This document shows positions 1-64,000 of a stretch of DNA of 64,000 nt, piece by piece. Where the stretch lies: positions 79,740-143,739 of the forward strand of contig JBAZTR010000001.1 in assembly GCA_041661745.1 (NCBI GenBank), given 5' to 3'. The translations under genes and the position numbers were made by a program. Source of the stretch: Patescibacteria group bacterium. Lineage in GTDB: Bacteria > Patescibacteriota > Patescibacteriia > UBA9934 > GWF2-40-263. Below the pieces are notes generated by a model. It saw nothing but the letters and a program-made list of their open reading frames with translations, searched no databases and was not told the origin of the DNA. Positions within the stretch are counted from its first letter, which is position 1. The number at the start of each line of letters is the position of its first letter.

Positions 1-1508
1 AAAAAACTCTTCAAAACCAGCTTAAAACCGGCAAGGTGGCTCATGCTTATCTTTTTACCGGGCCGCGCGGTATTGGTAAAACCACGGTGGCACGTCTTTT
101 GGCTAAATCAGTTAATTGTGAAAAACCGGATAAGTCCAAAAAAGGTTTTGAGCCTTGCAACGAATGTTCAATGTGTAAGGAAACGACCGGCGGATCAGCT
201 CTTGATGTTTTTGAAATCGACGCCGCTTCGCATACCGGTGTTGATAACGTTCGCGAGTTAATTGATGGCGTGCGTTTCGCGCCCAACAAGGGAAAATTTA
301 AGGTTTATATTGTTGACGAAGTCCACATGCTGTCAACCGCGGCTTTTAACGCGCTTTTGAAAACATTAGAAGAACCGCCGGCGCACGCCATTTTTATTTT
401 GGCCACCACCGAAATTCACAAAGTGCCGGCCACGGTGGTTAGCCGTTGCCAACGCTTTGATTTTCGCCGCTTTACGCCAGCGGAAATTGTTAGCCGGCTG
501 AAAGACATTGCCAAAGCCGAAGAAGTAAAAATTGACGAAGATGTTTTGTATGAAATTGCTCGTCACTCCGAAGGCTGCGAGCGTGACGCCGAAAGTTTAC
601 TTGGGCAACTGTTCGCGTTGGGCGAAAAAGAAATCAAACTTGATGAAGCTTCGTTGGTTTTGCCGGTGGCTTACACGGAAACGGTTTTAAAATTTGTTGA
701 AGGCTTGGCTAAAAATGATGCCGCCGCGGCCATTCGCATTTTAAACGAAGGGGTAGAGCAAGGCATGGATGTGCCGTCATTTCTCGATAACGTCGTTTCG
801 CTTCTGCGCACGGTATTATTTGCCAAACTCGGTGGGCTCGAGCGTTTCCAGGAAGCTTATGAAGCCGGAGCGCTTAAGCGCGTTGGTTCGCTAACCGAAA
901 CTTGGTCGGTTAACGCTCTCACCAATGCCATCGAATTATTTTTGGCGGCGCGACGTTCGGCTAAAAACGATGCTATTCCGCAACTGTCTGCCGAACTCGC
1001 GGCCATGAAAATTTGTCATCCAGAAGCCGTGACAGTTTCTTCTGAAAAAAAGATTCCTCCGTCTACTCCAACCGCTCCAACTCCTCCTGCTCCTTTACAA
1101 GGAGAGGGTAGGGGTGAGGTAAGAAAGCCAACACCGCCGGTGAAATCAGAAATAATCATCGAACCGCCAAAGGTAACTTTGCCAACGCGATCAATTAGTG
1201 TTGAAGAAGTTCGCAGTAAATGGAATGAATTATGCCAGCGGCTGGAAGACAAAAATCCTTCACTTCTTTTAATTTTAAAAAATGCTGACATTACAAAAAT
1301 TACCGGCAATCAAATCGAAGTGCAGTTTGCTTTTGCTTTGCACGCCGAAACCGTCAATCGCGGTAAAAATAAAAACAACATTGATAATTTGTTGTCCGAT
1401 ATATTGGGCACGCCGGTTTCAGTTATGGCCACGCATGTTCCACCAACCGCCGAGGCCGACGAAGCCATGTCTATGTTAAGCGAAGCTTTTGGTGGGCAGG
1501 CAGCTTGA
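1..1508 (+). CDS. dnaX: DNA polymerase III subunit gamma/tau, 5'-partial
   Basis: AAA+ Walker A (GPRGIGKTT), DEVHML box and SRCQ motif. The frame runs open upstream of the M at 36 (KTLQNQLKTGKVAHAY...), so the gene starts outside the window. The linker is Pro-rich. Confidence 0.85.
   Translation, partial: KTLQNQLKTGKVAHAYLFTGPRGIGKTTVARLLAKSVNCEKPDKSKKGFEPCNECSMCKETTGGSALDVFEIDAASHTGVDNVRELIDGVRFAPNKGKFKVYIVDEVHMLSTAAFNALLKTLEEPPAHAIFILATTEIHKVPATVVSRCQRFDFRRFTPAEIVSRLKDIAKAEEVKIDEDVLYEIARHSEGCERDAESLLGQLFALGEKEIKLDEASLVLPVAYTETVLKFVEGLAKNDAAAAIRILNEGVEQGMDVPSFLDNVVSLLRTVLFAKLGGLERFQEAYEAGALKRVGSLTETWSVNALTNAIELFLAARRSAKNDAIPQLSAELAAMKICHPEAVTVSSEKKIPPSTPTAPTPPAPLQGEGRGEVRKPTPPVKSEIIIEPPKVTLPTRSISVEEVRSKWNELCQRLEDKNPSLLLILKNADITKITGNQIEVQFAFALHAETVNRGKNKNNIDNLLSDILGTPVSVMATHVPPTAEADEAMSMLSEAFGGQAA
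1099..1123. repeat. Short G-rich repeat word (AAGGAGAGGG-TAGGGGTGAGGTAAG) inserted in-frame in the dnaX linker
   Basis: Same word as in rsmB at 2892-2933. Encodes QGEGRGEVRK inside the Pro-rich linker. Confidence 0.5.
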
Positions 1509-1626
1509 TCTTTTTACACAAAGACAATGCGGAGAAAGATGAGTTACGCAAAATCCGCGGCGGCATCTCGGTCGGGCGTCGCCCACGCGCGTCGATCAGG
1601 CTAAATTTTATTTTTCAATAAGCTTT

Positions 1627-1926
1627 ATGAAAGGTTATTATAAACTCCCAATAATTAACTACAGGATTGCCACACACGAGGAGGCGGCAAGTCGTAGACT
1701 GGCTAGTCAGGCAAATGAACTTCTGCCTATGCCAATTGAATCAGTGCCAGATGAATGTAAAAAAGATTTTACAAAACTAAAAACATTGATTGAAACAACA
1801 CTAGACAATCTTCCAAAACACAATGGGCTTATGACGCCAGTCCGACTTGCCAACATCCACAACAGTACTGCCGTAAAATACATTAAACTTTTAATAGAGA
1901 TCGAAGATAAAACAATTGAAAAATAA
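1627..1926 (+). CDS. hypothetical protein
   Basis: 99-aa ORF in an AT-rich intergenic context with no recognisable motif. Confidence 0.3.
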   Translation: MKGYYKLPIINYRIATHEEAASRRLASQANELLPMPIESVPDECKKDFTKLKTLIETTLDNLPKHNGLMTPVRLANIHNSTAVKYIKLLIEIEDKTIEK

Positions 1927-2026
1927 AATATCGCCTAACACGGTATATCTGGTTCCACTTCGCTCCACCCAAATTGCTTCGTAACTTCAGATATTCCGGG
2001 ATGTTGTTGGAAATAATTAAAAATTT

Positions 2027-2353
2027 ATGTCAAATTTAACATTAAAAGAAAACCCGACATTAAAAGATTTACAAAAATATGTTCGGGAACTGGAGATAGA
2101 GCGAGGTTTTGATAAAGAAGATGTTTTTCAAAAATGTTTACTTTTAGGCGAAGAAACTGGCGAGTTGTTTAAATCCATCAGAAAAATAAATAAAGTGGCT
2201 AAGGTAGATCACAATTCCAAATTCGGTTCAGTTGATGAGGAATTGGCCGATATTATAATTTTTATATGCACAATCGCCAACCGGTTTGATATTGACCTGG
2301 AACGGGCGTTCAGAGAAAAAGAGGAATTGAATAAAAACAGAGTTTGGGAATAA
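2027..2353 (+). CDS. MazG-like nucleotide pyrophosphohydrolase domain protein
   Basis: About 108 aa and all-helical, with paired acidic motifs (EETGELF, EELADIIIF) typical of MazG/NTP-PPase. Confidence 0.5.
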   Translation: MSNLTLKENPTLKDLQKYVRELEIERGFDKEDVFQKCLLLGEETGELFKSIRKINKVAKVDHNSKFGSVDEELADIIIFICTIANRFDIDLERAFREKEELNKNRVWE

Positions 2354-2394
2354 AGGCAGGAAGTTTTTCGCTAGATAAAATCAATAACAGTCCG

Positions 2395-3321
2395 TTATAT
2401 TTTCCTAACCTTTGCCACAAACAGCCCCTCATTATCCTTAGTCGGCAAAACATACTGAGTATTAACCGGTCCGGGTCGGGTGGAAACAAACGGAAGCTTA
2501 AAGCTTTCCGTTTTTAGTTCGGGATAAGTCGCGAGCAGCCACTCAATCATTTCACTGTCTTCTTCCGGAGCCAAAGTGCAGGTGGAGTAAACAAGAACGC
2601 CGCCGGGTTTAAGGCAAGCCACGGCCGAGCGAAGTAAGCGGCGCTGAATTTTGGCATGAGCAATAATATTTTTCTCACTCCAAAAAGAATACGAACGCGC
2701 TTCGTGGGTATTGACGCGTCCTTCGGCCGAGCAGGGAACATCAGCCAAAATTTTATCGAAAGCCTCCGGCTTTTCTTTATAGAGCAGGGAAGCGTCCATT
2801 AATTTTGTTTCCACAAAATCCGCTCCCTGAATCCGCATGGTGTTTTGCAGTTTTTGAAAGCGCACCTCGTTTTCTTCGCAAGCTAAAATTTCCCCTCTCC
2901 TTGCGAAGGAGAGGGGTGTAGGGGTGAGGTAAGCAGCAATCTGACTCGTCTTACTCCCCGGGGCAGCGCAAAGATCAAGAATCGCTTCATTTGGTTTTGG
3001 GTCAAGCACCAACACCGGCAACATCGAAGAAATTCCTTGCAGATAAATTTTCCCTTCGCGGCAAAGCCGGTGTTCCAAAAGTTCTTCGTCGCTTCGATTT
3101 TTGATGCGAAAAGCATGGGGAATATCCTTAAGGCGCTCGTAGGCAACATTTTCCTCACGTAAAACCGCCATTACCGCTTCGTCGGTGGTTTTAAGCGTAT
3201 TAACCCGAAAAGTCGGCAAGCGTTTTTCGCCGAAAGCCGTAATGATGTTTTTCGCCGCGCTTACCCCGAATTGTTTTTCAAGCCTGGCGATAAAAAGTGG
3301 TGGTAGATTAGCTGGTTTCAT
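2395..3321 (-). CDS. 16S rRNA (cytosine-C5)-methyltransferase, RsmB/Sun (NOL1/NOP2) family
   Basis: SAM motif DLCAAPGSKT and the catalytic Cys region (VYSTCT). Carries an in-frame insertion of a palindromic repeat element. Confidence 0.75.
   Translation of the reverse strand: MKPANLPPLFIARLEKQFGVSAAKNIITAFGEKRLPTFRVNTLKTTDEAVMAVLREENVAYERLKDIPHAFRIKNRSDEELLEHRLCREGKIYLQGISSMLPVLVLDPKPNEAILDLCAAPGSKTSQIAAYLTPTPLSFARRGEILACEENEVRFQKLQNTMRIQGADFVETKLMDASLLYKEKPEAFDKILADVPCSAEGRVNTHEARSYSFWSEKNIIAHAKIQRRLLRSAVACLKPGGVLVYSTCTLAPEEDSEMIEWLLATYPELKTESFKLPFVSTRPGPVNTQYVLPTKDNEGLFVAKVRKI
2892..2933. repeat. Palindromic G-rich element (CCCTCTCCTT-gcg-AAGGAGAGGG + GTGTAGGGGTGAGGTAAG) inserted in-frame in the rsmB-like gene
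   Basis: Perfect 10-bp inverted repeat with a 3-nt loop, followed by the same TAGGGGTGAGGTAAG word seen in dnaX. Confidence 0.55.
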
Positions 3322-3373
3322 AATCGGTTAAAGCATACCTGGTTTTTTTAGAAAATGCTATCATTTAGAGTAT

Positions 3374-4417
3374 ATGGAAACAAAAAAATTTTTTTCAATT
3401 ATCGGAGTTGTTTTGGTTTTGGCGGCATCAGTTTTTGCCGGCTATCGCCTTTTTTATGTTGGTTCGCCAACTAATACCAAACCAGTCCAAAAGGACGAAC
3501 CGGCTATTCTTTATTTAACTACCATGACACACCTTGAAGATAATTGGGCGGGGGCCGGCAAAGACGAGGATTATTTTAATCGCGTCGCGGCTGAGGTTCG
3601 TTACGGCATGGACTTGGCTAGTGAGTATGACGCGACTTTAACTTTTGAAACCGGCCTGCCGTTTGCCCAAGGTTGTACCAATTTTGACGATAATGTCATG
3701 GCCGAAGTTTTGGAACGTGGTCATGGAATTGGCGTTCATCCTGATTTACCGCCACAAAAAGAATTGCCAATTTCCGTGGCCACGACTCATATAAAAGAAC
3801 GCGTTGATGCCTTAAAAGAATTAGTTGGTAGCGATGAAATTATTGGTTGTTCTGGTGTTGGTGGAATGTCTGATTGGTATACAGCAAGCAAAGCGGCCGG
3901 CTGCAATTTTTTAGACGGCATTGTCGGTTTCAATTATTTGACTATGCCGATGAGTGCCAGACCCGAAGGATATACCGATGAAGCTATTTTTAACGCCTTT
4001 TTTCATCGCGCGGCGCCGGTTGGTGATGAACGGTTTTATCCTTTTTGGATTAACTCTTCAAAAGATTTTATTCCCGATGAAGATGGCAATATTCTTTTAA
4101 GCTCTGGTGAAACTTCCAGTTTGGCCGGATACGCCGAAGCGGCAAATGACACAAAAAATTCCTCAAACTGCGGTGACTGTCCGTTAACAGTGGAGGATGT
4201 CGAAACTTTTGTCACGGAAATTACGGCCTTTGCCGAAAGTCGCGACGTCACAAAAATTTCCAAGTTTAATATTTATTTTCCGGCCAACATGTTCGTGTCT
4301 GAAAACGAGGAAGTCTTGAGAGCCTTTTTTAAAGCAGCACAAAAATTACAAGAAAAAGGAATTTTAGAATGGGCCAGTCAAGCTGAGGTTTATGAGGCTA
4401 TGGAGGCAGTAAGATGA
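3374..4417 (+). CDS. hypothetical membrane-anchored (secreted) protein
   Basis: N-terminal TM helix or signal peptide. No confident catalytic motif. Confidence 0.4.
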   Translation: METKKFFSIIGVVLVLAASVFAGYRLFYVGSPTNTKPVQKDEPAILYLTTMTHLEDNWAGAGKDEDYFNRVAAEVRYGMDLASEYDATLTFETGLPFAQGCTNFDDNVMAEVLERGHGIGVHPDLPPQKELPISVATTHIKERVDALKELVGSDEIIGCSGVGGMSDWYTASKAAGCNFLDGIVGFNYLTMPMSARPEGYTDEAIFNAFFHRAAPVGDERFYPFWINSSKDFIPDEDGNILLSSGETSSLAGYAEAANDTKNSSNCGDCPLTVEDVETFVTEITAFAESRDVTKISKFNIYFPANMFVSENEEVLRAFFKAAQKLQEKGILEWASQAEVYEAMEAVR

Positions 4418-4456
4418 AATAAATAATAAAAAAGTCGGTCAATTAGAAAAAAGGTC

Positions 4457-5593
4457 TTATATTTTTTCACCCTTAATAACTTTATTAAGAACTTCAAGAA
4501 TATTCTGATGGATTTGTTGCGGATTAAGCAAAGCAACAACCTTTTTTCGTTCTTTTTCAGAAAGTTTATTTTTTAATAATCGTTTTACCGCCAAGGCTAC
4601 TTTATCCGGATCATCAAAAGAATCAATAACCATTCGTTTTAGACCTGCTTTACGAAGAGTCTCGGCAAAACCAACGTTTTTTGAAACTAATATCGAGGTT
4701 CCGTTAACCAAAGCTTCAGCCGCCACATTGCAAAAGGTCTCAAAAAACGAAGGAACGATTAAAAGATCGATAGATTTGTAAAATTTAAAAAGATCCTCTT
4801 GGCTCATTGGTTCTTTTCGTTCAATTGTTTCCGGAATATCAAATTTTTTATCCCAGAATGAAGTTACCATAATCGCCCGATGTGGAAACTTCTTTTTTAA
4901 TAAAGCATTATGTAAAGCGATAAAAGACTGAAAGTTTTTAATTCTCGACCAACGACCGACAGCAGCTATAGAATAACGACTTTTTGTCTTTTGCCTGCAG
5001 GCAAAGCCGTTTTTAGCCGGATTAGGAATAACCACACTTTGATCGACCGAATGACCCAATATTTCTTTTTCCACTACTGTTTTGCAAAGGTTTGAGGGGA
5101 AAATAATAGCGTTAGCGGTCGAGGCTATCCATTTTTCATATGCCAAAAGGCGCCGTCGAACAAAAAAATTCTTATGACTTACTTCTTTTTGTAAAACCCC
5201 GGCATAACGTAAAACGACTGGAATATCAAGTTCATGAGCCGCGGTGGCTAATATCCACGGCACAAAATACGTCCCATTAATCAATAAAATATCTGGCGCT
5301 TCTTGACGTAGAATATTTTTTGTCGTTTCGATTAAAATACTCCAACGTTTTCTAAGATTACCAGCCCTTTCCCAAGAAAATTTGGGTATAACATCAATGC
5401 TATTGATAACATGATGGCTAAAAAACGAAGGTTGATAACGACGAAAAATCACTGCTCCTAAAAAATGTCTCGAAGTTACAAATTCGATGCCGACAATGGT
5501 ATCGTCTTTGTCCTCAAGCCAATCAAAAAGGGCAAGATTGGAAATTGTTATTCCCCCGAAAGCATCACGATTTATGTTAGTTGCGATTTTCAT
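4457..5593 (-). CDS. glycosyltransferase, GT-B fold (family 4-like)
   Basis: C-terminal E-x7-E-like motif region (FETFCNVAAEALVNGTSILV). Confidence 0.65.
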   Translation of the reverse strand: MKIATNINRDAFGGITISNLALFDWLEDKDDTIVGIEFVTSRHFLGAVIFRRYQPSFFSHHVINSIDVIPKFSWERAGNLRKRWSILIETTKNILRQEAPDILLINGTYFVPWILATAAHELDIPVVLRYAGVLQKEVSHKNFFVRRRLLAYEKWIASTANAIIFPSNLCKTVVEKEILGHSVDQSVVIPNPAKNGFACRQKTKSRYSIAAVGRWSRIKNFQSFIALHNALLKKKFPHRAIMVTSFWDKKFDIPETIERKEPMSQEDLFKFYKSIDLLIVPSFFETFCNVAAEALVNGTSILVSKNVGFAETLRKAGLKRMVIDSFDDPDKVALAVKRLLKNKLSEKERKKVVALLNPQQIHQNILEVLNKVIKGEKI

Positions 5594-5710
5594 GATTGTA
5601 AAAATTATTTTTTTTAGCTTAACTTTAACTGATCTAAGATGACATAAATTATACCAAATTTATTCCCATTACGCCACTCTCTCTATTTTTTCTTTTGCTA
5701 CTTTATTCGC

Positions 5711-6814
5711 CTATTCTAGCACTGGTTTTTCTCCGGATTTCAGCTGAGAAACTTCGTCTTTACATTTAGCTACAAAATACTCTTCAGTACTTCCTAAATA
5801 TTCAATTTTGTCGCAATAACCCTCATCGAGCGTCACCCATGCCAAGGCTTCATAACATGCAGGAGTCATTCTGCTCTCGCCCTGTGCATTACTTGGCAAT
5901 GAGTCACAGTATTCCATACTGACGTTATTCTTCGATCTCTCCACGCATTCGTAGCGACCAGCGAATCCTTCCTCTTCTCCAAAGAGATGATCAAGACAGT
6001 AATAAGCATCACCGTTATCTTGCGCATAAATCATTGCGCATGCTGAAAGAATAGTATCAACATCACCACTATAATACGATCCATATTCTCCATCATCATG
6101 CCCCATTTTATTGTCCACAGCATCGCAATCTTTATACTCCTCAAGTAACGTCTTCATGAGATTGGCGTAACTGTCGTAATTAGGATAAAGATCGTCGACA
6201 GCGGTAAAGCGACAATGCTCCATAATGGCACTGTCTAGTTCCATATCCTCGCACGCGACATTATTTTTCTTTCCCCAAAAATACGCATATTGCCCAACTA
6301 AATAATCGAGCGGTTCAAGCTCATATTGCTCTGTGTGGCGAGCAACATTTTCTATACCTTCTGTATTCAAAGTCGGGAATTTCGCTTCGACCTCTGGATT
6401 CTTAAAATAGTAGGCCAAGTCCGCAACTGGAAAGACAACATTTTCAGATAAAATGCTGAAGAAATATTTTTTCAATGGTTCATTTTGACCTGTCACTCTA
6501 CAGGTATTTGTGCGAGTTACTACAAGAAAAGCGACGGACCCTTTTTCATCTATCCAGGAAACAGAACAATCAGTACGACTTGCATCGACATCCTCCATAC
6601 CGATCACCTGATCACAAATCGACCCTGACTCAATTGATTCATTGGAAACCGACAATTGACCGTAAAACTTCGCTACTGCAGGCGAAAGCTCACCCTTTTC
6701 CCCACAAATTGGAAGTGTTAAATATGGGTATATTTTTACCCCTACATATATTGTTCCGAGTAGACCAAGAGAGACAATAAGGAAAAGTGGCAACTTCCAA
6801 TAAAGTGATTTCAT
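5711..6814 (-). CDS. hypothetical secreted Cys-rich protein
   Basis: N-terminal signal/TM and many Cys residues. No recognisable family. Confidence 0.4.
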   Translation of the reverse strand: MKSLYWKLPLFLIVSLGLLGTIYVGVKIYPYLTLPICGEKGELSPAVAKFYGQLSVSNESIESGSICDQVIGMEDVDASRTDCSVSWIDEKGSVAFLVVTRTNTCRVTGQNEPLKKYFFSILSENVVFPVADLAYYFKNPEVEAKFPTLNTEGIENVARHTEQYELEPLDYLVGQYAYFWGKKNNVACEDMELDSAIMEHCRFTAVDDLYPNYDSYANLMKTLLEEYKDCDAVDNKMGHDDGEYGSYYSGDVDTILSACAMIYAQDNGDAYYCLDHLFGEEEGFAGRYECVERSKNNVSMEYCDSLPSNAQGESRMTPACYEALAWVTLDEGYCDKIEYLGSTEEYFVAKCKDEVSQLKSGEKPVLE

Positions 6815-6927
6815 ATTATCGAAATAGTAGCATGATATTTATCTTAAGAATATAGGGTCTTTCGAAGCACAAAAAGGGGTTTTACAAGGTAAAATCTAAG
6901 GGCCGCCAAACATCTGTACAAAGCAAA

Positions 6928-6960
6928 AACCCGAGGTCGTGAGACTTCGGGTCTTTACTG
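6928..6960 (-). terminator. rho-independent terminator downstream of tRNA-Gln
   Basis: Hairpin cccgaagtctcacgacctcggg followed by a T-run on the minus strand. Confidence 0.5.
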
Positions 6961-6998
6961 GTCATGAAACATTCCAATCATGTAGGAACGTTCCGTGA

Positions 6999-7072
6999 TG
7001 GTTCCGGGACTTGGATTCGAACCAAGATAAACAGATTCAGAGTCTGTTGTCCTGCCATTAGACGATCCCGGA
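6999..7072 (-). tRNA. tRNA-Gln (anticodon CUG)
   Basis: Hand-folded cloverleaf. Acceptor TCCGGGA/TCCCGGA, T-arm CTTGG-TTCGAAT-CCAAG, anticodon stem ACAGA/TCTGT with loop CTCTGAA, and an encoded CCA. Confidence 0.8.
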
Positions 7073-7161
7073 GTGTTTCTTGCCAGGATCGTAAGATGGC
7101 AGGCTCTCTGCCACCCCGCCATAAAGGCGGGGTCTTCGCTCGGCCAAGCGGCCTCGCTTCG

Positions 7162-7183
7162 ATTAGACGATCCCGGAGTGTTT
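7162..7183 (-). repeat. 22-nt direct duplicate of the tRNA-Gln 5' end (5 nt of leader plus the first 17 nt)
   Basis: Exact repeat of 7057-7078 lying 105 bp away. The sequence between the copies contains GC-rich hairpins. Confidence 0.6.
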
Positions 7184-7311
7184 AATATGGCAACAAGATA
7201 ACAGTTTTTTGCTATTTTGGCAATAAGTGGCTAACCCTTGATAAAAAATAAAAAAAGTGTTAGCCTTTTTTCGCTTATTTTTCTTTTTTTCGTTAAAATA
7301 GAAGGAAGCTT

Positions 7312-9135
7312 ATGAAAAAAACACCTGCCCTTAAAATTGGTCTTATTCTTTTAATTATTCTAGTTTTAGGAGCAGGCTTTCTTGTCTTTAAAAATAAAAG
7401 GGCAACCCCACCTACTGATAGTTCGTCAGAAAGATGCCAACAGGATGATTTTCCATATCTGGACTCCAGCCTACCTACCCAAGACAGAGTAGACGATTTA
7501 ATGAGCCGCATGAGCGAATGGGAAAAAATCGGCCAAATGGTGTTAGTTGAAAAAAACAGCCTTCACAACCTTGGTGATATTACTCAATATAATTTGGGGG
7601 CGTTATTGAGCGGCGGCGGGGCCGGGCCAAAGGAAAATACGCCACAAGCATGGCTTGAAATGGTGGGTGGCTTTCAGGCCGCGGCTAAAGAAACTTGTTT
7701 AGGCATACCGCTTCTTTACGGAATTGACGCCGTTCACGGTCTTGGCAATGTTTACGGGGCGACAATTTTTCCCCACGCCATTGGGTTGGGCGCCACCGGA
7801 GATGCCGATTTGGTAAAACGAGTGGCCGAAGCCACGGCCGAGGAAATGGCCGCCACCGGGATTTATTGGAGTTTTTCGCCAAATCTTGATGTGGCCAAGG
7901 ATATTCGTTGGGGTAAAACATATGAAACCTTTGGATCAGATACGGCCAAGGTGACGCGCTTGGGCCTAGCGTATTTGGAAGGGACGCAGGACTCCTCAGA
8001 AAATTATTTTAAAGTCTTGGCGACGCTAAAACATTTTATTGGCGGCGGGGCCATGGAATACGGAACTTCTCGCAATAAAGATTTCAAGATTGAGGAAGGG
8101 AACATAATAATTGATGAAGAAACTTTACGTCAGGTCCACTTGGCGCCTTTTGCCGCGGCCGTGGCTAGCGGGGCACAGGCAGTTATGGTTGGTACGGCCA
8201 GCTGGCAGGGTGAAATAAATCCGGCTAATCATTATCTTTTAACCGAGGTCTTAAAAGACGAGTTGGGCTTTTCCGGTTTTGTTGTTTCTGATTGGTATGC
8301 GGTGTATGAAATTTCGTTTAGCAAGTACGAGTCCTTAGTAACCGCCATTAACGCCGGCGTTGACATGGTCATGACTCCTTTTGAATACAAAGATTTCATG
8401 TTTAACATCCAAAAAGCTTTGGCTAACGGCGACATAACAAAGGAACGGCTAGACGACGCCGTGAGAAGAATTTTGACGGTAAAATTTGCGACCGGATTAT
8501 TTGACCGCCCGCAAGCTCTGCCGGAAGGCCTTGTTGTTATTGGAAGTGAGCCGCATCGCGCCTTGGCCAGAGAGGCGGTTCGTGAGTCACAAGTTCTATT
8601 AAAAAATGAAAATTCTGTTTTGCCACTTTCGTTATCATTGAAAAAAATAATCGTCGCCGGATCAGCAGCTGACAATTTGGGTCGCCAGGCCGGCGGTTGG
8701 ACCACCGAGTGGCAGGGTATCGACGGTAATTACGGTCTGTCAGGAACTACTGTCCTTGAGGCAATAAAAAGTGCGGTTTCTAAAGAAACCGAAGTTGAAT
8801 ATAACGAGAAGGGAGATTTTTCCACTGAAGATAATCTGGCCGATGTGGGGATTGTGATTGTTGGTGAAAAACCCTACGCCGAGGGTTGGGGCGACAACGC
8901 TAAGCCAAGTTTAAGTTCCGAAGACCTTTCCACAATAGAAAAAACAAAAGTAAAAAGTAAAAAATTGGTGGTTATAATAATTTCCGGCCGGCCGCTTGAT
9001 ATTTCCTCATATTCTAAGGATTGGGATGGTATAATCGCGGCTTGGTTGCCAGGCAGTGAAGGGGAGGGGATTACTGATGTGTTATTCGGTCTTTATCCGT
9101 TTACTGGCGTTTTGCCGGTGTCATGGGATTATTAA
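7312..9135 (+). CDS. glycoside hydrolase family 3 (beta-glucosidase/beta-hexosaminidase-like), membrane-anchored
   Basis: GH3 N-terminal domain motifs (GIDAVHG, KHFIGGG) and the catalytic nucleophile context GFVVSDW. N-terminal TM helix. Confidence 0.8.
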   Translation: MKKTPALKIGLILLIILVLGAGFLVFKNKRATPPTDSSSERCQQDDFPYLDSSLPTQDRVDDLMSRMSEWEKIGQMVLVEKNSLHNLGDITQYNLGALLSGGGAGPKENTPQAWLEMVGGFQAAAKETCLGIPLLYGIDAVHGLGNVYGATIFPHAIGLGATGDADLVKRVAEATAEEMAATGIYWSFSPNLDVAKDIRWGKTYETFGSDTAKVTRLGLAYLEGTQDSSENYFKVLATLKHFIGGGAMEYGTSRNKDFKIEEGNIIIDEETLRQVHLAPFAAAVASGAQAVMVGTASWQGEINPANHYLLTEVLKDELGFSGFVVSDWYAVYEISFSKYESLVTAINAGVDMVMTPFEYKDFMFNIQKALANGDITKERLDDAVRRILTVKFATGLFDRPQALPEGLVVIGSEPHRALAREAVRESQVLLKNENSVLPLSLSLKKIIVAGSAADNLGRQAGGWTTEWQGIDGNYGLSGTTVLEAIKSAVSKETEVEYNEKGDFSTEDNLADVGIVIVGEKPYAEGWGDNAKPSLSSEDLSTIEKTKVKSKKLVVIIISGRPLDISSYSKDWDGIIAAWLPGSEGEGITDVLFGLYPFTGVLPVSWDY

Positions 9136-9154
9136 AAAATTTATTGGGGGGGGT

Positions 9155-9796
9155 ATGAGGAATATTTTGCCAGAAAAAGAATATAAAATTCTAAAAAAAT
9201 TAAACACCCCAGCCAAGGTGCAAGATTTTTTAAATAAGCTGCCGTTTAATTTTGAGCCGCATGGCGACACTTCGTATTCGCCCATGATGGTTTTAAAAAA
9301 GGGAACATGTCACTGCGCCGAAGGGGCGGTCTTGGCCGCTTTAGCCTTGCGTGTGCACGGGCACGAACCGCTACTTCTTGATCTCACTTCAAACAAAAAC
9401 GATTTTGATCATGTTGTGGCTTTATTTAAAAAAGACGGCCGCTGGGGTGCTATTTCCAAAACCAACCACGCTGTTTTGCGCTACCGCGAGCCGGTTTACG
9501 CTTCGGTTCGCGAACTGGTCATGAGTTACTTTCATGAATACTTTCTTAACAATAACGGTAAAAAAACTTTGCGGAGTTTTTCTGGGCCGGTCAATTTGAA
9601 GCGTTTTGACAAGCGCGGCTGGATGACAACTTTGGAAGAAACGGATTATATTCCGGAATATTTGGCCGAGGTGAAACATTTTTCGATTTTAACCAGAAAA
9701 CAAATCGCCGGCTTGCGTTGTGCCGAACCGATTGAAATCGAGGCAGGGAAGATTGTGGAGTGGAACTCGAAAAAAGCTAATTATACACAGGGCTGA
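9155..9796 (+). CDS. hypothetical protein (possible Cys/His/Asp fold)
   Basis: The ORF track starts at 9056, overlapping the GH3 gene. The ATG at about 9155 follows a G-run RBS and is the better start. Confidence 0.4.
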   Translation: MRNILPEKEYKILKKLNTPAKVQDFLNKLPFNFEPHGDTSYSPMMVLKKGTCHCAEGAVLAALALRVHGHEPLLLDLTSNKNDFDHVVALFKKDGRWGAISKTNHAVLRYREPVYASVRELVMSYFHEYFLNNNGKKTLRSFSGPVNLKRFDKRGWMTTLEETDYIPEYLAEVKHFSILTRKQIAGLRCAEPIEIEAGKIVEWNSKKANYTQG

Positions 9797-9823
9797 TATT
9801 GTGAGGCTTTTTCCGCTAAGGTA

Positions 9824-9832
9824 TGCTATAAT
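9824..9832 (+). promoter_or_regulatory. extended -10 promoter element (TGcTATAAT) upstream of the surface-protein/sortase operon
   Basis: TGCTATAAT consensus about 50 bp upstream of the 9881 start. Confidence 0.35.
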
Positions 9833-9880
9833 AGAAAAAGTTTTAAGGATTATTTTTAGATAATCCATTATAAAAAATAT

Positions 9881-11674
9881 ATGAGGAAATTTAATAGGGC
9901 TTCAATGATAGCATTGGTTGCCGCTTTTTTGTTTAGCTTCGTTGGGCCAGTAACGGTACAAGCTGCCACTGCGCCAGACCTTGGTGCGGCTGAAAGTTAC
10001 GCAGTTTTCGGTAAAGCCGGCGTAACTAACGACTCAGCCGTCGGAACAACCCATATTTGGGGGAATGTTGGCGCCGATGCCACCAATGTTACCTTTCTCG
10101 ATGACGCGACACAGGTGGATGGAGTAATAGATAGTGGAGTCGGGGTTGAAGCGGCCATTTTGTCGGCCTATGGTGAACTGGCAGGCGAGGGAGTTACCGG
10201 AGCTCTTGACCTGGCTGGGAACAATACGGTCACCCCAGGCGTTTACACCGTGGGAGCAACCAACCTAGATGGTACTCTTACACTTAACGGTGAAGGTGTT
10301 TACATCTTTCGAAGTTCGTCCAGTATTTCAACTTCCGGACCGGCACAAGTCGTTTTAACCAACGGTGCTTCGGCTTGTGATGTGTATTGGCAGATTCCTA
10401 CAGCCATGACTATTGGGACTGGCACAGTTATGGTGGGAACTATCATAACAAATACGGCCGAAATCACTCTCGCCACTGGCGCAAGCTTGAATGGTCGAGC
10501 TTTGTCTCGCAACACCCAAGTGACTTTGGACAGTAACTCGATTACTGAACCAGTTTGCACGGCGGCAGTGTCGGGGGGCGGTTCTAACCAATACACCGCC
10601 ACAATCAATGTCGTCAAAACCGTTATTAATGACAACGGCGGCACAAAGACCGTTGCTGATTTTCCGTTGTTTATTAACCAAGCTCCGGTCGACTCCGGTG
10701 TGACCAATAATTTTTATTTCTTTTTTCCAGGTTCGTATACCATGAGTGAAACAAGCGATCCTGGCTATACTCAATCCTTTTCTGGCGACTGCGGCAGTGA
10801 TGGTCAATTATACTTATATTCAAACGAAAATAAGTTTTGTATTATAACCAACAACGATATTGGCGCCCCGGTCGTGGCCCCGCCAGTACCACCTCTTATT
10901 GATGTGGTTAAGGTACCAAGTCCGCTAGTTTTACCAGACGGACCAGATACCGTGAACTACACTTATACCTTACGGAACGTCGGCACTGTTCCGGTGACTG
11001 ATATAACCATGGTTGGCGACACTTGTTATCCTATTGCTCTTACTTCAGGCGATACTAATGCCGATGGAAAACTCGATTTGACCGAAACCTGGGTGTACAA
11101 CTGTGCCAAAATTATTTCTGAAACCCACACCAATACCGTGGTGGCAACCGGCTGGGCCAACGGTCTTTCGGCCACTGATATTGCTAGTGCGACTGTAGTT
11201 GTTAATGATGAAATTGTTCCACCATTAATCCACGTGACCAAAGTTCCAAGTCCGTTAACTCTGTTAGCTGGGGGCGGCACGGTTACTTATACTGAAAGAA
11301 TTACCAATCCTGGAACTGTCGCTCTAAGTAATGTTCACCTTACGGATGATAAATGTAGTCCAATGGCCTATGTTTCCGGAGACGTTAACGGCGACTCTTT
11401 ACTTCAAACAACCGAAACCTGGACTTATACCTGTCAAACGAATTTGACTCAATCAACAACCAACACTGCCTCAGCTACGGGTGAAGCCAATGGCGTGACC
11501 GTACGTGATCTTGCTTTGGCTACGGTTACCGTGGCCGCGGCTGTTCCAGCTTTGCCTAATACCGGTCTTACTCCTGAAAAAGAAGTATCTTCATGGAATA
11601 TTGGCTTGTTGGCCGGCCTTATTACCCTAGCTTCTGTGTTACTTATAGCAGGACTAAAAAAACGTTTTAATTAG
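9881..11674 (+). CDS. sortase-anchored cell-surface protein: N-terminal ice-binding-like (DUF3494-type) domain, DUF11-type repeats, C-terminal LPNTG sorting signal
   Basis: Signal peptide. LGAAESYAVFGKAG...THIWGNVGA ice-binding-like motif. Repeated VVKVPSPL...NVGTVPVTD...TETW units. LPNTG followed by a TM helix and a KKRFN tail. Confidence 0.7.
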   Translation: MRKFNRASMIALVAAFLFSFVGPVTVQAATAPDLGAAESYAVFGKAGVTNDSAVGTTHIWGNVGADATNVTFLDDATQVDGVIDSGVGVEAAILSAYGELAGEGVTGALDLAGNNTVTPGVYTVGATNLDGTLTLNGEGVYIFRSSSSISTSGPAQVVLTNGASACDVYWQIPTAMTIGTGTVMVGTIITNTAEITLATGASLNGRALSRNTQVTLDSNSITEPVCTAAVSGGGSNQYTATINVVKTVINDNGGTKTVADFPLFINQAPVDSGVTNNFYFFFPGSYTMSETSDPGYTQSFSGDCGSDGQLYLYSNENKFCIITNNDIGAPVVAPPVPPLIDVVKVPSPLVLPDGPDTVNYTYTLRNVGTVPVTDITMVGDTCYPIALTSGDTNADGKLDLTETWVYNCAKIISETHTNTVVATGWANGLSATDIASATVVVNDEIVPPLIHVTKVPSPLTLLAGGGTVTYTERITNPGTVALSNVHLTDDKCSPMAYVSGDVNGDSLLQTTETWTYTCQTNLTQSTTNTASATGEANGVTVRDLALATVTVAAAVPALPNTGLTPEKEVSSWNIGLLAGLITLASVLLIAGLKKRFN

Positions 11675-11699
11675 TCAGGGTCCTCTGATTAGTAAAGAC

Positions 11700-11730
11700 C
11701 CCGCCAGAGCGGGGTCTTTACATTATGGAG
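11700..11730 (+). terminator. rho-independent terminator
   Basis: agaccccgc-caga-gcggggtct hairpin followed by a T-run. Confidence 0.55.
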
Positions 11731-11743
11731 GTTTTGGCAATCT

Positions 11744-12409
11744 ATGCAATTAAGTAATTTATTTAAATTGTCGTTGTTTCTTACTATTATTGTGGGAATT
11801 GTCTTTTTTTTAGTAATTACTTTTTTTCTGCCGCCTAATCCATCTAGCCAAGATTCTGTCGCGAATTCGGTCGTGTCTGTCAATGACCAAGTTTCGCAAA
11901 TCACGGCTGTCAATGGGCCAACCAAAGATATCCAAGCCGCTGTTTTTACTGAACAGTCTGAACCACTTATTTTTTTCCATCTAAGTATTCCCAAAATCGG
12001 AGTCGCGACAGCCGTTGAATCTGTCGGTCTTACCCCCCAAGGTGCCGTGGACGTGCCAAGAGATCCGGCTAACGCCGCTTGGTTTAATCTTGGACCACGG
12101 CCAGGAGAAAGTGGCAGTGCAGTTATTACCGGCCATTACGGTCGCTGGAAAAACGGGGAAGGTTCGGTTTTTGATGACTTAAATAAACTAAGTCAAGGTG
12201 ATAATATATATATTGAGGATGAAAAAGGGGAAACAACAACTTTTGTAGTGCGTGAAAGTCGAAAGTACGATCCGACTGCAGATGCCCCGGAAATATTTAG
12301 TTCAAGTGATAGCAAGGTTCACCTCAATTTAATTACTTGCGAAGGTACATGGAATAACGAAGCTCAGCAGTATTCTGAGCGGTTGGTAGTTTTTGCCGAC
12401 AAAGAATAG
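11744..12409 (+). CDS. sortase (transpeptidase)
   Basis: N-terminal TM anchor, the active-site His context (VITGHYG) and the TLxTC motif (LITCEG). Sits between two LPXTG substrates. Confidence 0.8.
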   Translation: MQLSNLFKLSLFLTIIVGIVFFLVITFFLPPNPSSQDSVANSVVSVNDQVSQITAVNGPTKDIQAAVFTEQSEPLIFFHLSIPKIGVATAVESVGLTPQGAVDVPRDPANAAWFNLGPRPGESGSAVITGHYGRWKNGEGSVFDDLNKLSQGDNIYIEDEKGETTTFVVRESRKYDPTADAPEIFSSSDSKVHLNLITCEGTWNNEAQQYSERLVVFADKE

Positions 12410-12417
12410 TATCAAAT

Positions 12418-14931
12418 ATGCCAAATCAAAAAGTTAAAATATTTAATAAATTTTTAGTAACAATTGTTTTAGCGGCGGTTTTTACTTTTGGTTTTGTCGG
12501 AACTATCGGAGCCGAGACTGTAATAGATTTTGGCTCGGCCGATAGTTTTGCTGTTCTGGCCGGCTCGGGGATTGAAAATACCGGCTTGACCACAATCAAC
12601 GGCGATGTCGGATCGTTCCCAACCCTTACCCAGAACGGTTTTGGTTCCGTTACTTTGAATGGAACAAACCATTTTGGTGATGTGGTTACGCAAGGGGCTA
12701 AAACCGATTTAACGGCCGCCTATATCGATGCCGCTGGTCGAGGGCCAACCACACCCATTGCCGCCGATCTTGGTGGACAGACCCTGCCTCCCGGTATTTA
12801 TAAAGATAATGGTGCTCCAGCGTCTCTTTCGAATTCCGGAACATTAACCCTCGATGGCGGCGGTGATGCTAACGCTATTTTTATTTTTCAATCGGCCACC
12901 ACTCTTACCACAGCCTCCGCCAGTGTGGTCGAACTAATCAATGGAGCTAAGGCTGAAAATGTTTTTTGGCAGGTTGGCAGTTCGGCCACTCTTGGGGCTA
13001 ACTCGACCTTCAAAGGAAATATAATAGCCTTAACATCTATTACTCTTATAACCGGAGCCGAGGTGGAGGGTCGAATGCTGGCGCGAAACGGCGCGGTTAC
13101 TTTAGATGCTAATGTCATTACTGTTCCCTTTGACACCACTCCTCCAGTCGCTATCTCCGACTTAGCCCTTTCCGGGGCCACCACTTCTTCTATTGTTCTC
13201 ACCTGGACGGCGCCTGGTGATGATGTTGGTGTTGGTACGGCCGCCCTTTATGATATTCGTTATTCCACTTCACCGATTGTTACGCCAGCTGACTTTACTG
13301 GTGCAGCTCTAGTTTCCGGTGAGCCGGTTCCCACAGCTGCTGGAACTTCTCAGACTAAGACCGTCTCCGGTCTTTCCGCCAACACTCTTTACTACTTCGC
13401 CATGAAGACGCAAGACGAAGTTCCGAATGTCTCAGATGTTTCTAATATTCCATCGTTGTCGACAGCGGCCATGCCTGACATTATTCCCCCAGTTGATATC
13501 TCCGATCTAGCTCTCTCAGGCGCCACCACTTCTTCCATTGTTCTCACCTGGACGGCGCCTGGTGATGATGTTGATGTTGGTACAGCCGCGCTTTACGATA
13601 TTCGTTATTCCACTTCACCGATTGTTACGCCAGCTGACTTCACTGGCGCAGCTTTGGTTTCCGGTGAACCGGTTCCCACAGCGGCTGGGACTTCTCAGAC
13701 TAAGACTGTCTCCGGACTTTCCGCCAACACTCTTTACTACTTCGCCATGAAGACACAAGACGAAGTGCCGAATGTTTCAGATGTTTCTAATATTCCATCG
13801 TTGTCAACGGTAGCGCTTAATCCGGAGGGAATGAGTCAATTAACGGGCACAATCAATGTTGTTAAAACCGTTATCAACGACAATGGAGGTATTAAGACTG
13901 TTGCCGACTTTCCATTGTTTATAAATGAGGTGCCGGTCGATTCCGGTGTAACCAATCACCTTTATTTTTATTCTTCAGGTTTATATACCATGAGCGAAAC
14001 CACCGATCCTGGATATACTCAAACCTTTTCCGGCGACTGCGGTAGTAGTGGTCAATTATATTTGTATTCAAGCGACAAGAAGTTTTGTATTATCACCAAC
14101 GATGATATTGGTGTTCCGGTCGTGGCTCCACCCGTGCCACCCCTTATTGATGTGGTTAAGGTGCCAAGCCCTTTGGCTTTGCCTGATGGTCCCGGTTTGG
14201 TGACTTACACTTATACCTTGCGCAATGTCGGAACCGTGCCAGTAACTGACATAACCATGGTTGTTGACACCTGTTCTCCCATTGTCCTTGATTCCGGTGA
14301 TATTAACGGTGATGCCAAACTCGACCTGACCGAAACTTGGGTGTACAAATGTGCCAAAATTATTTCAGAAACCCACACCAATATCGTAGTGGTTACCGGC
14401 TGGGCCAACGGTCTTTCGGCTACTGACATTGCCAGTGCCACTGTGGTTGTTGGTGATTCAATTATTCCGCCTTTAATTCACGTGACTAAAGTTCCGAGCC
14501 CATTAACATTGCTAGCCGGGGGCGGATCCGTTACTTATACCGAAACAATCACAAATCCGGGCACGGTTGCTTTAAATAATGTCGCCCTGGCAGATGATAA
14601 ATGCAGTCCAATGAAATTTATTTCCGGCGATACTAACAATGATTCAAAACTTGATGTCGATGAAGCATGGAAATTTACTTGTCAGACCAATTTAACTAAA
14701 ACTACGACAAACACCGCCACGGCCAGTGGCGAAGCTAATGGTCTTACAATTAGAGATTTTGCTCTCACCACCGTTGTCGTGGCGGCGGTTGCTCCGGTTT
14801 TGCCCAGCACCGGCCTGGCGCCGGAAAGGGAAGTGACTTCACGGGATTTAATCACGTTGGCCGGTCTTCTTATCCTGGTTACTACTCTTTTTGCAGTGAG
14901 ATTAAAACACACGAGTAAATTAGGACGATAA
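12418..14931 (+). CDS. sortase-anchored cell-surface protein: ice-binding-like (DUF3494-type) domain, two tandem FN3 domains, DUF11-type repeats, LPSTG sorting signal
   Basis: Signal peptide. FAVLAGSGIENTGLTTINGDVG motif. Two near-identical FN3 repeats of about 116 aa. The C-terminal half is paralogous to the 9881 gene. LPSTG followed by a TM helix and a basic tail. Confidence 0.7.
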   Translation: MPNQKVKIFNKFLVTIVLAAVFTFGFVGTIGAETVIDFGSADSFAVLAGSGIENTGLTTINGDVGSFPTLTQNGFGSVTLNGTNHFGDVVTQGAKTDLTAAYIDAAGRGPTTPIAADLGGQTLPPGIYKDNGAPASLSNSGTLTLDGGGDANAIFIFQSATTLTTASASVVELINGAKAENVFWQVGSSATLGANSTFKGNIIALTSITLITGAEVEGRMLARNGAVTLDANVITVPFDTTPPVAISDLALSGATTSSIVLTWTAPGDDVGVGTAALYDIRYSTSPIVTPADFTGAALVSGEPVPTAAGTSQTKTVSGLSANTLYYFAMKTQDEVPNVSDVSNIPSLSTAAMPDIIPPVDISDLALSGATTSSIVLTWTAPGDDVDVGTAALYDIRYSTSPIVTPADFTGAALVSGEPVPTAAGTSQTKTVSGLSANTLYYFAMKTQDEVPNVSDVSNIPSLSTVALNPEGMSQLTGTINVVKTVINDNGGIKTVADFPLFINEVPVDSGVTNHLYFYSSGLYTMSETTDPGYTQTFSGDCGSSGQLYLYSSDKKFCIITNDDIGVPVVAPPVPPLIDVVKVPSPLALPDGPGLVTYTYTLRNVGTVPVTDITMVVDTCSPIVLDSGDINGDAKLDLTETWVYKCAKIISETHTNIVVVTGWANGLSATDIASATVVVGDSIIPPLIHVTKVPSPLTLLAGGGSVTYTETITNPGTVALNNVALADDKCSPMKFISGDTNNDSKLDVDEAWKFTCQTNLTKTTTNTATASGEANGLTIRDFALTTVVVAAVAPVLPSTGLAPEREVTSRDLITLAGLLILVTTLFAVRLKHTSKLGR
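13141..13836 (+). repeat. near-perfect tandem duplication (2 x ~348 bp) encoding FN3-like domains
   Basis: Unit 13141-13488 is repeated at 13489-13836 with only a few substitutions. Confidence 0.8.
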
Positions 14932-15870
14932 AATTAGAATTTTTTGTAGGTCCTCCATTGTCTTCAGTGTACTAATCGTGCGTCGCAACTCAGCCACCCC
15001 TGGCAAGCCGCGGAAATACCAAACCAAATGTTTGCGAAAACCGACAAGGTTGCTTTGGCCGCTGTGTTTTAAATATAATTCAGCATGACGAAGAATAACT
15101 CTGGTCCGTTCGGCCGGAGTTATTATTTTTGCCTCACGACCGGCCAGGGTGTCCTCAATGTTTCGAAAGATCCACGGGTTACCCAAAGCTCCTCGACCGA
15201 TAAGAATGCCGTCAACGCCGGTTTTAAGGGCCCGCAGGGCTTCGGCGGCCGTGGTAATGTCACCATTACCTAGAACAGGAATGGAAACAGCTTTTTTAAC
15301 GCGAGCAATCATTTCCCAATCAGCTTTGCCGGAATATTCCTGCTTTTTTGTTCGTCCATGAACAGAAATTAAATCAGCCCCGGCTTTTTCAACAATCGGA
15401 GCAAAAGTTAATATCTCGTCGGGCTTACTCCAACCCAAACGCATCTTAACCGAAACCGGCGTCTTAACCGCGGCTTTAACGGCGCGAACAATGGCCGCGG
15501 CTTTTTCCGGATCTTTCATTAAAGCCGAGCCGTTGAAATTAGAAATAATCTTTTTGGCCGGACAGCCCATGTTAATATCGATGCCATCCGGATGATATTT
15601 TTCTTCAATAAGTTTCGCCGCCCGAGCCATGACTTCAGGATTGCCGCCAAAAATTTGTTGAACAAGCGGTCGCTCGCCCTCATTTATTTTGGCCATCTGA
15701 CCGGTCTTCTCATTGCCGCGGACAATTGCCTCGGCCGAAACCATTTCGCGAAAAACCACGGTCGAGGGCGCGAGCTCCTTAACCAAAAGACAAAACGCCG
15801 CGTCTGTGTGATCAGCCATGGGCGAGAGGGCAATGATGGGGGTTTTGGCATTATTCCAAGTGACTTTCAT
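14920..15870 (-). CDS. dus: tRNA-dihydrouridine synthase
   Basis: Dus family TIM-barrel motifs (LSPMADHTD, INMGCPAKK, SVHGRT). Confidence 0.8.
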   Translation of the reverse strand: MKVTWNNAKTPIIALSPMADHTDAAFCLLVKELAPSTVVFREMVSAEAIVRGNEKTGQMAKINEGERPLVQQIFGGNPEVMARAAKLIEEKYHPDGIDINMGCPAKKIISNFNGSALMKDPEKAAAIVRAVKAAVKTPVSVKMRLGWSKPDEILTFAPIVEKAGADLISVHGRTKKQEYSGKADWEMIARVKKAVSIPVLGNGDITTAAEALRALKTGVDGILIGRGALGNPWIFRNIEDTLAGREAKIITPAERTRVILRHAELYLKHSGQSNLVGFRKHLVWYFRGLPGVAELRRTISTLKTMEDLQKILILSS

Positions 15871-16158
15871 GTACCAGAATAGTAGTTGAAAATTTAAAAT
15901 TTTTCAATCATAAGACCGCCTTATGCCAAACGAACAAGAAATTTTTCCACAGATCATGGTTGACCCTCTCGACAAGCTCGGGGTCAACCCTGAGGCCTCT
16001 CGAAGGGGTTGACAAGAAGTAAAATTTATGATGGAATAAAAATAACCTGGTGAGGTTCTATTAAGAACCTAACTCTTGGTGTCAACATAACAGCTCCCCT
16101 ACAGATGCGTAATTGCATTTTTTGGGAGTTGTTTTGTTTTATCAAAACGTCGGTCAAC

Positions 16159-16231
16159 GGGCTCGTGGAGGTAATGGCAACCTCACTAGGTTTGACACCA
16201 AGAGACGCGGGTCCGATTCCCGCCGAGTCCA
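16159..16231 (+). ncRNA. tRNA-like element (possible pseudo-tRNA; anticodon-loop triplet UGA)
   Basis: 73 nt fold into a cloverleaf. Acceptor GGGCTCG/CGAGTCC, D-stem GAGG/CCTC with a GG loop, a perfect T-arm GCGGG-TCCGATT-CCCGC. The anticodon stem has an A-A mismatch, position 55 is C and position 37 is C. Confidence 0.3.
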
Positions 16232-16361
16232 GAAAAATAAACCGACGCCAAGCAATCCTGCTCGAAAGGGCGGGATTTGCTTTGTTTATGCGAGGAACGT
16301 GGTATATAATTGATGTTGGAGAGATTAAATCAATATTGCTAATACTAATTATTAAAATTTT

Positions 16362-16859
16362 ATGAGAGAAGGACAGCTTGACCCTTCCGAACAAGCGAAT
16401 AATATAGAAGGGTCGCCCGAAGGTGCGGCCGAACAAAAAGAGTCGGAGAGAATAATTAAAACAGCAGGAGTTTTAGTTTTTAAAGATAACAAAGTACTTT
16501 TGGTCTGTCACGGAAAAAAAGCTGGTCACATTGATGGCACATATGGTATTCCGGCGGGAAGACTTGAAGATGGAGAATTATCGATTGAAACAGCCGTAAG
16601 AGAGCTGCTCGAAGAGTCAGGTTTAGAAACTACAGTAGAAGATCTTGAAAAAATACCTGGGACTTATACAGCATCAATTAAAAGAAAAGGTGGAACAAGA
16701 AATTTTTCTTTAGAAACTTTTCGGTGTAAAAATTGGAGTGGCGAGCTGTGTGCTAGCGACGAGACAGTTCCTGAATGGGTTGATATAGATAGTTTAGATA
16801 AACTAGACCTCCTGCCAAATGTAAAAAGAATGATTTCTGATGCCATGACTTTAAAGTAA
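16362..16859 (+). CDS. NUDIX hydrolase
   Basis: Nudix box GIPAGRLEDGELSIETAVRELLEESGL. Carries a 30-aa N-terminal leader shared with the gene at 19707. Confidence 0.8.
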   Translation: MREGQLDPSEQANNIEGSPEGAAEQKESERIIKTAGVLVFKDNKVLLVCHGKKAGHIDGTYGIPAGRLEDGELSIETAVRELLEESGLETTVEDLEKIPGTYTASIKRKGGTRNFSLETFRCKNWSGELCASDETVPEWVDIDSLDKLDLLPNVKRMISDAMTLK

Positions 16860-16918
16860 AACAGCGTCTAACTATCGATATTTGGTTCCACATTGGTAAT
16901 ATTAATTATCAAAATTAT

Positions 16919-17326
16919 ATGAAAAAAATCCTTTTGTCCGGCCTTGTTGCCGGCATCGTTATGTTGGTTATTGCCGTGGCTCTAAGTTTTGCATGGCAAT
17001 TTATTTTTCCGTCCGTAGCGCTTGAATACGCCACGCCGTTGTTCCGCCCATGGTCCGATCCACTCATGTCGCTTATATTCGTTTGTCCATTACTCACTGG
17101 TTTTTTTCTGGCCTGGATTTGGAGTATGGTCAAGGGTTGTCACCAAGGTTCGGCTAGCAAAAAAGTTCTTTTGTTTGCCACTGGCTGGACGATTTTTTCC
17201 TTCCTGGGCATTTTTATGACTTACAGTTGTTTTCAAATGTCGTTTCTAATGATGTTAACCTGGGTTCTCAGCTCGGCCACACAATATTATTTTGGGACGT
17301 GGGTTTTGATTAAAATGAATAAGTAA
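16919..17326 (+). CDS. hypothetical membrane protein
   Basis: Four predicted TM helices. Confidence 0.45.
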   Translation: MKKILLSGLVAGIVMLVIAVALSFAWQFIFPSVALEYATPLFRPWSDPLMSLIFVCPLLTGFFLAWIWSMVKGCHQGSASKKVLLFATGWTIFSFLGIFMTYSCFQMSFLMMLTWVLSSATQYYFGTWVLIKMNK

Positions 17327-17401
17327 TTTTTCCACAATTTATTTCAAGGGTCGAAATAAATTTATATAATTCAATTAGTTTAATAAACTAGCCATATTAT
17401 T

Positions 17402-17734
17402 ATGCAAGAAAAATTCTCAAGTGCTACTCCACCACAAGAGAGCCGAGAAATTAAAATAGAGCAATTCGAATCTGCAATAAGAAAATTTTTTAGGGAACAG
17501 TGGCCAGATGACCCTAAATCAAAAAGAATTAATTATGGGCTTGGATTTGACATCAGTGATCCCAAAAGTGCTGATATGAGACGTGTGCAATCAGGTGATT
17601 TTGAGATAACTCATTTCCAAAAATTACCCACGTCTGACCCTAAAAAACCAAGCCTTCATTTCTACGTAGGTGGCACAGAATTTCATATCAGTGGTAAGGC
17701 AGCTGATAGAATTTATGAGCTTATGAAAGAATAA
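17402..17734 (+). CDS. hypothetical protein
   Basis: 110-aa ORF with a good start context. Confidence 0.4.
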   Translation: MQEKFSSATPPQESREIKIEQFESAIRKFFREQWPDDPKSKRINYGLGFDISDPKSADMRRVQSGDFEITHFQKLPTSDPKKPSLHFYVGGTEFHISGKAADRIYELMKE

Positions 17735-17862
17735 TAAATTGAAAAAAATACATTAAGAAAAAGAAATTTCTGTGTTTTGATGAAGGTTTGGGCGGAGTTC
17801 CGTTAAAAAGCGTGCGTCTGATAATTAAAATTTGTTCCGCATTAGTTTATATCATTTTTTTT

Positions 17863-18357
17863 ATGTCCGACTACAAATCAACAACAGACAAAGGTGAATG
17901 CGTTTTTTGTAAAATTATTAGCGGTGAAATAAAAACGCCTGGGATTTTTTGGGAGGACGAAGAGTTTATAGCCTTTTTATCAACTTGGCCAAGCGTAGAA
18001 GGATTTACCGTTGTAGCTCCCAAAAAACATTATGGTAGCGATTGTTTAGCAATGCCCGACGATGTTTTACAAAGATTTATTTTAGCGGCTAAAAAAGTTT
18101 CGAACGTTCTTTTGAACCATTTTGAAGATGTTGGCCGAGTTGGATTAATTATGGAAGGGACGGGGGTAGATCATGCCCACATTAAACTCATTCCAATGCA
18201 CGGAACAGGACACATGAAAAAAGGCATTTGGAAACAATATCTTAGCGAAAGATCTGATTATTTCGAAAAATATGAAGGATACATAATTTCAACGGATGGA
18301 CCAAAAGCCGATCCGGAAAAATTAAAAGATTTAGCAGAGAAATTAAAAAACGTTTAA
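17863..18357 (+). CDS. HIT (histidine triad)-family protein, variant triad
   Basis: ECVFCKII...FLSTWP...GFTVVAPKKH and then DHAHIKLIP, an HxHxK variant instead of HxHxH. The ORF track start at 17788 would add a TM-like extension. The ATG at 17863 is preferred. Confidence 0.6.
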   Translation: MSDYKSTTDKGECVFCKIISGEIKTPGIFWEDEEFIAFLSTWPSVEGFTVVAPKKHYGSDCLAMPDDVLQRFILAAKKVSNVLLNHFEDVGRVGLIMEGTGVDHAHIKLIPMHGTGHMKKGIWKQYLSERSDYFEKYEGYIISTDGPKADPEKLKDLAEKLKNV

Positions 18358-18380
18358 TTAAATATTCCTTTCGTTAAAAT

Positions 18381-19100
18381 ATGTCCCCCGAAAGAATGCA
18401 ACCAAACCCCGAAAAAGAGCCTAGTCCTTTCGATATCTCCCTACCGAGTTCGGAAGATTTAGAAACCATGCCCATTGAAAAATTACATGCAATCTGGAGG
18501 GAGAATCATGAGAAGATAAAGGAAATGCTGCGTAATTGTAATTCGCCATATTTTGGATTACACGGAACAAGTCAAGAGAATTTTAAAAAAATTGAAACAT
18601 CGCATAAAGGTGATGTTGAAATGGCAACTTTTTACGAAAAAGAATATAGCTCCGAACAATTTTTGTATAAACTTTATCACGCCGCCCTGTACGTCTCGGC
18701 ATATGCGACCAAAGAACAGCCTGGAAGAATTATCGTCTTTAATCTTGAAGAAGATGACAAAAATATGACCCTTCCTTGGGAACGTCTTAAATCAGGCAAT
18801 TCTCTTCATTTTGGACTGGACTGTGATTCGGCTAAAGAAAAAGAACGCCTTGCCGCTCTGCAAGAGCCATCGAAGGAAAATCCTCGCAGTCAAGATTTGT
18901 TATATAGAACCGATTTTATATTTCAAGACAAACGTTTTGACGAAAGATTTATGGGCTCGATCGACTTTAATACCGATGAGTTTAAACAGCTTTTTTTAAA
19001 ACTGGAAGATTTTGGACGTCGTATAATAAGATATAGATTTTTAGCTCAAAAAATTGTTGCCGAGACCCTTAGAATTGTTGCCGATTACCAAAAAATATGA
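18381..19100 (+). CDS. hypothetical protein
   Basis: 239-aa ORF with no recognised motif. Confidence 0.4.
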   Translation: MSPERMQPNPEKEPSPFDISLPSSEDLETMPIEKLHAIWRENHEKIKEMLRNCNSPYFGLHGTSQENFKKIETSHKGDVEMATFYEKEYSSEQFLYKLYHAALYVSAYATKEQPGRIIVFNLEEDDKNMTLPWERLKSGNSLHFGLDCDSAKEKERLAALQEPSKENPRSQDLLYRTDFIFQDKRFDERFMGSIDFNTDEFKQLFLKLEDFGRRIIRYRFLAQKIVAETLRIVADYQKI

Positions 19101-19642
19101 TTACGCGAAACATTACAAAAAGATTGATTGTATGGGCTGTTATTGCGGTGTTTATTTTGATGATACCTCTGGTGATGTTGTTTACTGATGAAGTGAACTT
19201 AACCGAGGCTATTGCTTACGCCGTTATACTGTTGGCCGGTGGTGGTGCTTACGAACTGGTCATGGCTTTAAATAAGTTTAGTAAAGCGTATCGCGTTGCT
19301 TTTGGTATTGGGTTTGCGGGCTTGTTCCTTCTTGGTTGGGCCAACGGTGCTGTTGGCATTATTGGAAGCGAGGATAACCCGGCCAACCTAATGTATTGGG
19401 CGGTCTTTGCCGTTGGACTTATCGGCTCTTTTATTTCACGCCTCAAGCCGCGGGGAATGGCCCGTACTTTATTTGCGATGGCTTTCGTTCAGTTGTCGGT
19501 TCCGGTATTTGCACTCTTTGTCTGGCCGGCCCAGGCCGCTTGGGGCGAAGCAGGTGTTATTGGTGTCTTTATCATCAATCTAATTTTTTCCATGATTTTT
19601 GTCACATCAGCACTGCTGTTTCGCCGCACCACTATTCGCTAA
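19097..19642 (+). CDS. hypothetical membrane protein
   Basis: Five or six predicted TM helices. Start overlaps the upstream gene by 4 bp. Confidence 0.45.
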   Translation: MITRNITKRLIVWAVIAVFILMIPLVMLFTDEVNLTEAIAYAVILLAGGGAYELVMALNKFSKAYRVAFGIGFAGLFLLGWANGAVGIIGSEDNPANLMYWAVFAVGLIGSFISRLKPRGMARTLFAMAFVQLSVPVFALFVWPAQAAWGEAGVIGVFIINLIFSMIFVTSALLFRRTTIR

Positions 19643-19706
19643 AATTTTAAAAAAATATATAATTGGTGATAAAGAGACCAAATTAATACTATTTTTTCAA
19701 AACCAT

Positions 19707-20714
19707 ATGAGAGAACAACAATTCAGCCCTTCCGAACAAGCGAATAATATAGAAGGGCGAATCGAGAGTGCAACTGAAAAAAAAGAGCCGCGACGCGATT
19801 TTGAATCTCGTTTTAACGATCTCGCAAGAGAACGAAGTATTATTGAGCACGACAGCGAGATAACTTTTCAAGTGGCCCAAATGCAAATGGAAGGGTTGCA
19901 GACTTTAATAAATGAATACGGTAGTGATGCGGTTTTTGAAGCAATAAAAAAACAATTTAAATCTAAAACAGGTGATGATACTTTTTCTACTTTTGAGGTG
20001 GTTAAGGCGCTTGAGTCTAATCCTAAAAAGCGAGCGTCTTTGTTTGAAAAAATGAAGGCCGACGCTCAACAAGAAGGCGAAAAATTTGATAGGGCTGTTA
20101 ATCCAGATCTTACAGGCGAGGCCAGGTGGAATTCTACACCACGCCGGTATTTTGATTCGCACTGGGGTAGTGGTCAAAATTTTGTTCGCGGAGTTGTGTC
20201 CGGAGTCGAAGCAATGCAAGCGCTTGATAGTTTTTTTGGCCGAATCGCGCCCGAGCGATATTACAGAATTTTAAGCAGCCGCGTGTCTGAATTTGCGACA
20301 TATGTTTCTCAATTCGAAGAGGAAGAACAAAAATTAAAAGGCCAGCTGGCCGAAGCGGGGAATGATATTTTTCGTCTTGTTGAAGATAGAGATGAAACCA
20401 GAAAAGAACGAAGAGAACAATTGCTCGATCGAGCTGATGAACTAAGTGAAGAATTAACGAACGAGATCGAGAGAATTACCAACGAAGTAAAGGCCAAGCT
20501 TGAAGAATGGCGGGCTAAGGCTGTCGGCGATTTAAGCAGAGTTGGAAGTTTAGAAACTGCGAGTGATGAAATGAAAACTGCTTTACAAAAAGCCTTGGGA
20601 GAAGTGGAAGCTGAAATTGCGAGTCGTGTAAAAAAAACAGAACAGGAAATTATCGAGCAAACCGCGGCTTTACGAAAAGTTATGAGGGGATTGGAGGAAC
20701 TTTACCGTTCTTAA
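19707..20714 (+). CDS. hypothetical coiled-coil protein with shared N-terminal leader (MREQQFSPSEQANNIEG)
   Basis: The ORF track starts at 19599, overlapping the previous gene. The M at 19707 reproduces the leader seen on the NUDIX gene. Confidence 0.5.
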   Translation: MREQQFSPSEQANNIEGRIESATEKKEPRRDFESRFNDLARERSIIEHDSEITFQVAQMQMEGLQTLINEYGSDAVFEAIKKQFKSKTGDDTFSTFEVVKALESNPKKRASLFEKMKADAQQEGEKFDRAVNPDLTGEARWNSTPRRYFDSHWGSGQNFVRGVVSGVEAMQALDSFFGRIAPERYYRILSSRVSEFATYVSQFEEEEQKLKGQLAEAGNDIFRLVEDRDETRKERREQLLDRADELSEELTNEIERITNEVKAKLEEWRAKAVGDLSRVGSLETASDEMKTALQKALGEVEAEIASRVKKTEQEIIEQTAALRKVMRGLEELYRS

Positions 20715-20828
20715 TCAAAAAATTACTGGTGGTTGGACTATTTTTGTCGGAATTGGTATACTGATGACATACAGTTGTTTTTCCGCACCTTTTTAAATGT
20801 CGGTGACCAATGAACAAATAATTTTTAC

Positions 20829-21161
20829 ATGTTTTTACGTCTTGCCACATTTTTTTTGACTTTGACCTTTTTGGTCGCGGCGGCCAGCCCGACCGTGGTT
20901 TTGGCACAAACAAAAGTTAGTCACGGTTGTCATAAAGAACCGGTCGAAATGCCGGTCGCTTGTGCCGTTCATTGTCTTGATAATGCCATTAATGAAGACG
21001 AAGTCGTGTTTGATTTAACCTCAGGCTTTGAATTTATTGCCCCGGTCATTGTTAAAGAAATTACGGAACTGCAATTTTTTTCTGTTCTACCACCAACTTT
21101 TGAAGAAGCTGAAGTTTTCCGAGATCCTCGAGTTATCTTGTCCATCATTAAACGCGAGTAG
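20829..21161 (+). CDS. small secreted Cys/His-containing protein (possible metal-binding)
   Basis: Signal peptide. Motif HGCHKEPVEMPVACAVHC. Lies immediately upstream of the copper genes. Confidence 0.4.
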   Translation: MFLRLATFFLTLTFLVAAASPTVVLAQTKVSHGCHKEPVEMPVACAVHCLDNAINEDEVVFDLTSGFEFIAPVIVKEITELQFFSVLPPTFEEAEVFRDPRVILSIIKRE

Positions 21162-21163
21162 AA

Positions 21164-21205
21164 AACACAAGAATTTTATAATTCTTAATTCTTGTGTTTT
21201 TTAGT
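21164..21205 (+). terminator. rho-independent terminator
   Basis: Perfect 14-bp stem aaaacacaagaatt/aattcttgtgtttt followed by a T-run. Confidence 0.6.
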
Positions 21206-21206
21206 T

Positions 21207-22835
21207 ATGAATAAAATTACAATTCCCATTCGCGGCATGCATTGCGCTTCATGCGAACTACTTGTAGAAGAACAATTAAAAAAAATTCCCAATATTTCCG
21301 CGGTTCGAGTTAATCAAAAAAAAGCCAAGGCCGAAATTGCTTATGACGGAGAACTGCCCGATCAGGCTGTTTTAGCCCGAGCGGTTCAAAAGGCTGGTTA
21401 TGAGATTGGCGAAAAACAAAAAGCCCCGTGGCTTTCAAAAGACTGGATTGATTATAGAGATTTAATACTAGCCGGAGTGATCCTTTTGATTCTTTACTTA
21501 GTTACTAGGTGGTTTAACCTTTTTGGTTTAACCGTTGATGTCCCCAGTTCTGGTGTGGCTGTAGCTCTTTTAGTCGGGTTGGTGGCCGGTATCTCCACTT
21601 GTATGGCTTTAGTTGGTGGTTTGGTTTTAGGTCTTTCGGCCCGACATGCCGAACAACACCCCGAGGCCACAGCCGCGCAAAAATTTCGTCCTCATCTTTA
21701 CTTTAACCTTGGTCGAATTTTCGGTTTTGCTGTTTTGGGTGGGCTAATTGGCCTCATTGGCCAAGCCTTTAAACCATCAGCTGATATTCTTGGGTTTCTA
21801 ACCGTGATTATTGGCGGGGTGATGATTTTTTTTGGTTTGAAGCTGATAGAAATTTTTCCGGCTCTGAAGGATAAAAATATTACCCTGCCGCCCGGAATCG
21901 CGCGATTGTTTGGTCTACACAAAGAGGTAAAGGAATACAGTCACCGCGGAGCTGTGGTTATTGGAGCGTTGTCGTTCTTTTTACCGTGTGGTTTTACCCA
22001 AGCTATGCAATTGTACGCAGTTTCGACCGGAAGTTTTTGGCAAGGAATGGCTATTATGGGACTGTTTGCTTTGGGAACAGCCCCCGGGCTCTTGAGTATC
22101 GGCGGTTTATCATCGGTTTTTAAGGGTCGACCCGCACGGATATTTTTCATGACAGCCGGTTTGTCGGTAATTCTTTTGGGTTGGTTTAATATTGCCAACG
22201 GCTCCAGATTAATCAGTGGCATGACCGCTGGGGTTACCTCCGCCGCTGTCGATCAAACGCAAACCGCGCAAGAAGTGCGGATGACCCAAGGGACTCGCGG
22301 TTATTCCCCCAATACTTTTACAGTGGAGGTCGGCCGACCGGTGAAATGGATTATTAATTCCACCTCGACTTTTAGTTGTGCTTCCTCGATCGTTATGCCG
22401 AAATACGACATCAGCCAATCGCTTCACGCCGGAGAAAACATAATAACCTTTATACCAACGGAAACCGGGGAGGTTCCTTTTTCTTGTTCTATGGGCATGT
22501 ATCGCGGAAAATTTATTGTTGTTAATAATAAAGAATCAAATGCCACTGATGCGAGTGTTGAACAAGTAATCAGCGCTGTCTATACTTATGATCAAGACAT
22601 TGTGCCCAATATTTTTACGGTTAAAAAAGATCAACCGGTAAAATTTACAATCGAAGTAAAAGAAGATGGCTATGGTTGCATGAGTACGATCATGGTGCCG
22701 GAGCTTTATAATACGCCGGTGGCGCTTAGAGCCGGAGAAAATATTGTCATGACCTTTATTCCGCACCAAATCGGAGATTATCCGATTACTTGCGCTATGG
22801 GGGCGGTTCGCGGTTTAATTAAGGTAATTGACTAA
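21207..22835 (+). CDS. putative copper-handling membrane protein: N-terminal HMA domain, polytopic TM domain, two C-terminal cupredoxin-like domains
   Basis: GMHCASC metal-binding motif and about six TM helices. Two repeats of about 100 aa have plastocyanin-like spacing (FTVEVG..VKW.N......C....G.....F.C..GMYRGKFIV) with Cys/Met at the ligand positions. Confidence 0.55.
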   Translation: MNKITIPIRGMHCASCELLVEEQLKKIPNISAVRVNQKKAKAEIAYDGELPDQAVLARAVQKAGYEIGEKQKAPWLSKDWIDYRDLILAGVILLILYLVTRWFNLFGLTVDVPSSGVAVALLVGLVAGISTCMALVGGLVLGLSARHAEQHPEATAAQKFRPHLYFNLGRIFGFAVLGGLIGLIGQAFKPSADILGFLTVIIGGVMIFFGLKLIEIFPALKDKNITLPPGIARLFGLHKEVKEYSHRGAVVIGALSFFLPCGFTQAMQLYAVSTGSFWQGMAIMGLFALGTAPGLLSIGGLSSVFKGRPARIFFMTAGLSVILLGWFNIANGSRLISGMTAGVTSAAVDQTQTAQEVRMTQGTRGYSPNTFTVEVGRPVKWIINSTSTFSCASSIVMPKYDISQSLHAGENIITFIPTETGEVPFSCSMGMYRGKFIVVNNKESNATDASVEQVISAVYTYDQDIVPNIFTVKKDQPVKFTIEVKEDGYGCMSTIMVPELYNTPVALRAGENIVMTFIPHQIGDYPITCAMGAVRGLIKVID

Positions 22836-22838
22836 TAT

Positions 22839-24950
22839 ATGAAAAAAATATCTTTTCCTATTCAGGGTATGCACTGTGCTTCGTGCGCTGTTCGTCTTGA
22901 GGGAGCGTTTAAAGGAACGCCGGGCGTAACCGAAGCCGCGGTCAATTTTGCTTTAAATCAAGCTAGCGTGATTTTTGACGAACAAAAGATTGACGAGCAT
23001 CGTATTCATAAAGTTGTTGAAGACGAGGGCTACAAAGTACCGAGCATGAAGCATAACGATCATAATTACAATGACCACGACCACATGAATCATGGTGACG
23101 ATTCGGGAATAGGGCGATTAATGATTATCTCTTTAATTTTAAGTGTCCCTACTTTTGTTTTAGCCATGATTGGTTTTGGTCAATGGTTTCAAGCCGTTTT
23201 AGCTACAGCGGTAGTTTTATGGCCGGGGTTTGTCTTTCACAAGTCGGCTTTTGCCTCGCTTAAGCGTTTACGAGCCGATATGGATACTTTGATTTCGTTG
23301 GGGACCTTGGTTACGATAATTTTTAGCTGGTGGCAAATTTTTTCCGGTGGCGATCAGTATTTCGAAACAGCCGCCGTTATTACCTCGTTTATCTTGTTAG
23401 GTCGTTTTTTGGAAGCGAAGAGTAAGGGGCAGGCCAGCCAAGCTATTCGTCGTCTTTTGGAAATCGGGGTCAAACAAGCACATCGGCTTGTCGGAGAAAC
23501 AATTGAAGAAGTTGCGGTGGCTGATTTGAAAGTTAGTGATTTGGTTTTAGTAAAACCCGGCGAAAAAATTCCTCTTGATGGAAAAATTATCGAGGGCGAG
23601 TCATCAATTGACGAATCAATGTTAACCGGCGAATCAATGCCGGTCGAAAAAAAGATTGGTGAAACAGTTTTTGGTGCCACGATTAACCAGCAAGGTGCTT
23701 TAACGGTTGAAATAACAAAGACGGTTGGCAATACTATTCTTGATCAAATGGCCAAGCTGATGGAAGAGGCACAGATGAAAAAAGCGCCGGTGCAGAAATT
23801 GGTTGATAGAATTTCTGCGGTTTTTGTTCCAGTGGTTATTGTTGTTTCCGCGCTCACTTTTTTGGGTTGGTTTATAGCGACTGGAAGTTTCGCGGTTTCG
23901 TTGATTCCGGCCGTGGCCGTGTTAGTTATTGCTTGTCCTTGTGCTCTTGGTTTGGCTACGCCGACGGCGATTTTAGTCGGCACTGGCCGAGGCGCGCGCG
24001 AGGGTATCCTTATTAAAAGCGGTGAAGCTTTGGAACGCGGGCGAAATCTTGATTTGGTTTTATTTGATAAAACCGGAACCCTGACACAGGGTAAACCGGC
24101 CGTGTGCGAAATCGTTGGTAATAAGAGTATTCTACCACTGGTCGCCGCGGTTGAGGCCGCCTCTGAGCATCCATTGGCGCGAGCCATTGTCTCTTTTGTT
24201 GGAAAGGTCGACCAACGAGTCAGTCATGTTTCGGCTTTTTCCGGCCGTGGGGTTCAAGGCGAGGTCGACGGAAAAAATATTTCACTTGGCAACCCGTTGT
24301 TTATGGCCGAGAAAAATATTTCACTTGATAACTTTTCACAAGATCTTTCGAGGCTGCAAAACGAAGGGAAAACAGTGGTGATCGCGGCCGTTGACGGCCA
24401 CGCCGAACTCCTTCTAGCTATCGCCGACACGCCAAAGGAAACGGCCGCCGCTGCGGTAAAAAAATTGTTGGTGATTGGTTTACCAACCCTCATGATCACC
24501 GGTGATAATCGTAAAACCGCCGAAGTTATGGCCCGCGATTTAGGTATTACAAGATTTGAGGCAGAAGTTTTACCCAATCAAAAACTTGAGATTGTCCGGA
24601 GACTTCAAGCGGAAGGCAAAAAAGTGGCTTTTGTCGGCGATGGTATCAACGACGCTCCGGCTTTAGTTCAGGCTGATTTAGGCATTGCCGTTGGTTCGGG
24701 TACAGATATTGCCATTGAGGCTGGACAAATCGTTTTGGTCGGCGGTGGACCGGAAAAAGTTTCGGCGGCCATTATTTTAGCGCGGCGTACCTACCGTATC
24801 ATTAAACAAAATTTATTTTGGGCGTTTGGCTATAACATTATTGCTATTCCACTGGCCATTTTTGGTTTGCTTAATCCAATGATCGCTTCGGCGGCCATGG
24901 CTTTGTCCTCGGTTTCCGTGGTTATAAATTCACTACGGCTTAGAAAGTAA
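22839..24950 (+). CDS. copA: copper-translocating P1B-type ATPase
   Basis: HMA GMHCASC, TM CPC motif (ACPCALG), [15 protein letters not shown]. His-rich N-terminal segment. Confidence 0.9.
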
Positions 24951-24965
24951 TTTGTAAAATAAAAA

Positions 24966-24998
24966 ACCAAGGTGCTAAGCCTTGGTTTTATTTTTTAG
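24966..24998. terminator. bidirectional rho-independent terminator between convergent copA and the metal ABC permease
   Basis: accaagg-tgctaag-ccttggt hairpin flanked by an A-run and a T-run. Confidence 0.55.
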
Positions 24999-25798
24999 CG
25001 TCTTCTAAAAACCGCCGCCAAGCAGAACAAAACCGTCCCAGCCAACACAATCGAGGCGCCCGAAGGCAAATCAAATTGAAACGAAGCGAGCAAACCAGCG
25101 AGAATCGTTACCTCGGCAACAACAACCGACAAAATAAAATATTGACGAAAATTTTTGGCAATTAAACGACTGGTAGCTGGCGGAAGAATTAACAAAGCCG
25201 AAACCAGAACAATGCCAAGCATCTTCACTCCAAGAACAGTCGCGAGGGCCAGAGAAACATAAAGAACCAAAGTGTGAAGTTTTACTTTCACCCCGGCCAC
25301 GGCCGCACTCTCTTCGGTCAACGACATGAAAGTTAACCCGCGGAACGAAGTAAAGAGCCAAATTAAAATGGCCGCGGTAATGCCGGCAGTAATCCACAAA
25401 TCAGTGTTTTGAATGGAAAGAATGCTGCCGAACAAGTAGGAAACCAAATCAGGTTGATAGCCTGGGGTGAAACGCATGAGGACAACCCCAAGGGCCATGC
25501 TGGCCGTGAAAAGAATGCCAATAATCGAATCAGTGGGCAGTTTTACTTTTCGTTCGAGTAGAAAAATGATCACCGCCACTACAAGCGACCAAACTAAAGC
25601 AACGGGAAGCGGGGTTAAACCAGCAAGGAGAGCAATAGCAATTCCGGCCAGCGAAGCATGGGCAATACCATCACCAAAAAAAGCCATGCGCCGCAGAGTT
25701 ACATAAACTCCCAAGCACGCCAAAAGTAAACCAAGGATTAAGCCGGCGATTATGGCGCGTTGTAAAAAGGGATAATTTAGTAGTTCGAGGAGAGGCAT
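24995..25798 (-). CDS. metal (Zn/Mn) ABC transporter permease, ABC-3 family
   Basis: Eight TM helices and a ZnuB/TroD-like N-terminus (LLELLNYPFLQRAIIAG...FFGDGIAHASLAG). Confidence 0.8.
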   Translation of the reverse strand: MPLLELLNYPFLQRAIIAGLILGLLLACLGVYVTLRRMAFFGDGIAHASLAGIAIALLAGLTPLPVALVWSLVVAVIIFLLERKVKLPTDSIIGILFTASMALGVVLMRFTPGYQPDLVSYLFGSILSIQNTDLWITAGITAAILIWLFTSFRGLTFMSLTEESAAVAGVKVKLHTLVLYVSLALATVLGVKMLGIVLVSALLILPPATSRLIAKNFRQYFILSVVVAEVTILAGLLASFQFDLPSGASIVLAGTVLFCLAAVFRRR

Positions 25799-25890
25799 AG
25801 TTTTAGGTTGGAGTGTGTAGTATGTAGTATGTAGGCAAAAGTTTCAGATTAGATCTATTGCCTACCCACTACCTACTACATACTAATCAC

Positions 25891-26646
25891 CTACGCTTCG
25901 TGATGATGTTGGTGATGCTCATAAAGCGAATGATGCGGGCCAAAAAGTTCACCAAGTGATTTTTGGGTTAAGGCTTTTTTAGGCGGACCAGAACAAAGTA
26001 ATTTTTTGTTTAAACAAAGAACCTGATCAACCAAACAAGAAATCATAGCGATATCGTGCGACACCATAAGAATGGTAGTGTGGTGTTCTTTGTTTAAGTG
26101 TTCGATGACATCGTGAATGGCGGTTTCACCGGCTACATCAATACCGGTTGAGGGTTCATCAAGAAAAAGAATCGCCGGATCGTTCAAAATGGCTTGAGCG
26201 ATTAAAATGCGTTGTAATTGTCCGCCGGAAAGCGTGCCCAAACGTTTGTGCAGAACTAAAGGAGTTAAGCCAACCTCTTTAATAACAGTTAAAATTCGTG
26301 AGGGCAGACATTTGGTTCCAAGGGCCAGATGTAAAAATTCTTCCACGGTAATGGGGAAGTCGCGATCAAAAGTAAAACGCTGCGGCACGTAACCAACCCG
26401 GCCGCGAACTTCGTGGAAATGTTGGCCAAGCACTAAAGCTTCGCCGCGAAAAGGTGCTAAACCAAGGATAGCCTTCATTAAAGTAGTTTTACCTGAACCA
26501 TTAGGGCCAACAATGGCCGCGACCGTACCTTGTCCAACAGAAAAAGAAATATCGTCAACGACGACATTGTCACCGTATTTAACGTTGAGGTTTTCCACGA
26601 AAATGGCCGGAATCGGTTCATTGGTTTTTTTGGAGCGTGGAGACAT
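25891..26646 (-). CDS. metal ABC transporter ATP-binding protein with His-rich C-terminus
   Basis: Walker A GPNGSGKTT, signature LSGGQLQR, Walker B LFLDEP. The tail is HHSLYEHHQHHHEA. Confidence 0.85.
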   Translation of the reverse strand: MSPRSKKTNEPIPAIFVENLNVKYGDNVVVDDISFSVGQGTVAAIVGPNGSGKTTLMKAILGLAPFRGEALVLGQHFHEVRGRVGYVPQRFTFDRDFPITVEEFLHLALGTKCLPSRILTVIKEVGLTPLVLHKRLGTLSGGQLQRILIAQAILNDPAILFLDEPSTGIDVAGETAIHDVIEHLNKEHHTTILMVSHDIAMISCLVDQVLCLNKKLLCSGPPKKALTQKSLGELFGPHHSLYEHHQHHHEA

Positions 26647-27523
26647 TTGTTTTTATTAGATTTATGTAAGAGTCGTAAGGGGCAACACCACCGATGTCAT
26701 CAAGTACTTTTAATTCGATGTCATAATCGTTAGCAAAAGTTTCGTAACCGGAAATACTCATTTGCGGTTCGTAATAAATTGTTTTAACCCCGGCCTCGGA
26801 AATTTTATTTACCAATTCAGCTAAGTATTGCGGGGTCGGCTCACGACCGGCTGTTGGTTCAAAAGTTCCGGCCACGGTTAAACCATACTCATTAGTAAAA
26901 TAATACCACGCGTCGTGAAAAGTTACGATATTTTTATTTGGGATATCTTTTAACGCGGCGCGGGTTTCTGCGTCTAGAGTATCAAGTTCCAACAAATAGG
27001 TTTCAAGATTACTGGAAAAAGTTTGTGTCTGTTCTGGGAAACGCGCGATCAAGTCGTTGGCAATTGTTGTGGCAATAATTTTGGCATTGGGAACAGATAG
27101 CCAGTAGTGCGGATCGTATGGGCCTTCCTCCTCCTCCATTGAAGGACGAAGAGAAATATTTTTATCTACCAAGGTTGTTTCGGCACCAACACTGTCGGCC
27201 AAAACCGTTGACCACTCGTCTAGCTGATAGCCGATGGCGTAAACAGTCACCGCTCCATTTAATTCTTTAAGCAGGGAAGGCGAGGGTTCAAAAGAATGGG
27301 CATCAGACCCAGGTGGTAGAATAAGCGTGACTTTTACCGCTTCGCCAGCCACGTTTTTAGCAATGTCGTAAATGGGGAAAATAGTCGCCGCGACACTTGA
27401 CTCCTCCTCTTTTTCTAATTGTGGCATGAGGGCAAAAAGAACCACAATTCCTCCTGTGATTATAACGGCGGCCAGGAGAAAAATTAAAGTTTTAAAATGA
27501 TTTACTTGGTGCATACTTTGCAA
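26618..27523 (-). CDS. metal ABC transporter substrate-binding protein (ZnuA/TroA-like)
   Basis: Signal/TM anchor and cluster-9 SBP motifs (TIFPIYDIAKNVAG...LPPGSDAHSFEPSP). Confidence 0.8.
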   Translation of the reverse strand: MQSMHQVNHFKTLIFLLAAVIITGGIVVLFALMPQLEKEEESSVAATIFPIYDIAKNVAGEAVKVTLILPPGSDAHSFEPSPSLLKELNGAVTVYAIGYQLDEWSTVLADSVGAETTLVDKNISLRPSMEEEEGPYDPHYWLSVPNAKIIATTIANDLIARFPEQTQTFSSNLETYLLELDTLDAETRAALKDIPNKNIVTFHDAWYYFTNEYGLTVAGTFEPTAGREPTPQYLAELVNKISEAGVKTIYYEPQMSISGYETFANDYDIELKVLDDIGGVAPYDSYINLIKTNVSTLQKNQ

Positions 27524-27855
27524 AGATTAAAAAATTCTAGATTATGATTTTTTTGAGTTTTAATAGGGCAGGGAACGCATTCTACTTTTCCACAGTTTGA
27601 ACAAAACTGATGAGCATGATGTGAGCGACCGGATAATTCAAAAAGTCCTTCGCCGTGATGCGAGTGAAGTGAGGTGATTACGCCTTTTTTCTGTAAAGCG
27701 TTGAGGTTACGGAAAACCGTAGCTCGATCAACACCGCGTATTTCCTTAACTAATTGTCCGGCTGTCCACGCTCGGTCTTCTGAGAATAGGTGAAGTAGCT
27801 TTTCGCGTGCCGAAGTCTGGCGCAAGCCTTTTTTTGATAAATCTTCAAGAGTCAT
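27502..27855 (-). CDS. zur: Fur-family transcriptional regulator (Zur-like)
   Basis: Winged-helix N-terminus, HHxH, and a C-terminal CxxC...CxxC pair. Confidence 0.8.
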   Translation of the reverse strand: MTLEDLSKKGLRQTSAREKLLHLFSEDRAWTAGQLVKEIRGVDRATVFRNLNALQKKGVITSLHSHHGEGLFELSGRSHHAHQFCSNCGKVECVPCPIKTQKNHNLEFFNLCKVCTK

Positions 27856-27871
27856 AAGGGTTATTTACATT

Positions 27872-27889
27872 ATGCGACCATAGTCGCAT
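27872..27889. promoter_or_regulatory. candidate Zur/Fur operator (ATGCGAC-CATA-GTCGCAT palindrome)
   Basis: Perfect 7-4-7 inverted repeat about 20 bp upstream of the zur start, in the divergent promoter region. Confidence 0.5.
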
Positions 27890-28012
27890 TTAAGTCAAAT
27901 ATTTTATCCCCAGCATTGACAATTGGCTTTGTTACTGATAAATTGTTCTTATTCAAAAAGACACGACAATTGAAGATTATTGTCAGTCGTCATAAATTGT
28001 GACTTAAAAATA

Positions 28013-28135
28013 TGGGAATGAGAAAAAAAGGCCGCAATATGTGGAAGGCTCAGCGTAAGGTTGACGCGGCCAAAATCCGCAAAGCTAAAGCGATTAGATT
28101 CGTTAAAGCTGCTGCCAAAGCGAAGAAAAAATAAA
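28013..28135 (+). CDS. candidate 40-aa highly basic peptide (MGMRKKGRNMWKAQRKVDAAKIRKAKAIRFVKAAAKAKKK)
   Basis: Not in the ORF track because it is under 60 aa. Divergent from zur. Composition is ribosomal-protein-like. Unverified. Confidence 0.25.
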
Positions 28136-28137
28136 TC

Positions 28138-28233
28138 GAGGGGACAGGGGTTAGGGGACAGTGTTGGAAGTTCGATTATTTTAAAAAAAATAGTCACAAT
28201 CCATCCCTTTCCCCTGTACCCTATCCCCTCAAC
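28138..28233. repeat. MITE-like G/C-rich inverted-repeat element
   Basis: Arms GAGGGGACAGGGGTTAGGGGACAG and CCCTTTCCCCTGTACCCTATCCCCTC flank an AT-rich core. Same word family as the elements in the atp operon. Confidence 0.55.
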
Positions 28234-28239
28234 CAAAAC

Positions 28240-28270
28240 AAAAATACCTTCGAAACCGAAGGTATTTTTG
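28240..28270. terminator. bidirectional rho-independent terminator
   Basis: ataccttcg-aaac-cgaaggtat hairpin flanked by an A-run and a T-run. Confidence 0.55.
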
Positions 28271-28279
28271 TTTGCTCGC

Positions 28280-28462
28280 TTAGAAGCGAGGCTTGCGCTT
28301 GCGGTTGCATTCGCGGCAATAAATTTTGCCGTAAGTGCCATCTTCCTTGATGGAAGGTTGAAATGGCAACTCGGTGATAGCAACACCGCAGTCAGCGCAG
28401 GTCAGGTTCAACGCCGAGACATCATTCATCTGGCGAGGACCCCGATTCTGGAAGTCGTTCAT
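28280..28462 (-). CDS. small zinc-ribbon protein (4 Cys) with basic tail
   Basis: CADC...CREC pairs and a C-terminal RKRKPRF. Confidence 0.4.
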   Translation of the reverse strand: MNDFQNRGPRQMNDVSALNLTCADCGVAITELPFQPSIKEDGTYGKIYCRECNRKRKPRF

Positions 28463-28610
28463 ATTTTGGGTAAGACCTCATTGAATTAGAGGTTATCGTG
28501 TGGTTGAAGCGAACGACCCCTCGACTTTGGGATCCGCCTAACTTTGGATAACTGTCGATATATTACCATAAACTGCCTTTTTTGTCAACTGTTTGCTATA
28601 ATACAGCCAT

Positions 28611-29036
28611 ATGTTTCAAAGCGACCTTCTTTTTCTGGTCAAATTGATTGATCCCGATATGCTTCTGTTCTTTGTTTTTGGTCTGGCTGTGGTTTTGGTT
28701 CTTTTGTTGCGAAAAGTTCCGCTTGTTAAACCGCTTATTATTGTGACCGCTTTGCTTGAGGCTTTTTTTGTTTGGAAAGTCGCTTTTGCCTTAGCTGTGC
28801 CTTCAATTAGCGTTGTTCCGGAAAGTTTTGCATCACTGGCGTTTTTGTTTGTTTGGCATCATTGGATTATCTTGGCCCCGGTGCCGATTTTTCTTGCTTT
28901 GGCCATTATAATTTTGGCTGTTTATCGTGAACGAATTACCGAAGATCACGCCACGGTTTATCGCCACCTGACCATTTTTTCCATTCTGGTTTCTTTCGCC
29001 TTGTTTTCACTTTCAGTTGTGGAAAGTATTTTTTAA
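28611..29036 (+). CDS. hypothetical membrane protein
   Basis: Four TM helices. Confidence 0.4.
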   Translation: MFQSDLLFLVKLIDPDMLLFFVFGLAVVLVLLLRKVPLVKPLIIVTALLEAFFVWKVAFALAVPSISVVPESFASLAFLFVWHHWIILAPVPIFLALAIIILAVYRERITEDHATVYRHLTIFSILVSFALFSLSVVESIF

Positions 29037-29107
29037 CCAAGCCCTGATGCGTCCCCTTAAGGCCTTAACGCCCAAAAAATAATCCCCACAGTCCAACCAA
29101 ACAAAAT

Positions 29108-29443
29108 ATGTTTTTCTTCAAACCTCGAATCCACGAATCCGTAGCCATCGCCGCCATTCTGGCCGCGGCTATTTCTCTCCACGGTCTTTGGATTGCCAAC
29201 TTGTTGATTACACGAATTCCGGCGGTCAGTGGTTTCTTTTGCGGTTCGGGCGAAGGGGGTGCCGTACCCAGTTTGTATTTGTTTGGTTTACTTTTATTTT
29301 TTATTGCGTGGTGCGTTTTGACTTTAATTTTCAGAGGACGCGATTGTTCACATCATCGTGAAAACGCTTTTTGGTTTCTGATGGTTAGTACAATCATCTT
29401 TCTCTTTATGACTTTGCCGATAATTTTTGGGTTTGTTTCTTAA
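29108..29443 (+). CDS. hypothetical membrane protein
   Basis: Three TM helices. Confidence 0.4.
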   Translation: MFFFKPRIHESVAIAAILAAAISLHGLWIANLLITRIPAVSGFFCGSGEGGAVPSLYLFGLLLFFIAWCVLTLIFRGRDCSHHRENAFWFLMVSTIIFLFMTLPIIFGFVS

Positions 29444-29446
29444 CTT

Positions 29447-30598
29447 ATGCCAGAAAATTATACGCCGTCGCCTATCGAAGCAGCTGATAAAGTTGAGCAC
29501 GAAAAGAAGCTGGAAAAAGAATTATTAAAAATTCAGATTCTGGCCGGAAAAATGGTTTGGAATAAAGCTCGTGCCGAGGGCAAGGATATTTCTTTTTCCA
29601 AAGCTTTTGAGGAACAGTCAGATTTTTTTTCTAAGCTTTTTCGGGAGATAGTTATTGACCGCAGTGAAGAAGAAACCGACCAAATTCTTGATGAAGCAAA
29701 AACCAGAGTTAACGAAGCTTTTGACAATGGTCACGATCAATGGCTGGATCGTGTTGCCGAAGTTTTTGATAATTTATTGGAACAATGGTGTTACAAAAAA
29801 GAAAATACCAATCGAAAGGAACGGGCGGCGGCCGGTTCGATCAGTTATGGATTAAAAGCCGGGCCGCCAGAACTTGAACCATTTGGTATTGATTCTGATG
29901 ATGAAGTTCTTGAGCTTCATCTTGAGGAAATTTATAAACGCGAACAAAAAGTTGGGGTAAAAAAAGCCGTTCTGCAAGATTTACAAAATCTCGCCGTGGC
30001 CATTGTTGATAGAATGCCGCAAGTTAAAGCTGTGACCGGTTTTTCATGGTTAATGGAACATCCACTAGTTAAGCAAATCGGTTTTCAGACAATCGAGGGT
30101 CCGAGTCATGGCAGTCGCGGCGGTTCCACTTGGCTTCAATTTGTCGATCGTAATGGCAATATTCACGAACAAAGACTGAAACAGTTTTTAGAAACCGGCG
30201 AATTGCCGTTTAAGGCAAGGTTTGGTTTTATTCCTGTTGTTGATTTTTTGCAGCGATATCTGCCGGCCGAGCGTCGCGGTCAAATAATTTTGCGAGAAAA
30301 TCGTCCGGGGTGGCGTGAAGCAAAAAAGTTGTTTTATGACGCTTTTCAAGGGATCAAAGATCGCTGGTCTGATTTATCGGTAGAGGAATTAAAGAGTTTG
30401 TTGGAGCATGAACAGTCGGCTTTGGCAGTGTTAGAAGAAATCGGAATTAAAGATCAGCTTGTTGATTTATTGGTTGAAGCCAGACAGGCCGGAAAAAGTT
30501 TGTCGGAAGTTCGTGAAACTTTGGAAACTTTGAAACTAAATCAAAAACTTTCTGATTTTTTAACGCACGGCAAAGAATACACAGTGCAGATAGAATAG
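29447..30598 (+). CDS. hypothetical protein
   Basis: 383-aa ORF adjoining the upstream gene. No motif recognised. Confidence 0.45.
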   Translation: MPENYTPSPIEAADKVEHEKKLEKELLKIQILAGKMVWNKARAEGKDISFSKAFEEQSDFFSKLFREIVIDRSEEETDQILDEAKTRVNEAFDNGHDQWLDRVAEVFDNLLEQWCYKKENTNRKERAAAGSISYGLKAGPPELEPFGIDSDDEVLELHLEEIYKREQKVGVKKAVLQDLQNLAVAIVDRMPQVKAVTGFSWLMEHPLVKQIGFQTIEGPSHGSRGGSTWLQFVDRNGNIHEQRLKQFLETGELPFKARFGFIPVVDFLQRYLPAERRGQIILRENRPGWREAKKLFYDAFQGIKDRWSDLSVEELKSLLEHEQSALAVLEEIGIKDQLVDLLVEARQAGKSLSEVRETLETLKLNQKLSDFLTHGKEYTVQIE

Positions 30599-30623
30599 TT
30601 TAAAGAAGTGTTAGGAAACAATC

Positions 30624-32174
30624 TTGATAAAAACCCCAATTATTGCTAAGGTTGGTTCTGATATTGAACCAACTTTTTTTATGCAATTTTTTGTGAAAAA
30701 AGGGGAATTGAGCGAAGCTAAAACCGATCTTTTGATCGTGAATATTTTTGAGGATCAAAAAGAGGTAAAAGGCGCGACCGCTTCCATTGATAAAGCTATG
30801 GGCGGTTTGCTTAGTGCTGTTATTAAAGAAGATCACTTTGAAGGTAAGCTCGGGGCGACGCTTTTGGTTCGGCCGAGTAATAACTTACTGTTCAAGCGGG
30901 TGTTGCTTGTTGGTCTTGGTAAAAAGAAAGATTTTTCCGAAGAAAAAATTCGTGAGGTTTCAGCCGTGGCTTTTCGTGAAGCTAAAAAGTTACAAGTTAA
31001 AAATATCACTTCGATTTTGCACGGAGCAGGGAATGGTCGTTTGCCGGCCAAACTTTGTGCCAAGGCAATTGTTGAAGGAGTAATGCTCGCGGCCTATGAC
31101 TTTAATAAACATAAGAGCGAAAAAAAGAAATTAGATCCGGAAGTTTTTGAAATCGTAACTAACGATGCCCATCATGTCCGTGAAGCCTTAAAGGGAATTA
31201 CCCTTGGTGAAATTTATTCTCTGGCCACCATTCGGACTCGCGAACTTGTAAACGAACCAGCCTCGCACATGCGGCCGATTGATTTGGTTAATGCAGCTAA
31301 AACAGTAGCCACGGCCAGTAAAGGAAAAATTAAAATCAAAATTTTTGATCACGCCGCTTTGACCCGCATGGGAGCAAACGGAATTTTGTCCGTGGCTCGC
31401 GGCTCTGATCACGAACCTTTCATGGTTCACTTAACTTACAAACCGGCTGGCGCCAAAAAAAGAATTGCTTTTGTTGGCAAAGGTTTGACTTTCGACTCTG
31501 GCGGTATCTCCCTTAAACCCAGCGAGCACATGATGACCATGAAATGCGATATGGCCGGCGCGGCCGCGGTGATTGGGGCTTTTTCCGCATTCACACAATT
31601 AAATCCAAAAATAGAAATTCATGGAATTTTTGCTGCTTGTGAAAACATGCCTTCCGGCAAAGCTCTGGTGCCTGGCGATGTGGTTCAGACTTTGAGTAAA
31701 AAAACCGTGGAAATTTTAAACACTGATGCCGAAGGTCGCGTAACTTTGGCTGACACACTTTTTTATGCCGGTAAACTTAAGCCAGCTTTAATTATTGATA
31801 TCGCCACCTTAACCGGTTCCTGTCTGTCGGCGCTTGGTGAAGAAGTGGCCGGGGTAATGGGCAACCATCCTGAACTAACGCAAAAACTTTTGACAGCCGC
31901 CAACACCGCCGGTGAAAGAGCGTGGGAATTGCCTTTGGAAGAAAGTTACAAACAACTAATAAAATCCGAAGTGGCTGATTTAAAAAATATCGGTGGCAAA
32001 TACGGTGGGGTACTGACTGCCGGTCTCTTTCTTCAAGAATTTGTGGGCGAAACCCCATGGATTCACATGGACATTGCCGGCCCGGCCTTTGCCGAACGAC
32101 CGTTTAATGCTTATACCAAACTCGGTGGAACTGGGTTTGGGGTGAGGACAATCCTGGAATATTTGAATAACTAA
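30624..32174 (+). CDS. pepA: leucyl aminopeptidase (M17 family)
   Basis: NTDAEGRVTLADTL motif and the M17 catalytic domain. Confidence 0.85.
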   Translation: MIKTPIIAKVGSDIEPTFFMQFFVKKGELSEAKTDLLIVNIFEDQKEVKGATASIDKAMGGLLSAVIKEDHFEGKLGATLLVRPSNNLLFKRVLLVGLGKKKDFSEEKIREVSAVAFREAKKLQVKNITSILHGAGNGRLPAKLCAKAIVEGVMLAAYDFNKHKSEKKKLDPEVFEIVTNDAHHVREALKGITLGEIYSLATIRTRELVNEPASHMRPIDLVNAAKTVATASKGKIKIKIFDHAALTRMGANGILSVARGSDHEPFMVHLTYKPAGAKKRIAFVGKGLTFDSGGISLKPSEHMMTMKCDMAGAAAVIGAFSAFTQLNPKIEIHGIFAACENMPSGKALVPGDVVQTLSKKTVEILNTDAEGRVTLADTLFYAGKLKPALIIDIATLTGSCLSALGEEVAGVMGNHPELTQKLLTAANTAGERAWELPLEESYKQLIKSEVADLKNIGGKYGGVLTAGLFLQEFVGETPWIHMDIAGPAFAERPFNAYTKLGGTGFGVRTILEYLNN

Positions 32175-32245
32175 ACATATTCACAGTCAAAATTGAATTT
32201 ACCATTGCCAAAAAAGCGCCGTTAGATTATACTAAGGGCGCTTTT

Positions 32246-32527
32246 ATGGACGAAACCGAGGCTAAAAAACCAAAAAAACCGACTTCCGATGCGGCATACT
32301 ATCGTTTTGCCATGCGCATTGTGGGCGATTTTGGCGTAAGCATCGCTGTCCCGGCCGTGTTGGCCGCTTTTGGGGGAATTTGGCTCGATCGTCAACTTGG
32401 CACAACGCCGTGGCTTCTGTTCGCCGGTTTGATTGCCGCTTTCACCTCCACCTACCTGGTTATTAAAAAGAAAGCCACTGATTACGCTAAAAAGTTTGAT
32501 GAGCTTGGAAAGGGGGACAAAGTATGA
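32246..32527 (+). CDS. ATP synthase protein I / AtpZ-like small membrane protein
   Basis: Two TM helices. Sits immediately upstream of atpB and overlaps it by 4 bp. Confidence 0.55.
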   Translation: MDETEAKKPKKPTSDAAYYRFAMRIVGDFGVSIAVPAVLAAFGGIWLDRQLGTTPWLLFAGLIAAFTSTYLVIKKKATDYAKKFDELGKGDKV

Positions 32528-33315
32528 TCTCTGTCGCTGCTGAAACAATTTTTACAATCGCGGGTTTTCCCATTACCAATTCCATGATCAACGCCTGGGT
32601 CGGCATTGTTATCTTTTTGATCGTCGGATTGATTGTGCGAAAAAAGGCTTCGCTTACTCCCCGCGGTTTTTTAAATTTCGTTGATTATATAATTGAAGCC
32701 TTGTTGGCTCAGGCCGAAGGGGTTGTGGGTGACCGCGAGCGCGCCCGAAAGTTTTTCCCCATCTGTGCGACGCTATTTCTTTTCATTCTTATTTCCAACT
32801 GGATCGGCTTACTTCCAGGTGTTGGTTCAATCGGTATTTGGGAAATGGAAGGTACAGAAAGAATTTTGGTGCCGCTTTTCCGCCCGCCGACAAGTGATTT
32901 GAACTTCACCGTGGCCATCGCCGTCTTTGCCATGGGTATGGCCCATGTCTTTGGCCTGCTTTCAATTGGTTTTGTTGCTTATATCAGCCGTTTCATTAAC
33001 ATTCGTGGAATTTTCCAGTCTTTTAAACACGGTCCGATGGCTGTAATTGTCGCTCTGGTTGAATTTTGTGTCGGTCTCTTGGAGATTATTAGTGAATTTG
33101 CTAAGGTGCTTTCGCTTTCGCTTCGGTTATTCGGTAACATTTTCGCCGGCGAGGTGCTTCTTGCTGTTATTTACATGTTAACTACGGCAATTGTGCCATT
33201 ACCATTTATCTTTCTGGAATTGTTGATTGGTGCCATTCAGGCCACGGTGTTTGCCATGTTAACTCTGGTTTTCATGAAGTCTATGTCTGATTCCCACGAA
33301 GCGCACGCCGAATAA
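32524..33315 (+). CDS. atpB: F0F1 ATP synthase subunit a
   Basis: LSLRLFGNIFAGE motif containing the essential Arg. Confidence 0.9.
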   Translation: MISVAAETIFTIAGFPITNSMINAWVGIVIFLIVGLIVRKKASLTPRGFLNFVDYIIEALLAQAEGVVGDRERARKFFPICATLFLFILISNWIGLLPGVGSIGIWEMEGTERILVPLFRPPTSDLNFTVAIAVFAMGMAHVFGLLSIGFVAYISRFINIRGIFQSFKHGPMAVIVALVEFCVGLLEIISEFAKVLSLSLRLFGNIFAGEVLLAVIYMLTTAIVPLPFIFLELLIGAIQATVFAMLTLVFMKSMSDSHEAHAE

Positions 33316-33357
33316 TAAATTAAAAAATAATTAATTAAGAATTAACCAAATATAAAT

Positions 33358-33588
33358 ATGGATGCAGAATCGATCAAAATGCTGGCTAGCGCCATTGCTA
33401 TCGCGGTCAGCGGTATGGGCCCGGCCATTGGTATTGGTCTTATTGGCTCAAAGGCCATGGAAGGTATTGGCCGCAATCCGGAAGCTTCGGGTAAACTTCT
33501 CGTTCCGATGCTTTTGGGCATGGCTTTTGCTGAAGCCGTTGCCATTTACGCTCTTGTTGTCACCCTTATTATCCAATTCGTTCTCTAA
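33358..33588 (+). CDS. atpE: F0F1 ATP synthase subunit c
   Basis: Hairpin proteolipid with the GIGRNPEA loop and the carboxylate helix. Confidence 0.9.
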   Translation: MDAESIKMLASAIAIAVSGMGPAIGIGLIGSKAMEGIGRNPEASGKLLVPMLLGMAFAEAVAIYALVVTLIIQFVL

Positions 33589-33653
33589 TATTTAGACGAA
33601 CAGGCGATCGTTTATAACGGTCGCCTGACGTTTGAAGATTAGTAAATAATTTT

Positions 33654-34160
33654 ATGGTCGAAGAAGTTGGCGGCATTGCCGCCCTGGGAATTAATCTAAA
33701 ACTTTTTATCGCGCAGTTGGTTCATTTCCTAATTGTGTTGGTTATTTTTTGGAAATGGATTTACAAGCCGGTTGTTAAAAAATTAGACGAACGCGCCGAA
33801 ACAATCGACAAAAGCGTTCGTGATGCTAAAGAGGTTGAAGAACGTGTAGCCAAACTGGAAACAGAAAGAAAAGAAGTTATCACTTCAGCCAAAACTGAAG
33901 CCTCACATCGCATTGAAGAAGCCCAAGAGGCCGCCGAAGCCCGCAAGAATGATATTTTGGCACAAGCTAAAGCTGAAGTGGAACGGGTCGTTAAATCTGG
34001 TAAAGAACAATTGGTAAAAGAAAAAGAGGCCATGATTCGCGAGGCCCGACAGGAAATTGTCGAAGTGGCCATGGCCGCGGCCAAACAAGTTTTGAAAGAA
34101 ACCGTTTCCGAAAAAACTTCTAAAAAATTAGCCGAAGATGCGGTGGAGAAATTGGTTTGA
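33654..34160 (+). CDS. atpF: F0F1 ATP synthase subunit b
   Basis: Single N-terminal TM helix followed by a long charged helix. Confidence 0.8.
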   Translation: MVEEVGGIAALGINLKLFIAQLVHFLIVLVIFWKWIYKPVVKKLDERAETIDKSVRDAKEVEERVAKLETERKEVITSAKTEASHRIEEAQEAAEARKNDILAQAKAEVERVVKSGKEQLVKEKEAMIREARQEIVEVAMAAAKQVLKETVSEKTSKKLAEDAVEKLV

Positions 34161-34162
34161 GG

Positions 34163-34253
34163 TTCAACTTGTTCAAGTTGTTCAATTGTTCACTGGTAAT
34201 TGGTTGCTCCAATCCAAAAATGAACAATTTGAACAGGTGAACACTTGAACAGT
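34163..34253. repeat. TGTTCA-word palindromic repeat element (copy 1)
   Basis: ttcaacttgttcaagttgttcaattgttcactgg ... the reverse complement of copy 2's right arm. Internally palindromic. Confidence 0.65.
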
Positions 34254-34258
34254 GATTT

Positions 34259-34645
34259 ATGAAAAAAATCAACGCTAAAAAATTCGCTCGTGTCTTAATT
34301 GACGCGGTTGAAGATAAAAGTCCAAGTGAAACGGAAAAAATTATTTCCGAGTTCATTGCTTATTTGTCGGAAAAGCGTTTGTTGGCCTGGTGGCGAGAAA
34401 TTTCTCGCAGTATCGAAAATGTGTGGCGAGAAAAATACGGCGTGGCCAATATTTCAGTCATTTCCGCGCATCCTCTTTCAGAAAAATCGCGTAAGGCTTT
34501 AGAAAAAGTTGCCCCGGGCGCGGATATTGTGGAAACGGTTGATCCGGAATTAATTGGCGGAGCAATTGTCCGCATTGATGACAGAATCGTTGATAGTTCA
34601 GTTCTCGGTTCCCTTAATTCTTTAAAACAAACTTTAGTTAGATAA
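34259..34645 (+). CDS. atpH: F0F1 ATP synthase subunit delta (short form)
   Basis: OSCP-like C-terminal region ([22 protein letters not shown]). 128 aa. Confidence 0.7.
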
Positions 34646-34646
34646 T

Positions 34647-36155
34647 ATGACTTCTAAAAATGACATCTTAGCCGCGCTGAAAAAGCAGGTCGAAGCTTTC
34701 AAGGTTGAGGCCAAAGAAGAAAAGGTAGGTACGGTTATTTCCGTTGGTGACGGCGTGGCCCGCATGAGCGGCTTGTCCGAATGTCAGGCCTCGGAAATGC
34801 TTTTGTTTCCTGGTGATGTTTACGGCTTGGCTTTGAACTTGGAAGAAGAAACTGTTGGTGCGGTTATTTTGGGCAATGCCGCGGAAATTAAGGAAGGCGA
34901 CATTGTTAAATCAACCGGTCGTATTTTGTCCATTCCGGTTTCTGATGAACTTGTTGGTCGTGTCATCGATCCACTTGGTAATCCTTTAGATGGTAAGGGA
35001 GCGATTAAATCAAATACCTTTCAACCAATTGAAAAAATCGCGCCGGGCGTTATGACTCGTAAGTCAGTGACCGTGCCGCTTCATACCGGTATCAAGTGTA
35101 TTGATTCCATGATTCCGATTGGTCGCGGTCAGCGTGAACTTATCATTGGCGATCGCCAGGTGGGTAAAACTGCTTTGGCTATCGACACAATTTTGAACCA
35201 AAAAGGCGAGAACGTGAAATGTATTTACGTGGCCATTGGTCAGAAGGAATCTAAAATCGCTAAAATCGTGGCTCGTCTTGAAGAAGCTGGCGCCATGGAA
35301 TACACCACCATTGTTTTGGCTGGTGCGTCTGATCCGGCCCCGCTTTCGTTTATTGCTCCGTATTCCGGTTGCGCTATTGGCGAATATTTTATGGCCAAAG
35401 GCGAGGATGTCTTGGTGATTTACGATGACTTGTCCAAGCATGCTTGGGCTTATCGTGAAATTTCACTCCTCCTGCGCCGCCCACCGGGTCGTGAAGCGTA
35501 TCCCGGCGACGTTTTTTACCTTCACTCTCGTTTACTCGAACGCGCCGCGCGTTTGGACGAAAAGTATGGTGGCGGATCACTCACCGCTTTGCCGATTATT
35601 GAAACGCAGGCCGGTGACGTTTCGGCTTACATTCCTACCAACGTTATTTCTATTACTGATGGTCAGATTTTCTTGGAAACCGATATGTTCTACCGCGGCA
35701 TTCGCCCGGCTTTGAACATTGGTATTTGCGTTTCTCGTGTGGGTAGTGCCGCGCAAACCAAGGCTATGAAAAAAGTGGCTGGCAAACTTCGTCTTGACTT
35801 GGCCCAGTTCCGCGAGCTTGAAGCTTTTGCTCAATTTGCCACTGACCTTGATGAAGGAACCAAAAAGCAAATTGAACGCGGTCGTCGCGCCATTGAAGTC
35901 ACTAAACAACCACAGTATCAACCAATGCCGTTTGAAAATCAGGTGGCTATTCTTTTCGCTGTGACCAACGGTTTGATTGATGATGTTCCGGTCGAAAAAG
36001 TTCAGGAATGGGAAAAAGGATTCCACTCTTTCACCAGAGCTGAAAAGTCCGGTCTTTTGGAAATCATTAAGACCGAACGCGATTTGTCAGACAAAACAAC
36101 TGAAGAACTGAAAAAGGCTATTGAGGAGTTTAAGGAAATATTTAAGTCTGTCTAA
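34647..36155 (+). CDS. atpA: F0F1 ATP synthase subunit alpha
   Basis: GDRQVGKT Walker A and alpha-subunit motifs. Confidence 0.95.
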
Positions 36156-36156
36156 T

Positions 36157-36250
36157 TTTGTTCAAGTGTTCATATGTTCAAATTGTTCATCTTTGGATTG
36201 GAACAACCAATCACCAGTGAACAATTGAACAACTTGAACAAGTTGAACAT
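36157..36250. repeat. TGTTCA-word palindromic repeat element (copy 2, inverted relative to copy 1)
   Basis: Right arm ccagtgaacaattgaacaacttgaacaagttgaacat is the reverse complement of copy 1's left arm. Confidence 0.65.
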
Positions 36251-36259
36251 GATTAAAAT

Positions 36260-37165
36260 ATGGCATTAAGCACACGGGCAATCCGTCGTCGGATCAAGTC
36301 CGTTAAAAACACTTGCAAGATTACCAAGGCCATGGAATTGGTCTCAGCCAGCAAAATGCGCAAGGCCGTGTCTTCGGTTTTGTTGTCGCGACCATTTGCT
36401 CGTTTGGCGTGGGATACGGTTTCGGCCGTGGGCGCAGTGGTTGATGTTTCGCTTCACCCCCTACTTCGAAAAAATAACAAAAGTGGCAAGACCTTGGTTT
36501 TGCTTTTAACTTCTGATCGTGGTTTGGCTGGTGGTTTTAATGCCAACATGAATAAAAAAATAATCCAAGCGGCCAAAGATTTCGGTTCGGAAAATATTGA
36601 TGTGGTGGCCGTTGGTCGCAAAGGTGCCGAAGCTTCGCGTCGGGCCGGTCTGAACCTTGTCGCTTCATTTACCGGCATTACCAATAATCCTAAGTTTGAA
36701 GAAATTCTGCCGATTGGCCGAATGTTGGTTGATGAATTTATTAAAGAAAAATACGACCGGGTTCTTATTGCTTATACTGATTTCGTTTCCGCGGTAAACC
36801 AACAACCGATTGTTCTTGAACTTTTACCTTTTGGCAAACCAGCTGATTTTTACCGTGTTGGAAATGTTTCTGCTCAGGCCTCTCAAGCCTTTCCAGCCTC
36901 TCAGGCCAAAGAGTATAAATTCGAACCAAGCCCGGAAGAAGTTTTAAATAAACTTTTACCGCGTTTGGTTGAAACTATGGTTTATCAGGCAGTTCTGGAA
37001 TCAGCAGCTTCGGAACATTCCGCGCGCATGTTGGCCATGCGCAACGCTTCGGATGCGGCCAACGACATGATCGATTCATTAACTTTCACTTATAATCAAT
37101 TCCGCCAAGCGGCTATTACTCGGGAAATTGCCGAGATTAGCGGCGGTAAAGCGGCCCTGGAATAA
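36260..37165 (+). CDS. atpG: F0F1 ATP synthase subunit gamma
   Basis: IKSVKNTCKITKAMELVSASKMRKA N-terminus and a conserved C-terminal helix. Confidence 0.9.
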   Translation: MALSTRAIRRRIKSVKNTCKITKAMELVSASKMRKAVSSVLLSRPFARLAWDTVSAVGAVVDVSLHPLLRKNNKSGKTLVLLLTSDRGLAGGFNANMNKKIIQAAKDFGSENIDVVAVGRKGAEASRRAGLNLVASFTGITNNPKFEEILPIGRMLVDEFIKEKYDRVLIAYTDFVSAVNQQPIVLELLPFGKPADFYRVGNVSAQASQAFPASQAKEYKFEPSPEEVLNKLLPRLVETMVYQAVLESAASEHSARMLAMRNASDAANDMIDSLTFTYNQFRQAAITREIAEISGGKAALE

Positions 37166-37166
37166 T

Positions 37167-37282
37167 GCCCCCACCCCAACCCTCCCCCGTCGTGGCGACG
37201 AGAGAGGGAGAACTAATTTATTGGTTCTTCCTCCCTCGTATGTCACTAGTTAACATACGGGGGAGGATAAGAGGAGAGGGCC
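37167..37282. repeat. MITE-like G/C-rich inverted-repeat element (copy A, atpG-atpD spacer)
   Basis: The first 47 nt are identical to copy B. Nested inverted repeats (CCCCACCCCAACCCTCCCCC ... GGGGGAGGATAAGAGGAGAGGG) enclose internal hairpins. Confidence 0.7.
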
Positions 37283-37286
37283 TTAA

Positions 37287-38707
<1,421 letters not shown>

Positions 38708-38824
38708 GCCCCCACCCCAACCCTCCCCCGTCGTGGCGACGAGAGAGGGAGAACAATAGAAAACAAATAACTCCCCCAAGAATTCTCCCTCCCTCATATG
38801 GCCGCATATGGGGGAGGGTAAGGG
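38708..38824. repeat. MITE-like G/C-rich inverted-repeat element (copy B, atpD-atpC spacer)
   Basis: Starts right after the atpD stop. Its GGGGAGAGGG end sits about 6 nt before the atpC ATG. Confidence 0.7.
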
Positions 38825-38835
38825 GAGAGGGAATT

Positions 38836-39291
38836 ATGAAACAACTGACAATTAAAATAGTGACTCCGGAACGCATCGTCTTCGAAGGTGAAGCCGAGTC
38901 TTTGAGTGTTATGACGGAAAGCGGTGAGATTACGGTTTTGGCCGATCACATTCCGTTGGTCACTTCGCTTCGCCCCGGTGAAATGCGTCTTAAACAAAAA
39001 GGCGAGGAACAACTAATGGTTGTCTCGACCGGTTTTCTTGAAGTTCGCCCAGGTAATCAAATTATTGTTTTAGCCGATACTGCCGAACGCGTGGAAGAAT
39101 TAGAACTTGAGAAAATAGAAAAGGCGCGCGAGGAAGCTCGTAAGATTTTAGAAGAAAAGCGTTCAGTCGATGCTGTTGCCGCCGCGTCGGCCACCGCCGC
39201 CCTTGAGCGTGAATTGGCTCGTTACAAAGTTGTGATGAAGAAACGTCGGGTTTCACGTCCGTCGTCTGGTGTTAGGGGAATAAGTGAATAA
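38836..39291 (+). CDS. atpC: F0F1 ATP synthase subunit epsilon
   Basis: N-terminal beta-sandwich (IVTPERIVFEGEAESL) plus a C-terminal helical region. The C-terminal extension runs into the downstream repeat. Confidence 0.85.
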   Translation: MKQLTIKIVTPERIVFEGEAESLSVMTESGEITVLADHIPLVTSLRPGEMRLKQKGEEQLMVVSTGFLEVRPGNQIIVLADTAERVEELELEKIEKAREEARKILEEKRSVDAVAAASATAALERELARYKVVMKKRRVSRPSSGVRGISE

Positions 39292-39317
39292 GGGGATGTA
39301 GGTGAATAAGTGTTTTT

Positions 39318-39677
39318 ATGGGTAGTACCAAATTTTTTGAATTTTGGGATTGGAACGAGGGACACAATTTGGTTTTAGAAATTTACAAAATTATTAAGAA
39401 ATTTCCTGACACCGAGAGATTTAATTTAATTTCTCAACTCCGATCAGCCGCTGTTTCAATTCCGACCAATATCGCCGAAGGAACCGGGAGAAGAACAACC
39501 AAGGATCTAATTCATTTTTTGGTGCAAGCCCGCGGTTCTGCCTATGAAGTGATTTATCTGTTGTATCTGTCAAAATCTTTAAATTATTTAGATGAAGAAA
39601 TTTATCGAGAATTATTTTCTAGATACAATCGTCTAGCCGCCGCTCTTAATAGTCACATAAGCTCTCTCGACAAATAG
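39318..39677 (+). CDS. four-helix-bundle protein (23S rRNA IVS-associated protein family)
   Basis: NIAEGTGR and ARGSAYEV motifs. 119 aa. Flanked by GTGAATAAG/AGGTGAATAA inverted repeats. Confidence 0.75.
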   Translation: MGSTKFFEFWDWNEGHNLVLEIYKIIKKFPDTERFNLISQLRSAAVSIPTNIAEGTGRRTTKDLIHFLVQARGSAYEVIYLLYLSKSLNYLDEEIYRELFSRYNRLAAALNSHISSLDK

Positions 39678-39723
39678 AGTTTATTCACCTTTATTCACTT
39701 ATACCCCTTTAAACACCTGAAAT

Positions 39724-40128
39724 ATGCACACATGCCACCACGCCTTAATCCGTTGCATGGACTTTCGCCTTCAAAAAGCGATTGATCAATGGATGGTAGA
39801 AAAAAATTTAGCCGGTGACTGTGACATGATTTCCGTGGCCGGAGCAGGGAAGGATATTGTAGATAACCCGGACGGTTTCGTGGCCACACAAATTGATTTG
39901 TCTTCAAAATTACACGCCACCAAAACCGTTCTCCTCATGAATCACATGGATTGCGGGGCATACGGTGGACATACTGCTTTCGAAAATCTTGAAACCGAAC
40001 GTGCTCATCATATTTCCGAAATGACCAAAGCAGCCGAAACAATCAAAGCCAAACGTCCTGATATGGAAGTGAAAATGATTTTGGCTAATATTGATGAGAA
40101 CGGCACAGTGACGATTGAAAATATATAA
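39724..40128 (+). CDS. beta-class carbonic anhydrase-like protein (short form)
   Basis: CMDFR and HMDCG zinc-ligand motifs. Confidence 0.6.
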   Translation: MHTCHHALIRCMDFRLQKAIDQWMVEKNLAGDCDMISVAGAGKDIVDNPDGFVATQIDLSSKLHATKTVLLMNHMDCGAYGGHTAFENLETERAHHISEMTKAAETIKAKRPDMEVKMILANIDENGTVTIENI

Positions 40129-40141
40129 AAAATAGATAAAG

Positions 40142-40175
40142 GCACCTGATTTGTTCAGGTGCTTTTTATTATTGT
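40142..40175 (+). terminator. rho-independent terminator
   Basis: gcacctga-tttgt-tcaggtgc hairpin followed by a T-run. Confidence 0.6.
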
Positions 40176-40229
40176 TTTTTTTGGACTTTTATAATAAGAT
40201 TTCCCCGCCTCTAGCCCACGGAGTTTACC

Positions 40230-41144
40230 ATGCCGGCTCCTACCTTCGACGACCTGCCCAGTTTCAACATCCCTCTGGAAATTGCCGACAAGGGGTGCTG
40301 CGGAAAGGCACTCAGAGCAGCCGAATTTCTCTACAAGCACTTCGGTCTGTCGCCACAGATGGTTCCAAGAACCCTGATCGTTCTGGGCAGCGGCCTCGGC
40401 GAAGCTCTCGTCATCAAGGATGAGCAGGCCATCGACCTCTCCGAGATCCCTGGATTCGAAGGACTGCCGACTCACCCGACGCACAAGCGCCAGCTCTGCT
40501 TCGGCTCGATCAGTGGGCGGCTGGTGTTCGTCCTGCGCGGGCGGATCCACTTGAACGAAGGCCCGAACGACCAGGCCCACCTCGATCGCCTTCGCCTCAT
40601 GACCGAGATGTTCTGCGTCATCGGCGTCAAGAACTATGTTCTCACCGCGGCCGTCGGCGCCATCTACTACGCTCTGCCGTGGTGGAAGCGCGTGTTCGTG
40701 CCAAACCCCCTGGGGGCCATGGCCTTCATCGACGGCTTCTTCACCCAGTTCGCCCCAGTGCGCTGCGGCCGCAGTGCCGAGTTCGCCTGCAAGGAAGGCC
40801 TGCTCGACCCGGAGCTTATCCAGAAAGCCGAACGCGTCGCTCGGTTGTCCGGCTTCAGAACGGTCAGGGGCGTTCACGGCATGATCATCGGCCCCTACTT
40901 CGAAACCTGGTTCGACAAGCTGACCCTGGCCAAACTCGGGGTCAAGGTCGTCGGCATGTCCATTCTGCCCGAGGTGGACATCGTTTCACTCTACAACGAC
41001 GGAACCATGAGGGTGCTGCCGGTTGGCCTCGTCACCAACCTCGACCGCGGCAGGCACAGCGACAAGGAGATCCGCGCCAAGGTCGGGGGTGCGGTCGTGA
41101 AATTCGCTGATTTCATCGGCGGCTTGCTCCAGGTCATCGGCTAG
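40230..41144 (+). CDS. PNP/PunA-family nucleoside phosphorylase (PNP_UDP_1 fold)
   Basis: LIVLGSGLGEAL phosphate-binding loop and VVGMSILPEV motif. GC3-rich codons. Confidence 0.65.
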   Translation: MPAPTFDDLPSFNIPLEIADKGCCGKALRAAEFLYKHFGLSPQMVPRTLIVLGSGLGEALVIKDEQAIDLSEIPGFEGLPTHPTHKRQLCFGSISGRLVFVLRGRIHLNEGPNDQAHLDRLRLMTEMFCVIGVKNYVLTAAVGAIYYALPWWKRVFVPNPLGAMAFIDGFFTQFAPVRCGRSAEFACKEGLLDPELIQKAERVARLSGFRTVRGVHGMIIGPYFETWFDKLTLAKLGVKVVGMSILPEVDIVSLYNDGTMRVLPVGLVTNLDRGRHSDKEIRAKVGGAVVKFADFIGGLLQVIG

Positions 41145-41152
41145 CTCCTCTC

Positions 41153-41180
41153 TACACCCCTCGCCGGGTGTATTTTTTTT
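41153..41180 (+). terminator. rho-independent terminator
   Basis: tacaccc-ctcgcc-gggtgta hairpin followed by T8. Confidence 0.55.
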
Positions 41181-41276
41181 ATAAAAAATATCAAAAAAGG
41201 AGGCTTGACCGTTTCTAGTTTTTGTGGTTAAGATATCGGGCCAGCAACCGCTGGATAGTGATAGGGGGTTTGAACC

Positions 41277-42476
41277 ATGGGTAGCCTTTTCCCAGGATTC
41301 TTGGCATTCTTGGCTGATGTGCCCGCGGCCGAGGCCAAGGCAGCGGAGATCCGCAACTTCCTTCCCCAGATCAACATGGGCGAAGTGAGGACCGAGTTCT
41401 CGCCCGAAGACGTCCACGGCATCCTGTGCGCGATCCTGAAGCCGCTGGAGGACATTCCCGCTGGCTTCAGTCTCCAGGACGAAGCCGGTCACGGGTCGGG
41501 CCACATGCGGCGGGACTTGCTCCACGCCGTTCTCCTCGGCACCCGCCTCAAGGACATCGACGCGAGCCATTGCTTCCCGGCGATCATCGCCGGAACCCTT
41601 CACGACGTGGGCTGCTTCATCGTCAAGCGCTACGGGGATGCTCACGAGCTTCTCCGCCACGCCGAGGTCGGGGCCCTGTACGTGAACTACGTCCTGGAAC
41701 AGCTTGGCCTGGTCAACACCGCCGAGCGGATGGCCATCGTCTACGGCATCGCCGCCCACACCCACTACCTGGGACCGCAGACGGTCAAGCTGAAGGATGG
41801 TCGGGAGGTGGTGATTCAGCCATACCCCGACATGATCAACGGCAAGCCGGTCTGGTTCGTGTGGATCACCCGCTGGGTCGATCGCCTCGACTGCGGCGGT
41901 GGGGCCTTCGTCGGTCGTCACTTCCTGACCCTGCTCAAGGCGCACCAGGACTACGACGGCAAGAACTTCTACGAGGTCAGCTTCGCCGAGCACCTTCGGC
42001 CGATCCGCCGGCCGCCCGAGGAGATCAAGGCGGCGGGTGGCAAGCGCACGATGGCCGAACACCTCCAGATGTTCGTCGACACCCAGAACAACGAATCACC
42101 GTACGGCCAGCACGACTTCGGCCTGATGGTCGAGCTGCGTGACGCCTACAAGGCCCGCCTGCAGCGAGTCATCGAGGCCGTGCTCCAGCCGGACGACGGA
42201 GTGGAGCCGACCGAAGTTGACGAGATGATTGTCAGGCACTGGCTCAATCGTGTCGAGCCGAGCTACCTCGGAAGGACGACGGCCAGGGATCTGCTGATCA
42301 AGCTGCACGACCTCGACCCGGCGTCGCGGCGGGCCTGGATGCGTGGCTTCCGGGTCGCGTCCGAAGAGTACGCCGCCTGGACCCGTGAGGCATGCGGGGT
42401 CATGGCGGACATCCATGTCCTCGTCTTCCCGTTGCCGATCTTCGGCGGCATCGCCGATGTCCTCTGGATGCCGTAG
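41277..42476 (+). CDS. HD-domain metal-dependent phosphohydrolase
   Basis: H...HD...H...H pattern (HMRRDLLH, GTLHDVG, GIAAHTHY) and a C-terminal region of about 200 aa of unknown function. High GC. Confidence 0.6.
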   Translation: MGSLFPGFLAFLADVPAAEAKAAEIRNFLPQINMGEVRTEFSPEDVHGILCAILKPLEDIPAGFSLQDEAGHGSGHMRRDLLHAVLLGTRLKDIDASHCFPAIIAGTLHDVGCFIVKRYGDAHELLRHAEVGALYVNYVLEQLGLVNTAERMAIVYGIAAHTHYLGPQTVKLKDGREVVIQPYPDMINGKPVWFVWITRWVDRLDCGGGAFVGRHFLTLLKAHQDYDGKNFYEVSFAEHLRPIRRPPEEIKAAGGKRTMAEHLQMFVDTQNNESPYGQHDFGLMVELRDAYKARLQRVIEAVLQPDDGVEPTEVDEMIVRHWLNRVEPSYLGRTTARDLLIKLHDLDPASRRAWMRGFRVASEEYAAWTREACGVMADIHVLVFPLPIFGGIADVLWMP

Positions 42477-42494
42477 ACACTCCTGCGGCTCCTG

Positions 42495-42530
42495 CGGTCA
42501 ACCTTCTCAGGTTGGCCGCTTTTTTAATAA
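42495..42530 (+). terminator. rho-independent terminator
   Basis: gcggtcaacc-ttctca-ggttggccgc hairpin followed by T6. Confidence 0.55.
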
Positions 42531-42603
42531 AAAAATCCGACCCTGCGAGGCAGAGTCGGCGAGTGGAGTGGAAGTTGAAGACGATGGTGGCAGGGCGGCC
42601 TTG

Positions 42604-42972
42604 CTATTCACAGACCTCCACCCTCGTGCCGTCCACCATGAACTTGGTTCTCCGACCCGACGAGGTGTCGAGGAAGGTCACGACTGCGAACCTCCTCGAG
42701 TTCGGCGGGTCACCCTCGACAGAGGTGAGATCCCTGAACAGGGGGAGGGTGGGCTGCTGCCTGTACTGGAGGTACAGCGTGTACCCCAAGTTCTCGAGCT
42801 TGTCCACGACCATGTCCCGCTCCTTCGCCGTCTTGAAGAAGAGGACGGCGAAAACGATGGCGACGGCGAGGAGAACGAGAGCCAGGCCGACGAGCGACCC
42901 GCAAAGAAAAACAAGTGGATTCATGATTCCCTCGGGGTGCAGTGGTTCACGTCGCACGCGAGAGATTAGCAA
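42604..42972 (-). CDS. small membrane protein (one TM), high-GC island
   Basis: 122-aa ORF with one TM helix. A minus-strand terminator hairpin lies at about 42536-42563. Confidence 0.45.
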   Translation of the reverse strand: MLISRVRREPLHPEGIMNPLVFLCGSLVGLALVLLAVAIVFAVLFFKTAKERDMVVDKLENLGYTLYLQYRQQPTLPLFRDLTSVEGDPPNSRRFAVVTFLDTSSGRRTKFMVDGTRVEVCE

Positions 42973-43032
42973 AAAAACTGTTACAAGTCAAGCCTTTCGT
43001 GACCAGTGATTTCGTGATATTCTGTCCTCGTT

Positions 43033-43623
43033 ATGAGTATGGATGCCGCATGGGTTTATAAGGAGTTATTTGCCGAATATGGCCATCAACACTGGTGGCC
43101 TAAACATAAGGGCAAAAAACGTCGTGGTTTTGACCCGCGCTTTGAAATAATTGTCGGGGCCGTGCTTACTCAAAACACGTCTTGGAAAAATGTTGAGAAG
43201 GCTATCGAATGTTTATTCGAAAAGAACCTGCTCGACGCCATCTCGATTGCCGAAGCACCGATAAAACGACTTGAGACATGTATTCGTTCGTCGGGTTACT
43301 ACAAACAAAAAGCCAAGAAGTTAAAAATCGTTGCCAACTTTTTCCTTGAACACAAAAAGAAACCGAGCAGGGAAGAACTTCTGTCTTTATGGGGCATTGG
43401 ACGCGAGACGGCTGATTCAATTCTTTTGTACGCTTTCAATCATCCAATTTTCGTTGTTGATGCTTACACTCGCCGACTTCTTGCCGCGCACGGACAAAAG
43501 AAGCTGGCCGAAGCTGATTATGATAAAATAAGAATGTTTTTTGAAACGCATTTACCATCCGATTATAAATTGTTTAACGAGTATCATGCGTTAATTGTGG
43601 CTTGGGGAAAAATTAAAAAATAA
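43033..43623 (+). CDS. HhH-GPD superfamily DNA glycosylase (endonuclease III-like)
   Basis: VLTQNTSWKNVEKA and LWGIGRETADSILLYAF helix-hairpin-helix motifs. No FeS Cys cluster. Confidence 0.7.
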   Translation: MSMDAAWVYKELFAEYGHQHWWPKHKGKKRRGFDPRFEIIVGAVLTQNTSWKNVEKAIECLFEKNLLDAISIAEAPIKRLETCIRSSGYYKQKAKKLKIVANFFLEHKKKPSREELLSLWGIGRETADSILLYAFNHPIFVVDAYTRRLLAAHGQKKLAEADYDKIRMFFETHLPSDYKLFNEYHALIVAWGKIKK

Positions 43624-43626
43624 ATT

Positions 43627-44088
43627 ATGCGAGAAAGAATAATGTCACCTGATGAAACTAAGAAGGATCCGGCCGAATACGATGTTCCACACCATCGAAT
43701 AAGTATTGAATTAGGTGGACAAGAAGTTGGTTATGCCGAAATGCTTTATTTTAGTGAACCAACTAGATTTTTTTACCTTGATTTCGTAAGAGTAAAACCA
43801 GAAAATCGTGGTTTAAGATTAGGTAGTTATATTGTTGAGTCGGTTAATAAATTTTTGGATCAAAAAAAACTCCCTGGTGTTTTGATGAATATCATTAAGT
43901 CAGATGAAGCGGCCACGGGAATTTACGAAAGACACGGTTGGCAAACGACTGAATTTGATAACTTTATGATTTATTCACCCCGAAAAAAAATGCCGTCTGA
44001 AATGGTAAAAAAAATGGTTCGGAGAATCAATGGATGGTGTGTTAAATTTTATGATAACAAACGGGATGAAAAACCACTGGCTGCTTAA
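43627..44088 (+). CDS. GNAT-family N-acetyltransferase
   Basis: Acetyl-CoA-binding motif region (RGLRLGSYIVE...GIYERHGWQ). Confidence 0.55.
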   Translation: MRERIMSPDETKKDPAEYDVPHHRISIELGGQEVGYAEMLYFSEPTRFFYLDFVRVKPENRGLRLGSYIVESVNKFLDQKKLPGVLMNIIKSDEAATGIYERHGWQTTEFDNFMIYSPRKKMPSEMVKKMVRRINGWCVKFYDNKRDEKPLAA

Positions 44089-44090
44089 TT

Positions 44091-47057
44091 ATGCCCAAAA
44101 AGAAAACCGTAAAATCAGAACTACTTACCAATCTTAATGAAGAGCAGGTTACGGCCGTCACTCACAAAGGCGGTCCGCTTATGATTGTCGCTGGCGCGGG
44201 CACGGGCAAGACTACGGTTATCACCAAACGCATCGCGTGGCTTATCGAGCAAGGCCTGGCCACACCGGAAAATATTCTGGCTCTAACTTTTACAGAAAAG
44301 GCAGCAGCAGAAATGGAAGAGCGTGTTGATCTTCTTTTGCCTTATGGTTATGTTGATCTTCAAGTTTCCACCTTTCACTCTTTCTGTGAACGAATTTTAC
44401 GAGACTACGGGGTGGAAATTGGCCTATCCAGTGAGTTTAAACTTACCAGTGAGCTTGATGCCTGGCTCCTCGCTAGGGCGAATTTTGAGCGCTTTGAGCT
44501 TGATTACTACCGGCCGCTCGGAAACCCCACTAAGTACCTGCGTTCGCTCCTCAGCCACTTTTCGCGGGCTAAGGACGAAATGGTTAGTCCAGATGACTAT
44601 TTAGCCTATGCCGAAGCCGAGCGGGCTAACTTGGACAGCACAAACTCTGACGAAGAGGCCACTTCCGAGGTCAATCGTCTGACTGAATTAGCCAAGGCTT
44701 ATCACACTTATCAGCAAGTCTTATTAGAAAATGATTCGCTTGATTTTGGTGATTTGATTTTGTACACGCTTCATCTTTTACAAAAACGCCCGCGGGTTCT
44801 TAAGGCTTTGCGCGCTAAATATAAATTCATTTTGGTTGATGAGTTTCAGGACACCAACTGGGCTCAGTATGAATTGGTAAAACTCCTGGCCGCGCCGGAA
44901 AATAACTTAACCGTGGTTGGTGATGACGATCAAAGCGTTTACAAATTTCGTGGCGCCTCGCTTTCTAACATTTTGCAGTTTGAAAAAGATTATCCTGATT
45001 GTGCTCGGGTGATTCTGACCAAAAATTATCGTTCGGGCCAAAAGATTTTGGACAGCGCTTACGAATTCATTCAAAAAAATAACCCCAATCGTTTAGAAGG
45101 TCGGGCTGGCGCTGACGGAAAGCCGTTTGATAAGCGGTTGATTTCGCAGGCCGCGTTGGCTGGACACGTTGAACACTTGCATTATTCAACCTTGTCGGAG
45201 GAAACCCGCGGCGTGGCCGAAAAGATTTTGCTTCTGAAAGAAAAGTATCCTGATGCCAACTGGAATGATTTTGGTATTCTGATTCGTGCCAATTCCGCGG
45301 CTGATGATTTTATTGCCGCCTTTGAACGCTATCATATTCCTTATCAGTTCATGGCCATGCGCGGGCTGTATGTTAAACCGGTTATTTTGGATTTGGTTGC
45401 GTTATTGGAGGTCGTCGATAATCCATTTCAATCCCCAAGTCTTTATCGTTTGCTGTCGCACGACATTTTTAAACTGGCGCCGCATGATCTTTCAACTCTA
45501 AATCATTTTGCTCGACGTAAAGGCCGCATGCTGTATGAAGCGGCACGGCAAGCGCGGATCATCGAGGATCTTTCACCTGAAGCTGTGGCGACGGTTGAGC
45601 ATCTACTTTCACTAATCAGCAAGTTGGCCGAAGCCGCTAAAACCAAACGCGCCTCGGAGTTGGTAATAATGGCCGCCAAAGAAAGTGGCCTAATGACTTT
45701 CTTAAATAACCTGCCTGAAGCAAAGAAGCAGGAAGATTTTCGTTTCCTTCATCAGTTCCATGAACGCGTCAAAAAATTTGAGACTAGGGGCTCCGAAAGA
45801 TCGCTCCACGCCTTTCTTGAAGAATTCCGCCACGAACGCGACGCCGGTGAAGAAGGCTCGCTGTCGATTGATGCCGAAGCTGGGCCGGATTTGGTTAAAA
45901 TCATGACTATTCACGGCTCAAAAGGCCTGGAATTCCGTTTTGTCTTTATCGTTAATCTGGTTGATAGAAAATTTCCGACATCAGAGAGAAGGGAAGCAAT
46001 TGAATTACCAGAGGCTTTGGTTAAAGAAAAAGTCCCGGAAGGTGATTTGCATTTGGAAGAAGAGCGTCGTTTGTTCTACGTGGCTATGACGCGCGCCAAA
46101 GACGCTTTGTATTTCACTTCGGCTGAAGATTATGGTGGTGCACGAAAACGAAAACTCTCACGTTTCTTGGATGAACTCGGTATTGATAAGCCGGAAATTT
46201 TTTCGACCGATGCCGTTGGCCCGTTTGTTGAAAACGAAATAGTCGAAGCAGAAATTAAGTTAACTCCTTATCGCATTCCAAAACAATTAAGCTTTACTCA
46301 ACTTCGCGCTTTTGAATCGTGTCCGTTGCAATATAAATTCGCGCACATTTTAGAAATTCCGGTTTTTGAATCGTGGTCGTTGTCTTTTGGTAAAACCATG
46401 CACAACACCCTGCAAGCTTTCTTTCAATTGTGGCTGGAACGTGTTGGGGCACAGCAGACTTCGCTTTTTGCAAAACCTACGGTGGCTCCGAAAGAAGGTG
46501 AATTGCCGGTTTCTCTAGACGAACTTTTGAAATTGTATAAAGAAAAATGGCTTGACGATTGGTATCAAGATCAAAAACAACGCGATGAATATTTTAAGTC
46601 TGGTGAAGACTCCTTGAAACAATATTTTATCCTTCTCAAAAATAATCCGCCGCGGCCTAAGTCGCTTGAACAAGGCTTCACTTTGAAGATCGGTGACGTG
46701 GCGATTAAGGGTCGCATCGACCGCATTGATGATGTCGAAGGTGGCGTTGAGCTTATCGATTACAAAACCGGAACGCCAAAAGATGAGTTAAAGAAAGAAG
46801 ATCGTGAGCAGTTGTTGATTTATCAAATGGCTATAGAGGACGTTCTTCACTTGAAACCAATTAAACTGACCTATCACTACCTTAGCAATCACACCGAGCA
46901 GTCGTTTATTGGGACACCGGAAGAATTGAGCGAACTTAAAGAAAAGATTTTGGAAGAATACGCCCGCATGAAGGACAGTAACTTTGCGGCCACTCCGGGT
47001 TGGCAGTGCGGCTTCTGCGATTTCCGCGACATCTGCGAATTTAGATCGGGTAACTAA
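44091..47057 (+). CDS. UvrD/PcrA-family helicase fused to a C-terminal PD-(D/E)XK (RecB/Cas4-like) nuclease domain with a Cys cluster
   Basis: Walker A AGAGTGKT, motif II VDEFQD, motif VI VAMTRAK. C-terminal IDRIDD...ELIDYKTG and CGFCDFRDIC. Confidence 0.8.
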   Translation: MPKKKTVKSELLTNLNEEQVTAVTHKGGPLMIVAGAGTGKTTVITKRIAWLIEQGLATPENILALTFTEKAAAEMEERVDLLLPYGYVDLQVSTFHSFCERILRDYGVEIGLSSEFKLTSELDAWLLARANFERFELDYYRPLGNPTKYLRSLLSHFSRAKDEMVSPDDYLAYAEAERANLDSTNSDEEATSEVNRLTELAKAYHTYQQVLLENDSLDFGDLILYTLHLLQKRPRVLKALRAKYKFILVDEFQDTNWAQYELVKLLAAPENNLTVVGDDDQSVYKFRGASLSNILQFEKDYPDCARVILTKNYRSGQKILDSAYEFIQKNNPNRLEGRAGADGKPFDKRLISQAALAGHVEHLHYSTLSEETRGVAEKILLLKEKYPDANWNDFGILIRANSAADDFIAAFERYHIPYQFMAMRGLYVKPVILDLVALLEVVDNPFQSPSLYRLLSHDIFKLAPHDLSTLNHFARRKGRMLYEAARQARIIEDLSPEAVATVEHLLSLISKLAEAAKTKRASELVIMAAKESGLMTFLNNLPEAKKQEDFRFLHQFHERVKKFETRGSERSLHAFLEEFRHERDAGEEGSLSIDAEAGPDLVKIMTIHGSKGLEFRFVFIVNLVDRKFPTSERREAIELPEALVKEKVPEGDLHLEEERRLFYVAMTRAKDALYFTSAEDYGGARKRKLSRFLDELGIDKPEIFSTDAVGPFVENEIVEAEIKLTPYRIPKQLSFTQLRAFESCPLQYKFAHILEIPVFESWSLSFGKTMHNTLQAFFQLWLERVGAQQTSLFAKPTVAPKEGELPVSLDELLKLYKEKWLDDWYQDQKQRDEYFKSGEDSLKQYFILLKNNPPRPKSLEQGFTLKIGDVAIKGRIDRIDDVEGGVELIDYKTGTPKDELKKEDREQLLIYQMAIEDVLHLKPIKLTYHYLSNHTEQSFIGTPEELSELKEKILEEYARMKDSNFAATPGWQCGFCDFRDICEFRSGN

Positions 47058-47058
47058 T

Positions 47059-47361
47059 ATGTTACAGCTTAAAGATCTGTTATCAGACGCTCTTCGCCGC
47101 GGCCATATTGGTCGCGAAATTGCCGCGGTAAAAATTACCGAAGCTTTTGATGAGTTGGTTCAAGAAAATCTACCACTGTCTCGAAAAAAAGATGTTTTTG
47201 CTATATCTTTTAAAGATGGCGTGTTAGAAGCCGGATGTAAAAATAGTATGGCCATGCATTGGTTAACCATGCGCGAACAAGATTTTTTAATTGCTTTATC
47301 GCATCGCATGTCCGAAGTCAGTGTTAAAAAAATAAAAGCAAAAATAAAATATGACTTTTAA
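47059..47361 (+). CDS. DUF721/DciA-like protein
   Basis: About 100 aa with KITEAFDELV...FKDGVLEAGCKNSMAMHWL. Family assignment is from memory only. Confidence 0.4.
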   Translation: MLQLKDLLSDALRRGHIGREIAAVKITEAFDELVQENLPLSRKKDVFAISFKDGVLEAGCKNSMAMHWLTMREQDFLIALSHRMSEVSVKKIKAKIKYDF

Positions 47362-47746
47362 ACAATTTTTATTGACCATGCTTGCGGCCACGGCCGTTGT
47401 TTGGCTGGCGTGGTTGTTCATTTTATTTAACATTGATCCAATGACCTCAAGTTGGGTTAGTTTTTTATTTTTTTACTTCACCTTGGGTGTATCTTTAACC
47501 GGCACAATGACGGTAATCGGGACAGCTGTTCGTCGACGCTTTCGACCAAGCGATTTAGTCTCGCGACAGGTTCTGGCCTCGTTCCGCCAATCAGTTTGGC
47601 TTTCGATAATTTTGATCGTGGCCCTGATTCTTCTGTCACAGGGGGTTTTTCACCTGTGGATTATTACCCTGGTTATCTTTGTCTTTGCTTTGGTGGAATT
47701 GGCTTTCTTAAGCGCCCGTCGGCGTCCTTCGGGCATGATTGGGTGA
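47351..47746 (+). CDS. hypothetical membrane protein
   Basis: Three TM helices. Confidence 0.4.
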   Translation: MTFKQFLLTMLAATAVVWLAWLFILFNIDPMTSSWVSFLFFYFTLGVSLTGTMTVIGTAVRRRFRPSDLVSRQVLASFRQSVWLSIILIVALILLSQGVFHLWIITLVIFVFALVELAFLSARRRPSGMIG

Positions 47747-47819
47747 CGACTTTTCTGTCTCAAGCCGAGTATTGTCCCCGAGAAAATAAACAGGTACTAT
47801 ATTAGTACCTGTTTATTTA

Positions 47820-48896
47820 GTGTTCGTAGATTCTGTGATCAAATTTTTCAACAATTTACTCGGTCGTTTTTCCAAGGACATTGGAATTGATTTGGGTACG
47901 GCCAACACCTTGGTTTATGTCCGGGATTCCGGCATCGTAATTAATGAGCCATCAGTGGTCGCCATCAATTCTCGCAACGACCAAATTTTTGCCGTTGGTC
48001 GTGACGCTCGCGACATGATCGGGAAAACGCCACCACATCTTACCGTGGTTAAACCGTTAACCAAAGGGGTCATTTCAGATTTTGAAGTAACGGAAAAAAT
48101 GTTAAAGTATTTTATTGATCGCATTCATCGTGACTCTAAAACCTTAGTGCCACGGCCGCGCGTAGTTATTGGTGTGCCGCCAGAAATTACCGAGGTTGAA
48201 CGCAAGGCCGTTGAAGACGCGGTTTTTTCCGCCGGAGCGCGTGAAGTGTTTTTGGTGGAAGAGCCAATGTTGGCCGCGATCGGAGCACGTTTGCCGGTAG
48301 CCGAATCAGTTGGAACTTTAATTGTCGATATCGGTGGCGGGACCACTGATATTGCCGTTATTTCATTGGCCGGTGTCGTAACTTGGAAATCCTTGGCTAT
48401 TGCCGGCGATGAACTTAATAAAAACATTATTACCTATAGTCGCGACGTTTTTAATCTTCTTTTAGGTGAACGACAAGCCGAGTTGGTTAAAATGCGTATT
48501 GGCAGCGCTATTCCGCAAGAGGAAGTTTTATCCATGGAAATGCGCGGTCGCGATCTTTTATCCGGCCTGCCTAAAGAAATCATTGTTAACGATAGCCAAA
48601 TTCGCGACGCGATAAATCGTTCCATTCGCACCATTGTTGAGAATGTTAAGGCCACCCTTGAAGTCACCCCACCGGAGTTGGTGGCCGATATTTACGAACG
48701 CGGTATTGTGTTAACTGGCGGCGGCGCGCTTTTACGCGGTTTTGATAAACTTCTCTCTCACGAAACAGCTATTCCGGTACGCGTGGCCGACGATCCGCTG
48801 ACTTGTGTTGTCCGCGGGGCCGGATTGTTGCTTGAAAACGAAGAACTTCTTCGTGATGTTTCCTTACCTTCATCGCGCGAAGGGGGCATCGTATAA
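47820..48896 (+). CDS. mreB: rod shape-determining protein MreB
   Basis: IGIDLGTANTLVYV phosphate-1 motif and actin-fold motifs. Confidence 0.9.
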   Translation: MFVDSVIKFFNNLLGRFSKDIGIDLGTANTLVYVRDSGIVINEPSVVAINSRNDQIFAVGRDARDMIGKTPPHLTVVKPLTKGVISDFEVTEKMLKYFIDRIHRDSKTLVPRPRVVIGVPPEITEVERKAVEDAVFSAGAREVFLVEEPMLAAIGARLPVAESVGTLIVDIGGGTTDIAVISLAGVVTWKSLAIAGDELNKNIITYSRDVFNLLLGERQAELVKMRIGSAIPQEEVLSMEMRGRDLLSGLPKEIIVNDSQIRDAINRSIRTIVENVKATLEVTPPELVADIYERGIVLTGGGALLRGFDKLLSHETAIPVRVADDPLTCVVRGAGLLLENEELLRDVSLPSSREGGIV

Positions 48897-48908
48897 TTTT
48901 TTTATATT

Positions 48909-49709
48909 ATGATGTGGCAGCAAAACTATCGTCGTTTTTTTATATGGTTGTTGCCGCCTTTGGTTTTAATAATTTTAGTTTTACTTTTCCTAAGTCTTTT
49001 ACCAAACGGCTTGGCTTTGTTTGAACGCCCGTTATCTTCGGCCGGCGGCTGGCTGGAACGACAATGGATAGCAATATTTCCTGCCAAGGAAGGGAAGACC
49101 TATTGCGCTACCAGTGACTCTGAACTTTTAATGGCCTTGGCTGTGGACCAATCGGAATTTGAAGCGTTAAAAATGGAAAACGAAAATCTGCATCTTCAAC
49201 TTGGTTTTTTTGAACGACAATCTTTTGAATACGTTCCGGCCAGAATTATTAAACGTTCGTCTTTGCCAACTGATGATGTTTTTGTAATCGATCATGGAGC
49301 CGACGACGGTATTGCCATTGGCTCGGCGGTGATCGTGGCCGACGGTCATTTAATCGGTAAGGTCATCGAGGTTAAAGGGCAAAGCGCCGTGGTGCAATCA
49401 ATTTTGGGCCGCAATACCGAAGTTGCTGTTTCTCTTTTAAATTCTTCACGCACCATTGGCCTCAGCGAAGGAAGTGGCGGGGCCTTGCTTTCGCTTCTTT
49501 TTATTCCCCAAGATGAAAACATCGCGGTTAATGATTTAGTCGTAACTTCCGGTTTGGAAGAAACAATTCCCCCGGGTTTGGTTGTTGGCGTGGTAACCGG
49601 AGTGGAACGCGATCAGGCCGCGCCATTTCAAACAGCTACGGTTGAGCCGCTAATCGATTCGCGACAATTCAACACGGTTTCAGTTATTATTCTGGAAACA
49701 GATTTATGA
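48909..49709 (+). CDS. mreC: rod shape-determining protein MreC
   Basis: TM, a coiled coil, beta-barrel domains, and position in the mreBCD operon. Confidence 0.75.
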   Translation: MMWQQNYRRFFIWLLPPLVLIILVLLFLSLLPNGLALFERPLSSAGGWLERQWIAIFPAKEGKTYCATSDSELLMALAVDQSEFEALKMENENLHLQLGFFERQSFEYVPARIIKRSSLPTDDVFVIDHGADDGIAIGSAVIVADGHLIGKVIEVKGQSAVVQSILGRNTEVAVSLLNSSRTIGLSEGSGGALLSLLFIPQDENIAVNDLVVTSGLEETIPPGLVVGVVTGVERDQAAPFQTATVEPLIDSRQFNTVSVIILETDL

Positions 49710-50236
49710 TCCGTGTTTTTGTTTCAGCTCTTGTCTTTTTGCTTTTGGTTGCTTTGGAATTTTCTTTTTTTAACAGTTTGCCTTTACCTTTTTTTTCCGT
49801 TCCTTTAATTTTTGCCTGCGGTCTTTATTTTTTTCAGCATCTTGGTTCAAGCGTTGGTTTGTGGTGGTTGTTAGCCCTGGGGATTTATTTGGATTTTTAT
49901 CATTTAGGTTTGGTGTTTGGCGAAACGTTTATTTATGGCGTCACGGTTTTGTTTGTGATTCTCCTTGGCCGCCGACTTTTCACTAACCGCTCTTTTTACG
50001 GAGTAGTCGGCAATGCCGTGTTGTCTTTATGGTTTCTTCACTTGGTTCAATTCACTTGGTTTTTTATTGGAACCTTTAATCAGGATATTCCTTTTCCTTG
50101 GTGGTCGACGTTTATTTTTGTATTTTGGCAAACCGTTTTCTTATTTTTGTTAATAACAATTTTATTTTTTCTGGCTCGACGCGTCAGTCTCTTCTTCCAC
50201 CGCTTGCTTATCGTGCCGAATCGGGAAAACTTGTAA
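49706..50236 (+). CDS. mreD: rod shape-determining protein MreD (polytopic membrane)
   Basis: Five TM helices and position after mreC. Confidence 0.6.
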   Translation: MIRVFVSALVFLLLVALEFSFFNSLPLPFFSVPLIFACGLYFFQHLGSSVGLWWLLALGIYLDFYHLGLVFGETFIYGVTVLFVILLGRRLFTNRSFYGVVGNAVLSLWFLHLVQFTWFFIGTFNQDIPFPWWSTFIFVFWQTVFLFLLITILFFLARRVSLFFHRLLIVPNRENL

Positions 50237-50239
50237 CCT

Positions 50240-52183
50240 GTGTTTTTCTTTTGGCCAAAAAAAAATAAAAACAAAGCTCGTATCTTTGCCGATGGCGAGA
50301 CTAATTTTGGTTTCTTATCGCGCTATGATCGTTCGCTTGAGGAAGCGGCTTCGGCTGTGCCAGGCTCGGCTATTTCTTCCGGTCGTCTTTTAGGTTTATC
50401 AATTACCCCGTGGGCTTTTCGAATTGGTTTTTTCCTTTCAATCTTTTGTCTAATTCTTTTGGCCGGCCGCGCTTTTCAGTTGCAAATAATTAATGGTCAC
50501 GGATATCGGCAACAAGCCGAAGAAAATCGTTTTCAAATTCTTACCATGCCCGCCGAACGCGGGGTTATTTTCGATCGAACCGGTATTGTTTTAACCGAAA
50601 ACGCTCCGGCTTTTACTTTAACCATGATGATTTCCGAATTATCCGAGGATAAAACTCAGCGCGAAAAAGTTTTTAATAGAGTGGCCGAACTTACCGGCTT
50701 GCAGCCGGCTGACTTTGATCTGTTTTTACAAGAATACGCCGCTGTTCCGACCGAAGAAATAATTGTCGAAAAATCTTTGAGTTACGAACGAGCTTTGTTG
50801 TTTATGGTTGAAGAAGAAAATCTCCCGGGTTTTTCTGTCCGTTTGGCCACCAAACGACAATATGAATCCTCGGCTGTTTCTTTATCTCACGTCCTTGGTT
50901 ATACGGGAAAAATAAATGTCGAGGAATTTGCCGAACTGGAAAATTCCGGTTATCGGCGAACCGATGAAATCGGCAAAACCGGCATTGAAGCCAGCTGGGA
51001 AACGGCCCTGCGTGGTCAGCCCGGCCGACGTTTGGTTGAGGTTGATGCTTCGGGTAACGAAACGGCGATTTTTTCCGAAGAAGCGGCTGTCAAAGGTTCG
51101 GCTGTCACGCTTTCAATTGACCTGGAATTGCAAAAAGTTGTTGAGCAATATTTATCCGAAGCCGCAAAAAAAATTAATCGCTCGCGAGCCAGTGCTGTGG
51201 TAATGAACCCAAACAACGGCGAAGTTCTGGCTTTGGTAAGTCTGCCTTCTTACGACAGCAATCTTTTTTCCGGCGGTATTGATAAGGAAAGTTACGTTGC
51301 TTTGTCCGAGAACCCCAATCAGCCTTTATTTCCGCGAGCCACGGCCGGGGAATTTCCTTCAGGTTCAATTTTTAAACCTTATGTGGCCGCCGCGGCTTTG
51401 ACCGAAGGAATTATTACCCCAACCACTTCTTTTCTTTCAACCGGCGGATTAACCATTGGCCAATGGTTTTTTCCCGACTGGAAAGCCGGCGGTCACGGTA
51501 TTACCAACGTTCGCAAAGCCTTGGCTGAATCGGTTAACACCTTCTTTTATACGATCGGTGGCGGTTATGACTCTTTTACCGGTTTGGGGGTGGAAAAAAT
51601 TACCGACTACGCCAGAATTTTCGGCTTTGGCCAAAAAACGGGAATTGATTTAACCGGCGAAGCCGATGGTTTTCTTCCTTCAAAAATTTGGAAAGAAACT
51701 ACCAAGGGCGAACGTTGGTATGTTGGTGACACTTATCATTTAGCAATTGGCCAGGGCGATCTTCTGGTTACACCAATCCAAATGGCCGCCGCCCTTTCTG
51801 TTCTTGCCAATGGTGGTACCAAGTACACGCCGCATCTGGTGATGGAAGTTGATGACCAGCCGGTTTATCTCCCAAACGAAACTCTTTCAATTCCTTTAAA
51901 AGAGGCGATTGAGGTGGTTCGTGAAGGTATGCGACAAGCCGTTACCAGCGGTAGTGCCATTAGACTTAATTCGCTACCAATAACTTCGGCCGGTAAAACC
52001 GGTACGGCCCAAATTGGCGGGACCGAGGAAACCCACGCCTGGTTTACCGGTTTTGCCCCTTATGACAATCCCGAGATAGCTGTGGTAATATTGATTGAAG
52101 AGGGCGGGGAAGGTTCGTCCACAGCCGTGCCAGTCGCGGAAAACATTTTTCGGTGGTGGTATAACAACCGCTCAATAAAATAA
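50240..52183 (+). CDS. mrdA: penicillin-binding protein 2 (peptidoglycan D,D-transpeptidase)
   Basis: SIFKP (SxxK), SVN (SxN) and KTGTA motifs, plus the PBP dimerisation domain. Confidence 0.85.
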   Translation: MFFFWPKKNKNKARIFADGETNFGFLSRYDRSLEEAASAVPGSAISSGRLLGLSITPWAFRIGFFLSIFCLILLAGRAFQLQIINGHGYRQQAEENRFQILTMPAERGVIFDRTGIVLTENAPAFTLTMMISELSEDKTQREKVFNRVAELTGLQPADFDLFLQEYAAVPTEEIIVEKSLSYERALLFMVEEENLPGFSVRLATKRQYESSAVSLSHVLGYTGKINVEEFAELENSGYRRTDEIGKTGIEASWETALRGQPGRRLVEVDASGNETAIFSEEAAVKGSAVTLSIDLELQKVVEQYLSEAAKKINRSRASAVVMNPNNGEVLALVSLPSYDSNLFSGGIDKESYVALSENPNQPLFPRATAGEFPSGSIFKPYVAAAALTEGIITPTTSFLSTGGLTIGQWFFPDWKAGGHGITNVRKALAESVNTFFYTIGGGYDSFTGLGVEKITDYARIFGFGQKTGIDLTGEADGFLPSKIWKETTKGERWYVGDTYHLAIGQGDLLVTPIQMAAALSVLANGGTKYTPHLVMEVDDQPVYLPNETLSIPLKEAIEVVREGMRQAVTSGSAIRLNSLPITSAGKTGTAQIGGTEETHAWFTGFAPYDNPEIAVVILIEEGGEGSSTAVPVAENIFRWWYNNRSIK

Positions 52184-52190
52184 AAAAACT

Positions 52191-52721
52191 ATGTCAGGAA
52201 TCGGCGATTTTTTTCGAAGACTCTCCAGTCAATTACCCGAAGTTCAAGAACAAGAGGTTGGTTTGAACGATCTGCCAACAAGGGAAACTCCTTTGGCACG
52301 CCCGGAAAAAGTTACAAAAAAAGATAAAGAAGAACGTTCAAGGCTTCTTACAGAATATTTTTCAAGATTTCCTGGGGTAACTTCACGGTTGGAGAAAATG
52401 CATACAGCCGGGCTTAGCAACCGTGAAATTTCCGAAAAATTGGTTGATGATTTTGCTCGTGTTCAAGAGCAGTATTTTCAACTGGTTTCGATTTTACCAA
52501 AAAATTCACGCCGGCTTCTGCCGCCTTTTCTAAAAAAAGATTGGGAAACCTTAGATTTCCAAAAATTTTTAGATAATAATCCCTTTGCCGATGAAGATTC
52601 CGCCACAAGGTTTTTTACCAGAGCAGATAATCTTTCCACTCTAGCTTTCAAAATTGATGCGGTTATAAATGACTTATCTATTGAAGAAGCCACAACCAAG
52701 GCTAAAAAAGCCGCCGCTTGA
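52191..52721 (+). CDS. hypothetical protein
   Basis: 176-aa ORF. Confidence 0.4.
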   Translation: MSGIGDFFRRLSSQLPEVQEQEVGLNDLPTRETPLARPEKVTKKDKEERSRLLTEYFSRFPGVTSRLEKMHTAGLSNREISEKLVDDFARVQEQYFQLVSILPKNSRRLLPPFLKKDWETLDFQKFLDNNPFADEDSATRFFTRADNLSTLAFKIDAVINDLSIEEATTKAKKAAA

Positions 52722-52852
52722 TTGTTTTTATCCACATCCATCCAACATTGACTTTAGCTCCTTTTGCCGATACGATTAATTTACCTGAAAAGTACGCTCG
52801 TGGCTTATAGTCACGGGTGTATCTTTTAAGGGCATTTTTTGTTAAAATCACT

Positions 52853-53308
52853 ATGTCCACATTTGTTTCCAGTCAAGGTCTTGAAGATTTAAAAAAAGAA
52901 TTTGCCGAGCGTAAAAGCATTACGCGGCCGGAGATTGCTCAAAAAATTTCCTCAGCCAAAGAACTTGGCGATCTTTCCGAAAATTTTGAGTATCACGAGG
53001 CCAAGGAACAACAAGGTCAAAACGAGTCACGGATTATGGAACTGGAACAAATGATTCGTGAAGCGGTTTTGGTTCAACAAAAAACCGGTGGCGTTACTTT
53101 GTCACTTGGTTGTACTTTCACGGCCGAAAAAGACGGCACCAAAAAAGTTTTCCAATTGGTTGGCTCAAGCGAGGCTAATCCGCTTGAAGGTAAAATCAGC
53201 AACGAATCGCCTATGGGCCAAGCTTTTTTAGGTCACATAATTGGTGATGTTGTGGAAATTACCACCCCGGCCGGCATTGTTAAATATAAAATTATTGAAA
53301 TAAAGTAG
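52853..53308 (+). CDS. greA: transcription elongation factor GreA
   Basis: GDLSENFEYHEAKEQQ motif. Start placed at MSTF. The ORF track starts at 52817. Confidence 0.85.
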   Translation: MSTFVSSQGLEDLKKEFAERKSITRPEIAQKISSAKELGDLSENFEYHEAKEQQGQNESRIMELEQMIREAVLVQQKTGGVTLSLGCTFTAEKDGTKKVFQLVGSSEANPLEGKISNESPMGQAFLGHIIGDVVEITTPAGIVKYKIIEIK

Positions 53309-53414
53309 TGTTACGAAACTACAAAAAAACACGAAACAACGAAATTGTGTTGGCTACGGAAATTCGTCTTTCGTAGTTTAGTGGTTTTTCGCAGTTTCGT
53401 AACCCATAAAAAAT

Positions 53415-54881
53415 ATGACTGAAGAAGAAGTCGTCCGTCGCGAACGGCTGCAAAAAATTCGTGAGGCCGGTAACGATCCGTATCCGGCGCGGGTCAAGCG
53501 CACACGCAAGGTCGCTGAATTTTTAAATCTGTTTGAGGAAATCGAAAAAAACGGCGAAGTTGTGACTTTGGTCGGTCGGGTTTTGGCCATTCGTGTGCAC
53601 GGCGGATTATCTTTTATACATATTGAGGACGGCAGTGAAAAAATGCAGTTGGTTTTTAAAAAAGATCATTTAGGCGAAGAGCATTACCAGGCTTTTAAAG
53701 ACACGCTAGACATGGGTGATTTTGTCGAAGTTACTGGCCGCACTTTTACCACGCAAAAAGGTGAAAAATCTTTAGCTGCCGATAGTTATCGGGTCATTGC
53801 CAAATCACTTTTGCCAATGCCGGAAAAGTGGCACGGCTTGGTGGACCAAGAAATTCGTTATCGCCAACGCTATCTTGATTTGATGTCAAACGAAGAGGTG
53901 CGTCATATTTTCCGAATTCGCTCGGCTGTTCTTTCGGCTATGCGTAAATTTTTAGACGAACACGGTTACATGGAAGTGGAAACGCCTATTTTACAATCTA
54001 TTCCCGGTGGCGCGGCCGCCAGGCCTTTTACCACCCACCACAACGCGCTTAATGCTGATTTGTATTTACGCATTGCTCCAGAGCTTTATCTGAAACGTTT
54101 GTTGGTCGGTGGTTTCGAGCGGGTGTACGAAGTCTCCCGATGTTTCAGAAACGAAGGTATCGATCACTCGCACAATCCAGAATTTACACAAATCGAAGGT
54201 TATGCCGCGTACATGGATTATCAGGAGCAAATGACTCTAATGGAAGAATTAATGCTTGTAGCCATTAAAGCGGCCGGTCGCGAGGTAAACGCCGTGCCAT
54301 TTAAAGGACAGGTTTTGGATTTTTCCGCGCCCTGGACTCGTTTAACTTTCCGTGATGCCGTTTTAAAATTTACCTCAATTGATATTGAAGACTATCCCGA
54401 CAAAGAATCTTTAACTAAAATAATGGAAGAAAAAAATCTTGAAGTTGATCCCGGGGCTTCGTACGGCACACTCCTCGACAATCTTTACAAACAAACGGTT
54501 CGCCCGGCCATTGTTCAACCGACTTATGTTTACGATTATCCGGCGGCCATTTCGCCACTGGTAAAACGTAAGGAAGGCGACCCGCGTTACATTGAAATGT
54601 TCCAGCTGGTTTACGGGGGCGGGGAAGAAAACATTAAAGCCTTTTCCGAACTTAACGATCCAATTGATCAAGAAGCGCGTTTTGACGAACAAACCGCAGC
54701 GCGGGCCACGGGTGATGAGGAAGCACAATTTTCCGACCCTGATTACGTCGTGGCCATGAAGCACGGCATGCCGCCCAATGGTGGTTTTGGGATTGGCATC
54801 GACCGTTTAATCGCCATGTTGACCGATGCCCCTAATTTAAAAGAAGTTATTTTATTTCCAACCCTGCGACCGGAAGAATAA
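53415..54881 (+). CDS. lysS: lysyl-tRNA synthetase, class II
   Basis: OB-fold N-terminal domain and class II motifs 1-3 (FRNEG, GGFGIGIDRL). Confidence 0.9.
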   Translation: MTEEEVVRRERLQKIREAGNDPYPARVKRTRKVAEFLNLFEEIEKNGEVVTLVGRVLAIRVHGGLSFIHIEDGSEKMQLVFKKDHLGEEHYQAFKDTLDMGDFVEVTGRTFTTQKGEKSLAADSYRVIAKSLLPMPEKWHGLVDQEIRYRQRYLDLMSNEEVRHIFRIRSAVLSAMRKFLDEHGYMEVETPILQSIPGGAAARPFTTHHNALNADLYLRIAPELYLKRLLVGGFERVYEVSRCFRNEGIDHSHNPEFTQIEGYAAYMDYQEQMTLMEELMLVAIKAAGREVNAVPFKGQVLDFSAPWTRLTFRDAVLKFTSIDIEDYPDKESLTKIMEEKNLEVDPGASYGTLLDNLYKQTVRPAIVQPTYVYDYPAAISPLVKRKEGDPRYIEMFQLVYGGGEENIKAFSELNDPIDQEARFDEQTAARATGDEEAQFSDPDYVVAMKHGMPPNGGFGIGIDRLIAMLTDAPNLKEVILFPTLRPEE

Positions 54882-54930
54882 TAGAAGAATAAAAAAATCC
54901 GTGAAAGACCTCACGGATTTTTTGTCTGGT

Positions 54931-57300
54931 TTAATACCCGGAATTTTCGATTATTTTTTCCAATAAATCTCTTGGAGAAATTGACGGATCTTCGGCCAAA
55001 CCTTGTTGGTATAAAACCGTTGATGGCGTTAGGGCAGGGAGGCTGTTAATTTCAATCAGTCGCAGATTACCGGTTCGTGTGTTCATAAAAGCGTCAATTC
55101 TTGCGTAATCTTTAAGGCCAATTTCAGCGGCCAGCTCTTCCATTGCGGTTTTAACCTTTTTTATCAACGCCGGTTTCATCAAACTAGCCGGCGGCGGCGT
55201 AATATTAACTCCTGTCCCGCCTTGGAATTTTTCTTCGACCGAAAGAACTTCGCCGTCGGCAATAGTTACACTGGGATTAAAAGCGTGAAATTTTCCGTTT
55301 TTTTCAATTACACCAACCGTTGTTTCTAACCAACCGGTCTTTTTGTAATGTTTTAGACGATTATTTTTTACTTTAAGAATATCGGTCTCGATAAAAGTTT
55401 CAAAAAGTAGATCTTCCGGCGTAACCGTCGGCATTTCAATAATCCCTGTTTGGTTTCTAAAAGTATTTTTAGGAATAGAAGCAGAACAATTCGCGAGAGC
55501 TTGTCGATATTTATCTAAATCATCACAAGAAAAAAGATGAACCACCCCGGTGGAGCAACCATCGGCTCGCGGTTTAACCACTAAAGTTTTGGCTTTCAGA
55601 TCCTTTTTAAGCTGATGCCAGAAATTTTTTAATTCACCATTTTTGAGCAAGAGAAGATCAGAAGTTTTTATAAGTTTTTTAGGAATAGCCGAAATATTTT
55701 TTATGGGATTTTTATTAAGTTTTTCCGCGGTTTCCCATTTATCCATACATAATCTGGAAACAATCTCATTTGAACCGTTAAACTTAACGCCTTTCTCTGC
55801 CATAATTTTCTGCAAGCGACCGTCTTCACCGAAGGCGCCGTGTAAAGCATTAAAGACGAATTCCGATCCTTTAATAAAATTTTCTAAAGACATCTTTTGT
55901 GGCTCGCCAAAGCCTTCGTTTTCATTCATTTCAGATAAACCCAAACGCATTCGTGACCGTTCTTCAAAAGCTTTCAAACGACGTTTGGCCGCCTCATATT
56001 TTTCACAGTTTTCCGCGATTTCCTCGACCGTGTGGTTTAGGGCCAGTTGATAAGGTAGCCGCCAAACATTTCCTTTAGTGTCCCAAAGAAACGGTTGTGG
56101 CCGATATTTGTTCGAACCCCTTAGCTTCAACCAAACATTGGTGCCACTCATAAGCGAAACTTGTCGTTCCGAGGTTTGACCACCGAAAAGAACATTAATT
56201 TCTTTTTTGTTTGTTTTATTCTTATGACCGTCACTTTCGGGGAATTTGATATTTTGTCGCCGACAGGCACTGGAAAGAACATGCTGTAAAAATCCGGCGT
56301 GGGTTAGGCCAACCCGGGAAGATTGTTGAAAAACAAAACTGTTTTGTTCCATGCCACTGATTGGGTTAAAATCACAAAACCAAATTCGACCATCTGGTAA
56401 AACCCAACCGTCGAATCGACCAAAATCATGCATGCCGAAAAGAGCGAAAATCTGTTCAGCTTGGGCTTGAATTTTATCAATAGTTTTGTCATCAAATCTT
56501 GGCGGGCAATGATAAACGACTTGGCGAGTCGGTAAATATTTTTTTCTGAAATCAAAAATTTGATGTTTGGTGTAGTCGGTTTCAATTTCCGTCGGCGGCA
56601 AGGCCACGGGCAAGCCAAAACGATTTTCCAAAATAATTACGGTAAATTCCGTTCCCTGAGCAAATGGCTCAATGACCACCCGAGTGTCCATTCGTTTGGA
56701 AAAAAGATAAGTCGCTTTCTCTAAAGCTTCGGTTGGGGTGGAAACGGAGAAGACGCCGATGCTTGATCCACTCGTCGCTGGTTTAACTATTGCTCTAGTG
56801 ATGGCATGATCATGGAAAAAATTATCAATTATCTTTTTGTGATCATTGTGAAAGATTTTTAAAACCGTCGAAGGTAGAGTAAAAAAACCGTGTTGACCAA
56901 TGAATTGGTTGGAGGTGAATTTGTCAAAAGCCAGTTTACAGGCCGTGGAACCAGATCCGATGAAAGGTATTTTGTTTTTTTCCAAAAAAGCTTGCAATGT
57001 ACCGTCTTCGCCAAATTGCCCGTGAATAACCGGAAACACCATGTCCGCCTCTCGAAGAAATTTAATTAAACCATCGTCGGTCATCGGTTTAGTTGTTTGC
57101 TGAAGTTTAAAATCGAAATCCGAGGGGGTATTACAATAAAGTTGGGCTTGAGAGATTTTATAGGCTTGCCGCGCGGTATTAAAGTAAATCGGAACAACCT
57201 CTATTTCCTTGCCGGACAGATGGTCAAGGACAGATCTGGCGGAATTTAGGGAAATACCTCGCTCCAAGGACGGCCCGCCGCAGAGGACAACCACTTTCAT
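54931..57300 (-). CDS. tandemly duplicated D-alanine--D-alanine ligase-family (ATP-grasp) protein
   Basis: Two Ddl-like N-domains (VVVLCGGPSLERGISLNSA and INVLFGGQTSERQVSLMSG), each followed by ATP-grasp regions. 789 aa. Confidence 0.7.
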   Translation of the reverse strand: MKVVVLCGGPSLERGISLNSARSVLDHLSGKEIEVVPIYFNTARQAYKISQAQLYCNTPSDFDFKLQQTTKPMTDDGLIKFLREADMVFPVIHGQFGEDGTLQAFLEKNKIPFIGSGSTACKLAFDKFTSNQFIGQHGFFTLPSTVLKIFHNDHKKIIDNFFHDHAITRAIVKPATSGSSIGVFSVSTPTEALEKATYLFSKRMDTRVVIEPFAQGTEFTVIILENRFGLPVALPPTEIETDYTKHQIFDFRKKYLPTRQVVYHCPPRFDDKTIDKIQAQAEQIFALFGMHDFGRFDGWVLPDGRIWFCDFNPISGMEQNSFVFQQSSRVGLTHAGFLQHVLSSACRRQNIKFPESDGHKNKTNKKEINVLFGGQTSERQVSLMSGTNVWLKLRGSNKYRPQPFLWDTKGNVWRLPYQLALNHTVEEIAENCEKYEAAKRRLKAFEERSRMRLGLSEMNENEGFGEPQKMSLENFIKGSEFVFNALHGAFGEDGRLQKIMAEKGVKFNGSNEIVSRLCMDKWETAEKLNKNPIKNISAIPKKLIKTSDLLLLKNGELKNFWHQLKKDLKAKTLVVKPRADGCSTGVVHLFSCDDLDKYRQALANCSASIPKNTFRNQTGIIEMPTVTPEDLLFETFIETDILKVKNNRLKHYKKTGWLETTVGVIEKNGKFHAFNPSVTIADGEVLSVEEKFQGGTGVNITPPPASLMKPALIKKVKTAMEELAAEIGLKDYARIDAFMNTRTGNLRLIEINSLPALTPSTVLYQQGLAEDPSISPRDLLEKIIENSGY

Positions 57301-57427
57301 ATTGATAAAAACAATTAAGTTAATTTATGCTTACTTTAGACGATTTTTGTCTTAGAAGTCAAATCAACTGTGGATATCAAGTAAAAGTTGCGAATTTTTA
57401 AGTTAAAAAATTTCACCACCTTTCCTA

Positions 57428-58375
57428 TTGGCAAAATCCAAAAAAATCGTTAAAATAGGCAGGCGTATGTGGTTCAAGCGCCAAAAAGGACGCCGCAATT
57501 TTTTCCGCAAAGTTCAAACCGAGCCGTATCAGGCGCGTCGTTTTAAAAATCCATACTTTCAACAAGTCTCTAAAAAATCAAAATGGCCTTTTGCCATTGC
57601 CGGGATTGTTTTAGGCTTGACCATCGCCTTATTCAGTTTCTTCTTTACCGCGCCAATTTTTACCATCACCTCTGTTCGCGTTGAAGGGGCCGAAACCATC
57701 AATCCAAAAGAAATTCGCACGATTGTCGAAGACCATCTTAATTCTTCGGCATTTTTAATTTTCAAAAAGAACAATCGTTTTTTGTCAGACAAGGATGAAA
57801 TAAAAGAAAAACTGGAAAAAGATTATTCCTTTTCCTCACTCGAAATAAAGAGGGAAGGGCATACCCTGGCAGTAATCTTAAAAGAAAAAGTTTCTTCATT
57901 CCTTTGGCAGTCTGGCGGTGTTTCGTATCTTTTAGATAATACCGGCGCGGTTATTCGAACCACTTTACCCGAAGAAACCACAAGTATCATGAACCCGCCA
58001 TTGCTTTATGGTGCAACCAAAGACGGAAGTTTAATGCCAGAGCTCATAAAGATCCTAGTGTTTAAGGACCTGGCTGATAAACCAGTGGAAATTGGCCAAG
58101 TTGCCCTAACCGAAAATGAAGTAAAAAATATTCGTTCGTTTTTTGATGCCATGCTGGCCTCAGGTATTTCCATTGAAGCTTTTGAACTTAATCGTGATGT
58201 TGGGACCTGGTTTAAGGCAGTTACTCGCAATGGCTACGATATTTTATTGGATCCGGATGGTGATATTTTAAAACAAGCTGATAGCGTGCTTATAATTCTC
58301 CGTGAACAAATAAAGGATCCATCAGTCCTGGAATACATTGATGTTCGCTTCGGAGATCATGTATACTATAAATAA
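57428..58375 (+). CDS. cell division protein FtsQ/DivIB-like (POTRA domain)
   Basis: Basic N-terminus, a single TM helix, then a POTRA-like beta-rich domain. Confidence 0.5.
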   Translation: MAKSKKIVKIGRRMWFKRQKGRRNFFRKVQTEPYQARRFKNPYFQQVSKKSKWPFAIAGIVLGLTIALFSFFFTAPIFTITSVRVEGAETINPKEIRTIVEDHLNSSAFLIFKKNNRFLSDKDEIKEKLEKDYSFSSLEIKREGHTLAVILKEKVSSFLWQSGGVSYLLDNTGAVIRTTLPEETTSIMNPPLLYGATKDGSLMPELIKILVFKDLADKPVEIGQVALTENEVKNIRSFFDAMLASGISIEAFELNRDVGTWFKAVTRNGYDILLDPDGDILKQADSVLIILREQIKDPSVLEYIDVRFGDHVYYK

Positions 58376-58397
58376 CAATTTTTAAAAGTGGAGGAAT

Positions 58398-59624
58398 ATG
58401 AATCTTTTTCATTACTATCTTTCCAACATGTTCGTTGGTCTTTCCAAAGAACAAATCAGCTCTTTATCTGGCAAAATCTTAAGAGCCGATGATCAGTTGG
58501 AAAAAATCAAACAGTCTGGCAAACAAGGTTTTTTCGATTTACCTTTCGACAAGGTTGGTTTGAAGATTATCGAACAAAAAGCTAAGGCCGTACAAAAAAA
58601 ATTCAAGCGGCTTATCGTTATTGGTATTGGCGGTTCGGACCTCGGAGCCCGAGCTATTTGGCAAGCTGTGCCTGGCGACAAAATGGAACTGATTTTTTTA
58701 AGCAATCCTGATCCTGACACCGTTGCCGCTGTTCTAAGTTTGCCGGCCAAGGAATGGAAAAAAACCGCCATCAACGTGGTTTCTAAATCAGGCTCAACAC
58801 TTGAAACCATGATTAACTTCATGACTGTCCGTGAGCGTTTAATTCGCTCGGTTGGCTTAAAAAACCACGCGGCGCATATTTTTGTTACCACTGACAAAGG
58901 TAGTCAACTTGAAAGCTGGGCTAAAAAACAAGGTTACGATATTTTAGAACATCCAAAAAATGTCGGCGGACGTTTTTCAGTTCTTTCAGTGGTTGGTTTG
59001 TTTCCAGTGGCTTGCGGCGGTGTGCCGGTCGCCAAACTTTTGGCCGGCGCGCGAACAATCGAAATATTGGAACCAGCCAAATTCGCCGGTCTGCAATTCC
59101 TTCATTATCAAGTTGGAAAGACAATCAACGTCCTAATGCCTTATTCAGATCGTTTAGCTTGCTTTGCTGATTGGTATCGCCAACTGTGGGCCGAGTCACT
59201 CGGGAAAAATCAATTGGGGCCAACACCAGTGGCCGCCTTGGGGGCGATTGATCAACACTCGCAAATTCAGCTGTACAACGAAGGGCCAAATAACAAGACA
59301 ATAACTTTCATAAAAGTTGAAAAGTTTGGAGCTCGTCTTAAAGTTCCCAAAGGCATGCCCGGGCTTGAATACGCCGCCGGAAAAAACTTTTCGGACATAA
59401 TGCACGCCGGGCTTGAAGGAACAATTGGTGCCCTAACTAAAAATAAACGGCCCAGTGCCACTCTTTCCATTCACTCCGTTTCTCCTGAGGCCCTGGGTGC
59501 CTTATTTCAATTCTTCATGATTGCCACGGCCTATGCCGGGGAATTCTACGGCATCAATGCCTACAACCAACCGGGAGTGGAGGAAGGGAAGCGTTTGGCC
59601 AGGCTTCGCCTAGAAAAGAGCTAG
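58398..59624 (+). CDS. pgi: glucose-6-phosphate isomerase
   Basis: GIGGSDLGARA and SKSGSTLET SIS-domain motifs. Confidence 0.8.
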   Translation: MNLFHYYLSNMFVGLSKEQISSLSGKILRADDQLEKIKQSGKQGFFDLPFDKVGLKIIEQKAKAVQKKFKRLIVIGIGGSDLGARAIWQAVPGDKMELIFLSNPDPDTVAAVLSLPAKEWKKTAINVVSKSGSTLETMINFMTVRERLIRSVGLKNHAAHIFVTTDKGSQLESWAKKQGYDILEHPKNVGGRFSVLSVVGLFPVACGGVPVAKLLAGARTIEILEPAKFAGLQFLHYQVGKTINVLMPYSDRLACFADWYRQLWAESLGKNQLGPTPVAALGAIDQHSQIQLYNEGPNNKTITFIKVEKFGARLKVPKGMPGLEYAAGKNFSDIMHAGLEGTIGALTKNKRPSATLSIHSVSPEALGALFQFFMIATAYAGEFYGINAYNQPGVEEGKRLARLRLEKS

Positions 59625-60400
59625 ACACCATTATATGCTATGAAAAAAATTAAGCTGCCAATAAGCGGCACAATTAAACCCACACCTGGTCAACCCGTAT
59701 GCATAGGGGCAGCCAAGAAAAACCTCGAGGCTGCTCGCAAAAAAGGAGAAAAGCTGCTACATGAACTGACGGAATAAATTTTGACAAACACATCGCCTCC
59801 CTTTTTTAATAGCTATACATTTTACGACACAATGCTTTTTCTGTTCAAAGAAAGTGGGGCAGGCAACTTATTATTAATTGTCTGTCTTTTTTATTTTTTA
59901 GGACCACAGGGAAGCCGCTAGCAACAAAATCCGTCTAAGGATTAAAACTCGGATAAAACTTAAAAAACTTTTCCAAGACACTTAAAGATACCTTTGGAGG
60001 GTCGCGGGAAGCGTTTTGAGGGGGTCTAGCTACCTTATAAGAACCTTTAAGAAGGCCTCCAGAACCAGGGCTGAAAATGGATTATAAATTAAAGGTGTAC
60101 TGATACCTCTAATTTCGTATAACGCATTATAGAGGCTTGGGTTTATGGCCTGAAAGGCTAGAAATGCCGGATATGCTGGAAAGGCTTTTATATTTTAAAG
60201 TAGCCAAAGCATTTCAGGCCTCTCCGGCCTCTCAAGCCCAAATAAACAATCAAGCGTCGTATAAGATATATTGTGCGACACATAATATTTCCTTTAGTCT
60301 TTGGGTCAGGGACTGCCCTACTTCATTAACTAGATCCTTGATTTTTTTGTTTGATAGTGATTAACTTTCTCTGCCCCAGCAACAACCGGGAGACCTCAAA

Positions 60401-60745
60401 ATGCTCATCAGCGAAATCTTCTTTCTGATCATGTTCAACGTCAGCTTCGCGGCCGCGGGGTTCTGCCTTGCTCTCCTCGTCATCTGGTTCATCGAGTCGC
60501 TCTGCACCGGCCTTAAGGCCTATAACGTGGTAAGAATAAGGCCGTGGAGCCCCGTCACGGTGAGCCTGGCCGCGTCGTTGTTCGTCGGCTTTCTCTTCAC
60601 CCCGCTCGAGCTGCCCGACAAGCAGCCGCCGGTCCTCATCCTCATGGGCTTCGGCGCATGTCTGGCTCTCTGCCAGAACTTCGGCAACTTCCTCGACGCC
60701 TTGCACGAGGAACAGCGGCGACATCGCTCGCCACCTGATCCGTAG
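60401..60745 (+). CDS. small membrane protein in a second high-GC islet
   Basis: About 60% GC against a 44% background. Three TM helices. Confidence 0.4.
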   Translation: MLISEIFFLIMFNVSFAAAGFCLALLVIWFIESLCTGLKAYNVVRIRPWSPVTVSLAASLFVGFLFTPLELPDKQPPVLILMGFGACLALCQNFGNFLDALHEEQRRHRSPPDP

Positions 60746-60850
60746 TGCGGGTCATCTTACCCTTCCTTCCCCACCCCTCAACCGGGTGGTTTTTATTTTG
60801 TGTCGTAAAATTAAAACCACCCGGGAGGATGGCTTTAATTTTTATTTATT

Positions 60851-61060
60851 TTAAAATCCGGCCAACGAAGCAAAATTGGTAAAGTAAGACAGAAGCAGAA
60901 TTGCTAATCCAATAACCCATGAAATTACTAAAATAGAAACAAAGGCCTTGATATTATCGTCATCGTTCATGACCGAAAGGATCATCCAAATGGAAAATCC
61001 GATAAAACCAATGAACGGCGCGAGAAAAAGAAACCAACCGATTATTTTGAGCCAAGACAT
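60851..61060 (-). CDS. small membrane protein (2 TM)
   Basis: 69-aa ORF. Flanked by a C-rich arm (60757-60783) and a G-rich arm (61066-61114). Confidence 0.4.
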   Translation of the reverse strand: MSWLKIIGWFLFLAPFIGFIGFSIWMILSVMNDDDNIKAFVSILVISWVIGLAILLLSYFTNFASLAGF

Positions 61061-61117
61061 ATTTTGGGGGTTAAAGGGGTTTAAGGGGACGAAGAGGACG
61101 AAGGGGTTAAAGGGATT

Positions 61118-62359
61118 TTAATTATTTACCAAATAATCTAACGGATTGGTTGGAATGCCATCTTTGCGGACTTCAAAGTGTAAGTGTGGACCAGTAGAAA
61201 GACCGGCTCCGGGCATACCTGGGCGACCGCCGGAAAGACCAATCGCTTCACCCCGCGAAACAAACTGGTCGGCTTCAACCAAAATTTTTGATAAGTGCGC
61301 GTACAAAGTAGCTATACCATTTGCGTGAATAACCAAAACATAATTACCATACGAAACCCCTTGTCTGACCCAAGCAACATAGCCAGGGGCAGCAGAACCG
61401 ACCGGTGTCCCGACAGGTATTGGCAAATCAATGCCAGGGTGCTCAAAAAGGTGACGGAATGGGTAAGTTGGATCATGAAAGGTAGCCGAAAGCCCCTTTG
61501 CCGGCACAAATGGCCATGACAAAACTGAACTGTCGCCAAGCGAATCGCCGGTTTTTAATTTTTCCTCAATGTCGTATTGCAAAGCGCTGATTTGGCGGTT
61601 GATGTATTGTTCTTCGGCCAATAAATCGTTTAAAATTTCTTGGAACTCGGCTTCCGAAGCCGCAGCCTGGGCAATAAGCGTGGTCTTGGCGTTCATTTGG
61701 TTTTCCAACAATAAAGATTTTTGTTCCAATTCTTTTTGAAGGTCTTCCAACGAAACTAGTCGCGCTTCCTGTTCTGATTTAAAAGATTGAAGAGAATTTT
61801 TTGTTGTCACAACCTCATCTAACGTTTGGTTAAGGTTTTCGTGAACAGTTTCCAAATTTTCCACACGACCAGAAAGATCGGAAAAAGAATCACTGCCAAG
61901 CAACCATTCCACAACCGAGGTGTCGTCAGTTGAACGGATTTCCCTTAAAACCGAGGCAATCATTTCCCTTTCCCGGGCCAGGGCACTTTCCGCTTCGACA
62001 ATTTCGGTATCGGTTATGCGCATTTCGGCATCAAGATTGTTTATTTCTTCTGTCGAGGCTTCCATTTCCAGTTGCGTTTGGGCCACCCGGTTATCTAGAA
62101 GTTCGATTTCGTTACTTAATGTAATTTGTTTGGATTCGGCTTGGCTGATTTTAGTTTTATAAGCGTCGATTTGCGAATTGATTTGGTCAATTTTTAATTG
62201 ACGCACGGAAATTTCGTCATTGATATCCTGAATTTCCACCACAGCATCCTCAGCAGAAACAAAAGCACCGCCCTGATTAAAAATCAAAGTGCTAATGACA
62301 AGAGCAAAAAATATTTTCCTCCAATTGCGCATATTAGGCGCTAAGAAGTTGAACGGCAT
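61118..62359 (-). CDS. M23-family peptidase with N-terminal coiled coil (EnvC/LytM-like)
   Basis: HPGIDLPIPVGTPV...YGNYVLVIHANGIATLYAHLS LytM motifs and a long coiled coil. Confidence 0.8.
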   Translation of the reverse strand: MPFNFLAPNMRNWRKIFFALVISTLIFNQGGAFVSAEDAVVEIQDINDEISVRQLKIDQINSQIDAYKTKISQAESKQITLSNEIELLDNRVAQTQLEMEASTEEINNLDAEMRITDTEIVEAESALAREREMIASVLREIRSTDDTSVVEWLLGSDSFSDLSGRVENLETVHENLNQTLDEVVTTKNSLQSFKSEQEARLVSLEDLQKELEQKSLLLENQMNAKTTLIAQAAASEAEFQEILNDLLAEEQYINRQISALQYDIEEKLKTGDSLGDSSVLSWPFVPAKGLSATFHDPTYPFRHLFEHPGIDLPIPVGTPVGSAAPGYVAWVRQGVSYGNYVLVIHANGIATLYAHLSKILVEADQFVSRGEAIGLSGGRPGMPGAGLSTGPHLHFEVRKDGIPTNPLDYLVNN

Positions 62360-63827
62360 GATTTAAACGATTGAGTGATTCCTCTTTACCCAAAACCCAA
62401 ATTAACTCAAATGGGCTGGGTGAAGCCGCGGCCCCTGACAAAGCCGCGCGCAACGGCCAAAGAACGGCGCCGTTTTGTAAGTTGTTACTTACAATATACT
62501 CCCGAATGGCCGCTTCAATCAACTCGACCGAGGACAAATTTAATGTTTCAAACAACGGAATAATTTTTTTAAGCTGCTCTAATGCTTCTTCTCCGGCGAA
62601 GCCGGACCCGGCTCCGCCGGGCCTGCTGGATTTTTTCCAAATCAAAAGTTCAGCCGCATAATCAGGTAATTTTTGATACGAATCAACTTTTTCCACGATA
62701 TCCGAAAGTAAAACCAAACGTTCACGTTCAACTGTACAGATTTTTTTGATCAGCTCGGGGGAAAAGGTCTTCCCTGCCTCGGCCAAATACGGCAAACAAA
62801 GGGTTGTCAACTCATCGACCGACGTCTTGTGGATATATTGGCTGTTCATCCAGTTAAGCTTCTCAACATCAAAGACAGCTCCGGCCTTATTCACTTTCTC
62901 AATGTCAAAAAGTTCAATAAATTCGGCCATGGAATAAATTTCCTGGTCAGCTTTGGGGTTAAAGCCACAAAGAGCCATGTAGTTATTTAGAGCCGCAGGT
63001 AGATATCCTTTTTTCAAAAAGTCTTCAACAGAAACATCACCCTGTCTTTTGGAAAGTTTCTTTTTGTCTTTATTCAAAACCTGGGGTAAGTGAGCAAAGA
63101 ATGGGATTTCCCAACCCAGCGCTTTATATATCACCAAATGTTTTGGTGTTGATGGCAGCCATTCTTCAGCTCGAAAAGCATGAGTGATTTTCATGAAATG
63201 GTCATCAACCACCACGGCCAAGTGATAAGTCGGAAAACCATCTGATTTTAAGATAATCGGGTCATCAACTTCGGCGTTATCAAATTTTATATGACCACGA
63301 ATCAAATCATCGAATTCCGAAGTCCCCTCGGGAATTCTTAAACGAATAACATATTTTTCACCGGCTGCTAATTTTGCTTGAATTTCTTCCGGAGTTAAAC
63401 GAAGACAGGTCCGATCGTATTTCGGCGGAAGTTTGGCCAGAGCCAATTCTTTATGCATGGTTTCCAATCTTTCTTCACTGCAAAAACAATAATAAGCCGA
63501 GCCCCGTTCCACCAATAATTTGGCGTGTTCTTGATATAACGCCAGGCGGCTTGATTGGGTGTAAGGACCAAACTCGCCTTTTTCACCAAGTGTCCCGTCG
63601 TCTTTAATTATCGGACCCTCGTCATAATCAACGCCGACTTGGCCTAAAACTTTGATTAAATTTTCAACAGCTCCCGGCACATAACGACTTTGGTCAGTAT
63701 CCTCAACTCTTAGAAGAAACTGGCCATGATGTTTTCTGGCAAAAAAATAACTGTACAAAGCCGAACGCAGTCCACCTATGTGAAGGTAACCGGTTGGCGA
63801 AGGGGCGAAGCGGGTGCGAATGACCAT
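62334..63827 (-). CDS. gltX: glutamyl-tRNA synthetase
   Basis: HIGG motif (PSPTGYLHIGGLRSAL) and KMSKS (KLSKRQG). Carries an in-frame palindromic insert. Confidence 0.9.
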   Translation of the reverse strand: MVIRTRFAPSPTGYLHIGGLRSALYSYFFARKHHGQFLLRVEDTDQSRYVPGAVENLIKVLGQVGVDYDEGPIIKDDGTLGEKGEFGPYTQSSRLALYQEHAKLLVERGSAYYCFCSEERLETMHKELALAKLPPKYDRTCLRLTPEEIQAKLAAGEKYVIRLRIPEGTSEFDDLIRGHIKFDNAEVDDPIILKSDGFPTYHLAVVVDDHFMKITHAFRAEEWLPSTPKHLVIYKALGWEIPFFAHLPQVLNKDKKKLSKRQGDVSVEDFLKKGYLPAALNNYMALCGFNPKADQEIYSMAEFIELFDIEKVNKAGAVFDVEKLNWMNSQYIHKTSVDELTTLCLPYLAEAGKTFSPELIKKICTVERERLVLLSDIVEKVDSYQKLPDYAAELLIWKKSSRPGGAGSGFAGEEALEQLKKIIPLFETLNLSSVELIEAAIREYIVSNNLQNGAVLWPLRAALSGAAASPSPFELIWVLGKEESLNRLNHAVQLLSA

Positions 63828-63829
63828 AT

Positions 63830-64000
63830 TAATTTCTGAAAAAATTTTCGATTATTTTTTTAGCTTCTTCTAGGTTTTGATATCTTCCGATAAGCATTTT
63901 ATCGTTTCCGTCAATCATGGGAGAAAGTTTCTTTTCACCAGTATCACGAAACAAACAAAGAGTTTTTTTGCCAAGTTCTTCGGCTTTCGCAACTTCGTAG
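63830..64000 (-). CDS. hypothetical protein, 3' end only (gene continues beyond the window)
   Basis: Frame is open to the window edge. Stop sits at 63830, 2 bp from the gltX start. Confidence 0.4.

Follow-up and report, generated by a model that had tools for sequence, protein, structure and literature searches.

How do short palindromes come to lie, in frame, inside essential genes? The question is raised by a window of 64,000 nucleotides (the whole stretch of DNA analysed here) from a genome of Ca. Uhrbacteria (Patescibacteria, roughly 44% G+C), in which G-rich palindromic elements had been predicted to interrupt dnaX, an rsmB-like gene, atpD and gltX in the manner of Rickettsia palindromic elements (RPEs). 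All four elements were found where they had been predicted, the four peptides quoted for them are correct on translation, and both underlying repeat words lie far above the expectation from shuffled controls. They represent two families, here called A and B, which are greatly unlike each other in nature and distribution. We consider it probable (roughly 0.8) that both are very short GC-rich, hairpin-forming dispersed repeats, a form of miniature non-autonomous mobile DNA that is tolerated where the harm is small; copies in essential genes would then persist only at such positions.

Family B provides the clearest insertions. One copy (37362-37391, + strand; CCCGGCGTAGCCGGG|TCCGGCTCCGCCGGA) adds ten residues between the codons for F21 and E of atpD (F1 beta; 37299-38707, + strand); the other (62592-62621, - strand; CCCGGCGGAGCCGGG|TCCGGCTTCGCCGGA on the coding strand) encodes PGGAGSGFAG within gltX (glutamate-tRNA ligase; 62334-63827, - strand). 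Read on their coding strands, the two differ at 2 of 30 bases in unrelated host genes, and the 28-mer that had been proposed as the unit occurs twice in the window and never in 100 shuffles. The repeat was thus correctly recognised, but its true length is 30 nt, as the empty sites in relatives L121 (atpD, TTT|GAA) and L122 (gltX) differ by exactly 30 nt, in codon phase 0 and with no duplication of the flanking target. In protein alignments, AtpD sequences that are 92-96% identical lack the atpD insert, and 17 relatives, one of them 87% identical, lack the gltX insert; the inserts are therefore lineage-specific rather than ancestral, as had been anticipated. Every PDB chain of F1 beta shows a gap of 10-11 residues at the atpD position. 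The GltX insert separates two helices of the anticodon-binding domain; in the AF2 model, pLDDT drops below 50 in just two segments, and residues 403-408 are one of these (mean for the whole model, 89.8), in line with the loop placement originally proposed. Both copies are recent gains at loops, the loop being supported by alignment to solved structures for atpD and by a confident model for gltX. A Uhrbacteria AtpD homologue of 78% identity carries a different 30-nt double mini-hairpin, of TCCGCC type, at exactly the same position, which therefore represents either a hotspot or the site of an old insert that has been repeatedly lost. Separately, the atpD ORF is split in the window by a 1-nt deletion at 38141 that is not in the ENA copy of the contig and is unconnected with the palindrome.

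The family-B unit is a 30-bp palindrome made of two back-to-back 15-nt mini-hairpins (YCCGGC-NNN-GCCGGR, twice) with zero spacer, each having a 6-bp stem and a 3-nt loop. Its length is constant at exactly 30 nt with intact ends, and its outermost bases do not pair with each other. Within each half, the closing bases covary strongly (T-A 191, C-G 101, T-G 2, C-A 2; Fisher p = 2e-74), the synonymous choice between GGA and GGG covaries with the base that opens the half, and variant copies have compensatory stems (CCCGC/GCGGG, CCGCC/GGCGG, CCTGC/GCAGG, CAGGC/GCCTG). The predicted folding energy ranges from -13 to -19 kcal/mol for DNA and from -22 to -29.5 kcal/mol for RNA (z from -3.5 to -6.5). 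The ten residues added, [P/S]G[G/E/V]AG[S/P]G[S/F/Y]AG, are small and flexible. Since the stems change in a compensatory way and the peptide they encode varies, the mini-hairpin itself would be what is recognised by the factor that moves or maintains the family.

Beyond the window, the 30-nt consensus recurs at 148 distinct sites, chiefly in MAGs of Patescibacteria and in metagenome contigs, and at none in shuffles. GTDB genomes hold 58 full copies, most of them under the labels Uhr-, Kerfeld-, Doudna-, Parcu-, Sacchari- or Microgenomates, and 101 come from metagenome contigs, one of which, 976 kb long, carries at least 7. The copies are sparse, with about 7-8 exact ones on a contig of roughly 1 Mb and 2 in the window, and the 30-mer is nearly invariant across deep Patescibacteria classes. 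The MAGs stem from many unrelated projects, and several bear the deposited label 'uncultured Gammaproteobacteria'. Together with 110 copies of family A in viral contigs of IMG/VR, these counts identify dispersed repeat families, not an effect of codon or GC bias. Family B had no match in 2.9 million viral contigs, which point to no vector for it. In high-GC genomes, the core of the pattern is also matched by chance, for example by a conserved chemoreceptor-like coding motif.

Use of the reading frame differs between long ORFs and non-coding contexts. Of the 77 family-B sites within ORFs of 200 codons or more, 69 are in frame 0, which gives the Gly/Ser/Ala reading, against 6 in frame 1 and 2 in frame 2; in ORFs of fewer than 100 codons the three frames are used without bias (8, 9 and 11). 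This 90% bias in long ORFs, and its lack in non-coding contexts, may be attributed to purifying selection, which would purge copies in other frames or at structured positions. Hosts confirmed by Pfam include EngA, TsaD, GyrA, MetK, uL6, MiaA, AspRS, HolA, IleRS and H+-PPase, and further ones are DnaK and several aaRS. Here too the inserts appear as gaps against solved structures, of exactly 10 residues in TsaD and 7-8 in uL6 and MetK.

Family A has the general form of a hairpin, CCCCTCTCC..GGAGAGGGG, with a tail TTA/TGTA-GGGGTGAGG. Its word TAGGGGTGAGGTAAG occurs exactly twice in the window, at 1109-1123 and 2919-2933, where shuffles predict 0.06. The latter belongs to an element (2892-2933, - strand) in an RsmB/NOP-family rRNA methyltransferase gene (2395-3321, - strand), consisting of a perfect hairpin with an 11-bp stem and a tail (CCCCTCTCCTT-GCG-AAGGAGAGGGG, tail TGTAGGGGTGAGGTAAG, in + strand reading), the C-rich strand of which is read by the gene as YLTPTPLSFARRGE. 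P0244 (80% identity) and over 12 other relatives have nothing in this loop, and still others have different C/G-rich hairpins there. The former lies in the Pro-rich linker of dnaX (DNA polymerase III tau/gamma; 36-1508, + strand, 5' end cut by the window). Only a G-rich arm had been noticed there; that arm is present, but a degenerate C-rich arm is also kept, so that the element spans about 1086-1123 (+ strand; CCTGCTCCTT-TAC-AAGGAGAGGG-TAGGGGTGAGGTAAG) and encodes PAPLQGEGRGEVR. The DnaX linker is hypervariable among relatives, one of which has GEGNGGEVR at this position. The predicted lack of the insert in orthologues thus holds for atpD, gltX and the RsmB-like loop, while in dnaX insertion and replacement are indistinguishable and the copy cannot be scored as an insertion.

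The atp operon contains further relatives of family A. A 47-nt intergenic element after atpG (37167-37213, + strand), formed by a C-rich tail and a hairpin (CCCCCACCCC-AA-CCCTCCCCC...GAGAGAGGGAG), recurs with 100% identity after atpD (38708-38754, + strand), and L121 has an orthologous, diverged version of the atpG-side copy. Hairpins with G-rich tails precede both atpD (37227-37280, + strand; CCTCCCTCGTATG...CATACGGGGGAGG-ATAA-GAGGAGAGGG) and atpC (38783-38831, + strand; CTCCCTCCCTCATATG-GCCG-CATATGGGGGAGGG-TAA-GGGGAGAGGG). Between the window and L121, the hairpins in these spacers keep their place and their loops change. Other copies were found in frame in ValRS (L004) and between genes in L121. 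Family A is a local member of a far more widespread repeat motif, which in the source lineage chiefly fills the spaces between genes, for example in the atp operon, and has also entered the RsmB-like loop and the DnaX linker.

The near-identity of the family-B 30-mer across distant classes and its compensatory stems could reflect selection for a role in the cell instead of selfish propagation. The hairpins might be domesticated cis-elements acting at the RNA or DNA level, in processing, stability, termination near tRNAs or between cistrons, or ribosome pausing. Covarying closing pairs, the high stability of the RNA hairpins and the positional stability of the hairpins in the atp spacers would agree with this, as would the finding that 27 of the 71 family-B copies outside long ORFs have a tRNA or tmRNA gene no more than 350 nt away. 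Yet very close relatives do without the atpD and gltX copies, there is no relation among host genes or insert positions, decayed copies occur, and a kept hairpin is equally expected as the recognition feature of a mobilising enzyme; we therefore regard domestication as unlikely.

As to such an enzyme, 22 of 163 family-B copies have a GIY-YIG ORF within 400 nt, and for 19 of these the start of the ORF is 10-24 nt away. These ORFs match PF01541, share 45-70% identity with the L038 query and encode 80 aa, the GIY-YIG domain alone. They belong to cassettes with the layout tRNA-Glu(1..x), 30-mer, 4-7 nt of tRNA, GIY-YIG ORF and intact tRNA-Glu, where x is 35, 22, 12 or 8. The units are in tandem in L290 and L237, 30-mers flank the ORF in L038, L237 and L290, and both relative orientations are seen; in the 64-kb window, neither a GIY-YIG gene nor tRNA-Glu was found. 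A cassette with the 30-mer directly before the GIY-YIG gene would insert into tRNA-Glu and regenerate it; the 30-mer would be the left end of the cassette, and solo 30-mers would be orphan ends moved in trans. We consider the 80-aa protein a tentative candidate for the mobiliser; the variable orientation of the 30-mer and the small size of a protein with no evident DNA-binding module count against it, and the association could alternatively arise if 30-mers favour tRNA-like DNA. Free-standing GIY-YIG homing endonuclease genes, such as seg of phage T4, are likewise small ORFs at conserved genes, and their cassettes show a partial target duplication beside a regenerated intact copy, as well as tandem re-insertion, both of which are shared by the tRNA-Glu cassettes. 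Unlike homing endonucleases, the cassette protein has no evident DNA-binding module beside its catalytic domain, and we know of no homing endonuclease cassette with a constant 30-bp palindrome at one junction.

Solo 30-mers might instead be filler captured during the repair of double-strand breaks, for instance those made by GIY-YIG, from a self-annealing fragment of the cassette. Insertions are exact and blunt without target duplication, the palindrome is able to form a blunt duplex or hairpin, and tRNA homology ends 4-7 nt past the 30-mer at every insertion position, which suggests a break at constant distance from it. Given that these genomes have no sign of end-joining and that nuclease products should leave ragged ends rather than invariably 30 nt with both ends intact, this origin seems decidedly doubtful.

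That the inserts are never translated, being removed like introns or bypassed by the ribosome like the 'byp' GC clusters of Magnusiomyces mitochondria, so that the proteins remain unchanged, is highly improbable. Yeast mitochondria offer a documented case of GC-cluster bypassing (PMC8811140), the hairpins are very stable as RNA, and 30-mers also occur within otherwise complete tRNA-Ile and tRNA-Glu genes, the function of which would need removal; but most of the insert-bearing tRNA copies are fragments next to an intact tRNA. Moreover, inserts are stop-free and a multiple of three in length, 90% of copies in long ORFs use one frame of small flexible residues, which removal before translation would not need, and no matching take-off and landing codons were found at atpD or gltX. 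The near-negligible idea of similarity without common descent (ancestral loops, or GC-rich Gly/Ala/Ser/Pro codons expanded in place by slippage) or of an assembly artefact can appeal to how common Gly/Ala/Ser-rich low-complexity loops are and to the chance matches in high-GC genomes, but is contradicted by the shuffles, the close orthologues without inserts, the GGA/GGG covariation, the near-identity of copies whose host genes are unrelated in a genome of 44% GC, and the presence of both inserts in an independent ENA assembly and of the element in MAGs of many projects.

Families A and B are thus best read as mobile repeats of REP/RPE-like intragenic type outside the RPEs, with a mobilisation system that is possibly new. 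Membership among the RPEs was rejected, as the units are 30 and about 42 bp against about 100-150 bp and the lineage also differs (Patescibacteria instead of Alphaproteobacteria); the likeness that had been predicted is therefore behavioural only. Like families A and B, RPE-1 to RPE-10 are palindromes in frame in unrelated housekeeping genes, at surface positions of presumably functional products, with no mobilising enzyme identified (PMC10969869, PMC3733652). RPEs encode 30-50 residues where family B encodes 10, and lack its zero-spacer pair of 6-bp-stem mini-hairpins; a recurrent GIY-YIG partner is not described for them in these sources. The behaviour does occur in a lineage other than Rickettsia, but not for the first time, since intragenic REPs have been described in several phyla (PMC3733652). 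REPs are stem-loops of 20-40 bp, often head-to-head dimers, chiefly extragenic yet also found inside genes, and are thought to be moved by a trans-acting nuclease or transposase, the gene for which has repeats on its flanks (PMC3733652). The GIY-YIG ORF with flanking 30-mers accordingly resembles a REPtron, paralleling REPs and their RAYT transposase, although family B is adjoined by a GIY-YIG nuclease instead of a Y1 transposase, lacks the unpaired GTAG/CGTC tag, is low in copy number and mostly intragenic, and has cassettes that target tRNA-Glu. The GC clusters of yeast mitochondria and the PstI palindromes of Neurospora are organellar rather than bacterial; the clusters, which have no known nuclease partner, typically carry terminal AG/TAG repeats that are interpreted as target duplications and that our sites lack, and some are bypassed in translation. 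As here, both are short GC-rich palindromes in AT-richer genomes, often by tRNA genes, and the clusters are mobile, have entered the protein gene var1 in frame, and change their loops fast while keeping their stems (PMC8811140).

Two families of short palindromes lie within conserved genes of the window. The original prediction had placed such elements in dnaX, an rsmB-like gene, atpD and gltX, and both its coordinates for the four sites and the four peptides it quoted are correct. The 15-mer TAGGGGTGAGGTAAG occurs exactly twice in the window (dnaX and the rsmB-like gene), against an expectation of 0.06, and the 28-mer palindrome shared by atpD and gltX occurs twice, against none in 100 shuffles. 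This second unit, hereafter family B, is a palindrome as claimed, but its true length is 30 nt rather than 28 (37362-37391 on the forward strand in atpD, 62592-62621 on the reverse strand in gltX). Family A, a hairpin with a G-rich tail, lies in the rsmB-like gene (2892-2933, reverse strand) and in dnaX (about 1086-1123, forward strand); a dnaX copy devoid of its partner arm is ruled out, as a degenerate C-rich arm is retained over that span. Because the mean G+C content of the window is only about 44%, both families form local GC spikes and, as perfect GC-rich hairpins number only five in the whole window, the latter is not generally hairpin-rich inside genes. A scan of the window at Rfam gathering thresholds returned two tRNAs only, with no Rfam family over either repeat, and a search of the window for decayed family-B copies or other double mini-hairpins found none besides the known two. 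The best relatives of AtpD, GltX and the RsmB-like protein are Candidatus Uhrbacteria or other Patescibacteria MAGs, and the three genes are also present on a 203.5-kb ENA metagenome contig and a 366-kb NCBI MAG contig, the latter with identical GltX and RsmB-like proteins.

Absence of the inserts from orthologues, also predicted, is borne out by alignments for atpD, gltX and the RsmB-like loop, while the dnaX copy lies in a Pro-rich linker too variable to be scored as an insertion. AtpD homologues at 92-96% identity read VDVRF-EGGELP in the protein alignment, without the window's insert, and at the DNA level CGATTT directly abuts GAAGGA in the closest relative versus CGTTTC-(30 nt)-GAGGGC in the window. 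GltX homologues as distant as 56% identity, one of them at 87%, carry KKSSR-EEAL where the window has KKSSR-PGGAGSGFAG-EEAL, and the DNA comparison with a relative again gives a difference of exactly 30 nt. Both inserts fall between codons, and neither empty-site DNA comparison shows a duplicated flank. Judging from these alignments, family B in atpD and gltX is a recent, exact insertion. When mapped onto structures, the atpD insert corresponds to a gap of 10-11 residues in every solved F1-beta chain, between strands of the N-terminal barrel, and the gltX insert to an 8-residue gap in Thermus GluRS. The AF2 model of GltX (mean pLDDT 89.8) places the insert between two helices of the anticodon-binding domain, and one of its only two segments with pLDDT below 50, residues 403-408, lies within it; the AtpD model, built from a 14-sequence alignment, is too poor (mean pLDDT 45.7) to show more than residues 25-33 unstructured between two strands.

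The atpD site has been occupied more than once or has been emptied repeatedly. In a 78%-identical Uhrbacteria homologue (JACPJO010000005; locus L317:352-381), the same codon boundary, between TTT and GAA, is taken by another 30-nt double mini-hairpin, whose stems are of the TCCGCC type (TCCACCGAAGGCGGA TCCGCCTCTGGCGGA), and a longer, decayed insert is found in the AtpD gene of another Uhrbacteria genome (L318:361-417). As the site is empty in about ten relatives closer than the 78%-identical homologue, it is either a hotspot or the place of an old insert repeatedly lost. Elsewhere in atpD (38133-38160), a single G is deleted at 38141 (GGG to GG), unrelated to the palindrome, which splits the gene into ORFs 37299-38255 and 38156-38707. 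The gene is intact in the ENA contig copy (L120) and in a database protein (P0001), and there is also one substitution, at 35728; the deletion more likely stems from assembly or strain variation than from pseudogene formation.

Family B extends well beyond this genome. A scan of GTDB with one genome per species matched at least 118 loci, and among the matches listed the full 30-nt consensus, YCCGGCG-N-AGCCGGR YCCGGCT-N-CGCCGGR, was present in 58, in genomes of 38-66% G+C (most below 60%). These are labelled Uhrbacteria, Kerfeldbacteria, Doudnabacteria, Parcubacteria, Saccharibacteria, Microgenomates or 'Patescibacteria group', and some MAGs are nominally 'uncultured Gammaproteobacteria'. The other GTDB matches, in high-GC genomes and lacking the outer bases, were rejected as mostly an unrelated conserved coding motif. 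JGI metagenome contigs scanned with the full 30-mer yielded 101 more copies; one 976-kb contig holds at least 7 exact 30-mers, which suggests some 7-8 exact copies per genome. No copy was found in 2.9 million viral contigs. With at least 148 distinct sites in the pooled census, family B is, on the evidence of these scans, a dispersed repeat of Patescibacteria.

Its reading frame is strongly biased. Of the 77 copies that lie in open frames of 200 codons or more, 69 encode [P/S]G[G/E/V]AG[S/P]G[S/F/Y]AG, the remainder using a Pro-rich (6/77) or an Arg-rich frame (2/77); copies without a long ORF around them use the three frames equally (8, 9 and 11). Hosts confirmed by Pfam comprise EngA, TsaD, GyrA, MetK, ribosomal protein uL6, MiaA, AspRS, DNA polymerase III delta, IleRS and H+-pyrophosphatase, to which inspection by eye adds ValRS, PheT, DnaK, SMC, FtsK (two copies) and ribonucleotide reductase. 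Comparison with solved structures again shows the element as a gap, of exactly 10 residues in TsaD and 7-8 in uL6 and MetK. Frame bias, host range and structural gaps together indicate that the in-frame insertion seen in the window is general. The 30-mer sites present neither a strict target motif nor a target-site duplication, and their flanks are not conserved; the sole bias, an A-rich second position, is consistent with codons for hydrophilic residues.

The 30-mer is a head-to-head pair of 15-nt hairpins. The first and last bases of each half covary almost without exception (T-A 191, C-G 101, T-G 2, C-A 2; Fisher p about 2e-74), whereas the outermost two bases of the whole 30-mer show no pairing, which excludes a unit that folds only as one long hairpin. 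The two-hairpin form and the single long hairpin are alike very stable. Dimers of two C-type halves are rare. Since GGA and GGG are synonymous, this covariation reflects a constraint on the nucleic acid and not on the protein. Diverged copies retain the hairpins through compensatory changes (TCCCGC...GCGGGA, TCCGCC...GGCGGA, TCCTGC...GCAGGA and TCAGGC...GCCTGA), and shuffled sequence contains no such copies.

Copies outside long ORFs are frequently close to tRNA or tmRNA genes (27 of 71 within 350 nt). With the 30-mer excised in silico, two contigs regain an entire tRNA-Ile, where the element follows nt 22, and a third regains an entire tRNA-Glu, where it follows nt 23; the three loci are L273:3909, L294:11180 and L309:930. 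At another locus (L119:6645 and 7053), a tmRNA gene is preceded by a 30-mer at a distance of 54 nt, and the predicted tmRNA span itself contains a decayed copy. A GIY-YIG ORF is found within 400 nt of 22 of 163 copies, and in 19 of these 22 cases the 30-mer is 10-24 nt from the ORF start. The ORF encodes about 80 amino acids whose sole match is the GIY-YIG catalytic domain (PF01541, E = 4e-16 to 4e-15 for four of them), with no obvious DNA-binding domain; proteins encoded near 30-mers are 45-70% identical to the query from L038. An intact tRNA-Glu gene follows. The unit thus reads tRNA-Glu(1..x), 30-mer, the next 4-7 tRNA bases, a short spacer, the GIY-YIG ORF and a complete tRNA-Glu, where x depends on lineage and equals 35 (inside the anticodon), 22, 12 or 8 (junctions 35/36, 22/23, 12/13 and 8/9). 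Such cassettes occur at L038:4563-5110 (80-residue ORF at 4636-4878), L026:1722-2166, L237:3338-3820, L290:1500-2060 and about 18 other loci, in tandem in some contigs, and the palindrome may face the ORF in either direction. In the 64-kb window, tblastn gave no match to the GIY-YIG protein, and tRNA-Glu is absent too.

The simplest reading of these positions is that the cassette would be a small GIY-YIG element with the 30-mer as its left end and a right end carrying the 5' part of tRNA-Glu, so that insertion would regenerate the target tRNA gene. The 10-24 nt spacing, and a tRNA homology that ends 4-7 nt beyond the 30-mer, are the positional evidence for a nuclease that may act at or near the 30-mer. 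More tentatively, at a probability of roughly 0.3, the 30-mer may be the cis-acting end of a minimal Patescibacteria mobile element, of a class with no description found in the open-access literature, whose GIY-YIG-only ORF of about 80 residues would insert in tRNA-Glu and whose hairpin end could move alone and land in frame in essential genes. Such an element would parallel the REP/RAYT system with GIY-YIG as its enzyme, and would give ultra-small bacteria a proteome-wide supply of loop insertions of 10 residues. If confirmed, the association with GIY-YIG would itself be of a new kind.

By analogy, families A and B are closest to REPs among known systems. REPs are stem-loops of 20-40 bp, often arranged as head-to-head dimers, as is family B with its two 15-nt hairpins; they occur inside genes in several phyla (PMC3733652), and the cassette is reminiscent of a REPtron, in which REPs flank a RAYT (Y1) transposase gene (PMC3733652), except that the gene found beside family B is GIY-YIG. 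Family B is also low-copy and mostly intragenic, and its consensus, YCCGGCGNAGCCGGR YCCGGCTNCGCCGGR, lacks the unpaired GTAG or CGTC tag of REPs and has no conserved flanks; in family A, hairpin and tail are joined by N-TAG, which may or may not correspond to such a tag. A close analogy exists with mitochondrial GC clusters, which insert in frame in var1, are linked to tRNA genes and keep their stems (PMC8811140). These are organellar, however, and bear AG/TAG terminal direct repeats, while family B is palindromic, bacterial and free of such repeats. The original prediction had likened the elements to Rickettsia palindromic elements (RPEs), and the behaviour is indeed similar, as the palindromic repeats insert in frame and leave ORFs intact. 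Membership does not follow: RPEs measure about 100-150 bp and encode tens of residues in Rickettsia/Rickettsiales genomes (PMC10969869), whereas family B is exactly 30 bp (10 residues) and family A 38-42 bp, in Candidatus Uhrbacteria of the Patescibacteria, a separation based on size and lineage. Searches of the open-access literature by topic and by literal DNA and peptide strings found nothing on the sequences of either family or on CPR palindromes. MITEs are 70-300 bp long, with terminal inverted repeats and a target-site duplication; family B, at 30 bp and with no duplication at either empty-site comparison, is not one of them.

With its 30 bp, family B would rank among the smallest known elements whose behaviour is that of mobile DNA. 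Patescibacteria have tiny, strongly streamlined genomes and still tolerate these repeats in ATP synthase, aminoacyl-tRNA synthetases, uL6, TsaD, DnaK and others. Family-B sites provide a clean natural data set for flexible 10-residue loop insertion in conserved proteins. What moves REP- and RPE-like palindromes without a transposase is an old open question; covariation in the hairpins, together with a GIY-YIG/tRNA-Glu cassette that recurs, makes it testable using a single small protein and an oligonucleotide. Palindromic inserts can also mislead gene calling, orthology assignment and alignment-based phylogenies of CPR genomes.

The rsmB-like copy of family A is a perfect hairpin with an 11-bp stem followed by TGTAGGGGTGAGGTAAG. 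In most relatives the corresponding loop reads AAMMKN-GR, and it is shorter still in one at 80% identity. Other C/G-rich hairpins fill the same loop in at least seven relatives, including a canonical CTCACCCC-TAA-CCCCTCTCCC-loop-GGGAGAGGGG, making it a hotspot with turnover. Related elements occupy the atp-operon spacers of the window, with orthologous, diverged versions in a close relative; those of the window include two identical (100%) C-rich elements of 47 nt on either side of atpD, one immediately after the atpG stop codon (37167-37213) and one immediately after that of atpD (38708-38754). A different Uhrbacteria MAG has a further in-frame copy of family A in its ValRS gene. The pattern GGAGAGGG-N0-4-TAGGGGTGAGG has 110 copies in 91 IMG/VR stretches of 34% to 72% G+C, with the consensus TCCCCTCTCC-N3-4-GGAGAGGGG-TTA-GGGGTGAGG, so family A is a local member of a very widespread motif. 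BLAST of this consensus against cultured phages and E. coli genomes gave one weak match and some chance matches, and neither Rfam nor the open-access literature returned anything on family A. On IMG/VR contig 3300028586_000777 (L185:10425-11783), five copies recur regularly, about every 335 nt, and the sequence upstream of them is conserved, an array that looks like tandem repeats of a larger unit on a putative viral contig.

Other repeats were noted in the window. A 90-nt AT-rich inverted repeat, 94% complementary and made of TTGTTCAA-type units, flanks atpH-atpA (34162-34251 and 36159-36248); in a close relative with an empty atpD site (L121), the corresponding spacers hold unrelated AT-rich palindromes (ATTCGTAA units). 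Between 40000 and 43000, G+C content reaches a local 54% and both strands carry numerous overlapping ORFs; this DNA may be foreign or differently coded. Two large ORFs, 9881-11674 and 12418-14931, contain long direct repeats of 300 nt, both within one ORF and shared between the two (13131-13430 and 13476-13775, 91% identity; 10589-10888 and 13837-14136, 81% identity), and probably encode repeat-domain proteins. Two pairs of segments that are 73-75% identical and about 3.3-3.5 kb apart (16349-16445 with 19694-19790, and 17182-17233 with 20730-20781) suggest that a small gene cluster was duplicated and has since diverged. Finally, an intergenic inverted repeat of 35 nt (86% complementary) encloses a 24-nt spacer at 53310-53403.

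Follow-up and report, generated by a model that had tools for sequence, protein, structure and literature searches.

A sortase gene between two genes for LPXTG proteins

The window, i.e. the whole stretch of 64,000 nucleotides that was analysed, contains a cassette of three genes, all on the + strand: a sortase gene is flanked by two genes for LPXTG proteins, here called A and B. The initial annotation had placed a sortase between two paralogous LPXTG proteins at this position, and the three co-directional ORFs together with their domain matches bear this out. A and B follow a shared plan of signal peptide, DUF3494 head, one CnaB-like domain, two CLIPPER_2 domains and LPXTG sorting signal, to which B adds two FN3 domains. 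The term "giant" used for them does not fit their lengths of 597 and 837 aa; the longest relatives that share this stalk module have about 7,000 aa. In the public gene call A starts at Met9, giving 589 aa, and ENA contig ERZ27249449 k141_700822 has a called protein with the same sequence as B. Coordinates are listed in Table 1.

Table 1. Features of the cassette, with positions in the window
Feature	Position	Strand	Details and basis
Possible extended -10 promoter element	9824..9832	+	TGCTATAAT, lying 49 nt before gene A; putative, read from sequence
Gene A	9881-11674	+	597 aa, secreted, LPNTG-anchored surface protein; ORF, Pfam and NCBIfam matches
A signal peptide	9881..9964	+	aa 1-28, ending ...VQA/A; basic n-region, hydrophobic core, AXA-like site
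A head, DUF3494 beta-solenoid	9965..10576	+	aa 29-232; PF11999 E 1.3e-29, 103.8 bits, cutoff 28.7
A CnaB-like (SpaA_2)	10592..10858	+	aa 238-326; K246/E290/N324, Cys304/Cys320; PF19403 29.6 bits scanned alone, cutoff 25
A CLIPPER_2 (DUF7507) domain 1	10892..11203	+	aa 338-441; K344/D380/N418, Cys382/Cys408; PF24346 E 1.9e-4
A CLIPPER_2 (DUF7507) domain 2	11222..11533	+	aa 448-551; K454/D489-D490/N528, Cys492/Cys518; PF24346 38.5 bits, cutoff 27
A cell-wall sorting signal	11552..11671	+	LPNTG, TM helix, KKRFN tail; sequence
Terminator-like hairpin	11692..11721	+	in the spacer that separates gene A from the sortase gene; 13-bp stem, CAGA loop
Sortase gene	11744-12409	+	221 aa; ORF, PF04203
Gene B	12418-14931	+	837 aa, secreted, LPSTG-anchored surface protein; ORF, Pfam and NCBIfam matches
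B head, DUF3494 beta-solenoid	12514..13137	+	aa 33-240; PF11999 E 3e-56, 190.8 bits, cutoff 28.7
B FN3 copy 1	13141-13485	+	aa 242-356; PF00041, TRF period 345, score 1150
B FN3 copy 2	13486-13830	+	aa 357-471; same basis as copy 1
B CnaB-like	13840..14106	+	aa 475-563; K483/E527/N561; in register with A's domain
B CLIPPER_2 domains 1 and 2	14140..14781	+	aa 575-678, 685-788; K581/D617/N655, K691/D727/N765
B cell-wall sorting signal	14800..14928	+	LPSTG, TM helix, RLKHTSKLGR tail; sequence

A CPR cell had been proposed as the source, and this holds: the ATP synthase alpha subunit is ~80% identical to Ca. Uhrbacteria proteins and the close homologues of the locus all come from Patescibacteria. 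Judged by these identities, the source is a Candidatus Uhrbacteria (Patescibacteria/CPR) genome. Peptidoglycan genes (PBP transpeptidase, Ddl) are found within the window, and a gene for a secreted GH3 protein lies upstream of the cassette (7312-9135). At the extended -10 candidate in front of gene A a -35 hexamer is absent, and the promoter consensus scan made no call there.

The signal peptide of A appears as hydrophobic windows in the sequence and as a helix at residues 7-19 of the AlphaFold2 model (mean pLDDT 85.2), with cleavage probably after VQA; B also carries an N-terminal hydrophobic signal sequence. At their C-termini both proteins have, as initially described, LPNTG or LPSTG followed by a TM helix and a basic tail. 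Among the 117 window ORFs of at least 80 aa only A and B show this combination. Across 33 homologues, L558, P559 and G562 of A do not vary and T561 is kept in at least 90%; residues 572-596 form a helix in the model.

The sortase (PF04203, E 4.7e-23, 81.7 bits, cutoff 26.6) consists of an N-terminal TM anchor (aa 8-30) and a catalytic domain (aa 80-221) with His131, Cys199 and Arg213 in TGH, ITC and ERL motifs; where a TLxTC motif had been reported the sequence reads NLITC. The nearest NCBIfam class is F (110.7 bits, cutoff 166), with no class cutoff reached, and solved sortases match weakly, at E about 1e-3. The 75-nt spacer between gene A and the sortase gene folds with a dG of -37.7 kcal/mol (z -6.5). 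Its hairpin is also found in the related locus L002, with two compensatory pair changes, and strong hairpins occupy the matching position in 13 related loci. It is without a long U tract, and termination at this putative signal is not assured.

The stalk and the FN3 tandem repeat

The initial annotation described DUF11-type modules in both proteins. This was correct as to the wider family: the DUF11-related PF24346 (DUF7507/CLIPPER_2) is the best stalk family with 39.3 and 31.7 bits for the two proteins (cutoff 27), and TIGR01451 passes its cutoff of 24 with 25.1 bits in A and 28.8 bits in B. PF01345 itself, however, stays below 24.6 with 21.7 and 20.1 bits. Scanned alone, the first CLIPPER_2 domain falls below the PF24346 cutoff in A (21.9 bits) as well as in B (20.1 bits), and the second domain of B reaches 34.9 bits. 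The CnaB-like (SpaA_2) domain had been overlooked; that of B, scanned alone, scores 19.4 bits with PF19403, below the cutoff of 25. The 3' halves of the two genes had been given as about 85% identical at the DNA level, but over the same intervals we obtained 76.6% (63–87% per 100 nt) and a protein identity of 80%.

DUF7507 was renamed CLIPPER_2 as a CnaA-like family with a predicted Lys/Asp/Asn intramolecular isopeptide bond, and in its close relative DUF11/CLIPPER such a bond has been demonstrated crystallographically (PMC12617251). From the residue pattern, all three stalk domains keep putative isopeptide-type triads of Lys, Glu or Asp, and Asn in both A and B. In the 33 homologues the triads of A, with D490 as the acidic residue of the last domain, and the paired cysteines are invariant or at least 90% conserved. 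The triad and both cysteines of the CnaB-like domain are invariant; in CLIPPER_2 domain 1 this applies to K344, N418 and both cysteines, with D380 at least 90% conserved. The stalk model of A (pLDDT 94.9, pTM 0.90) places the triads on the topologically expected strands, in the CnaB-like domain with Lys on the first and Asn on the last strand. CLIPPER_2 domain 1 of A further contains a Ca-loop-like SGDTNADGKLD motif with a weak FG-GAP_3 match over the loop. A fold search with the three-domain stalk returned generic Ig arrays only, and no relative of the stalk emerged when PDB sequences were searched with a profile, so that membership in the CnaA/CnaB folds rests on Pfam scores and triads.

Class C sortases polymerise Gram-positive pilins head-to-tail. 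A sortase gene between genes for two proteins with CnaB-like and CnaA-like domains is the layout of Gram-positive pilus islands, and among solved structures the sortase comes closest to a class C enzyme, though weakly (E 9e-4). On this reading an intermolecular Lys-Thr isopeptide bond would link A and/or B into a pilus. The model for class C sortases, however, gives 34 bits against a cutoff of 160, with class F nearest, and the only invariant lysines in the 33 homologues are the three of the triads, leaving no conserved pilin-motif Lys. Most related loci have a single full-length stalk-bearing substrate beside the sortase, and both A and B carry a bulky N-terminal head, unlike shaft pilins. 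We regard a pilus as very unlikely.

In B the stalk is preceded by the FN3 pair, matched by PF00041 in two stretches (E 1.1e-11, 45.2 bits, cutoff 25). The reported tandem duplication is real, but its unit is 345 bp rather than 348 bp and the copies are not near-perfect in DNA. Over a core of 108 codons they show 26 synonymous and 2 non-synonymous differences (dS 0.37, dN 0.009), which corresponds to 98% identity in protein and 91.4% in DNA; the longest exact run is 44 bp. It had been suggested that the repeat slips recently or recurrently and that B is thereby length-variable or phase-variable. FN3 copy number indeed varies among relatives (2, 2, 3, 2), and copies are closer within a protein (dS 0.37–0.43) than between genomes (0.9–1.4), which points to past gene conversion or re-duplication. 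Yet the dS and the short exact run place the last homogenisation long ago, and the Uhrbacteria orthologue likewise has two copies, joined at a homologous junction. Gain or loss of a 345-bp unit preserves the frame and so could not turn expression on or off. Neither homopolymers nor simple-sequence tracts were found within or upstream of A or B, nor were invertible-promoter repeats. Frequent slippage or recombination is thus highly improbable, and the proposals of recent or recurring slippage and of phase variation find no support.

Two types of DUF3494 head

Ice-binding-like (DUF3494) starts had been proposed for both proteins, and PF11999 confirms them above cutoff; the motifs AESYAVFGKAG and SFAVLAGSG...TTINGDVG are present as quoted. 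By sequence comparison the A head is assigned to a divergent "short-type" DUF3494 clade and the B head to the mainstream CPR type. The nearest relatives of the A head (55–69% identity) are Patescibacteria proteins of ~300 aa composed of head, Pro/Thr-rich linker and LPXTG. Its model, which has a flanking helix at residues 89-101, superposes on all solved DUF3494 ice-binding proteins with a target TM of 0.70–0.88 (Foldseek, AlphaFold2 model). For the B head there are 25 matches to solved DUF3494 proteins. The strongest is to 6EIO, a proven ice-binding protein (E 6e-49, 49% identity over 206 aligned residues). All solved members matched are ice binders.

These likenesses raise the question whether A and B are true ice-binding proteins or ice adhesins, whose heads bind ice crystals and either tether the cell or shape the surrounding ice. 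NCBI names family members "ice-binding family protein". Shewanella frigidimarina SfIBP_1, a proposed ice adhesin, combines DUF3494 and beta-sandwich domains as A and B do. The layout put forward for ice adhesins has DUF3494 together with beta-sandwich extender domains (PMC11645318). Against this, the NCBIfam ice-binding equivalog gives 53 and 100 bits for the two proteins at a cutoff of 400, and the literature regards DUF3494 as ice-binding and also substrate-binding (PMC12337378). The family comprises more than 4,000 homologues, many from aquifer, groundwater and lake Patescibacteria MAGs (record titles GW2011, RIFOXY, CG, NC_groundwater, LacPavin), with head-only relatives in soil Actinomycetota and Acidobacteriota. 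Such habitats generally do not freeze. Ice-binding activity is not readable from sequence, and by its architecture the head might bind ice just as well as some other ordered surface; weighing these points we consider an ice function unlikely. The likeliest ligand, ahead of ice, is an ordered surface, for example a host cell-wall polymer or another polysaccharide.

Synteny across CPR and a proposed function

Among the homologues found, the full adhesin architecture occurs in Patescibacteria only. Proteins of other phyla carry this head on different tails that anchor it to the surface, in keeping with a role in surface display. In 25 of 29 Patescibacteria-type loci the adhesin gene is followed directly by a sortase gene or the sortase is fused to the adhesin; in loci from other phyla this holds for 6 of 52. 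By its sequence relationships the cassette belongs, as an ordinary member, to a CPR family that is very large and uncharacterised.

If the heads are not adhesins, they might form a structural surface coat or a spacer, or they might bind or process carbohydrates together with neighbouring glycoside hydrolases. Such a role could draw on the upstream GH3 gene and on a GH1 gene flanking the cassette in L002. Beta-solenoids are common among polysaccharide-active proteins, and the stalk is unusually conserved (59–80% identity from one CPR class to another), pointing to a role embedded in the envelope. Still, neighbours vary between loci and the sortase alone is consistently linked. The DUF3494 fold has, to our knowledge, no catalytic activity, its solved members being the ice binders described above, and two divergent heads would be superfluous in a coat. 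We rate such a role as quite doubtful.

We consider it probable that the locus is a sortase-substrate cassette building two covalently wall-anchored, rod-like surface adhesins in a Ca. Uhrbacteria cell. A and B would be exported by their signal peptides, and the membrane-anchored sortase encoded between them would cut LPXTG between Thr and Gly and join each protein to peptidoglycan precursors. The membrane-proximal rod of one CnaB-like and two CLIPPER_2 domains would be locked by three self-formed Lys-Asn isopeptide bonds and by disulfides, probably also by Ca2+ loops, and would keep the DUF3494 head at a distance from the cell. The B head would reach further because of the two additional FN3 spacers. 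As the heads fall into different clades, two binding specificities may be displayed on one common stalk. Through the hairpin after gene A, transcripts of the adhesin probably outnumber those of the sortase. From the adhesin-like architecture, attachment to a host, as initially suggested, is plausible.

The order A-sortase-B recurs in a Uhrbacteria MAG, where other genes flank it. In comparison with a Uhrbacteria orthologue the B heads are 81% identical, the A heads 37% and the sortases 49%; by these identities the cassette is a mosaic.

Gene order, anchoring signals and the sortase

Three co-directional ORFs were found in the interval for which the initial annotation had described a sortase between two LPXTG proteins, and this part of the description held: gene A, the sortase gene and gene B follow each other on the forward strand (table below). 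The N-termini of A and B consist of a basic stretch and a hydrophobic signal sequence, and at the C-termini LPNTG/LPSTG is followed by a hydrophobic TM span and a basic tail. The complete set of sortase-substrate signals (signal peptide, LPXTG, hydrophobic span, positive tail) is therefore present in both proteins. Among the 117 window ORFs of at least 80 aa an LPXTG-type tail is limited to A and B, and the LPXTG motif is kept in 33 aligned homologues. Both proteins had been called giant, which the ORF lengths in the table do not bear out. Truly giant adhesins built of the CLIPPER_2 stalk module (DUF7507, PF24346) exist elsewhere, with up to 39 copies in proteins of up to ~7,000 aa (P0361-P0504).

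The sortase matched PF04203 with 81.7 bits (E 4.7e-23), starts with an N-terminal TM anchor and contains His131, Cys199 and Arg213; its motif, previously given as TLxTC, reads NLITC. The nearest class is class F (model NF033748), reached with 110.7 bits against a cutoff of 166, while the class E and class C (NF033745) models gave 39.7 and 34.3 bits, each against a cutoff of 160. The protein thus lies under every NCBIfam class cutoff, and solved sortases were matched at E ~1e-3 only. With the class F/E sortases of Actinomycetota and Bacillota it shares the PF04203 fold, the N-terminal membrane anchor and the His/Cys/Arg residues, and it appears to process an LPXTG substrate; unlike class F/E enzymes the sortase is dedicated, throughout CPR, to the adjacent substrate gene. 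Since a PBP transpeptidase and a D-Ala-D-Ala ligase are encoded in the window, the cell makes peptidoglycan, the acceptor needed by a sortase.

The spacer between A and the sortase gene has a folding energy of -37.7 kcal/mol (z -6.5) and contains a hairpin. L002, the orthologous cassette of a Ca. Uhrbacteria MAG (GCA_043805995.1, contig JAZDHJ010000024), also has this hairpin, in which two base pairs show compensatory changes, and comparable hairpins occupy the same position in 13 related loci; a shared stem pattern (AAAG...CCGC / GCGG...CTTT) is present. The element resembles an intrinsic terminator whose U tract is short, and we infer that it sets a high ratio of adhesin to sortase transcript. 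A scan for consensus promoters and terminators returned counts at or below the shuffled expectation; it missed the hairpin because there is no long T run. Sortase gene and B are separated by 8 nt and are probably co-transcribed. At its 3' end B overlaps a convergent tRNA-dihydrouridine synthase gene by 12 nt (14920-14931), which leaves no space for a terminator between both genes.

Features of the A-sortase-B locus, of related loci and of the remaining window (window positions unless a related locus is named)
Feature	Sequence	Position	Strand	Remark
GH3 gene	window	7312-9135		upstream of A
Gene A	window	9881-11674	+	597 aa ORF
Terminator-like GC-rich hairpin	window	11692-11721		directly after A stop codon, before sortase gene
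Sortase gene	window	11744-12409	+	221 aa ORF
Gene B	window	12418-14931	+	837 aa ORF
FN3 tandem unit, first copy	window	13141-13485		345 bp
FN3 tandem unit, second copy	window	13486-13830		345 bp
tRNA-dihydrouridine synthase gene	window	14920-15870	-	convergent to B
ATP synthase beta gene, split	window	37299-38707		first ORF 37299-38255, rest 38156-38707
High-G+C block	window	~40100-43000		G+C 0.58
PNP_UDP_1-like ORF	window	40230-41144		in high-G+C block
399-aa ORF	window	41277-42476		in high-G+C block, no Pfam match
789-aa ORF	window	54931-57300	-	Dala_Dala_lig_N and Dala_Dala_lig_C stretches
Hairpin	L002	5113-5146		same hairpin as in window
GH1 gene	L002	8522-9567		downstream of cassette
Hairpin at same position	L003, L004, L008, L010, L012, L013, L015, L018, L020, L021, L023
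Adhesin-sortase fusion	L016	3696-6077
Adhesin-sortase fusion	proteins P0030, P0085, P0096
Shorter DUF3494 gene	L003	4900-5910
Shorter DUF3494 gene	L008	2-1150
Shorter DUF3494 gene	L011	4731-5978
Shorter DUF3494 gene	L015	3-1151
Shorter DUF3494 gene	L016	2505-3683
Shorter DUF3494 gene	L017	4704-5966
Shorter DUF3494 gene	L042	2991-4109

DUF3494 heads and the predicted isopeptide stalk

PF11999 (Ice_binding) matched both heads above its cutoff of 28.7 bits (A: 103.8 bits, E 1.3e-29; B: 190.8 bits, E 3e-56), confirming the earlier DUF3494 assignment. In the AlphaFold2 model of A (mean pLDDT 85.2) a beta-solenoid is flanked by a single long helix (residues 89-101), and Foldseek superposed the model on all solved DUF3494 ice-binding proteins, with target TM values of 0.70-0.88. 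By sequence the B head matched 25 solved DUF3494 chains, the best being EfcIBP (PDB 6EIO; E 6e-49, 206 aligned residues, 49% identity). The discontinuous beta-solenoid braced by one long alpha-helix is thus found in A by its model and in B by an end-to-end alignment with 6EIO.

The A and B heads share only 41% identity and belong to different DUF3494 clades. B carries the type found in most ~600-aa CPR homologues. The nearest relatives of the A head (55-69% identity) are Patescibacteria proteins of ~300 aa which consist of a signal peptide, the head, a Pro/Thr-rich linker and an LPXTG signal. Judged from these matches, A seems to unite a head of the short type with the canonical stalk, a rarer combination. 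Many CPR loci contain an additional shorter DUF3494 gene, in some cases with an LPXTG-like tail. It is mostly located directly upstream of the stalked adhesin (~4.6-4.8 kb upstream in L008 and L015), and the window's A head falls in the clade of these shorter genes.

The similarity of the B head to EfcIBP could be taken to mean that the heads bind ice. We consider this less likely: the scores for the ice-binding-protein equivalog NF045625 are far below the cutoff of 400 bits (A 53.1, B 99.8), and family members are numerous in lineages that come from aquifers, lakes and soils, habitats not expected to freeze. For both reasons, and because the field already recognises substrate binders among the DUF3494 proteins (PMC12337378), we favour a ligand other than ice, such as a polymer of the host's cell wall or some other ordered surface. 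Cold adaptation should not be concluded from the label "ice-binding family protein".

The stalk follows the head, or in B the two FN3 domains, and is composed of one CnaB-like domain and two DUF7507 domains. The whole proteins scored 39.3 (A) and 31.7 (B) bits with PF24346 at a cutoff of 27. Scanned alone, the second CLIPPER_2 domain reached 38.5 and 34.9 bits, whereas the first stayed sub-threshold with 21.9 and 20.1 bits. The stalk had been labelled DUF11. This is correct at the superfamily level (TIGR01451 25.1 and 28.8 bits against 24), but PF01345 itself remains below its cutoff of 24.6 (21.7 and 20.1 bits), and PF24346 is the best stalk family. The CnaB-like SpaA_2 domain had been missed altogether; when the domain alone is scanned with PF19403 (cutoff 25), A scores 29.6 bits and B, with 19.4 bits, lies under the cutoff. 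In terms of Pfam membership the locus therefore comprises DUF3494, fn3, CLIPPER_2 and the sortase superfamily, and it falls into none of the curated sortase classes, nor into DUF11 sensu stricto or the ice-binding-protein equivalog.

DUF7507, renamed CLIPPER_2 in 2025, is closely related to DUF11/CLIPPER. The fold of DUF11/CLIPPER is CnaA-like, and an Asp-catalysed intramolecular Lys-Asn isopeptide bond has been seen in it crystallographically (PDB 9IFR; PMC12617251). This bond gives thermal and protease resistance, and disulfides accompany about one third of such domains (PMC12617251). We assessed stalk conservation in an alignment of 33 canonical family members. Invariant lysines are limited to K246, K344 and K454, and their partners (E290/N324, D380/N418 and D490/N528, respectively) are invariant or at least 90% conserved. 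Every one of the three stalk domains additionally contains an invariant Cys pair. The triad residues of B are in register with those of A. A model of the stalk only (pLDDT 94.9, pTM 0.90) implies a rigid rod, in which every triad Lys is placed on the first strand and the Asn on the last strand of the CnaB-like domain or the penultimate strand of the CLIPPER_2 domains. Triad spacing in the modelled CLIPPER_2 domains is comparable to that of the reference triads listed in PMC12617251. Three Lys-Asn isopeptide bonds are thus predicted for the stalk. In each CLIPPER_2 domain there is also a SGDxNxDxKLDxxE loop which resembles a Ca2+-binding loop and gives a weak FG-GAP_3 match. When the modelled three-domain stalk was compared with PDB folds, the matches were generic Ig arrays only (such as integrin legs and RbmA) and thus uninformative, and a profile built from the family alignment found ice-binding-protein heads among PDB sequences but no stalk relative.

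The distribution of lysines also bears on the idea that A and B are polymerised into a sortase-built pilus. As the only invariant lysines are the three of the triads, no spare conserved lysine is left. Furthermore the sortase is not of class C, and most loci contain one full-length stalk-bearing substrate beside the sortase. A pilus is therefore unlikely.

Distribution and history of the cassette

With B as the query 4,492 proteins were retrieved at E <=1e-5. The majority are PF11999 + PF24346 proteins of ~600 aa from many Patescibacteria classes; those with a name are called "ice-binding family protein", and "TIGR01451 repeat protein" is a further database name for Patescibacteria members. 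The module of two CLIPPER_2 domains and LPXTG alone gave 651 clusters at 50% identity (E <=1e-30). In species-representative genomes the full architecture was seen in Patescibacteria alone, apart from two probably misbinned contigs, and relatives that match the head only come from Actinomycetota, Acidobacteriota, Chloroflexota and others. The close relatives of the locus all belong to Patescibacteria. Public databases already contain thousands of near-identical architectures under generic names, and the window locus is an ordinary representative of this CPR-restricted and very abundant family of putatively sortase-anchored proteins, which carries the database label "ice-binding". In the searchable literature we found neither a paper on this Patescibacteria DUF3494-LPXTG-sortase family nor an experimental study of any of its members. 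The family-level picture (adhesin-sortase dyad, swappable heads, a misleading "ice-binding" label) is more useful than the single locus.

In 25 of 29 Patescibacteria-type loci the adhesin gene is immediately followed by a sortase gene of the same orientation, or both are fused, compared to 6 of 52 loci in other phyla, where the heads are joined to other anchoring tails (such as LPVTG or PEP-CTERM/IPTL-like signals). Adhesin and downstream sortase therefore form a dyad that is conserved in CPR. A second, FN3-bearing paralogue after the sortase is found in the window and likewise in L002. In four independent relatives the LPXTG of the adhesin is followed directly by the sortase catalytic domain in one polypeptide, and these fusions possess neither the TM helix of the substrate nor the TM anchor of the sortase. 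They could be self-sorting fusions or deletion products.

The layout of L002 is identical to that of the window, with the order A-sortase-B and two FN3 domains in B, which is 77% identical overall between the two genomes. Protein identity differs strongly between the modules: it is 81% for the B head, 84-88% for the FN3 copies and 73-77% for the stalks, but 49% for the sortase and 37% for the A head. From these values the cassette is best described as a mosaic of modules with different histories, for which head-swapping recombination is the simplest explanation. Within the window the whole stalks of A and B are 80% identical at the protein level. The 3' halves of the genes, for which about 85% identity in DNA had been claimed, are 76.6% identical in DNA over the coordinates used for that claim, and 80% in protein. 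We also considered strong concerted evolution of the two stalks in the window and rejected it, as the CLIPPER_2 pairs of A and B share 79% identity in comparison to 76-79% with their orthologues. Homogenisation is clear in L002, where the pairs are 88% identical, and marginal in the window. Glycoside hydrolase genes neighbour both Uhrbacteria cassettes (in the window a GH3 gene on the upstream side, in L002 a GH1 gene on the downstream side), which may be a coincidence or a loose functional link; the remaining flanking genes differ.

The FN3 region of B gave two stretches with PF00041 (45.2 bits against a cutoff of 25, E 1.1e-11). The initial annotation had described an almost perfect tandem duplication of a 348-bp unit, indicative of recent or recurring slippage, and had named the proteins as candidates for host-attachment or phase-variable surface structures. 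The tandem duplication is real, but the unit measures 345 bp, and its copies share 91% DNA identity, the longest stretch of exact agreement being 44 bp. Within each genome dS between the copies is 0.37 and 0.43, between the genomes it is 0.9-1.4, and dN/dS is ~0.02. Both copies share lineage-specific residues within each genome, and the copy junction is homologous in the window and L002. A third relative has three FN3 copies which are likewise most similar to each other. These comparisons suggest that the duplication is old and that the copies, under strong purifying selection, were occasionally homogenised by gene conversion, most recently long ago. With regard to phase variation, no homopolymer of at least 7 nt and no SSR was found in or upstream of A and B, except for an A7 run at 11656 in the C-terminal tail of A; T7-T8 runs occur within the sortase gene only. 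Inverted repeats flanking a promoter were not found at the locus. Gain or loss of 345 bp cannot switch expression, since the reading frame is kept. The idea of slippage and phase variation, although the more exciting one, is therefore not supported by the assembled sequence, in which no slippage-prone tract in the 5' coding or promoter regions, no invertible promoter and no near-identical long repeats were found at the locus.

Proposed function and comparison with known systems

To our knowledge, type IV pili and the recently described Pam pili aside, little is known about how CPR/Patescibacteria recognise and hold their hosts. The Pam pilus of a CPR preprint is a donor-strand-exchange system and unrelated to the window cassette. 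For the latter, the domain map, which includes two head clades, a sortase dedicated to the adhesins and a stalk with three isopeptide bonds predicted, makes a concrete and testable proposal. A and B would each be exported by Sec, after which the sortase would cut LPXTG between Thr and Gly and transfer both proteins to peptidoglycan precursors. The three-domain rod would be stiffened by self-catalysed isopeptide bonds, disulfides and probably Ca2+, and would display the DUF3494 solenoid at its tip, with the B head reaching about two FN3 domains further out. As two divergent heads are presented on one stalk type, the arrangement would imply two binding specificities.

In its overall layout the locus resembles fibrillar adhesins with CLIPPER/CLIPPER_2 domains (Costa et al. 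2025, Protein Sci; 9IFR) and MSCRAMMs with a CnaB stalk: a signal peptide is followed by a distal binding domain, a tandem stalk of isopeptide-type Ig-like domains and a sorting signal. Lys/Asp/Asn and Lys/Glu/Asn triads as well as disulfides are shared by the window stalk and the CLIPPER/CnaB adhesins. Unlike in the CLIPPER adhesins, the distal domain is a DUF3494 solenoid and the lineage is CPR; moreover the window stalk is short, with three domains, and unusually conserved across classes. The term "ice-binding" does not occur in the text of the CLIPPER paper (PMC12617251). An isopeptide bond has been demonstrated for CLIPPER (9IFR) only and is predicted for the window subfamily. By analogy, A and B would function in the manner of Gram-positive MSCRAMMs or fibrillar adhesins that have an isopeptide stalk.

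Among solved structures EfcIBP, from an Antarctic ciliate-associated bacterial consortium, is closest to the B head and covers the whole domain. It is a free single-domain protein of 237 residues, to which B adds FN3 domains, the isopeptide-type stalk and a predicted wall anchor. The window heads also gave sequence and fold matches to SfIBP_1 (PDB 6BG8), a proposed ice adhesin of the Gram-negative Shewanella frigidimarina. Both systems combine a DUF3494 domain with tandem beta-sandwich extenders and a tether to the cell surface (PMC11645318 for SfIBP_1). In contrast to SfIBP_1 the window proteins have the order head, stalk and C-terminal anchor, the anchor is predicted to be covalent (sortase/LPXTG), and the stalk domains are of the isopeptide type instead of BIg. 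Ice binding is proven for SfIBP_1 and hypothetical for the window heads.

On a larger scale, DUF3494 head, LPXTG signal and dedicated sortase might form a CPR-wide attachment device in which interchangeable beta-solenoid heads, carried by a conserved stalk locked by isopeptide bonds, choose the host or substrate surface to which the episymbiont binds. This reading draws on the two head clades at the locus and on the A head being swapped between otherwise related genomes; we give it a low probability. If it were true, the polar ice-binding proteins would be a specialised branch of a general adhesin fold for ordered surfaces, and the TM-less adhesin-LPXTG-sortase fusions of the four relatives would be self-sorting variants.

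Outside the locus, an Rfam scan of the window, which forms part of a 113-kb ENA metagenome contig (ERZ27249449 k141_700822), found two tRNAs only and no rRNA, so that taxonomy was based on the ATP synthase alpha subunit, which shares ~80% identity with proteins named Candidatus Uhrbacteria. A frameshift interrupts the ATP synthase beta gene: after ...GRIPSAV the frame of the first ORF is lost and the remaining protein is encoded in another frame, which reflects either an assembly error or a real frameshift. A block with a G+C content distinctly higher than the 0.38-0.47 found elsewhere in the window contains a PNP_UDP_1-like ORF and a 399-aa ORF and may be a horizontally acquired island. Finally, the 789-aa ORF on the reverse strand is a tandem-fused Ddl with two complete D-Ala-D-Ala ligase units, since Dala_Dala_lig_N and Dala_Dala_lig_C each match it in two stretches.

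What the first reader, a model, noticed from the sequence alone, without database searches (positions are those of the whole stretch)
16330..16425. Identical 30-nt block and shared leader peptide at the 5' ends of two unrelated genes (NUDIX hydrolase and a coiled-coil protein at 19707)
Both genes begin ATGAGAGAA. After 12 diverged nt they share a perfectly identical 30-mer, CCTTCCGAACAAGCGAATAATATAGAAGGG, whose ends can pair (CCCTTC/GAAGGG), and then they diverge again. Upstream of both lies TAATACTA about 20 nt before the ATG. Conservation at synonymous positions inside an otherwise diverged region points to selection at the nucleic-acid level: an mRNA structure, a small-RNA target, a translational control element or a recombination site. 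The peptide MRExQxxPSEQANNIEG is the by-product. The second copy is at 19685-19765.
Basis: seen in the sequence. Interest (0 to 1): 0.55.

Follow-up and report, generated by a model that had tools for sequence, protein, structure and literature searches.

The report
Borrowed gene start with conserved hairpin
A NUDIX hydrolase gene in an uncultured Patescibacteria genome has swapped its own start for a copy of its neighbour's promoter and first 28 codons, and a 31-base hairpin-forming core of that copy has stayed identical while the rest diverged by about a third; this is an ordinary gene-fusion event with one small, possibly regulatory, oddity.

Summary
The identical block is 31 nt, not 30 (16382-16412 and 19727-19757), and occurs only twice in the window.

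It is the core of a larger paralogous 5' module of about 143 nt (16303-16445 vs 19656-19790, 72% identity). The module holds a -10-like box, the 5'UTR, the ATG and 28 codons.

The module is native to the coiled-coil gene, because its orthologues carry the same N-terminus. All 25 NUDIX homologues found lack it and start at residue 28. So the NUDIX gene captured a copy, fused in frame at its own start codon.

In related genomes both gene families are integron cassettes. An attC left-half relic follows the NUDIX stop codon.

The flanks differ at about 33% of sites, mostly by transitions, and both copies have changed since the duplication. A 31-nt perfect run is therefore unexpected (permutation P about 2e-4). 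The other long runs sit on the -10 box and the start codon. The block's ends are the arms of a hairpin at +18 to +54, and a related hairpin exists in the nearest orthologues.

The most likely reading is a cis-acting mRNA element kept by selection. Its function is unproven. It occurs in one genome only. Interest is modest.

The parts
16303..16445 (+). 5' module, copy on the NUDIX gene: -10-like box, 5'UTR, ATG and 28 leader codons
   Evidence: blastn 144 nt, 72% identity, E 6e-21 against 19656-19790; alignments
19656..19790 (+). 5' module, native copy on the coiled-coil gene
   Evidence: Orthologues P0002-P0008 carry the homologous N-terminus MxEQxF...PESATEQKE. DNA from -8 to +27 is 86% identical to the L004 orthologue.
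16303..16312 (+). TATATAATTG, a -10-like promoter box and a 10-nt identical run. The partner is at 19656-19665.
   Evidence: It marks the left end of the homology. TGg precedes it in the NUDIX copy (extended -10 type; read from sequence).
16340..16364 (+). Proximal UTR TAATACTAATTATTAAAATTTTATG. TAATACTA is shared with the coiled-coil copy (19684-19691). The whole 25 nt matches 22/25 with the sequence before the next gene (16897-16921).
16361..16370 (+). TATGAGAGAA, the start-codon region and a 10-nt identical run. The partner is at 19706-19715.
16382..16412 (+). Identical 31-mer CCCTTCCGAACAAGCGAATAATATAGAAGGG, copy 1
19727..19757 (+). Identical 31-mer, copy 2
16379..16415 (+). Predicted hairpin, copy 1: 9-bp stem UGACCCUUC/GAAGGGUCG with a 19-nt loop, at +18 to +54 of the ORF
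   Evidence: -12.0 kcal/mol, z -2.4
19721..19762 (+). Predicted hairpin, copy 2: 7 bp GCCCUUC/GAAGGGC, then a bulged A, then 4 bp AUUC/GAAU, with the same 19-nt loop
   Evidence: -11.8 kcal/mol, z -2.75; 19685-19765: -16.5 kcal/mol, z -4.2
16443..16448 (+). Fusion junction. TCG (codon 28) is the last module codon and occupies the position of the ancestral NUDIX ATG. GAG (codon 29) corresponds to codon 2 of all NUDIX homologues.
16362..16859 (+). NUDIX hydrolase CDS (165 aa): a 28-aa borrowed tail plus an intact NUDIX domain
   Evidence: The NUDIX box GX5EX7REUXEEXGU was read from the translation.
19707..20714 (+). Coiled-coil protein CDS (335 aa), no known family
16866..16891 (+). attC left-half relic GTCTAAC-N5-ATATTTGGTTCCAC just after the NUDIX stop codon
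   Evidence: It shares 21 specified bases with the window's genuine attC at 1933-1958. It is a weak hit of the attC left-half model.
20731..20808 (+). Fragment homologous to residues 89-114 of the 135-aa membrane protein that follows NUDIX (16919-17326). It is collinear with the module duplication.
   Evidence: blastn 52 nt, 73%, E 1.9e-5; tblastn 61% over 26 aa, E 6.5e-5; (repeat family D11)
16159..16231 (+). tRNA-Ser(TGA), followed by a terminator-like hairpin at 16254-16277, upstream of module copy 1

Best explanation
The shared block is the most conserved part of a partial gene duplication.

A segment of about 140 nt from the coiled-coil gene was copied and joined in frame to the NUDIX gene 3.3 kb upstream. 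The segment holds the -10 box, the 5'UTR, the start codon and the first 28 codons of a disordered acidic tail. It replaced the NUDIX gene's own promoter-proximal region and ATG (shown).

The NUDIX gene probably arrived as a promoterless integron cassette, so the borrowed module now supplies its transcription and translation start signals (inferred).

Since the duplication both copies have accumulated substitutions at about a third of sites. Three pieces are the exception: the -10 box, the start-codon region and the 31-mer. The 31-mer is therefore most likely under purifying selection at the nucleotide level in both genes (inferred).

Its ends are the arms of a hairpin that begins 18-21 nt after the AUG, at the downstream edge of an initiating ribosome. 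The most likely role is a cis-acting mRNA stem-loop that belongs to the module's expression signals, setting translation initiation or 5' mRNA stability and giving the two genes a common control (inferred; mechanism untested). The invariant 19-nt loop suggests that a sequence-specific partner reads it.
For: Extent of homology.

Direction of transfer: coiled-coil orthologues at 52-70% identity start MxEQxF...PESATEQKE, homologous to the leader. All 25 NUDIX homologues are 133-152 aa, cover 66-83% of the query (76-83% for the 22 closest), and those aligned start M(E/N)NIIKTAG at residue 28 of the window protein.

Real divergence rather than unrelated flanks: 27 of 34 substitutions are transitions. 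Against the orthologue outgroups, the NUDIX copy keeps ancestral P19 and Q25, which the coiled-coil copy lost. The coiled-coil copy keeps S21 and T23, which the NUDIX copy lost.

Uneven conservation: the run of 31 has P = 1.75e-4. The next two runs, 10 nt each, lie on the -10 box and the start codon (P = 0.02 for two such runs).

Synonymous sites: 10/10 are identical, using codons of 12-19% usage at five positions.

Hairpin. The first pair outside the identical block is A-U in one copy and G-C in the other. A hairpin with the same outer stem CCUUC/GAAGG but a different interior lies at the same position in orthologues L002, L006 and L019 (-11 to -13.4 kcal/mol, z about -2.5). It is weaker in L008, L010 and L021.

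Cassette context: the NUDIX homologue in L015 and the coiled-coil orthologue in L004/L002 are integron cassettes. The window has an attC at 1929-2010 and an attC relic after the NUDIX stop codon.
Against: There are only two copies, in a single genome, so no population or phylogenetic replication of the 31-mer is available.

Hairpin stability is ordinary for this genome: 16% of internal 48-nt windows fold at -11.8 kcal/mol or better. The z-scores against shuffles are modest.

The hairpin is absent from more distant orthologues (L009, L011, L014), and the outer stem is lost in L008.

The shared stem bases in the orthologues could reflect common descent rather than selection. There is only one compensatory-looking pair.

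There is no Rfam match. There are no transcript data, so the promoter, the transcription start and even translation of the 28-codon tail on NUDIX are inferred.
Confidence: 0.55

Rival explanations
1. Short-tract gene conversion, or some other homogenisation between the two copies, recently reset the 31 nt. The block has no function of its own.
For: The two copies are direct repeats only 3.3 kb apart on one replicon. With just two sequences, identity cannot separate selection from recent copying.
Against: Outside the block the longest identical runs are 10 nt. That is too short for RecA-type pairing to start or resolve a tract confined to these 31 nt. Conversion does not predict that the tract ends exactly at the two arms of an inverted repeat. 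It also does not predict that the other conserved runs fall on the -10 box and the start codon.
Confidence: 0.17
2. The constraint is on the peptide PSEQANNIEG, a short linear motif needed on both proteins. The nucleotide identity is incidental.
For: All 10 residues are conserved, while 11 of the 18 flanking leader residues differ.
Against: All 10 synonymous positions are identical, although 3 of 8 comparable flank codons differ synonymously (P about 0.01). Five block codons are rare. Coiled-coil orthologues do not conserve this peptide. No other protein among 1.84 billion representatives carries it.
Confidence: 0.1
3. The block acts at the DNA level. It is either an operator for a regulator bound downstream of the promoter, or a site-specific recombination site whose direct repeats allow excision of the 3.3-kb segment between them. 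Excision would leave intact in-frame genes on both products.
For: The block is an inverted repeat with a perfectly conserved spacer, lying in frame in both genes. The neighbourhood descends from integron cassettes. Collinear second homology (the membrane-gene fragment) flanks the two different gene bodies.
Against: Six-nt arms with a 19-nt spacer fit neither tyrosine-recombinase core sites nor attC. The attC models do not hit the block. No tyrosine recombinase is encoded in the window. There is no third copy and no deletion variant in the collections searched.
Confidence: 0.1
4. Chance or an assembly artefact.
For: 31 is a common k-mer size, and the contig is a metagenome assembly.
Against: Permutation P = 1.75e-4. 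The block sits inside a 143-nt true homology. The assembly used k = 141. Both proteins are found identically on two public contigs of 113 kb and 366 kb. An assembler cannot create a shared 31-mer that is flanked on both sides by diverged homologues.
Confidence: 0.02

Closest known systems
Chimeric genes made by partial duplication and fusion (5'-end or promoter capture)
   Same: A donor gene's promoter-proximal region and first codons are copied and joined in frame to an unrelated recipient gene. The donor's orthologues carry the segment and the recipient's homologues lack it.
   Different: One 31-nt piece has resisted the divergence of about 33% seen in the rest of the copied segment. The recipient appears to be a former integron cassette.
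5'-proximal mRNA stem-loops that control stability or translation (for example the ompA and ermC-type 5' stabilisers, and start-codon-proximal structures); named from general knowledge
   Same: A stable hairpin close to the 5' end of the message. It is conserved at synonymous sites and shared by genes driven by the same module.
   Different: It lies inside the ORF at +18 to +54, not in the UTR. It has a large, invariant 19-nt loop. There is no experimental or covariation proof and no Rfam family.
Integron gene cassettes that carry their own promoter
   Same: In relatives the coiled-coil gene is a cassette with 115 nt of upstream sequence including CTATAAT. The NUDIX homologue is a cassette with only about 60 nt upstream.
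   Different: In the window only one truncated attC relic adjoins the two genes and there is no integrase. The shared block is not an attC.
Phase-variation systems with a shared recombination site in the 5' coding region (Mycoplasma pulmonis vsa/vrs, the R64 shufflon); recalled from memory
   Same: An identical short block lies just inside the 5' ends of different gene bodies.
   Different: Those sites are inverted relative to each other, a dedicated recombinase is adjacent, and only one expression site has a promoter. Here the copies are direct, both have the promoter box, and no recombinase is nearby.

Membership tests
Chimeric gene by partial duplication / 5'-end capture | The shared segment is native to the donor gene family | tested here: met
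   Eight coiled-coil orthologues, seven with an intact 5' end, show the homologous N-terminus. DNA from -8 to +27 is 83-86% identical to the orthologues.
Chimeric gene by partial duplication / 5'-end capture | Homologues of the recipient gene lack the segment | tested here: met
   25 NUDIX homologues of 133-152 aa cover 66-83% of the query (76-83% for the 22 closest). Those aligned start at residue 28 of the window protein.
Chimeric gene by partial duplication / 5'-end capture | A defined in-frame junction | tested here: met
   Homology to the coiled-coil copy ends at codon 28 (TCG vs CCG). Codon 29 onward aligns with codon 2 onward of the NUDIX homologues.
   Two copies only in the window. 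The shared part is 28 residues of low-complexity tail. A profile search of 1.84 billion representatives gave only one spurious hit.
Curated RNA families (Rfam 15) | A covariance-model match | tested here: not met
   Only two tRNAs reach the gathering score. Nothing credible appears at E up to 10 in either region.
Cis-acting 5' mRNA stem-loop | Pairing conserved, with compensatory changes, across homologues | tested here: inconclusive
   There is one A-U / G-C exchange between the two copies. The same outer stem with a different interior occurs in L002, L006 and L019. It is weak or absent in more distant orthologues. The stability is not an outlier in this genome.
Cis-acting 5' mRNA stem-loop | Transcribed, and affects expression | not testable with these tools
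   There are no transcript or reporter data.
Integron attC site | R''/R' inverse core sites (RYYYAAC / GTTRRRY), L boxes, 55-150 nt imperfect palindrome | tested here: not met
   The block has no AAC/GTT cores. attC half-site models built from L004 hit 1929-2010, and weakly 16862-16889, but not the block.
Site-specific recombinase core site / shufflon-type site | Arms of about 11-13 bp around a 6-8 bp spacer; a recombinase gene nearby; inverted copies for switching | tested here: not met
   The arms are 6 nt with a 19-nt spacer, and the copies are direct. tblastn with the relatives' integrase finds nothing in the window.
Intrinsic terminator / attenuator | A GC-rich hairpin followed by a U tract | tested here: not met
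   No terminator-like site is called at either block. The hairpin is followed by UCGCCCGA in one copy and CGAAUCGA in the other.
Diversity-generating retroelement TR/VR pair | Mismatches confined to adenines of one copy | tested here: not met
   The substitutions involve all four bases: A 14, C 10, T 6, G 4.

The most novel reading that the evidence does not exclude
The promoter-UTR-leader segment with its invariant hairpin is a portable 'expression adapter'. On this reading, in Patescibacteria whose integron cassettes have become fixed in the chromosome, the module spreads between neighbouring promoterless cassettes. The hairpin would be the element that a dedicated RNA-binding or DNA-binding factor recognises, placing unrelated cassette genes under one control. 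Hints in this direction are the 22/25-nt match between the UTRs of NUDIX and the next gene, and the collinear membrane-gene fragment.
Probability: 0.1. Interest if true: 0.6.

Novelty: new member of a known kind. Interest (0 to 1): 0.3.

Why it matters
If the hairpin is functional, it would be a small, lineage-specific cis-regulatory element in a phylum where almost nothing is known about gene control. It would also show how a promoterless, horizontally acquired cassette can gain expression by borrowing a neighbour's start region. If it is not functional, the locus is simply a clear example of a chimeric gene made by partial duplication. Its practical value is for annotation: the first 28 residues of this NUDIX protein are not part of the enzyme family.

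Tried and rejected
- **Searches for further copies.** I searched the exact 30-mer and a pattern degenerate at the peptide level (CCNTCNGARCARGCNAAYAAYATHGARGG). Neither gave a hit in the species-representative genomes, the JGI metagenomes or (30-mer only) the viral contigs. The source genome itself is absent from those sets, so this says little about other copies in the same genome.
- **Leader peptide.** A word-index search found no candidates. It also missed the source proteins, so it is uninformative. The exhaustive profile search returned one spurious eukaryote-like repeat protein.
- **Rfam.** Nothing at the gathering or the permissive threshold.
- **Antisense or sRNA partner.** There is no match or complement of 10 nt or more to the block elsewhere in the window.
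- **Same hairpin motif elsewhere.** CCTTC-N8-30-GAAGG occurs at the two copies plus one chance site.
- **attC identity of the block and attC relics near the two genes.** Motif scans taken from the relatives were at chance level. Only the half-site after NUDIX and the full attC at 1929-2010 stood up.
- **DGR.** Rejected on the mismatch spectrum.
- **A general +20 hairpin rule in this genome.** Rejected: 5' windows of genes fold no better than internal windows.
- **Formal pair counting across orthologues.** Not attempted, because the region is rich in indels and MAFFT puts the stems one column out of register.
- **Function of the coiled-coil protein.** Only weak apolipoprotein-like helical-repeat similarity.
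- **Literature on integrons in Patescibacteria.** Nothing specific in the held library.

Full report
**What is in the sequence**

The window comes from a Patescibacteria metagenome-assembled genome (ENA ERZ27249449 contig k141_700822; the NCBI copy has locus tags WC702_). Public gene calls place a 165-aa NUDIX gene at 16362-16859 and a 335-aa gene at 19707-20714.

Both genes start ATGAGAGAA. Both contain CCCTTCCGAACAAGCGAATAATATAGAAGGG at +21 to +51 (16382-16412 and 19727-19757). That is 31 identical nt, one more than reported. There is no other copy in the window even at 3 mismatches.

The gene bodies are unrelated. One has a NUDIX domain at residues 34-155 with an intact NUDIX box. The other is a helical, coiled-coil protein with only weak apolipoprotein-like similarity.

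**The block is the core of a longer duplication**

Repeat finding, MAFFT and blastn all show collinear homology from TATATAATTG (16303 / 19656) through the ATG to codon 28 (16445 / 19790). The alignment is 144 nt at 72% identity, E 6e-21. Of the 34 substitutions, 27 are transitions, as expected for true mutational divergence and not for unrelated sequence.

The left edge of the homology is a -10-like box. The right edge is exact. Codon 28 (TCG, against CCG in the other copy) occupies the place of the ancestral NUDIX ATG. From codon 29 the protein aligns with codon 2 of every NUDIX homologue aligned (M-E/N-N-I-I-K-T-A-G...).

**Direction of transfer**

Eight orthologues of the coiled-coil protein were found, at 52-70% identity for the closer seven. 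They begin MxEQxF, run through a variable acidic stretch, then continue PESATEQKE...FESRY. This is homologous to the leader.

All 25 NUDIX homologues are 133-152 aa and cover 66-83% of the query (76-83% for the 22 closest). They therefore lack the leader. The module is thus native to the coiled-coil gene, and a copy was fused onto NUDIX.

Using the orthologues as outgroup, both copies have changed since the duplication. The NUDIX copy keeps ancestral P19 and Q25. The coiled-coil copy keeps S21 and T23 and the ancestral codons 4-7.

**Is the perfect 31-mer more than chance?**

With 101 matches in 143 columns, a run of 31 has permutation P = 1.75e-4. Once it is removed, the two longest runs (10 nt each) are the -10 box TATATAATTG and the start region TATGAGAGAA. 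Two such runs have P = 0.02. The conserved islands therefore coincide with known expression signals, which is the pattern expected from selection on function.

The block's ten codons are identical at all synonymous sites, although five are rare codons: CCT 18%, TCC 19%, GCG 19%, ATA 12% and GGG 14%. The chance of identity is 1.2e-4 at saturation. It is about 0.01 at the synonymous divergence seen in the flanks, where 3 of 8 comparable codons differ.

Gene conversion is a poor fit. Nothing outside the block offers more than 10 nt of identity to start or resolve a tract.

**Structure**

The ends of the identical run are the two arms of an inverted repeat.

| Copy | Stem | Loop | Energy | z vs shuffles |
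|---|---|---|---|---|
| NUDIX | 9 bp | 19 nt | -12.0 kcal/mol | -2.4 |
| Coiled-coil | 7 bp + bulge + 4 bp | 19 nt | -11.8 kcal/mol | -2.75 |

The finding's second interval, 19685-19765, folds at -16.5 kcal/mol with z -4.2. The first pair outside the identical run is A-U in one copy and G-C in the other.

Orthologues L002, L006 and L019 have, at the same place, a hairpin with the same outer stem (G)CCUUC/GAAGG(U). Its interior differs: there is an extra inner stem CUGGA/UCCAG and the loop carries indels. These fold at -11 to -13.4 kcal/mol with z about -2.5. L008 keeps only the inner stem. L010 and L021 have a weak CUUC/GRAG version. L009, L011 and L014 have none.

There are three caveats:
- A -12 kcal/mol fold in 48 nt is ordinary in this genome; 16% of internal windows do as well.
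- GAA-rich leaders make GAAG arms easy to come by.
- The shared stem bases may simply be inherited.

**Context**

Both gene families are integron cassettes in related genomes.
- L004 is an array of at least 10 same-strand small ORFs separated by attC sites. Their R''-type boxes (for example CATATAAC, CCGATAAC, CGTACAAC) are complementary to the first bases of their own cassette (GTTATATG, GTTATCGG, GTTGTACG).
- A 1295-bp coiled-coil cassette is 100% identical between L004 and L002. In L002 it sits beside a divergent integron-integrase-like gene of 270 aa (TIGR02249, 219 bits, below the 265-bit cut-off).
- The NUDIX homologue in L015 is a cassette with only about 60 nt between the cassette boundary and its ATG.

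The window itself has one full attC at 1929-2010 (model E 1.4e-5 for the left half and 0.03 for the right). Directly after the NUDIX stop codon there is an attC left half, GTCTAAC-N5-ATATTTGGTTCCAC, at 16866-16891. No recombinase gene is present in the window.

Two further traces of local copying exist. A fragment of the membrane-protein gene that follows NUDIX lies just after the coiled-coil stop codon (20731-20808). The 25 nt before the NUDIX ATG match the 25 nt before the membrane gene's ATG at 22 of 25 positions.

A simple history fits these traces. A second copy of the coiled-coil cassette lay upstream of a NUDIX cassette. A deletion then joined its codon 28 to NUDIX codon 2. This history is inferred, not shown.

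**Mechanism proposed**

Shown: the 143-nt duplication, its direction, the in-frame junction, the non-random conservation of three islands, and the hairpin potential.

Inferred: the module supplies the promoter and the translation start for a formerly promoterless NUDIX cassette. The 31-mer is a cis-acting mRNA stem-loop, beginning at the downstream edge of the initiating ribosome, that is part of what makes the module work. It would act on translation initiation or on 5' stability. Its invariant loop suggests recognition by a sequence-specific partner.

Most genes here lack a Shine-Dalgarno sequence, so other start-site determinants are plausible. I put about 0.9 on the duplication and fusion account and about 0.45-0.5 on a functional hairpin.

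**Rivals**

- Short-tract conversion, about 0.17.
- A peptide motif, about 0.1.
- A DNA-level operator or recombination site, about 0.1.
- Artefact or chance, about 0.02.

No known family fits:
- There is no Rfam match.
- The block is not an attC.
- It is not a terminator.
- It is not a DGR repeat.
- Its geometry does not fit a recombinase core site.

**Verdict**

The locus is a new member of known kinds, namely a chimeric gene by 5'-end capture and a candidate 5' mRNA stem-loop. It is seen in one genome only, with no expression data. Interest is about 0.3.

Noticed in passing
L004:2300-13471 (GCA_964505965.1, contig CAZDJX010000002.1): This is an integron-type cassette array in a relative. 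At least 10 same-strand small ORFs are separated by attC sites of 90-150 nt. In each, the left box (...nnnnAAC) is complementary to the first bases (GTTnnnn) of its own cassette, and there are L-box-like inner repeats. One cassette is the coiled-coil orthologue. I found no paper in the held library describing integrons in Patescibacteria.
   Followed up: partly
L002:9885-11179 = L004:2327-3621: A 1295-bp coiled-coil cassette is 100% identical in two different genomic contexts. Its limits fall exactly at TTATATG... and ...AAACG|TT. In L002, L003 and L005 it lies next to a divergent 270-aa tyrosine recombinase whose best match is integron integrase TIGR02249 (219 bits, below the 265-bit cut-off). 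This suggests recent cassette mobility.
   Followed up: partly
L015:3156-5055: A NUDIX homologue (P0019) is the second cassette of a small integron. The layout is an integrase fragment, then ...CGCCGCCCA|TTATACG, a 111-aa cassette, an attC, NUDIX (R'' CGTATAAC at its stop codon, complementary to GTTATACG at its cassette start), and a 125-aa cassette.
   Followed up: partly
window 1929-2010: A complete attC site of the same family lies between two small ORFs (1627-1926 and 2027-2353). The attC half-site models built from L004 give E 1.4e-5 for the left half and 0.03 for the right. The window genome therefore carries at least one intact cassette boundary, but no integrase within the 64 kb.
   Followed up: partly
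window 17402-17734 vs L004:4296-4673: The 110-aa ORF two genes downstream of NUDIX (MQEKFSSATPPQESREI...) is homologous, including its 5' region, to a cassette gene of the L004 array (MPEKFEGATPPQESKEI...): blastn 106 nt, 74%, E 5e-12. This adds to the view that 16.3-21.2 kb is a decayed cassette array.
   Followed up: no
L002:9895-9915, L006, L009 (about 95 nt upstream of the coiled-coil ATG in orthologues): There is a perfect 8-bp palindrome GAAAATGC-GTA-GCATTTTC upstream of the cassette promoter. The loop is flipped to TAC in L006. In L009 both arms change together (AAAATAC/GTATTTT). It may be an operator or a terminator. It is absent from the window.
   Followed up: no
window 37167-37213 and 38708-38754: Two 100% identical 47-nt copies of GCCCCCACCCCAACCCTCCCCCGTCGTGGCGACGAGAGAGGGAGAAC lie 1541 nt apart. 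They are unusually GC-rich for this 44% GC window. A related pair is at 37359-37411 and 62589-62641 (74%).
   Followed up: no
window 13131-13775 and 10589-10888 / 13837-14136: There is a 345-nt tandem repeat (91% identity) inside the 837-aa ice-binding-like/fn3 surface protein. A 300-nt segment at 81% identity is shared with the neighbouring 589-aa paralogue. A sortase gene lies between the two.
   Followed up: no
window 16378-16405: Only in the NUDIX copy, the diverged flank plus the block make a good sigma-70-like promoter (TTGACC, 16 nt, TAATAT) inside the leader. It would fire downstream of the leader's ATG. Its significance is unknown, because no ATG follows before the NUDIX domain.
   Followed up: no
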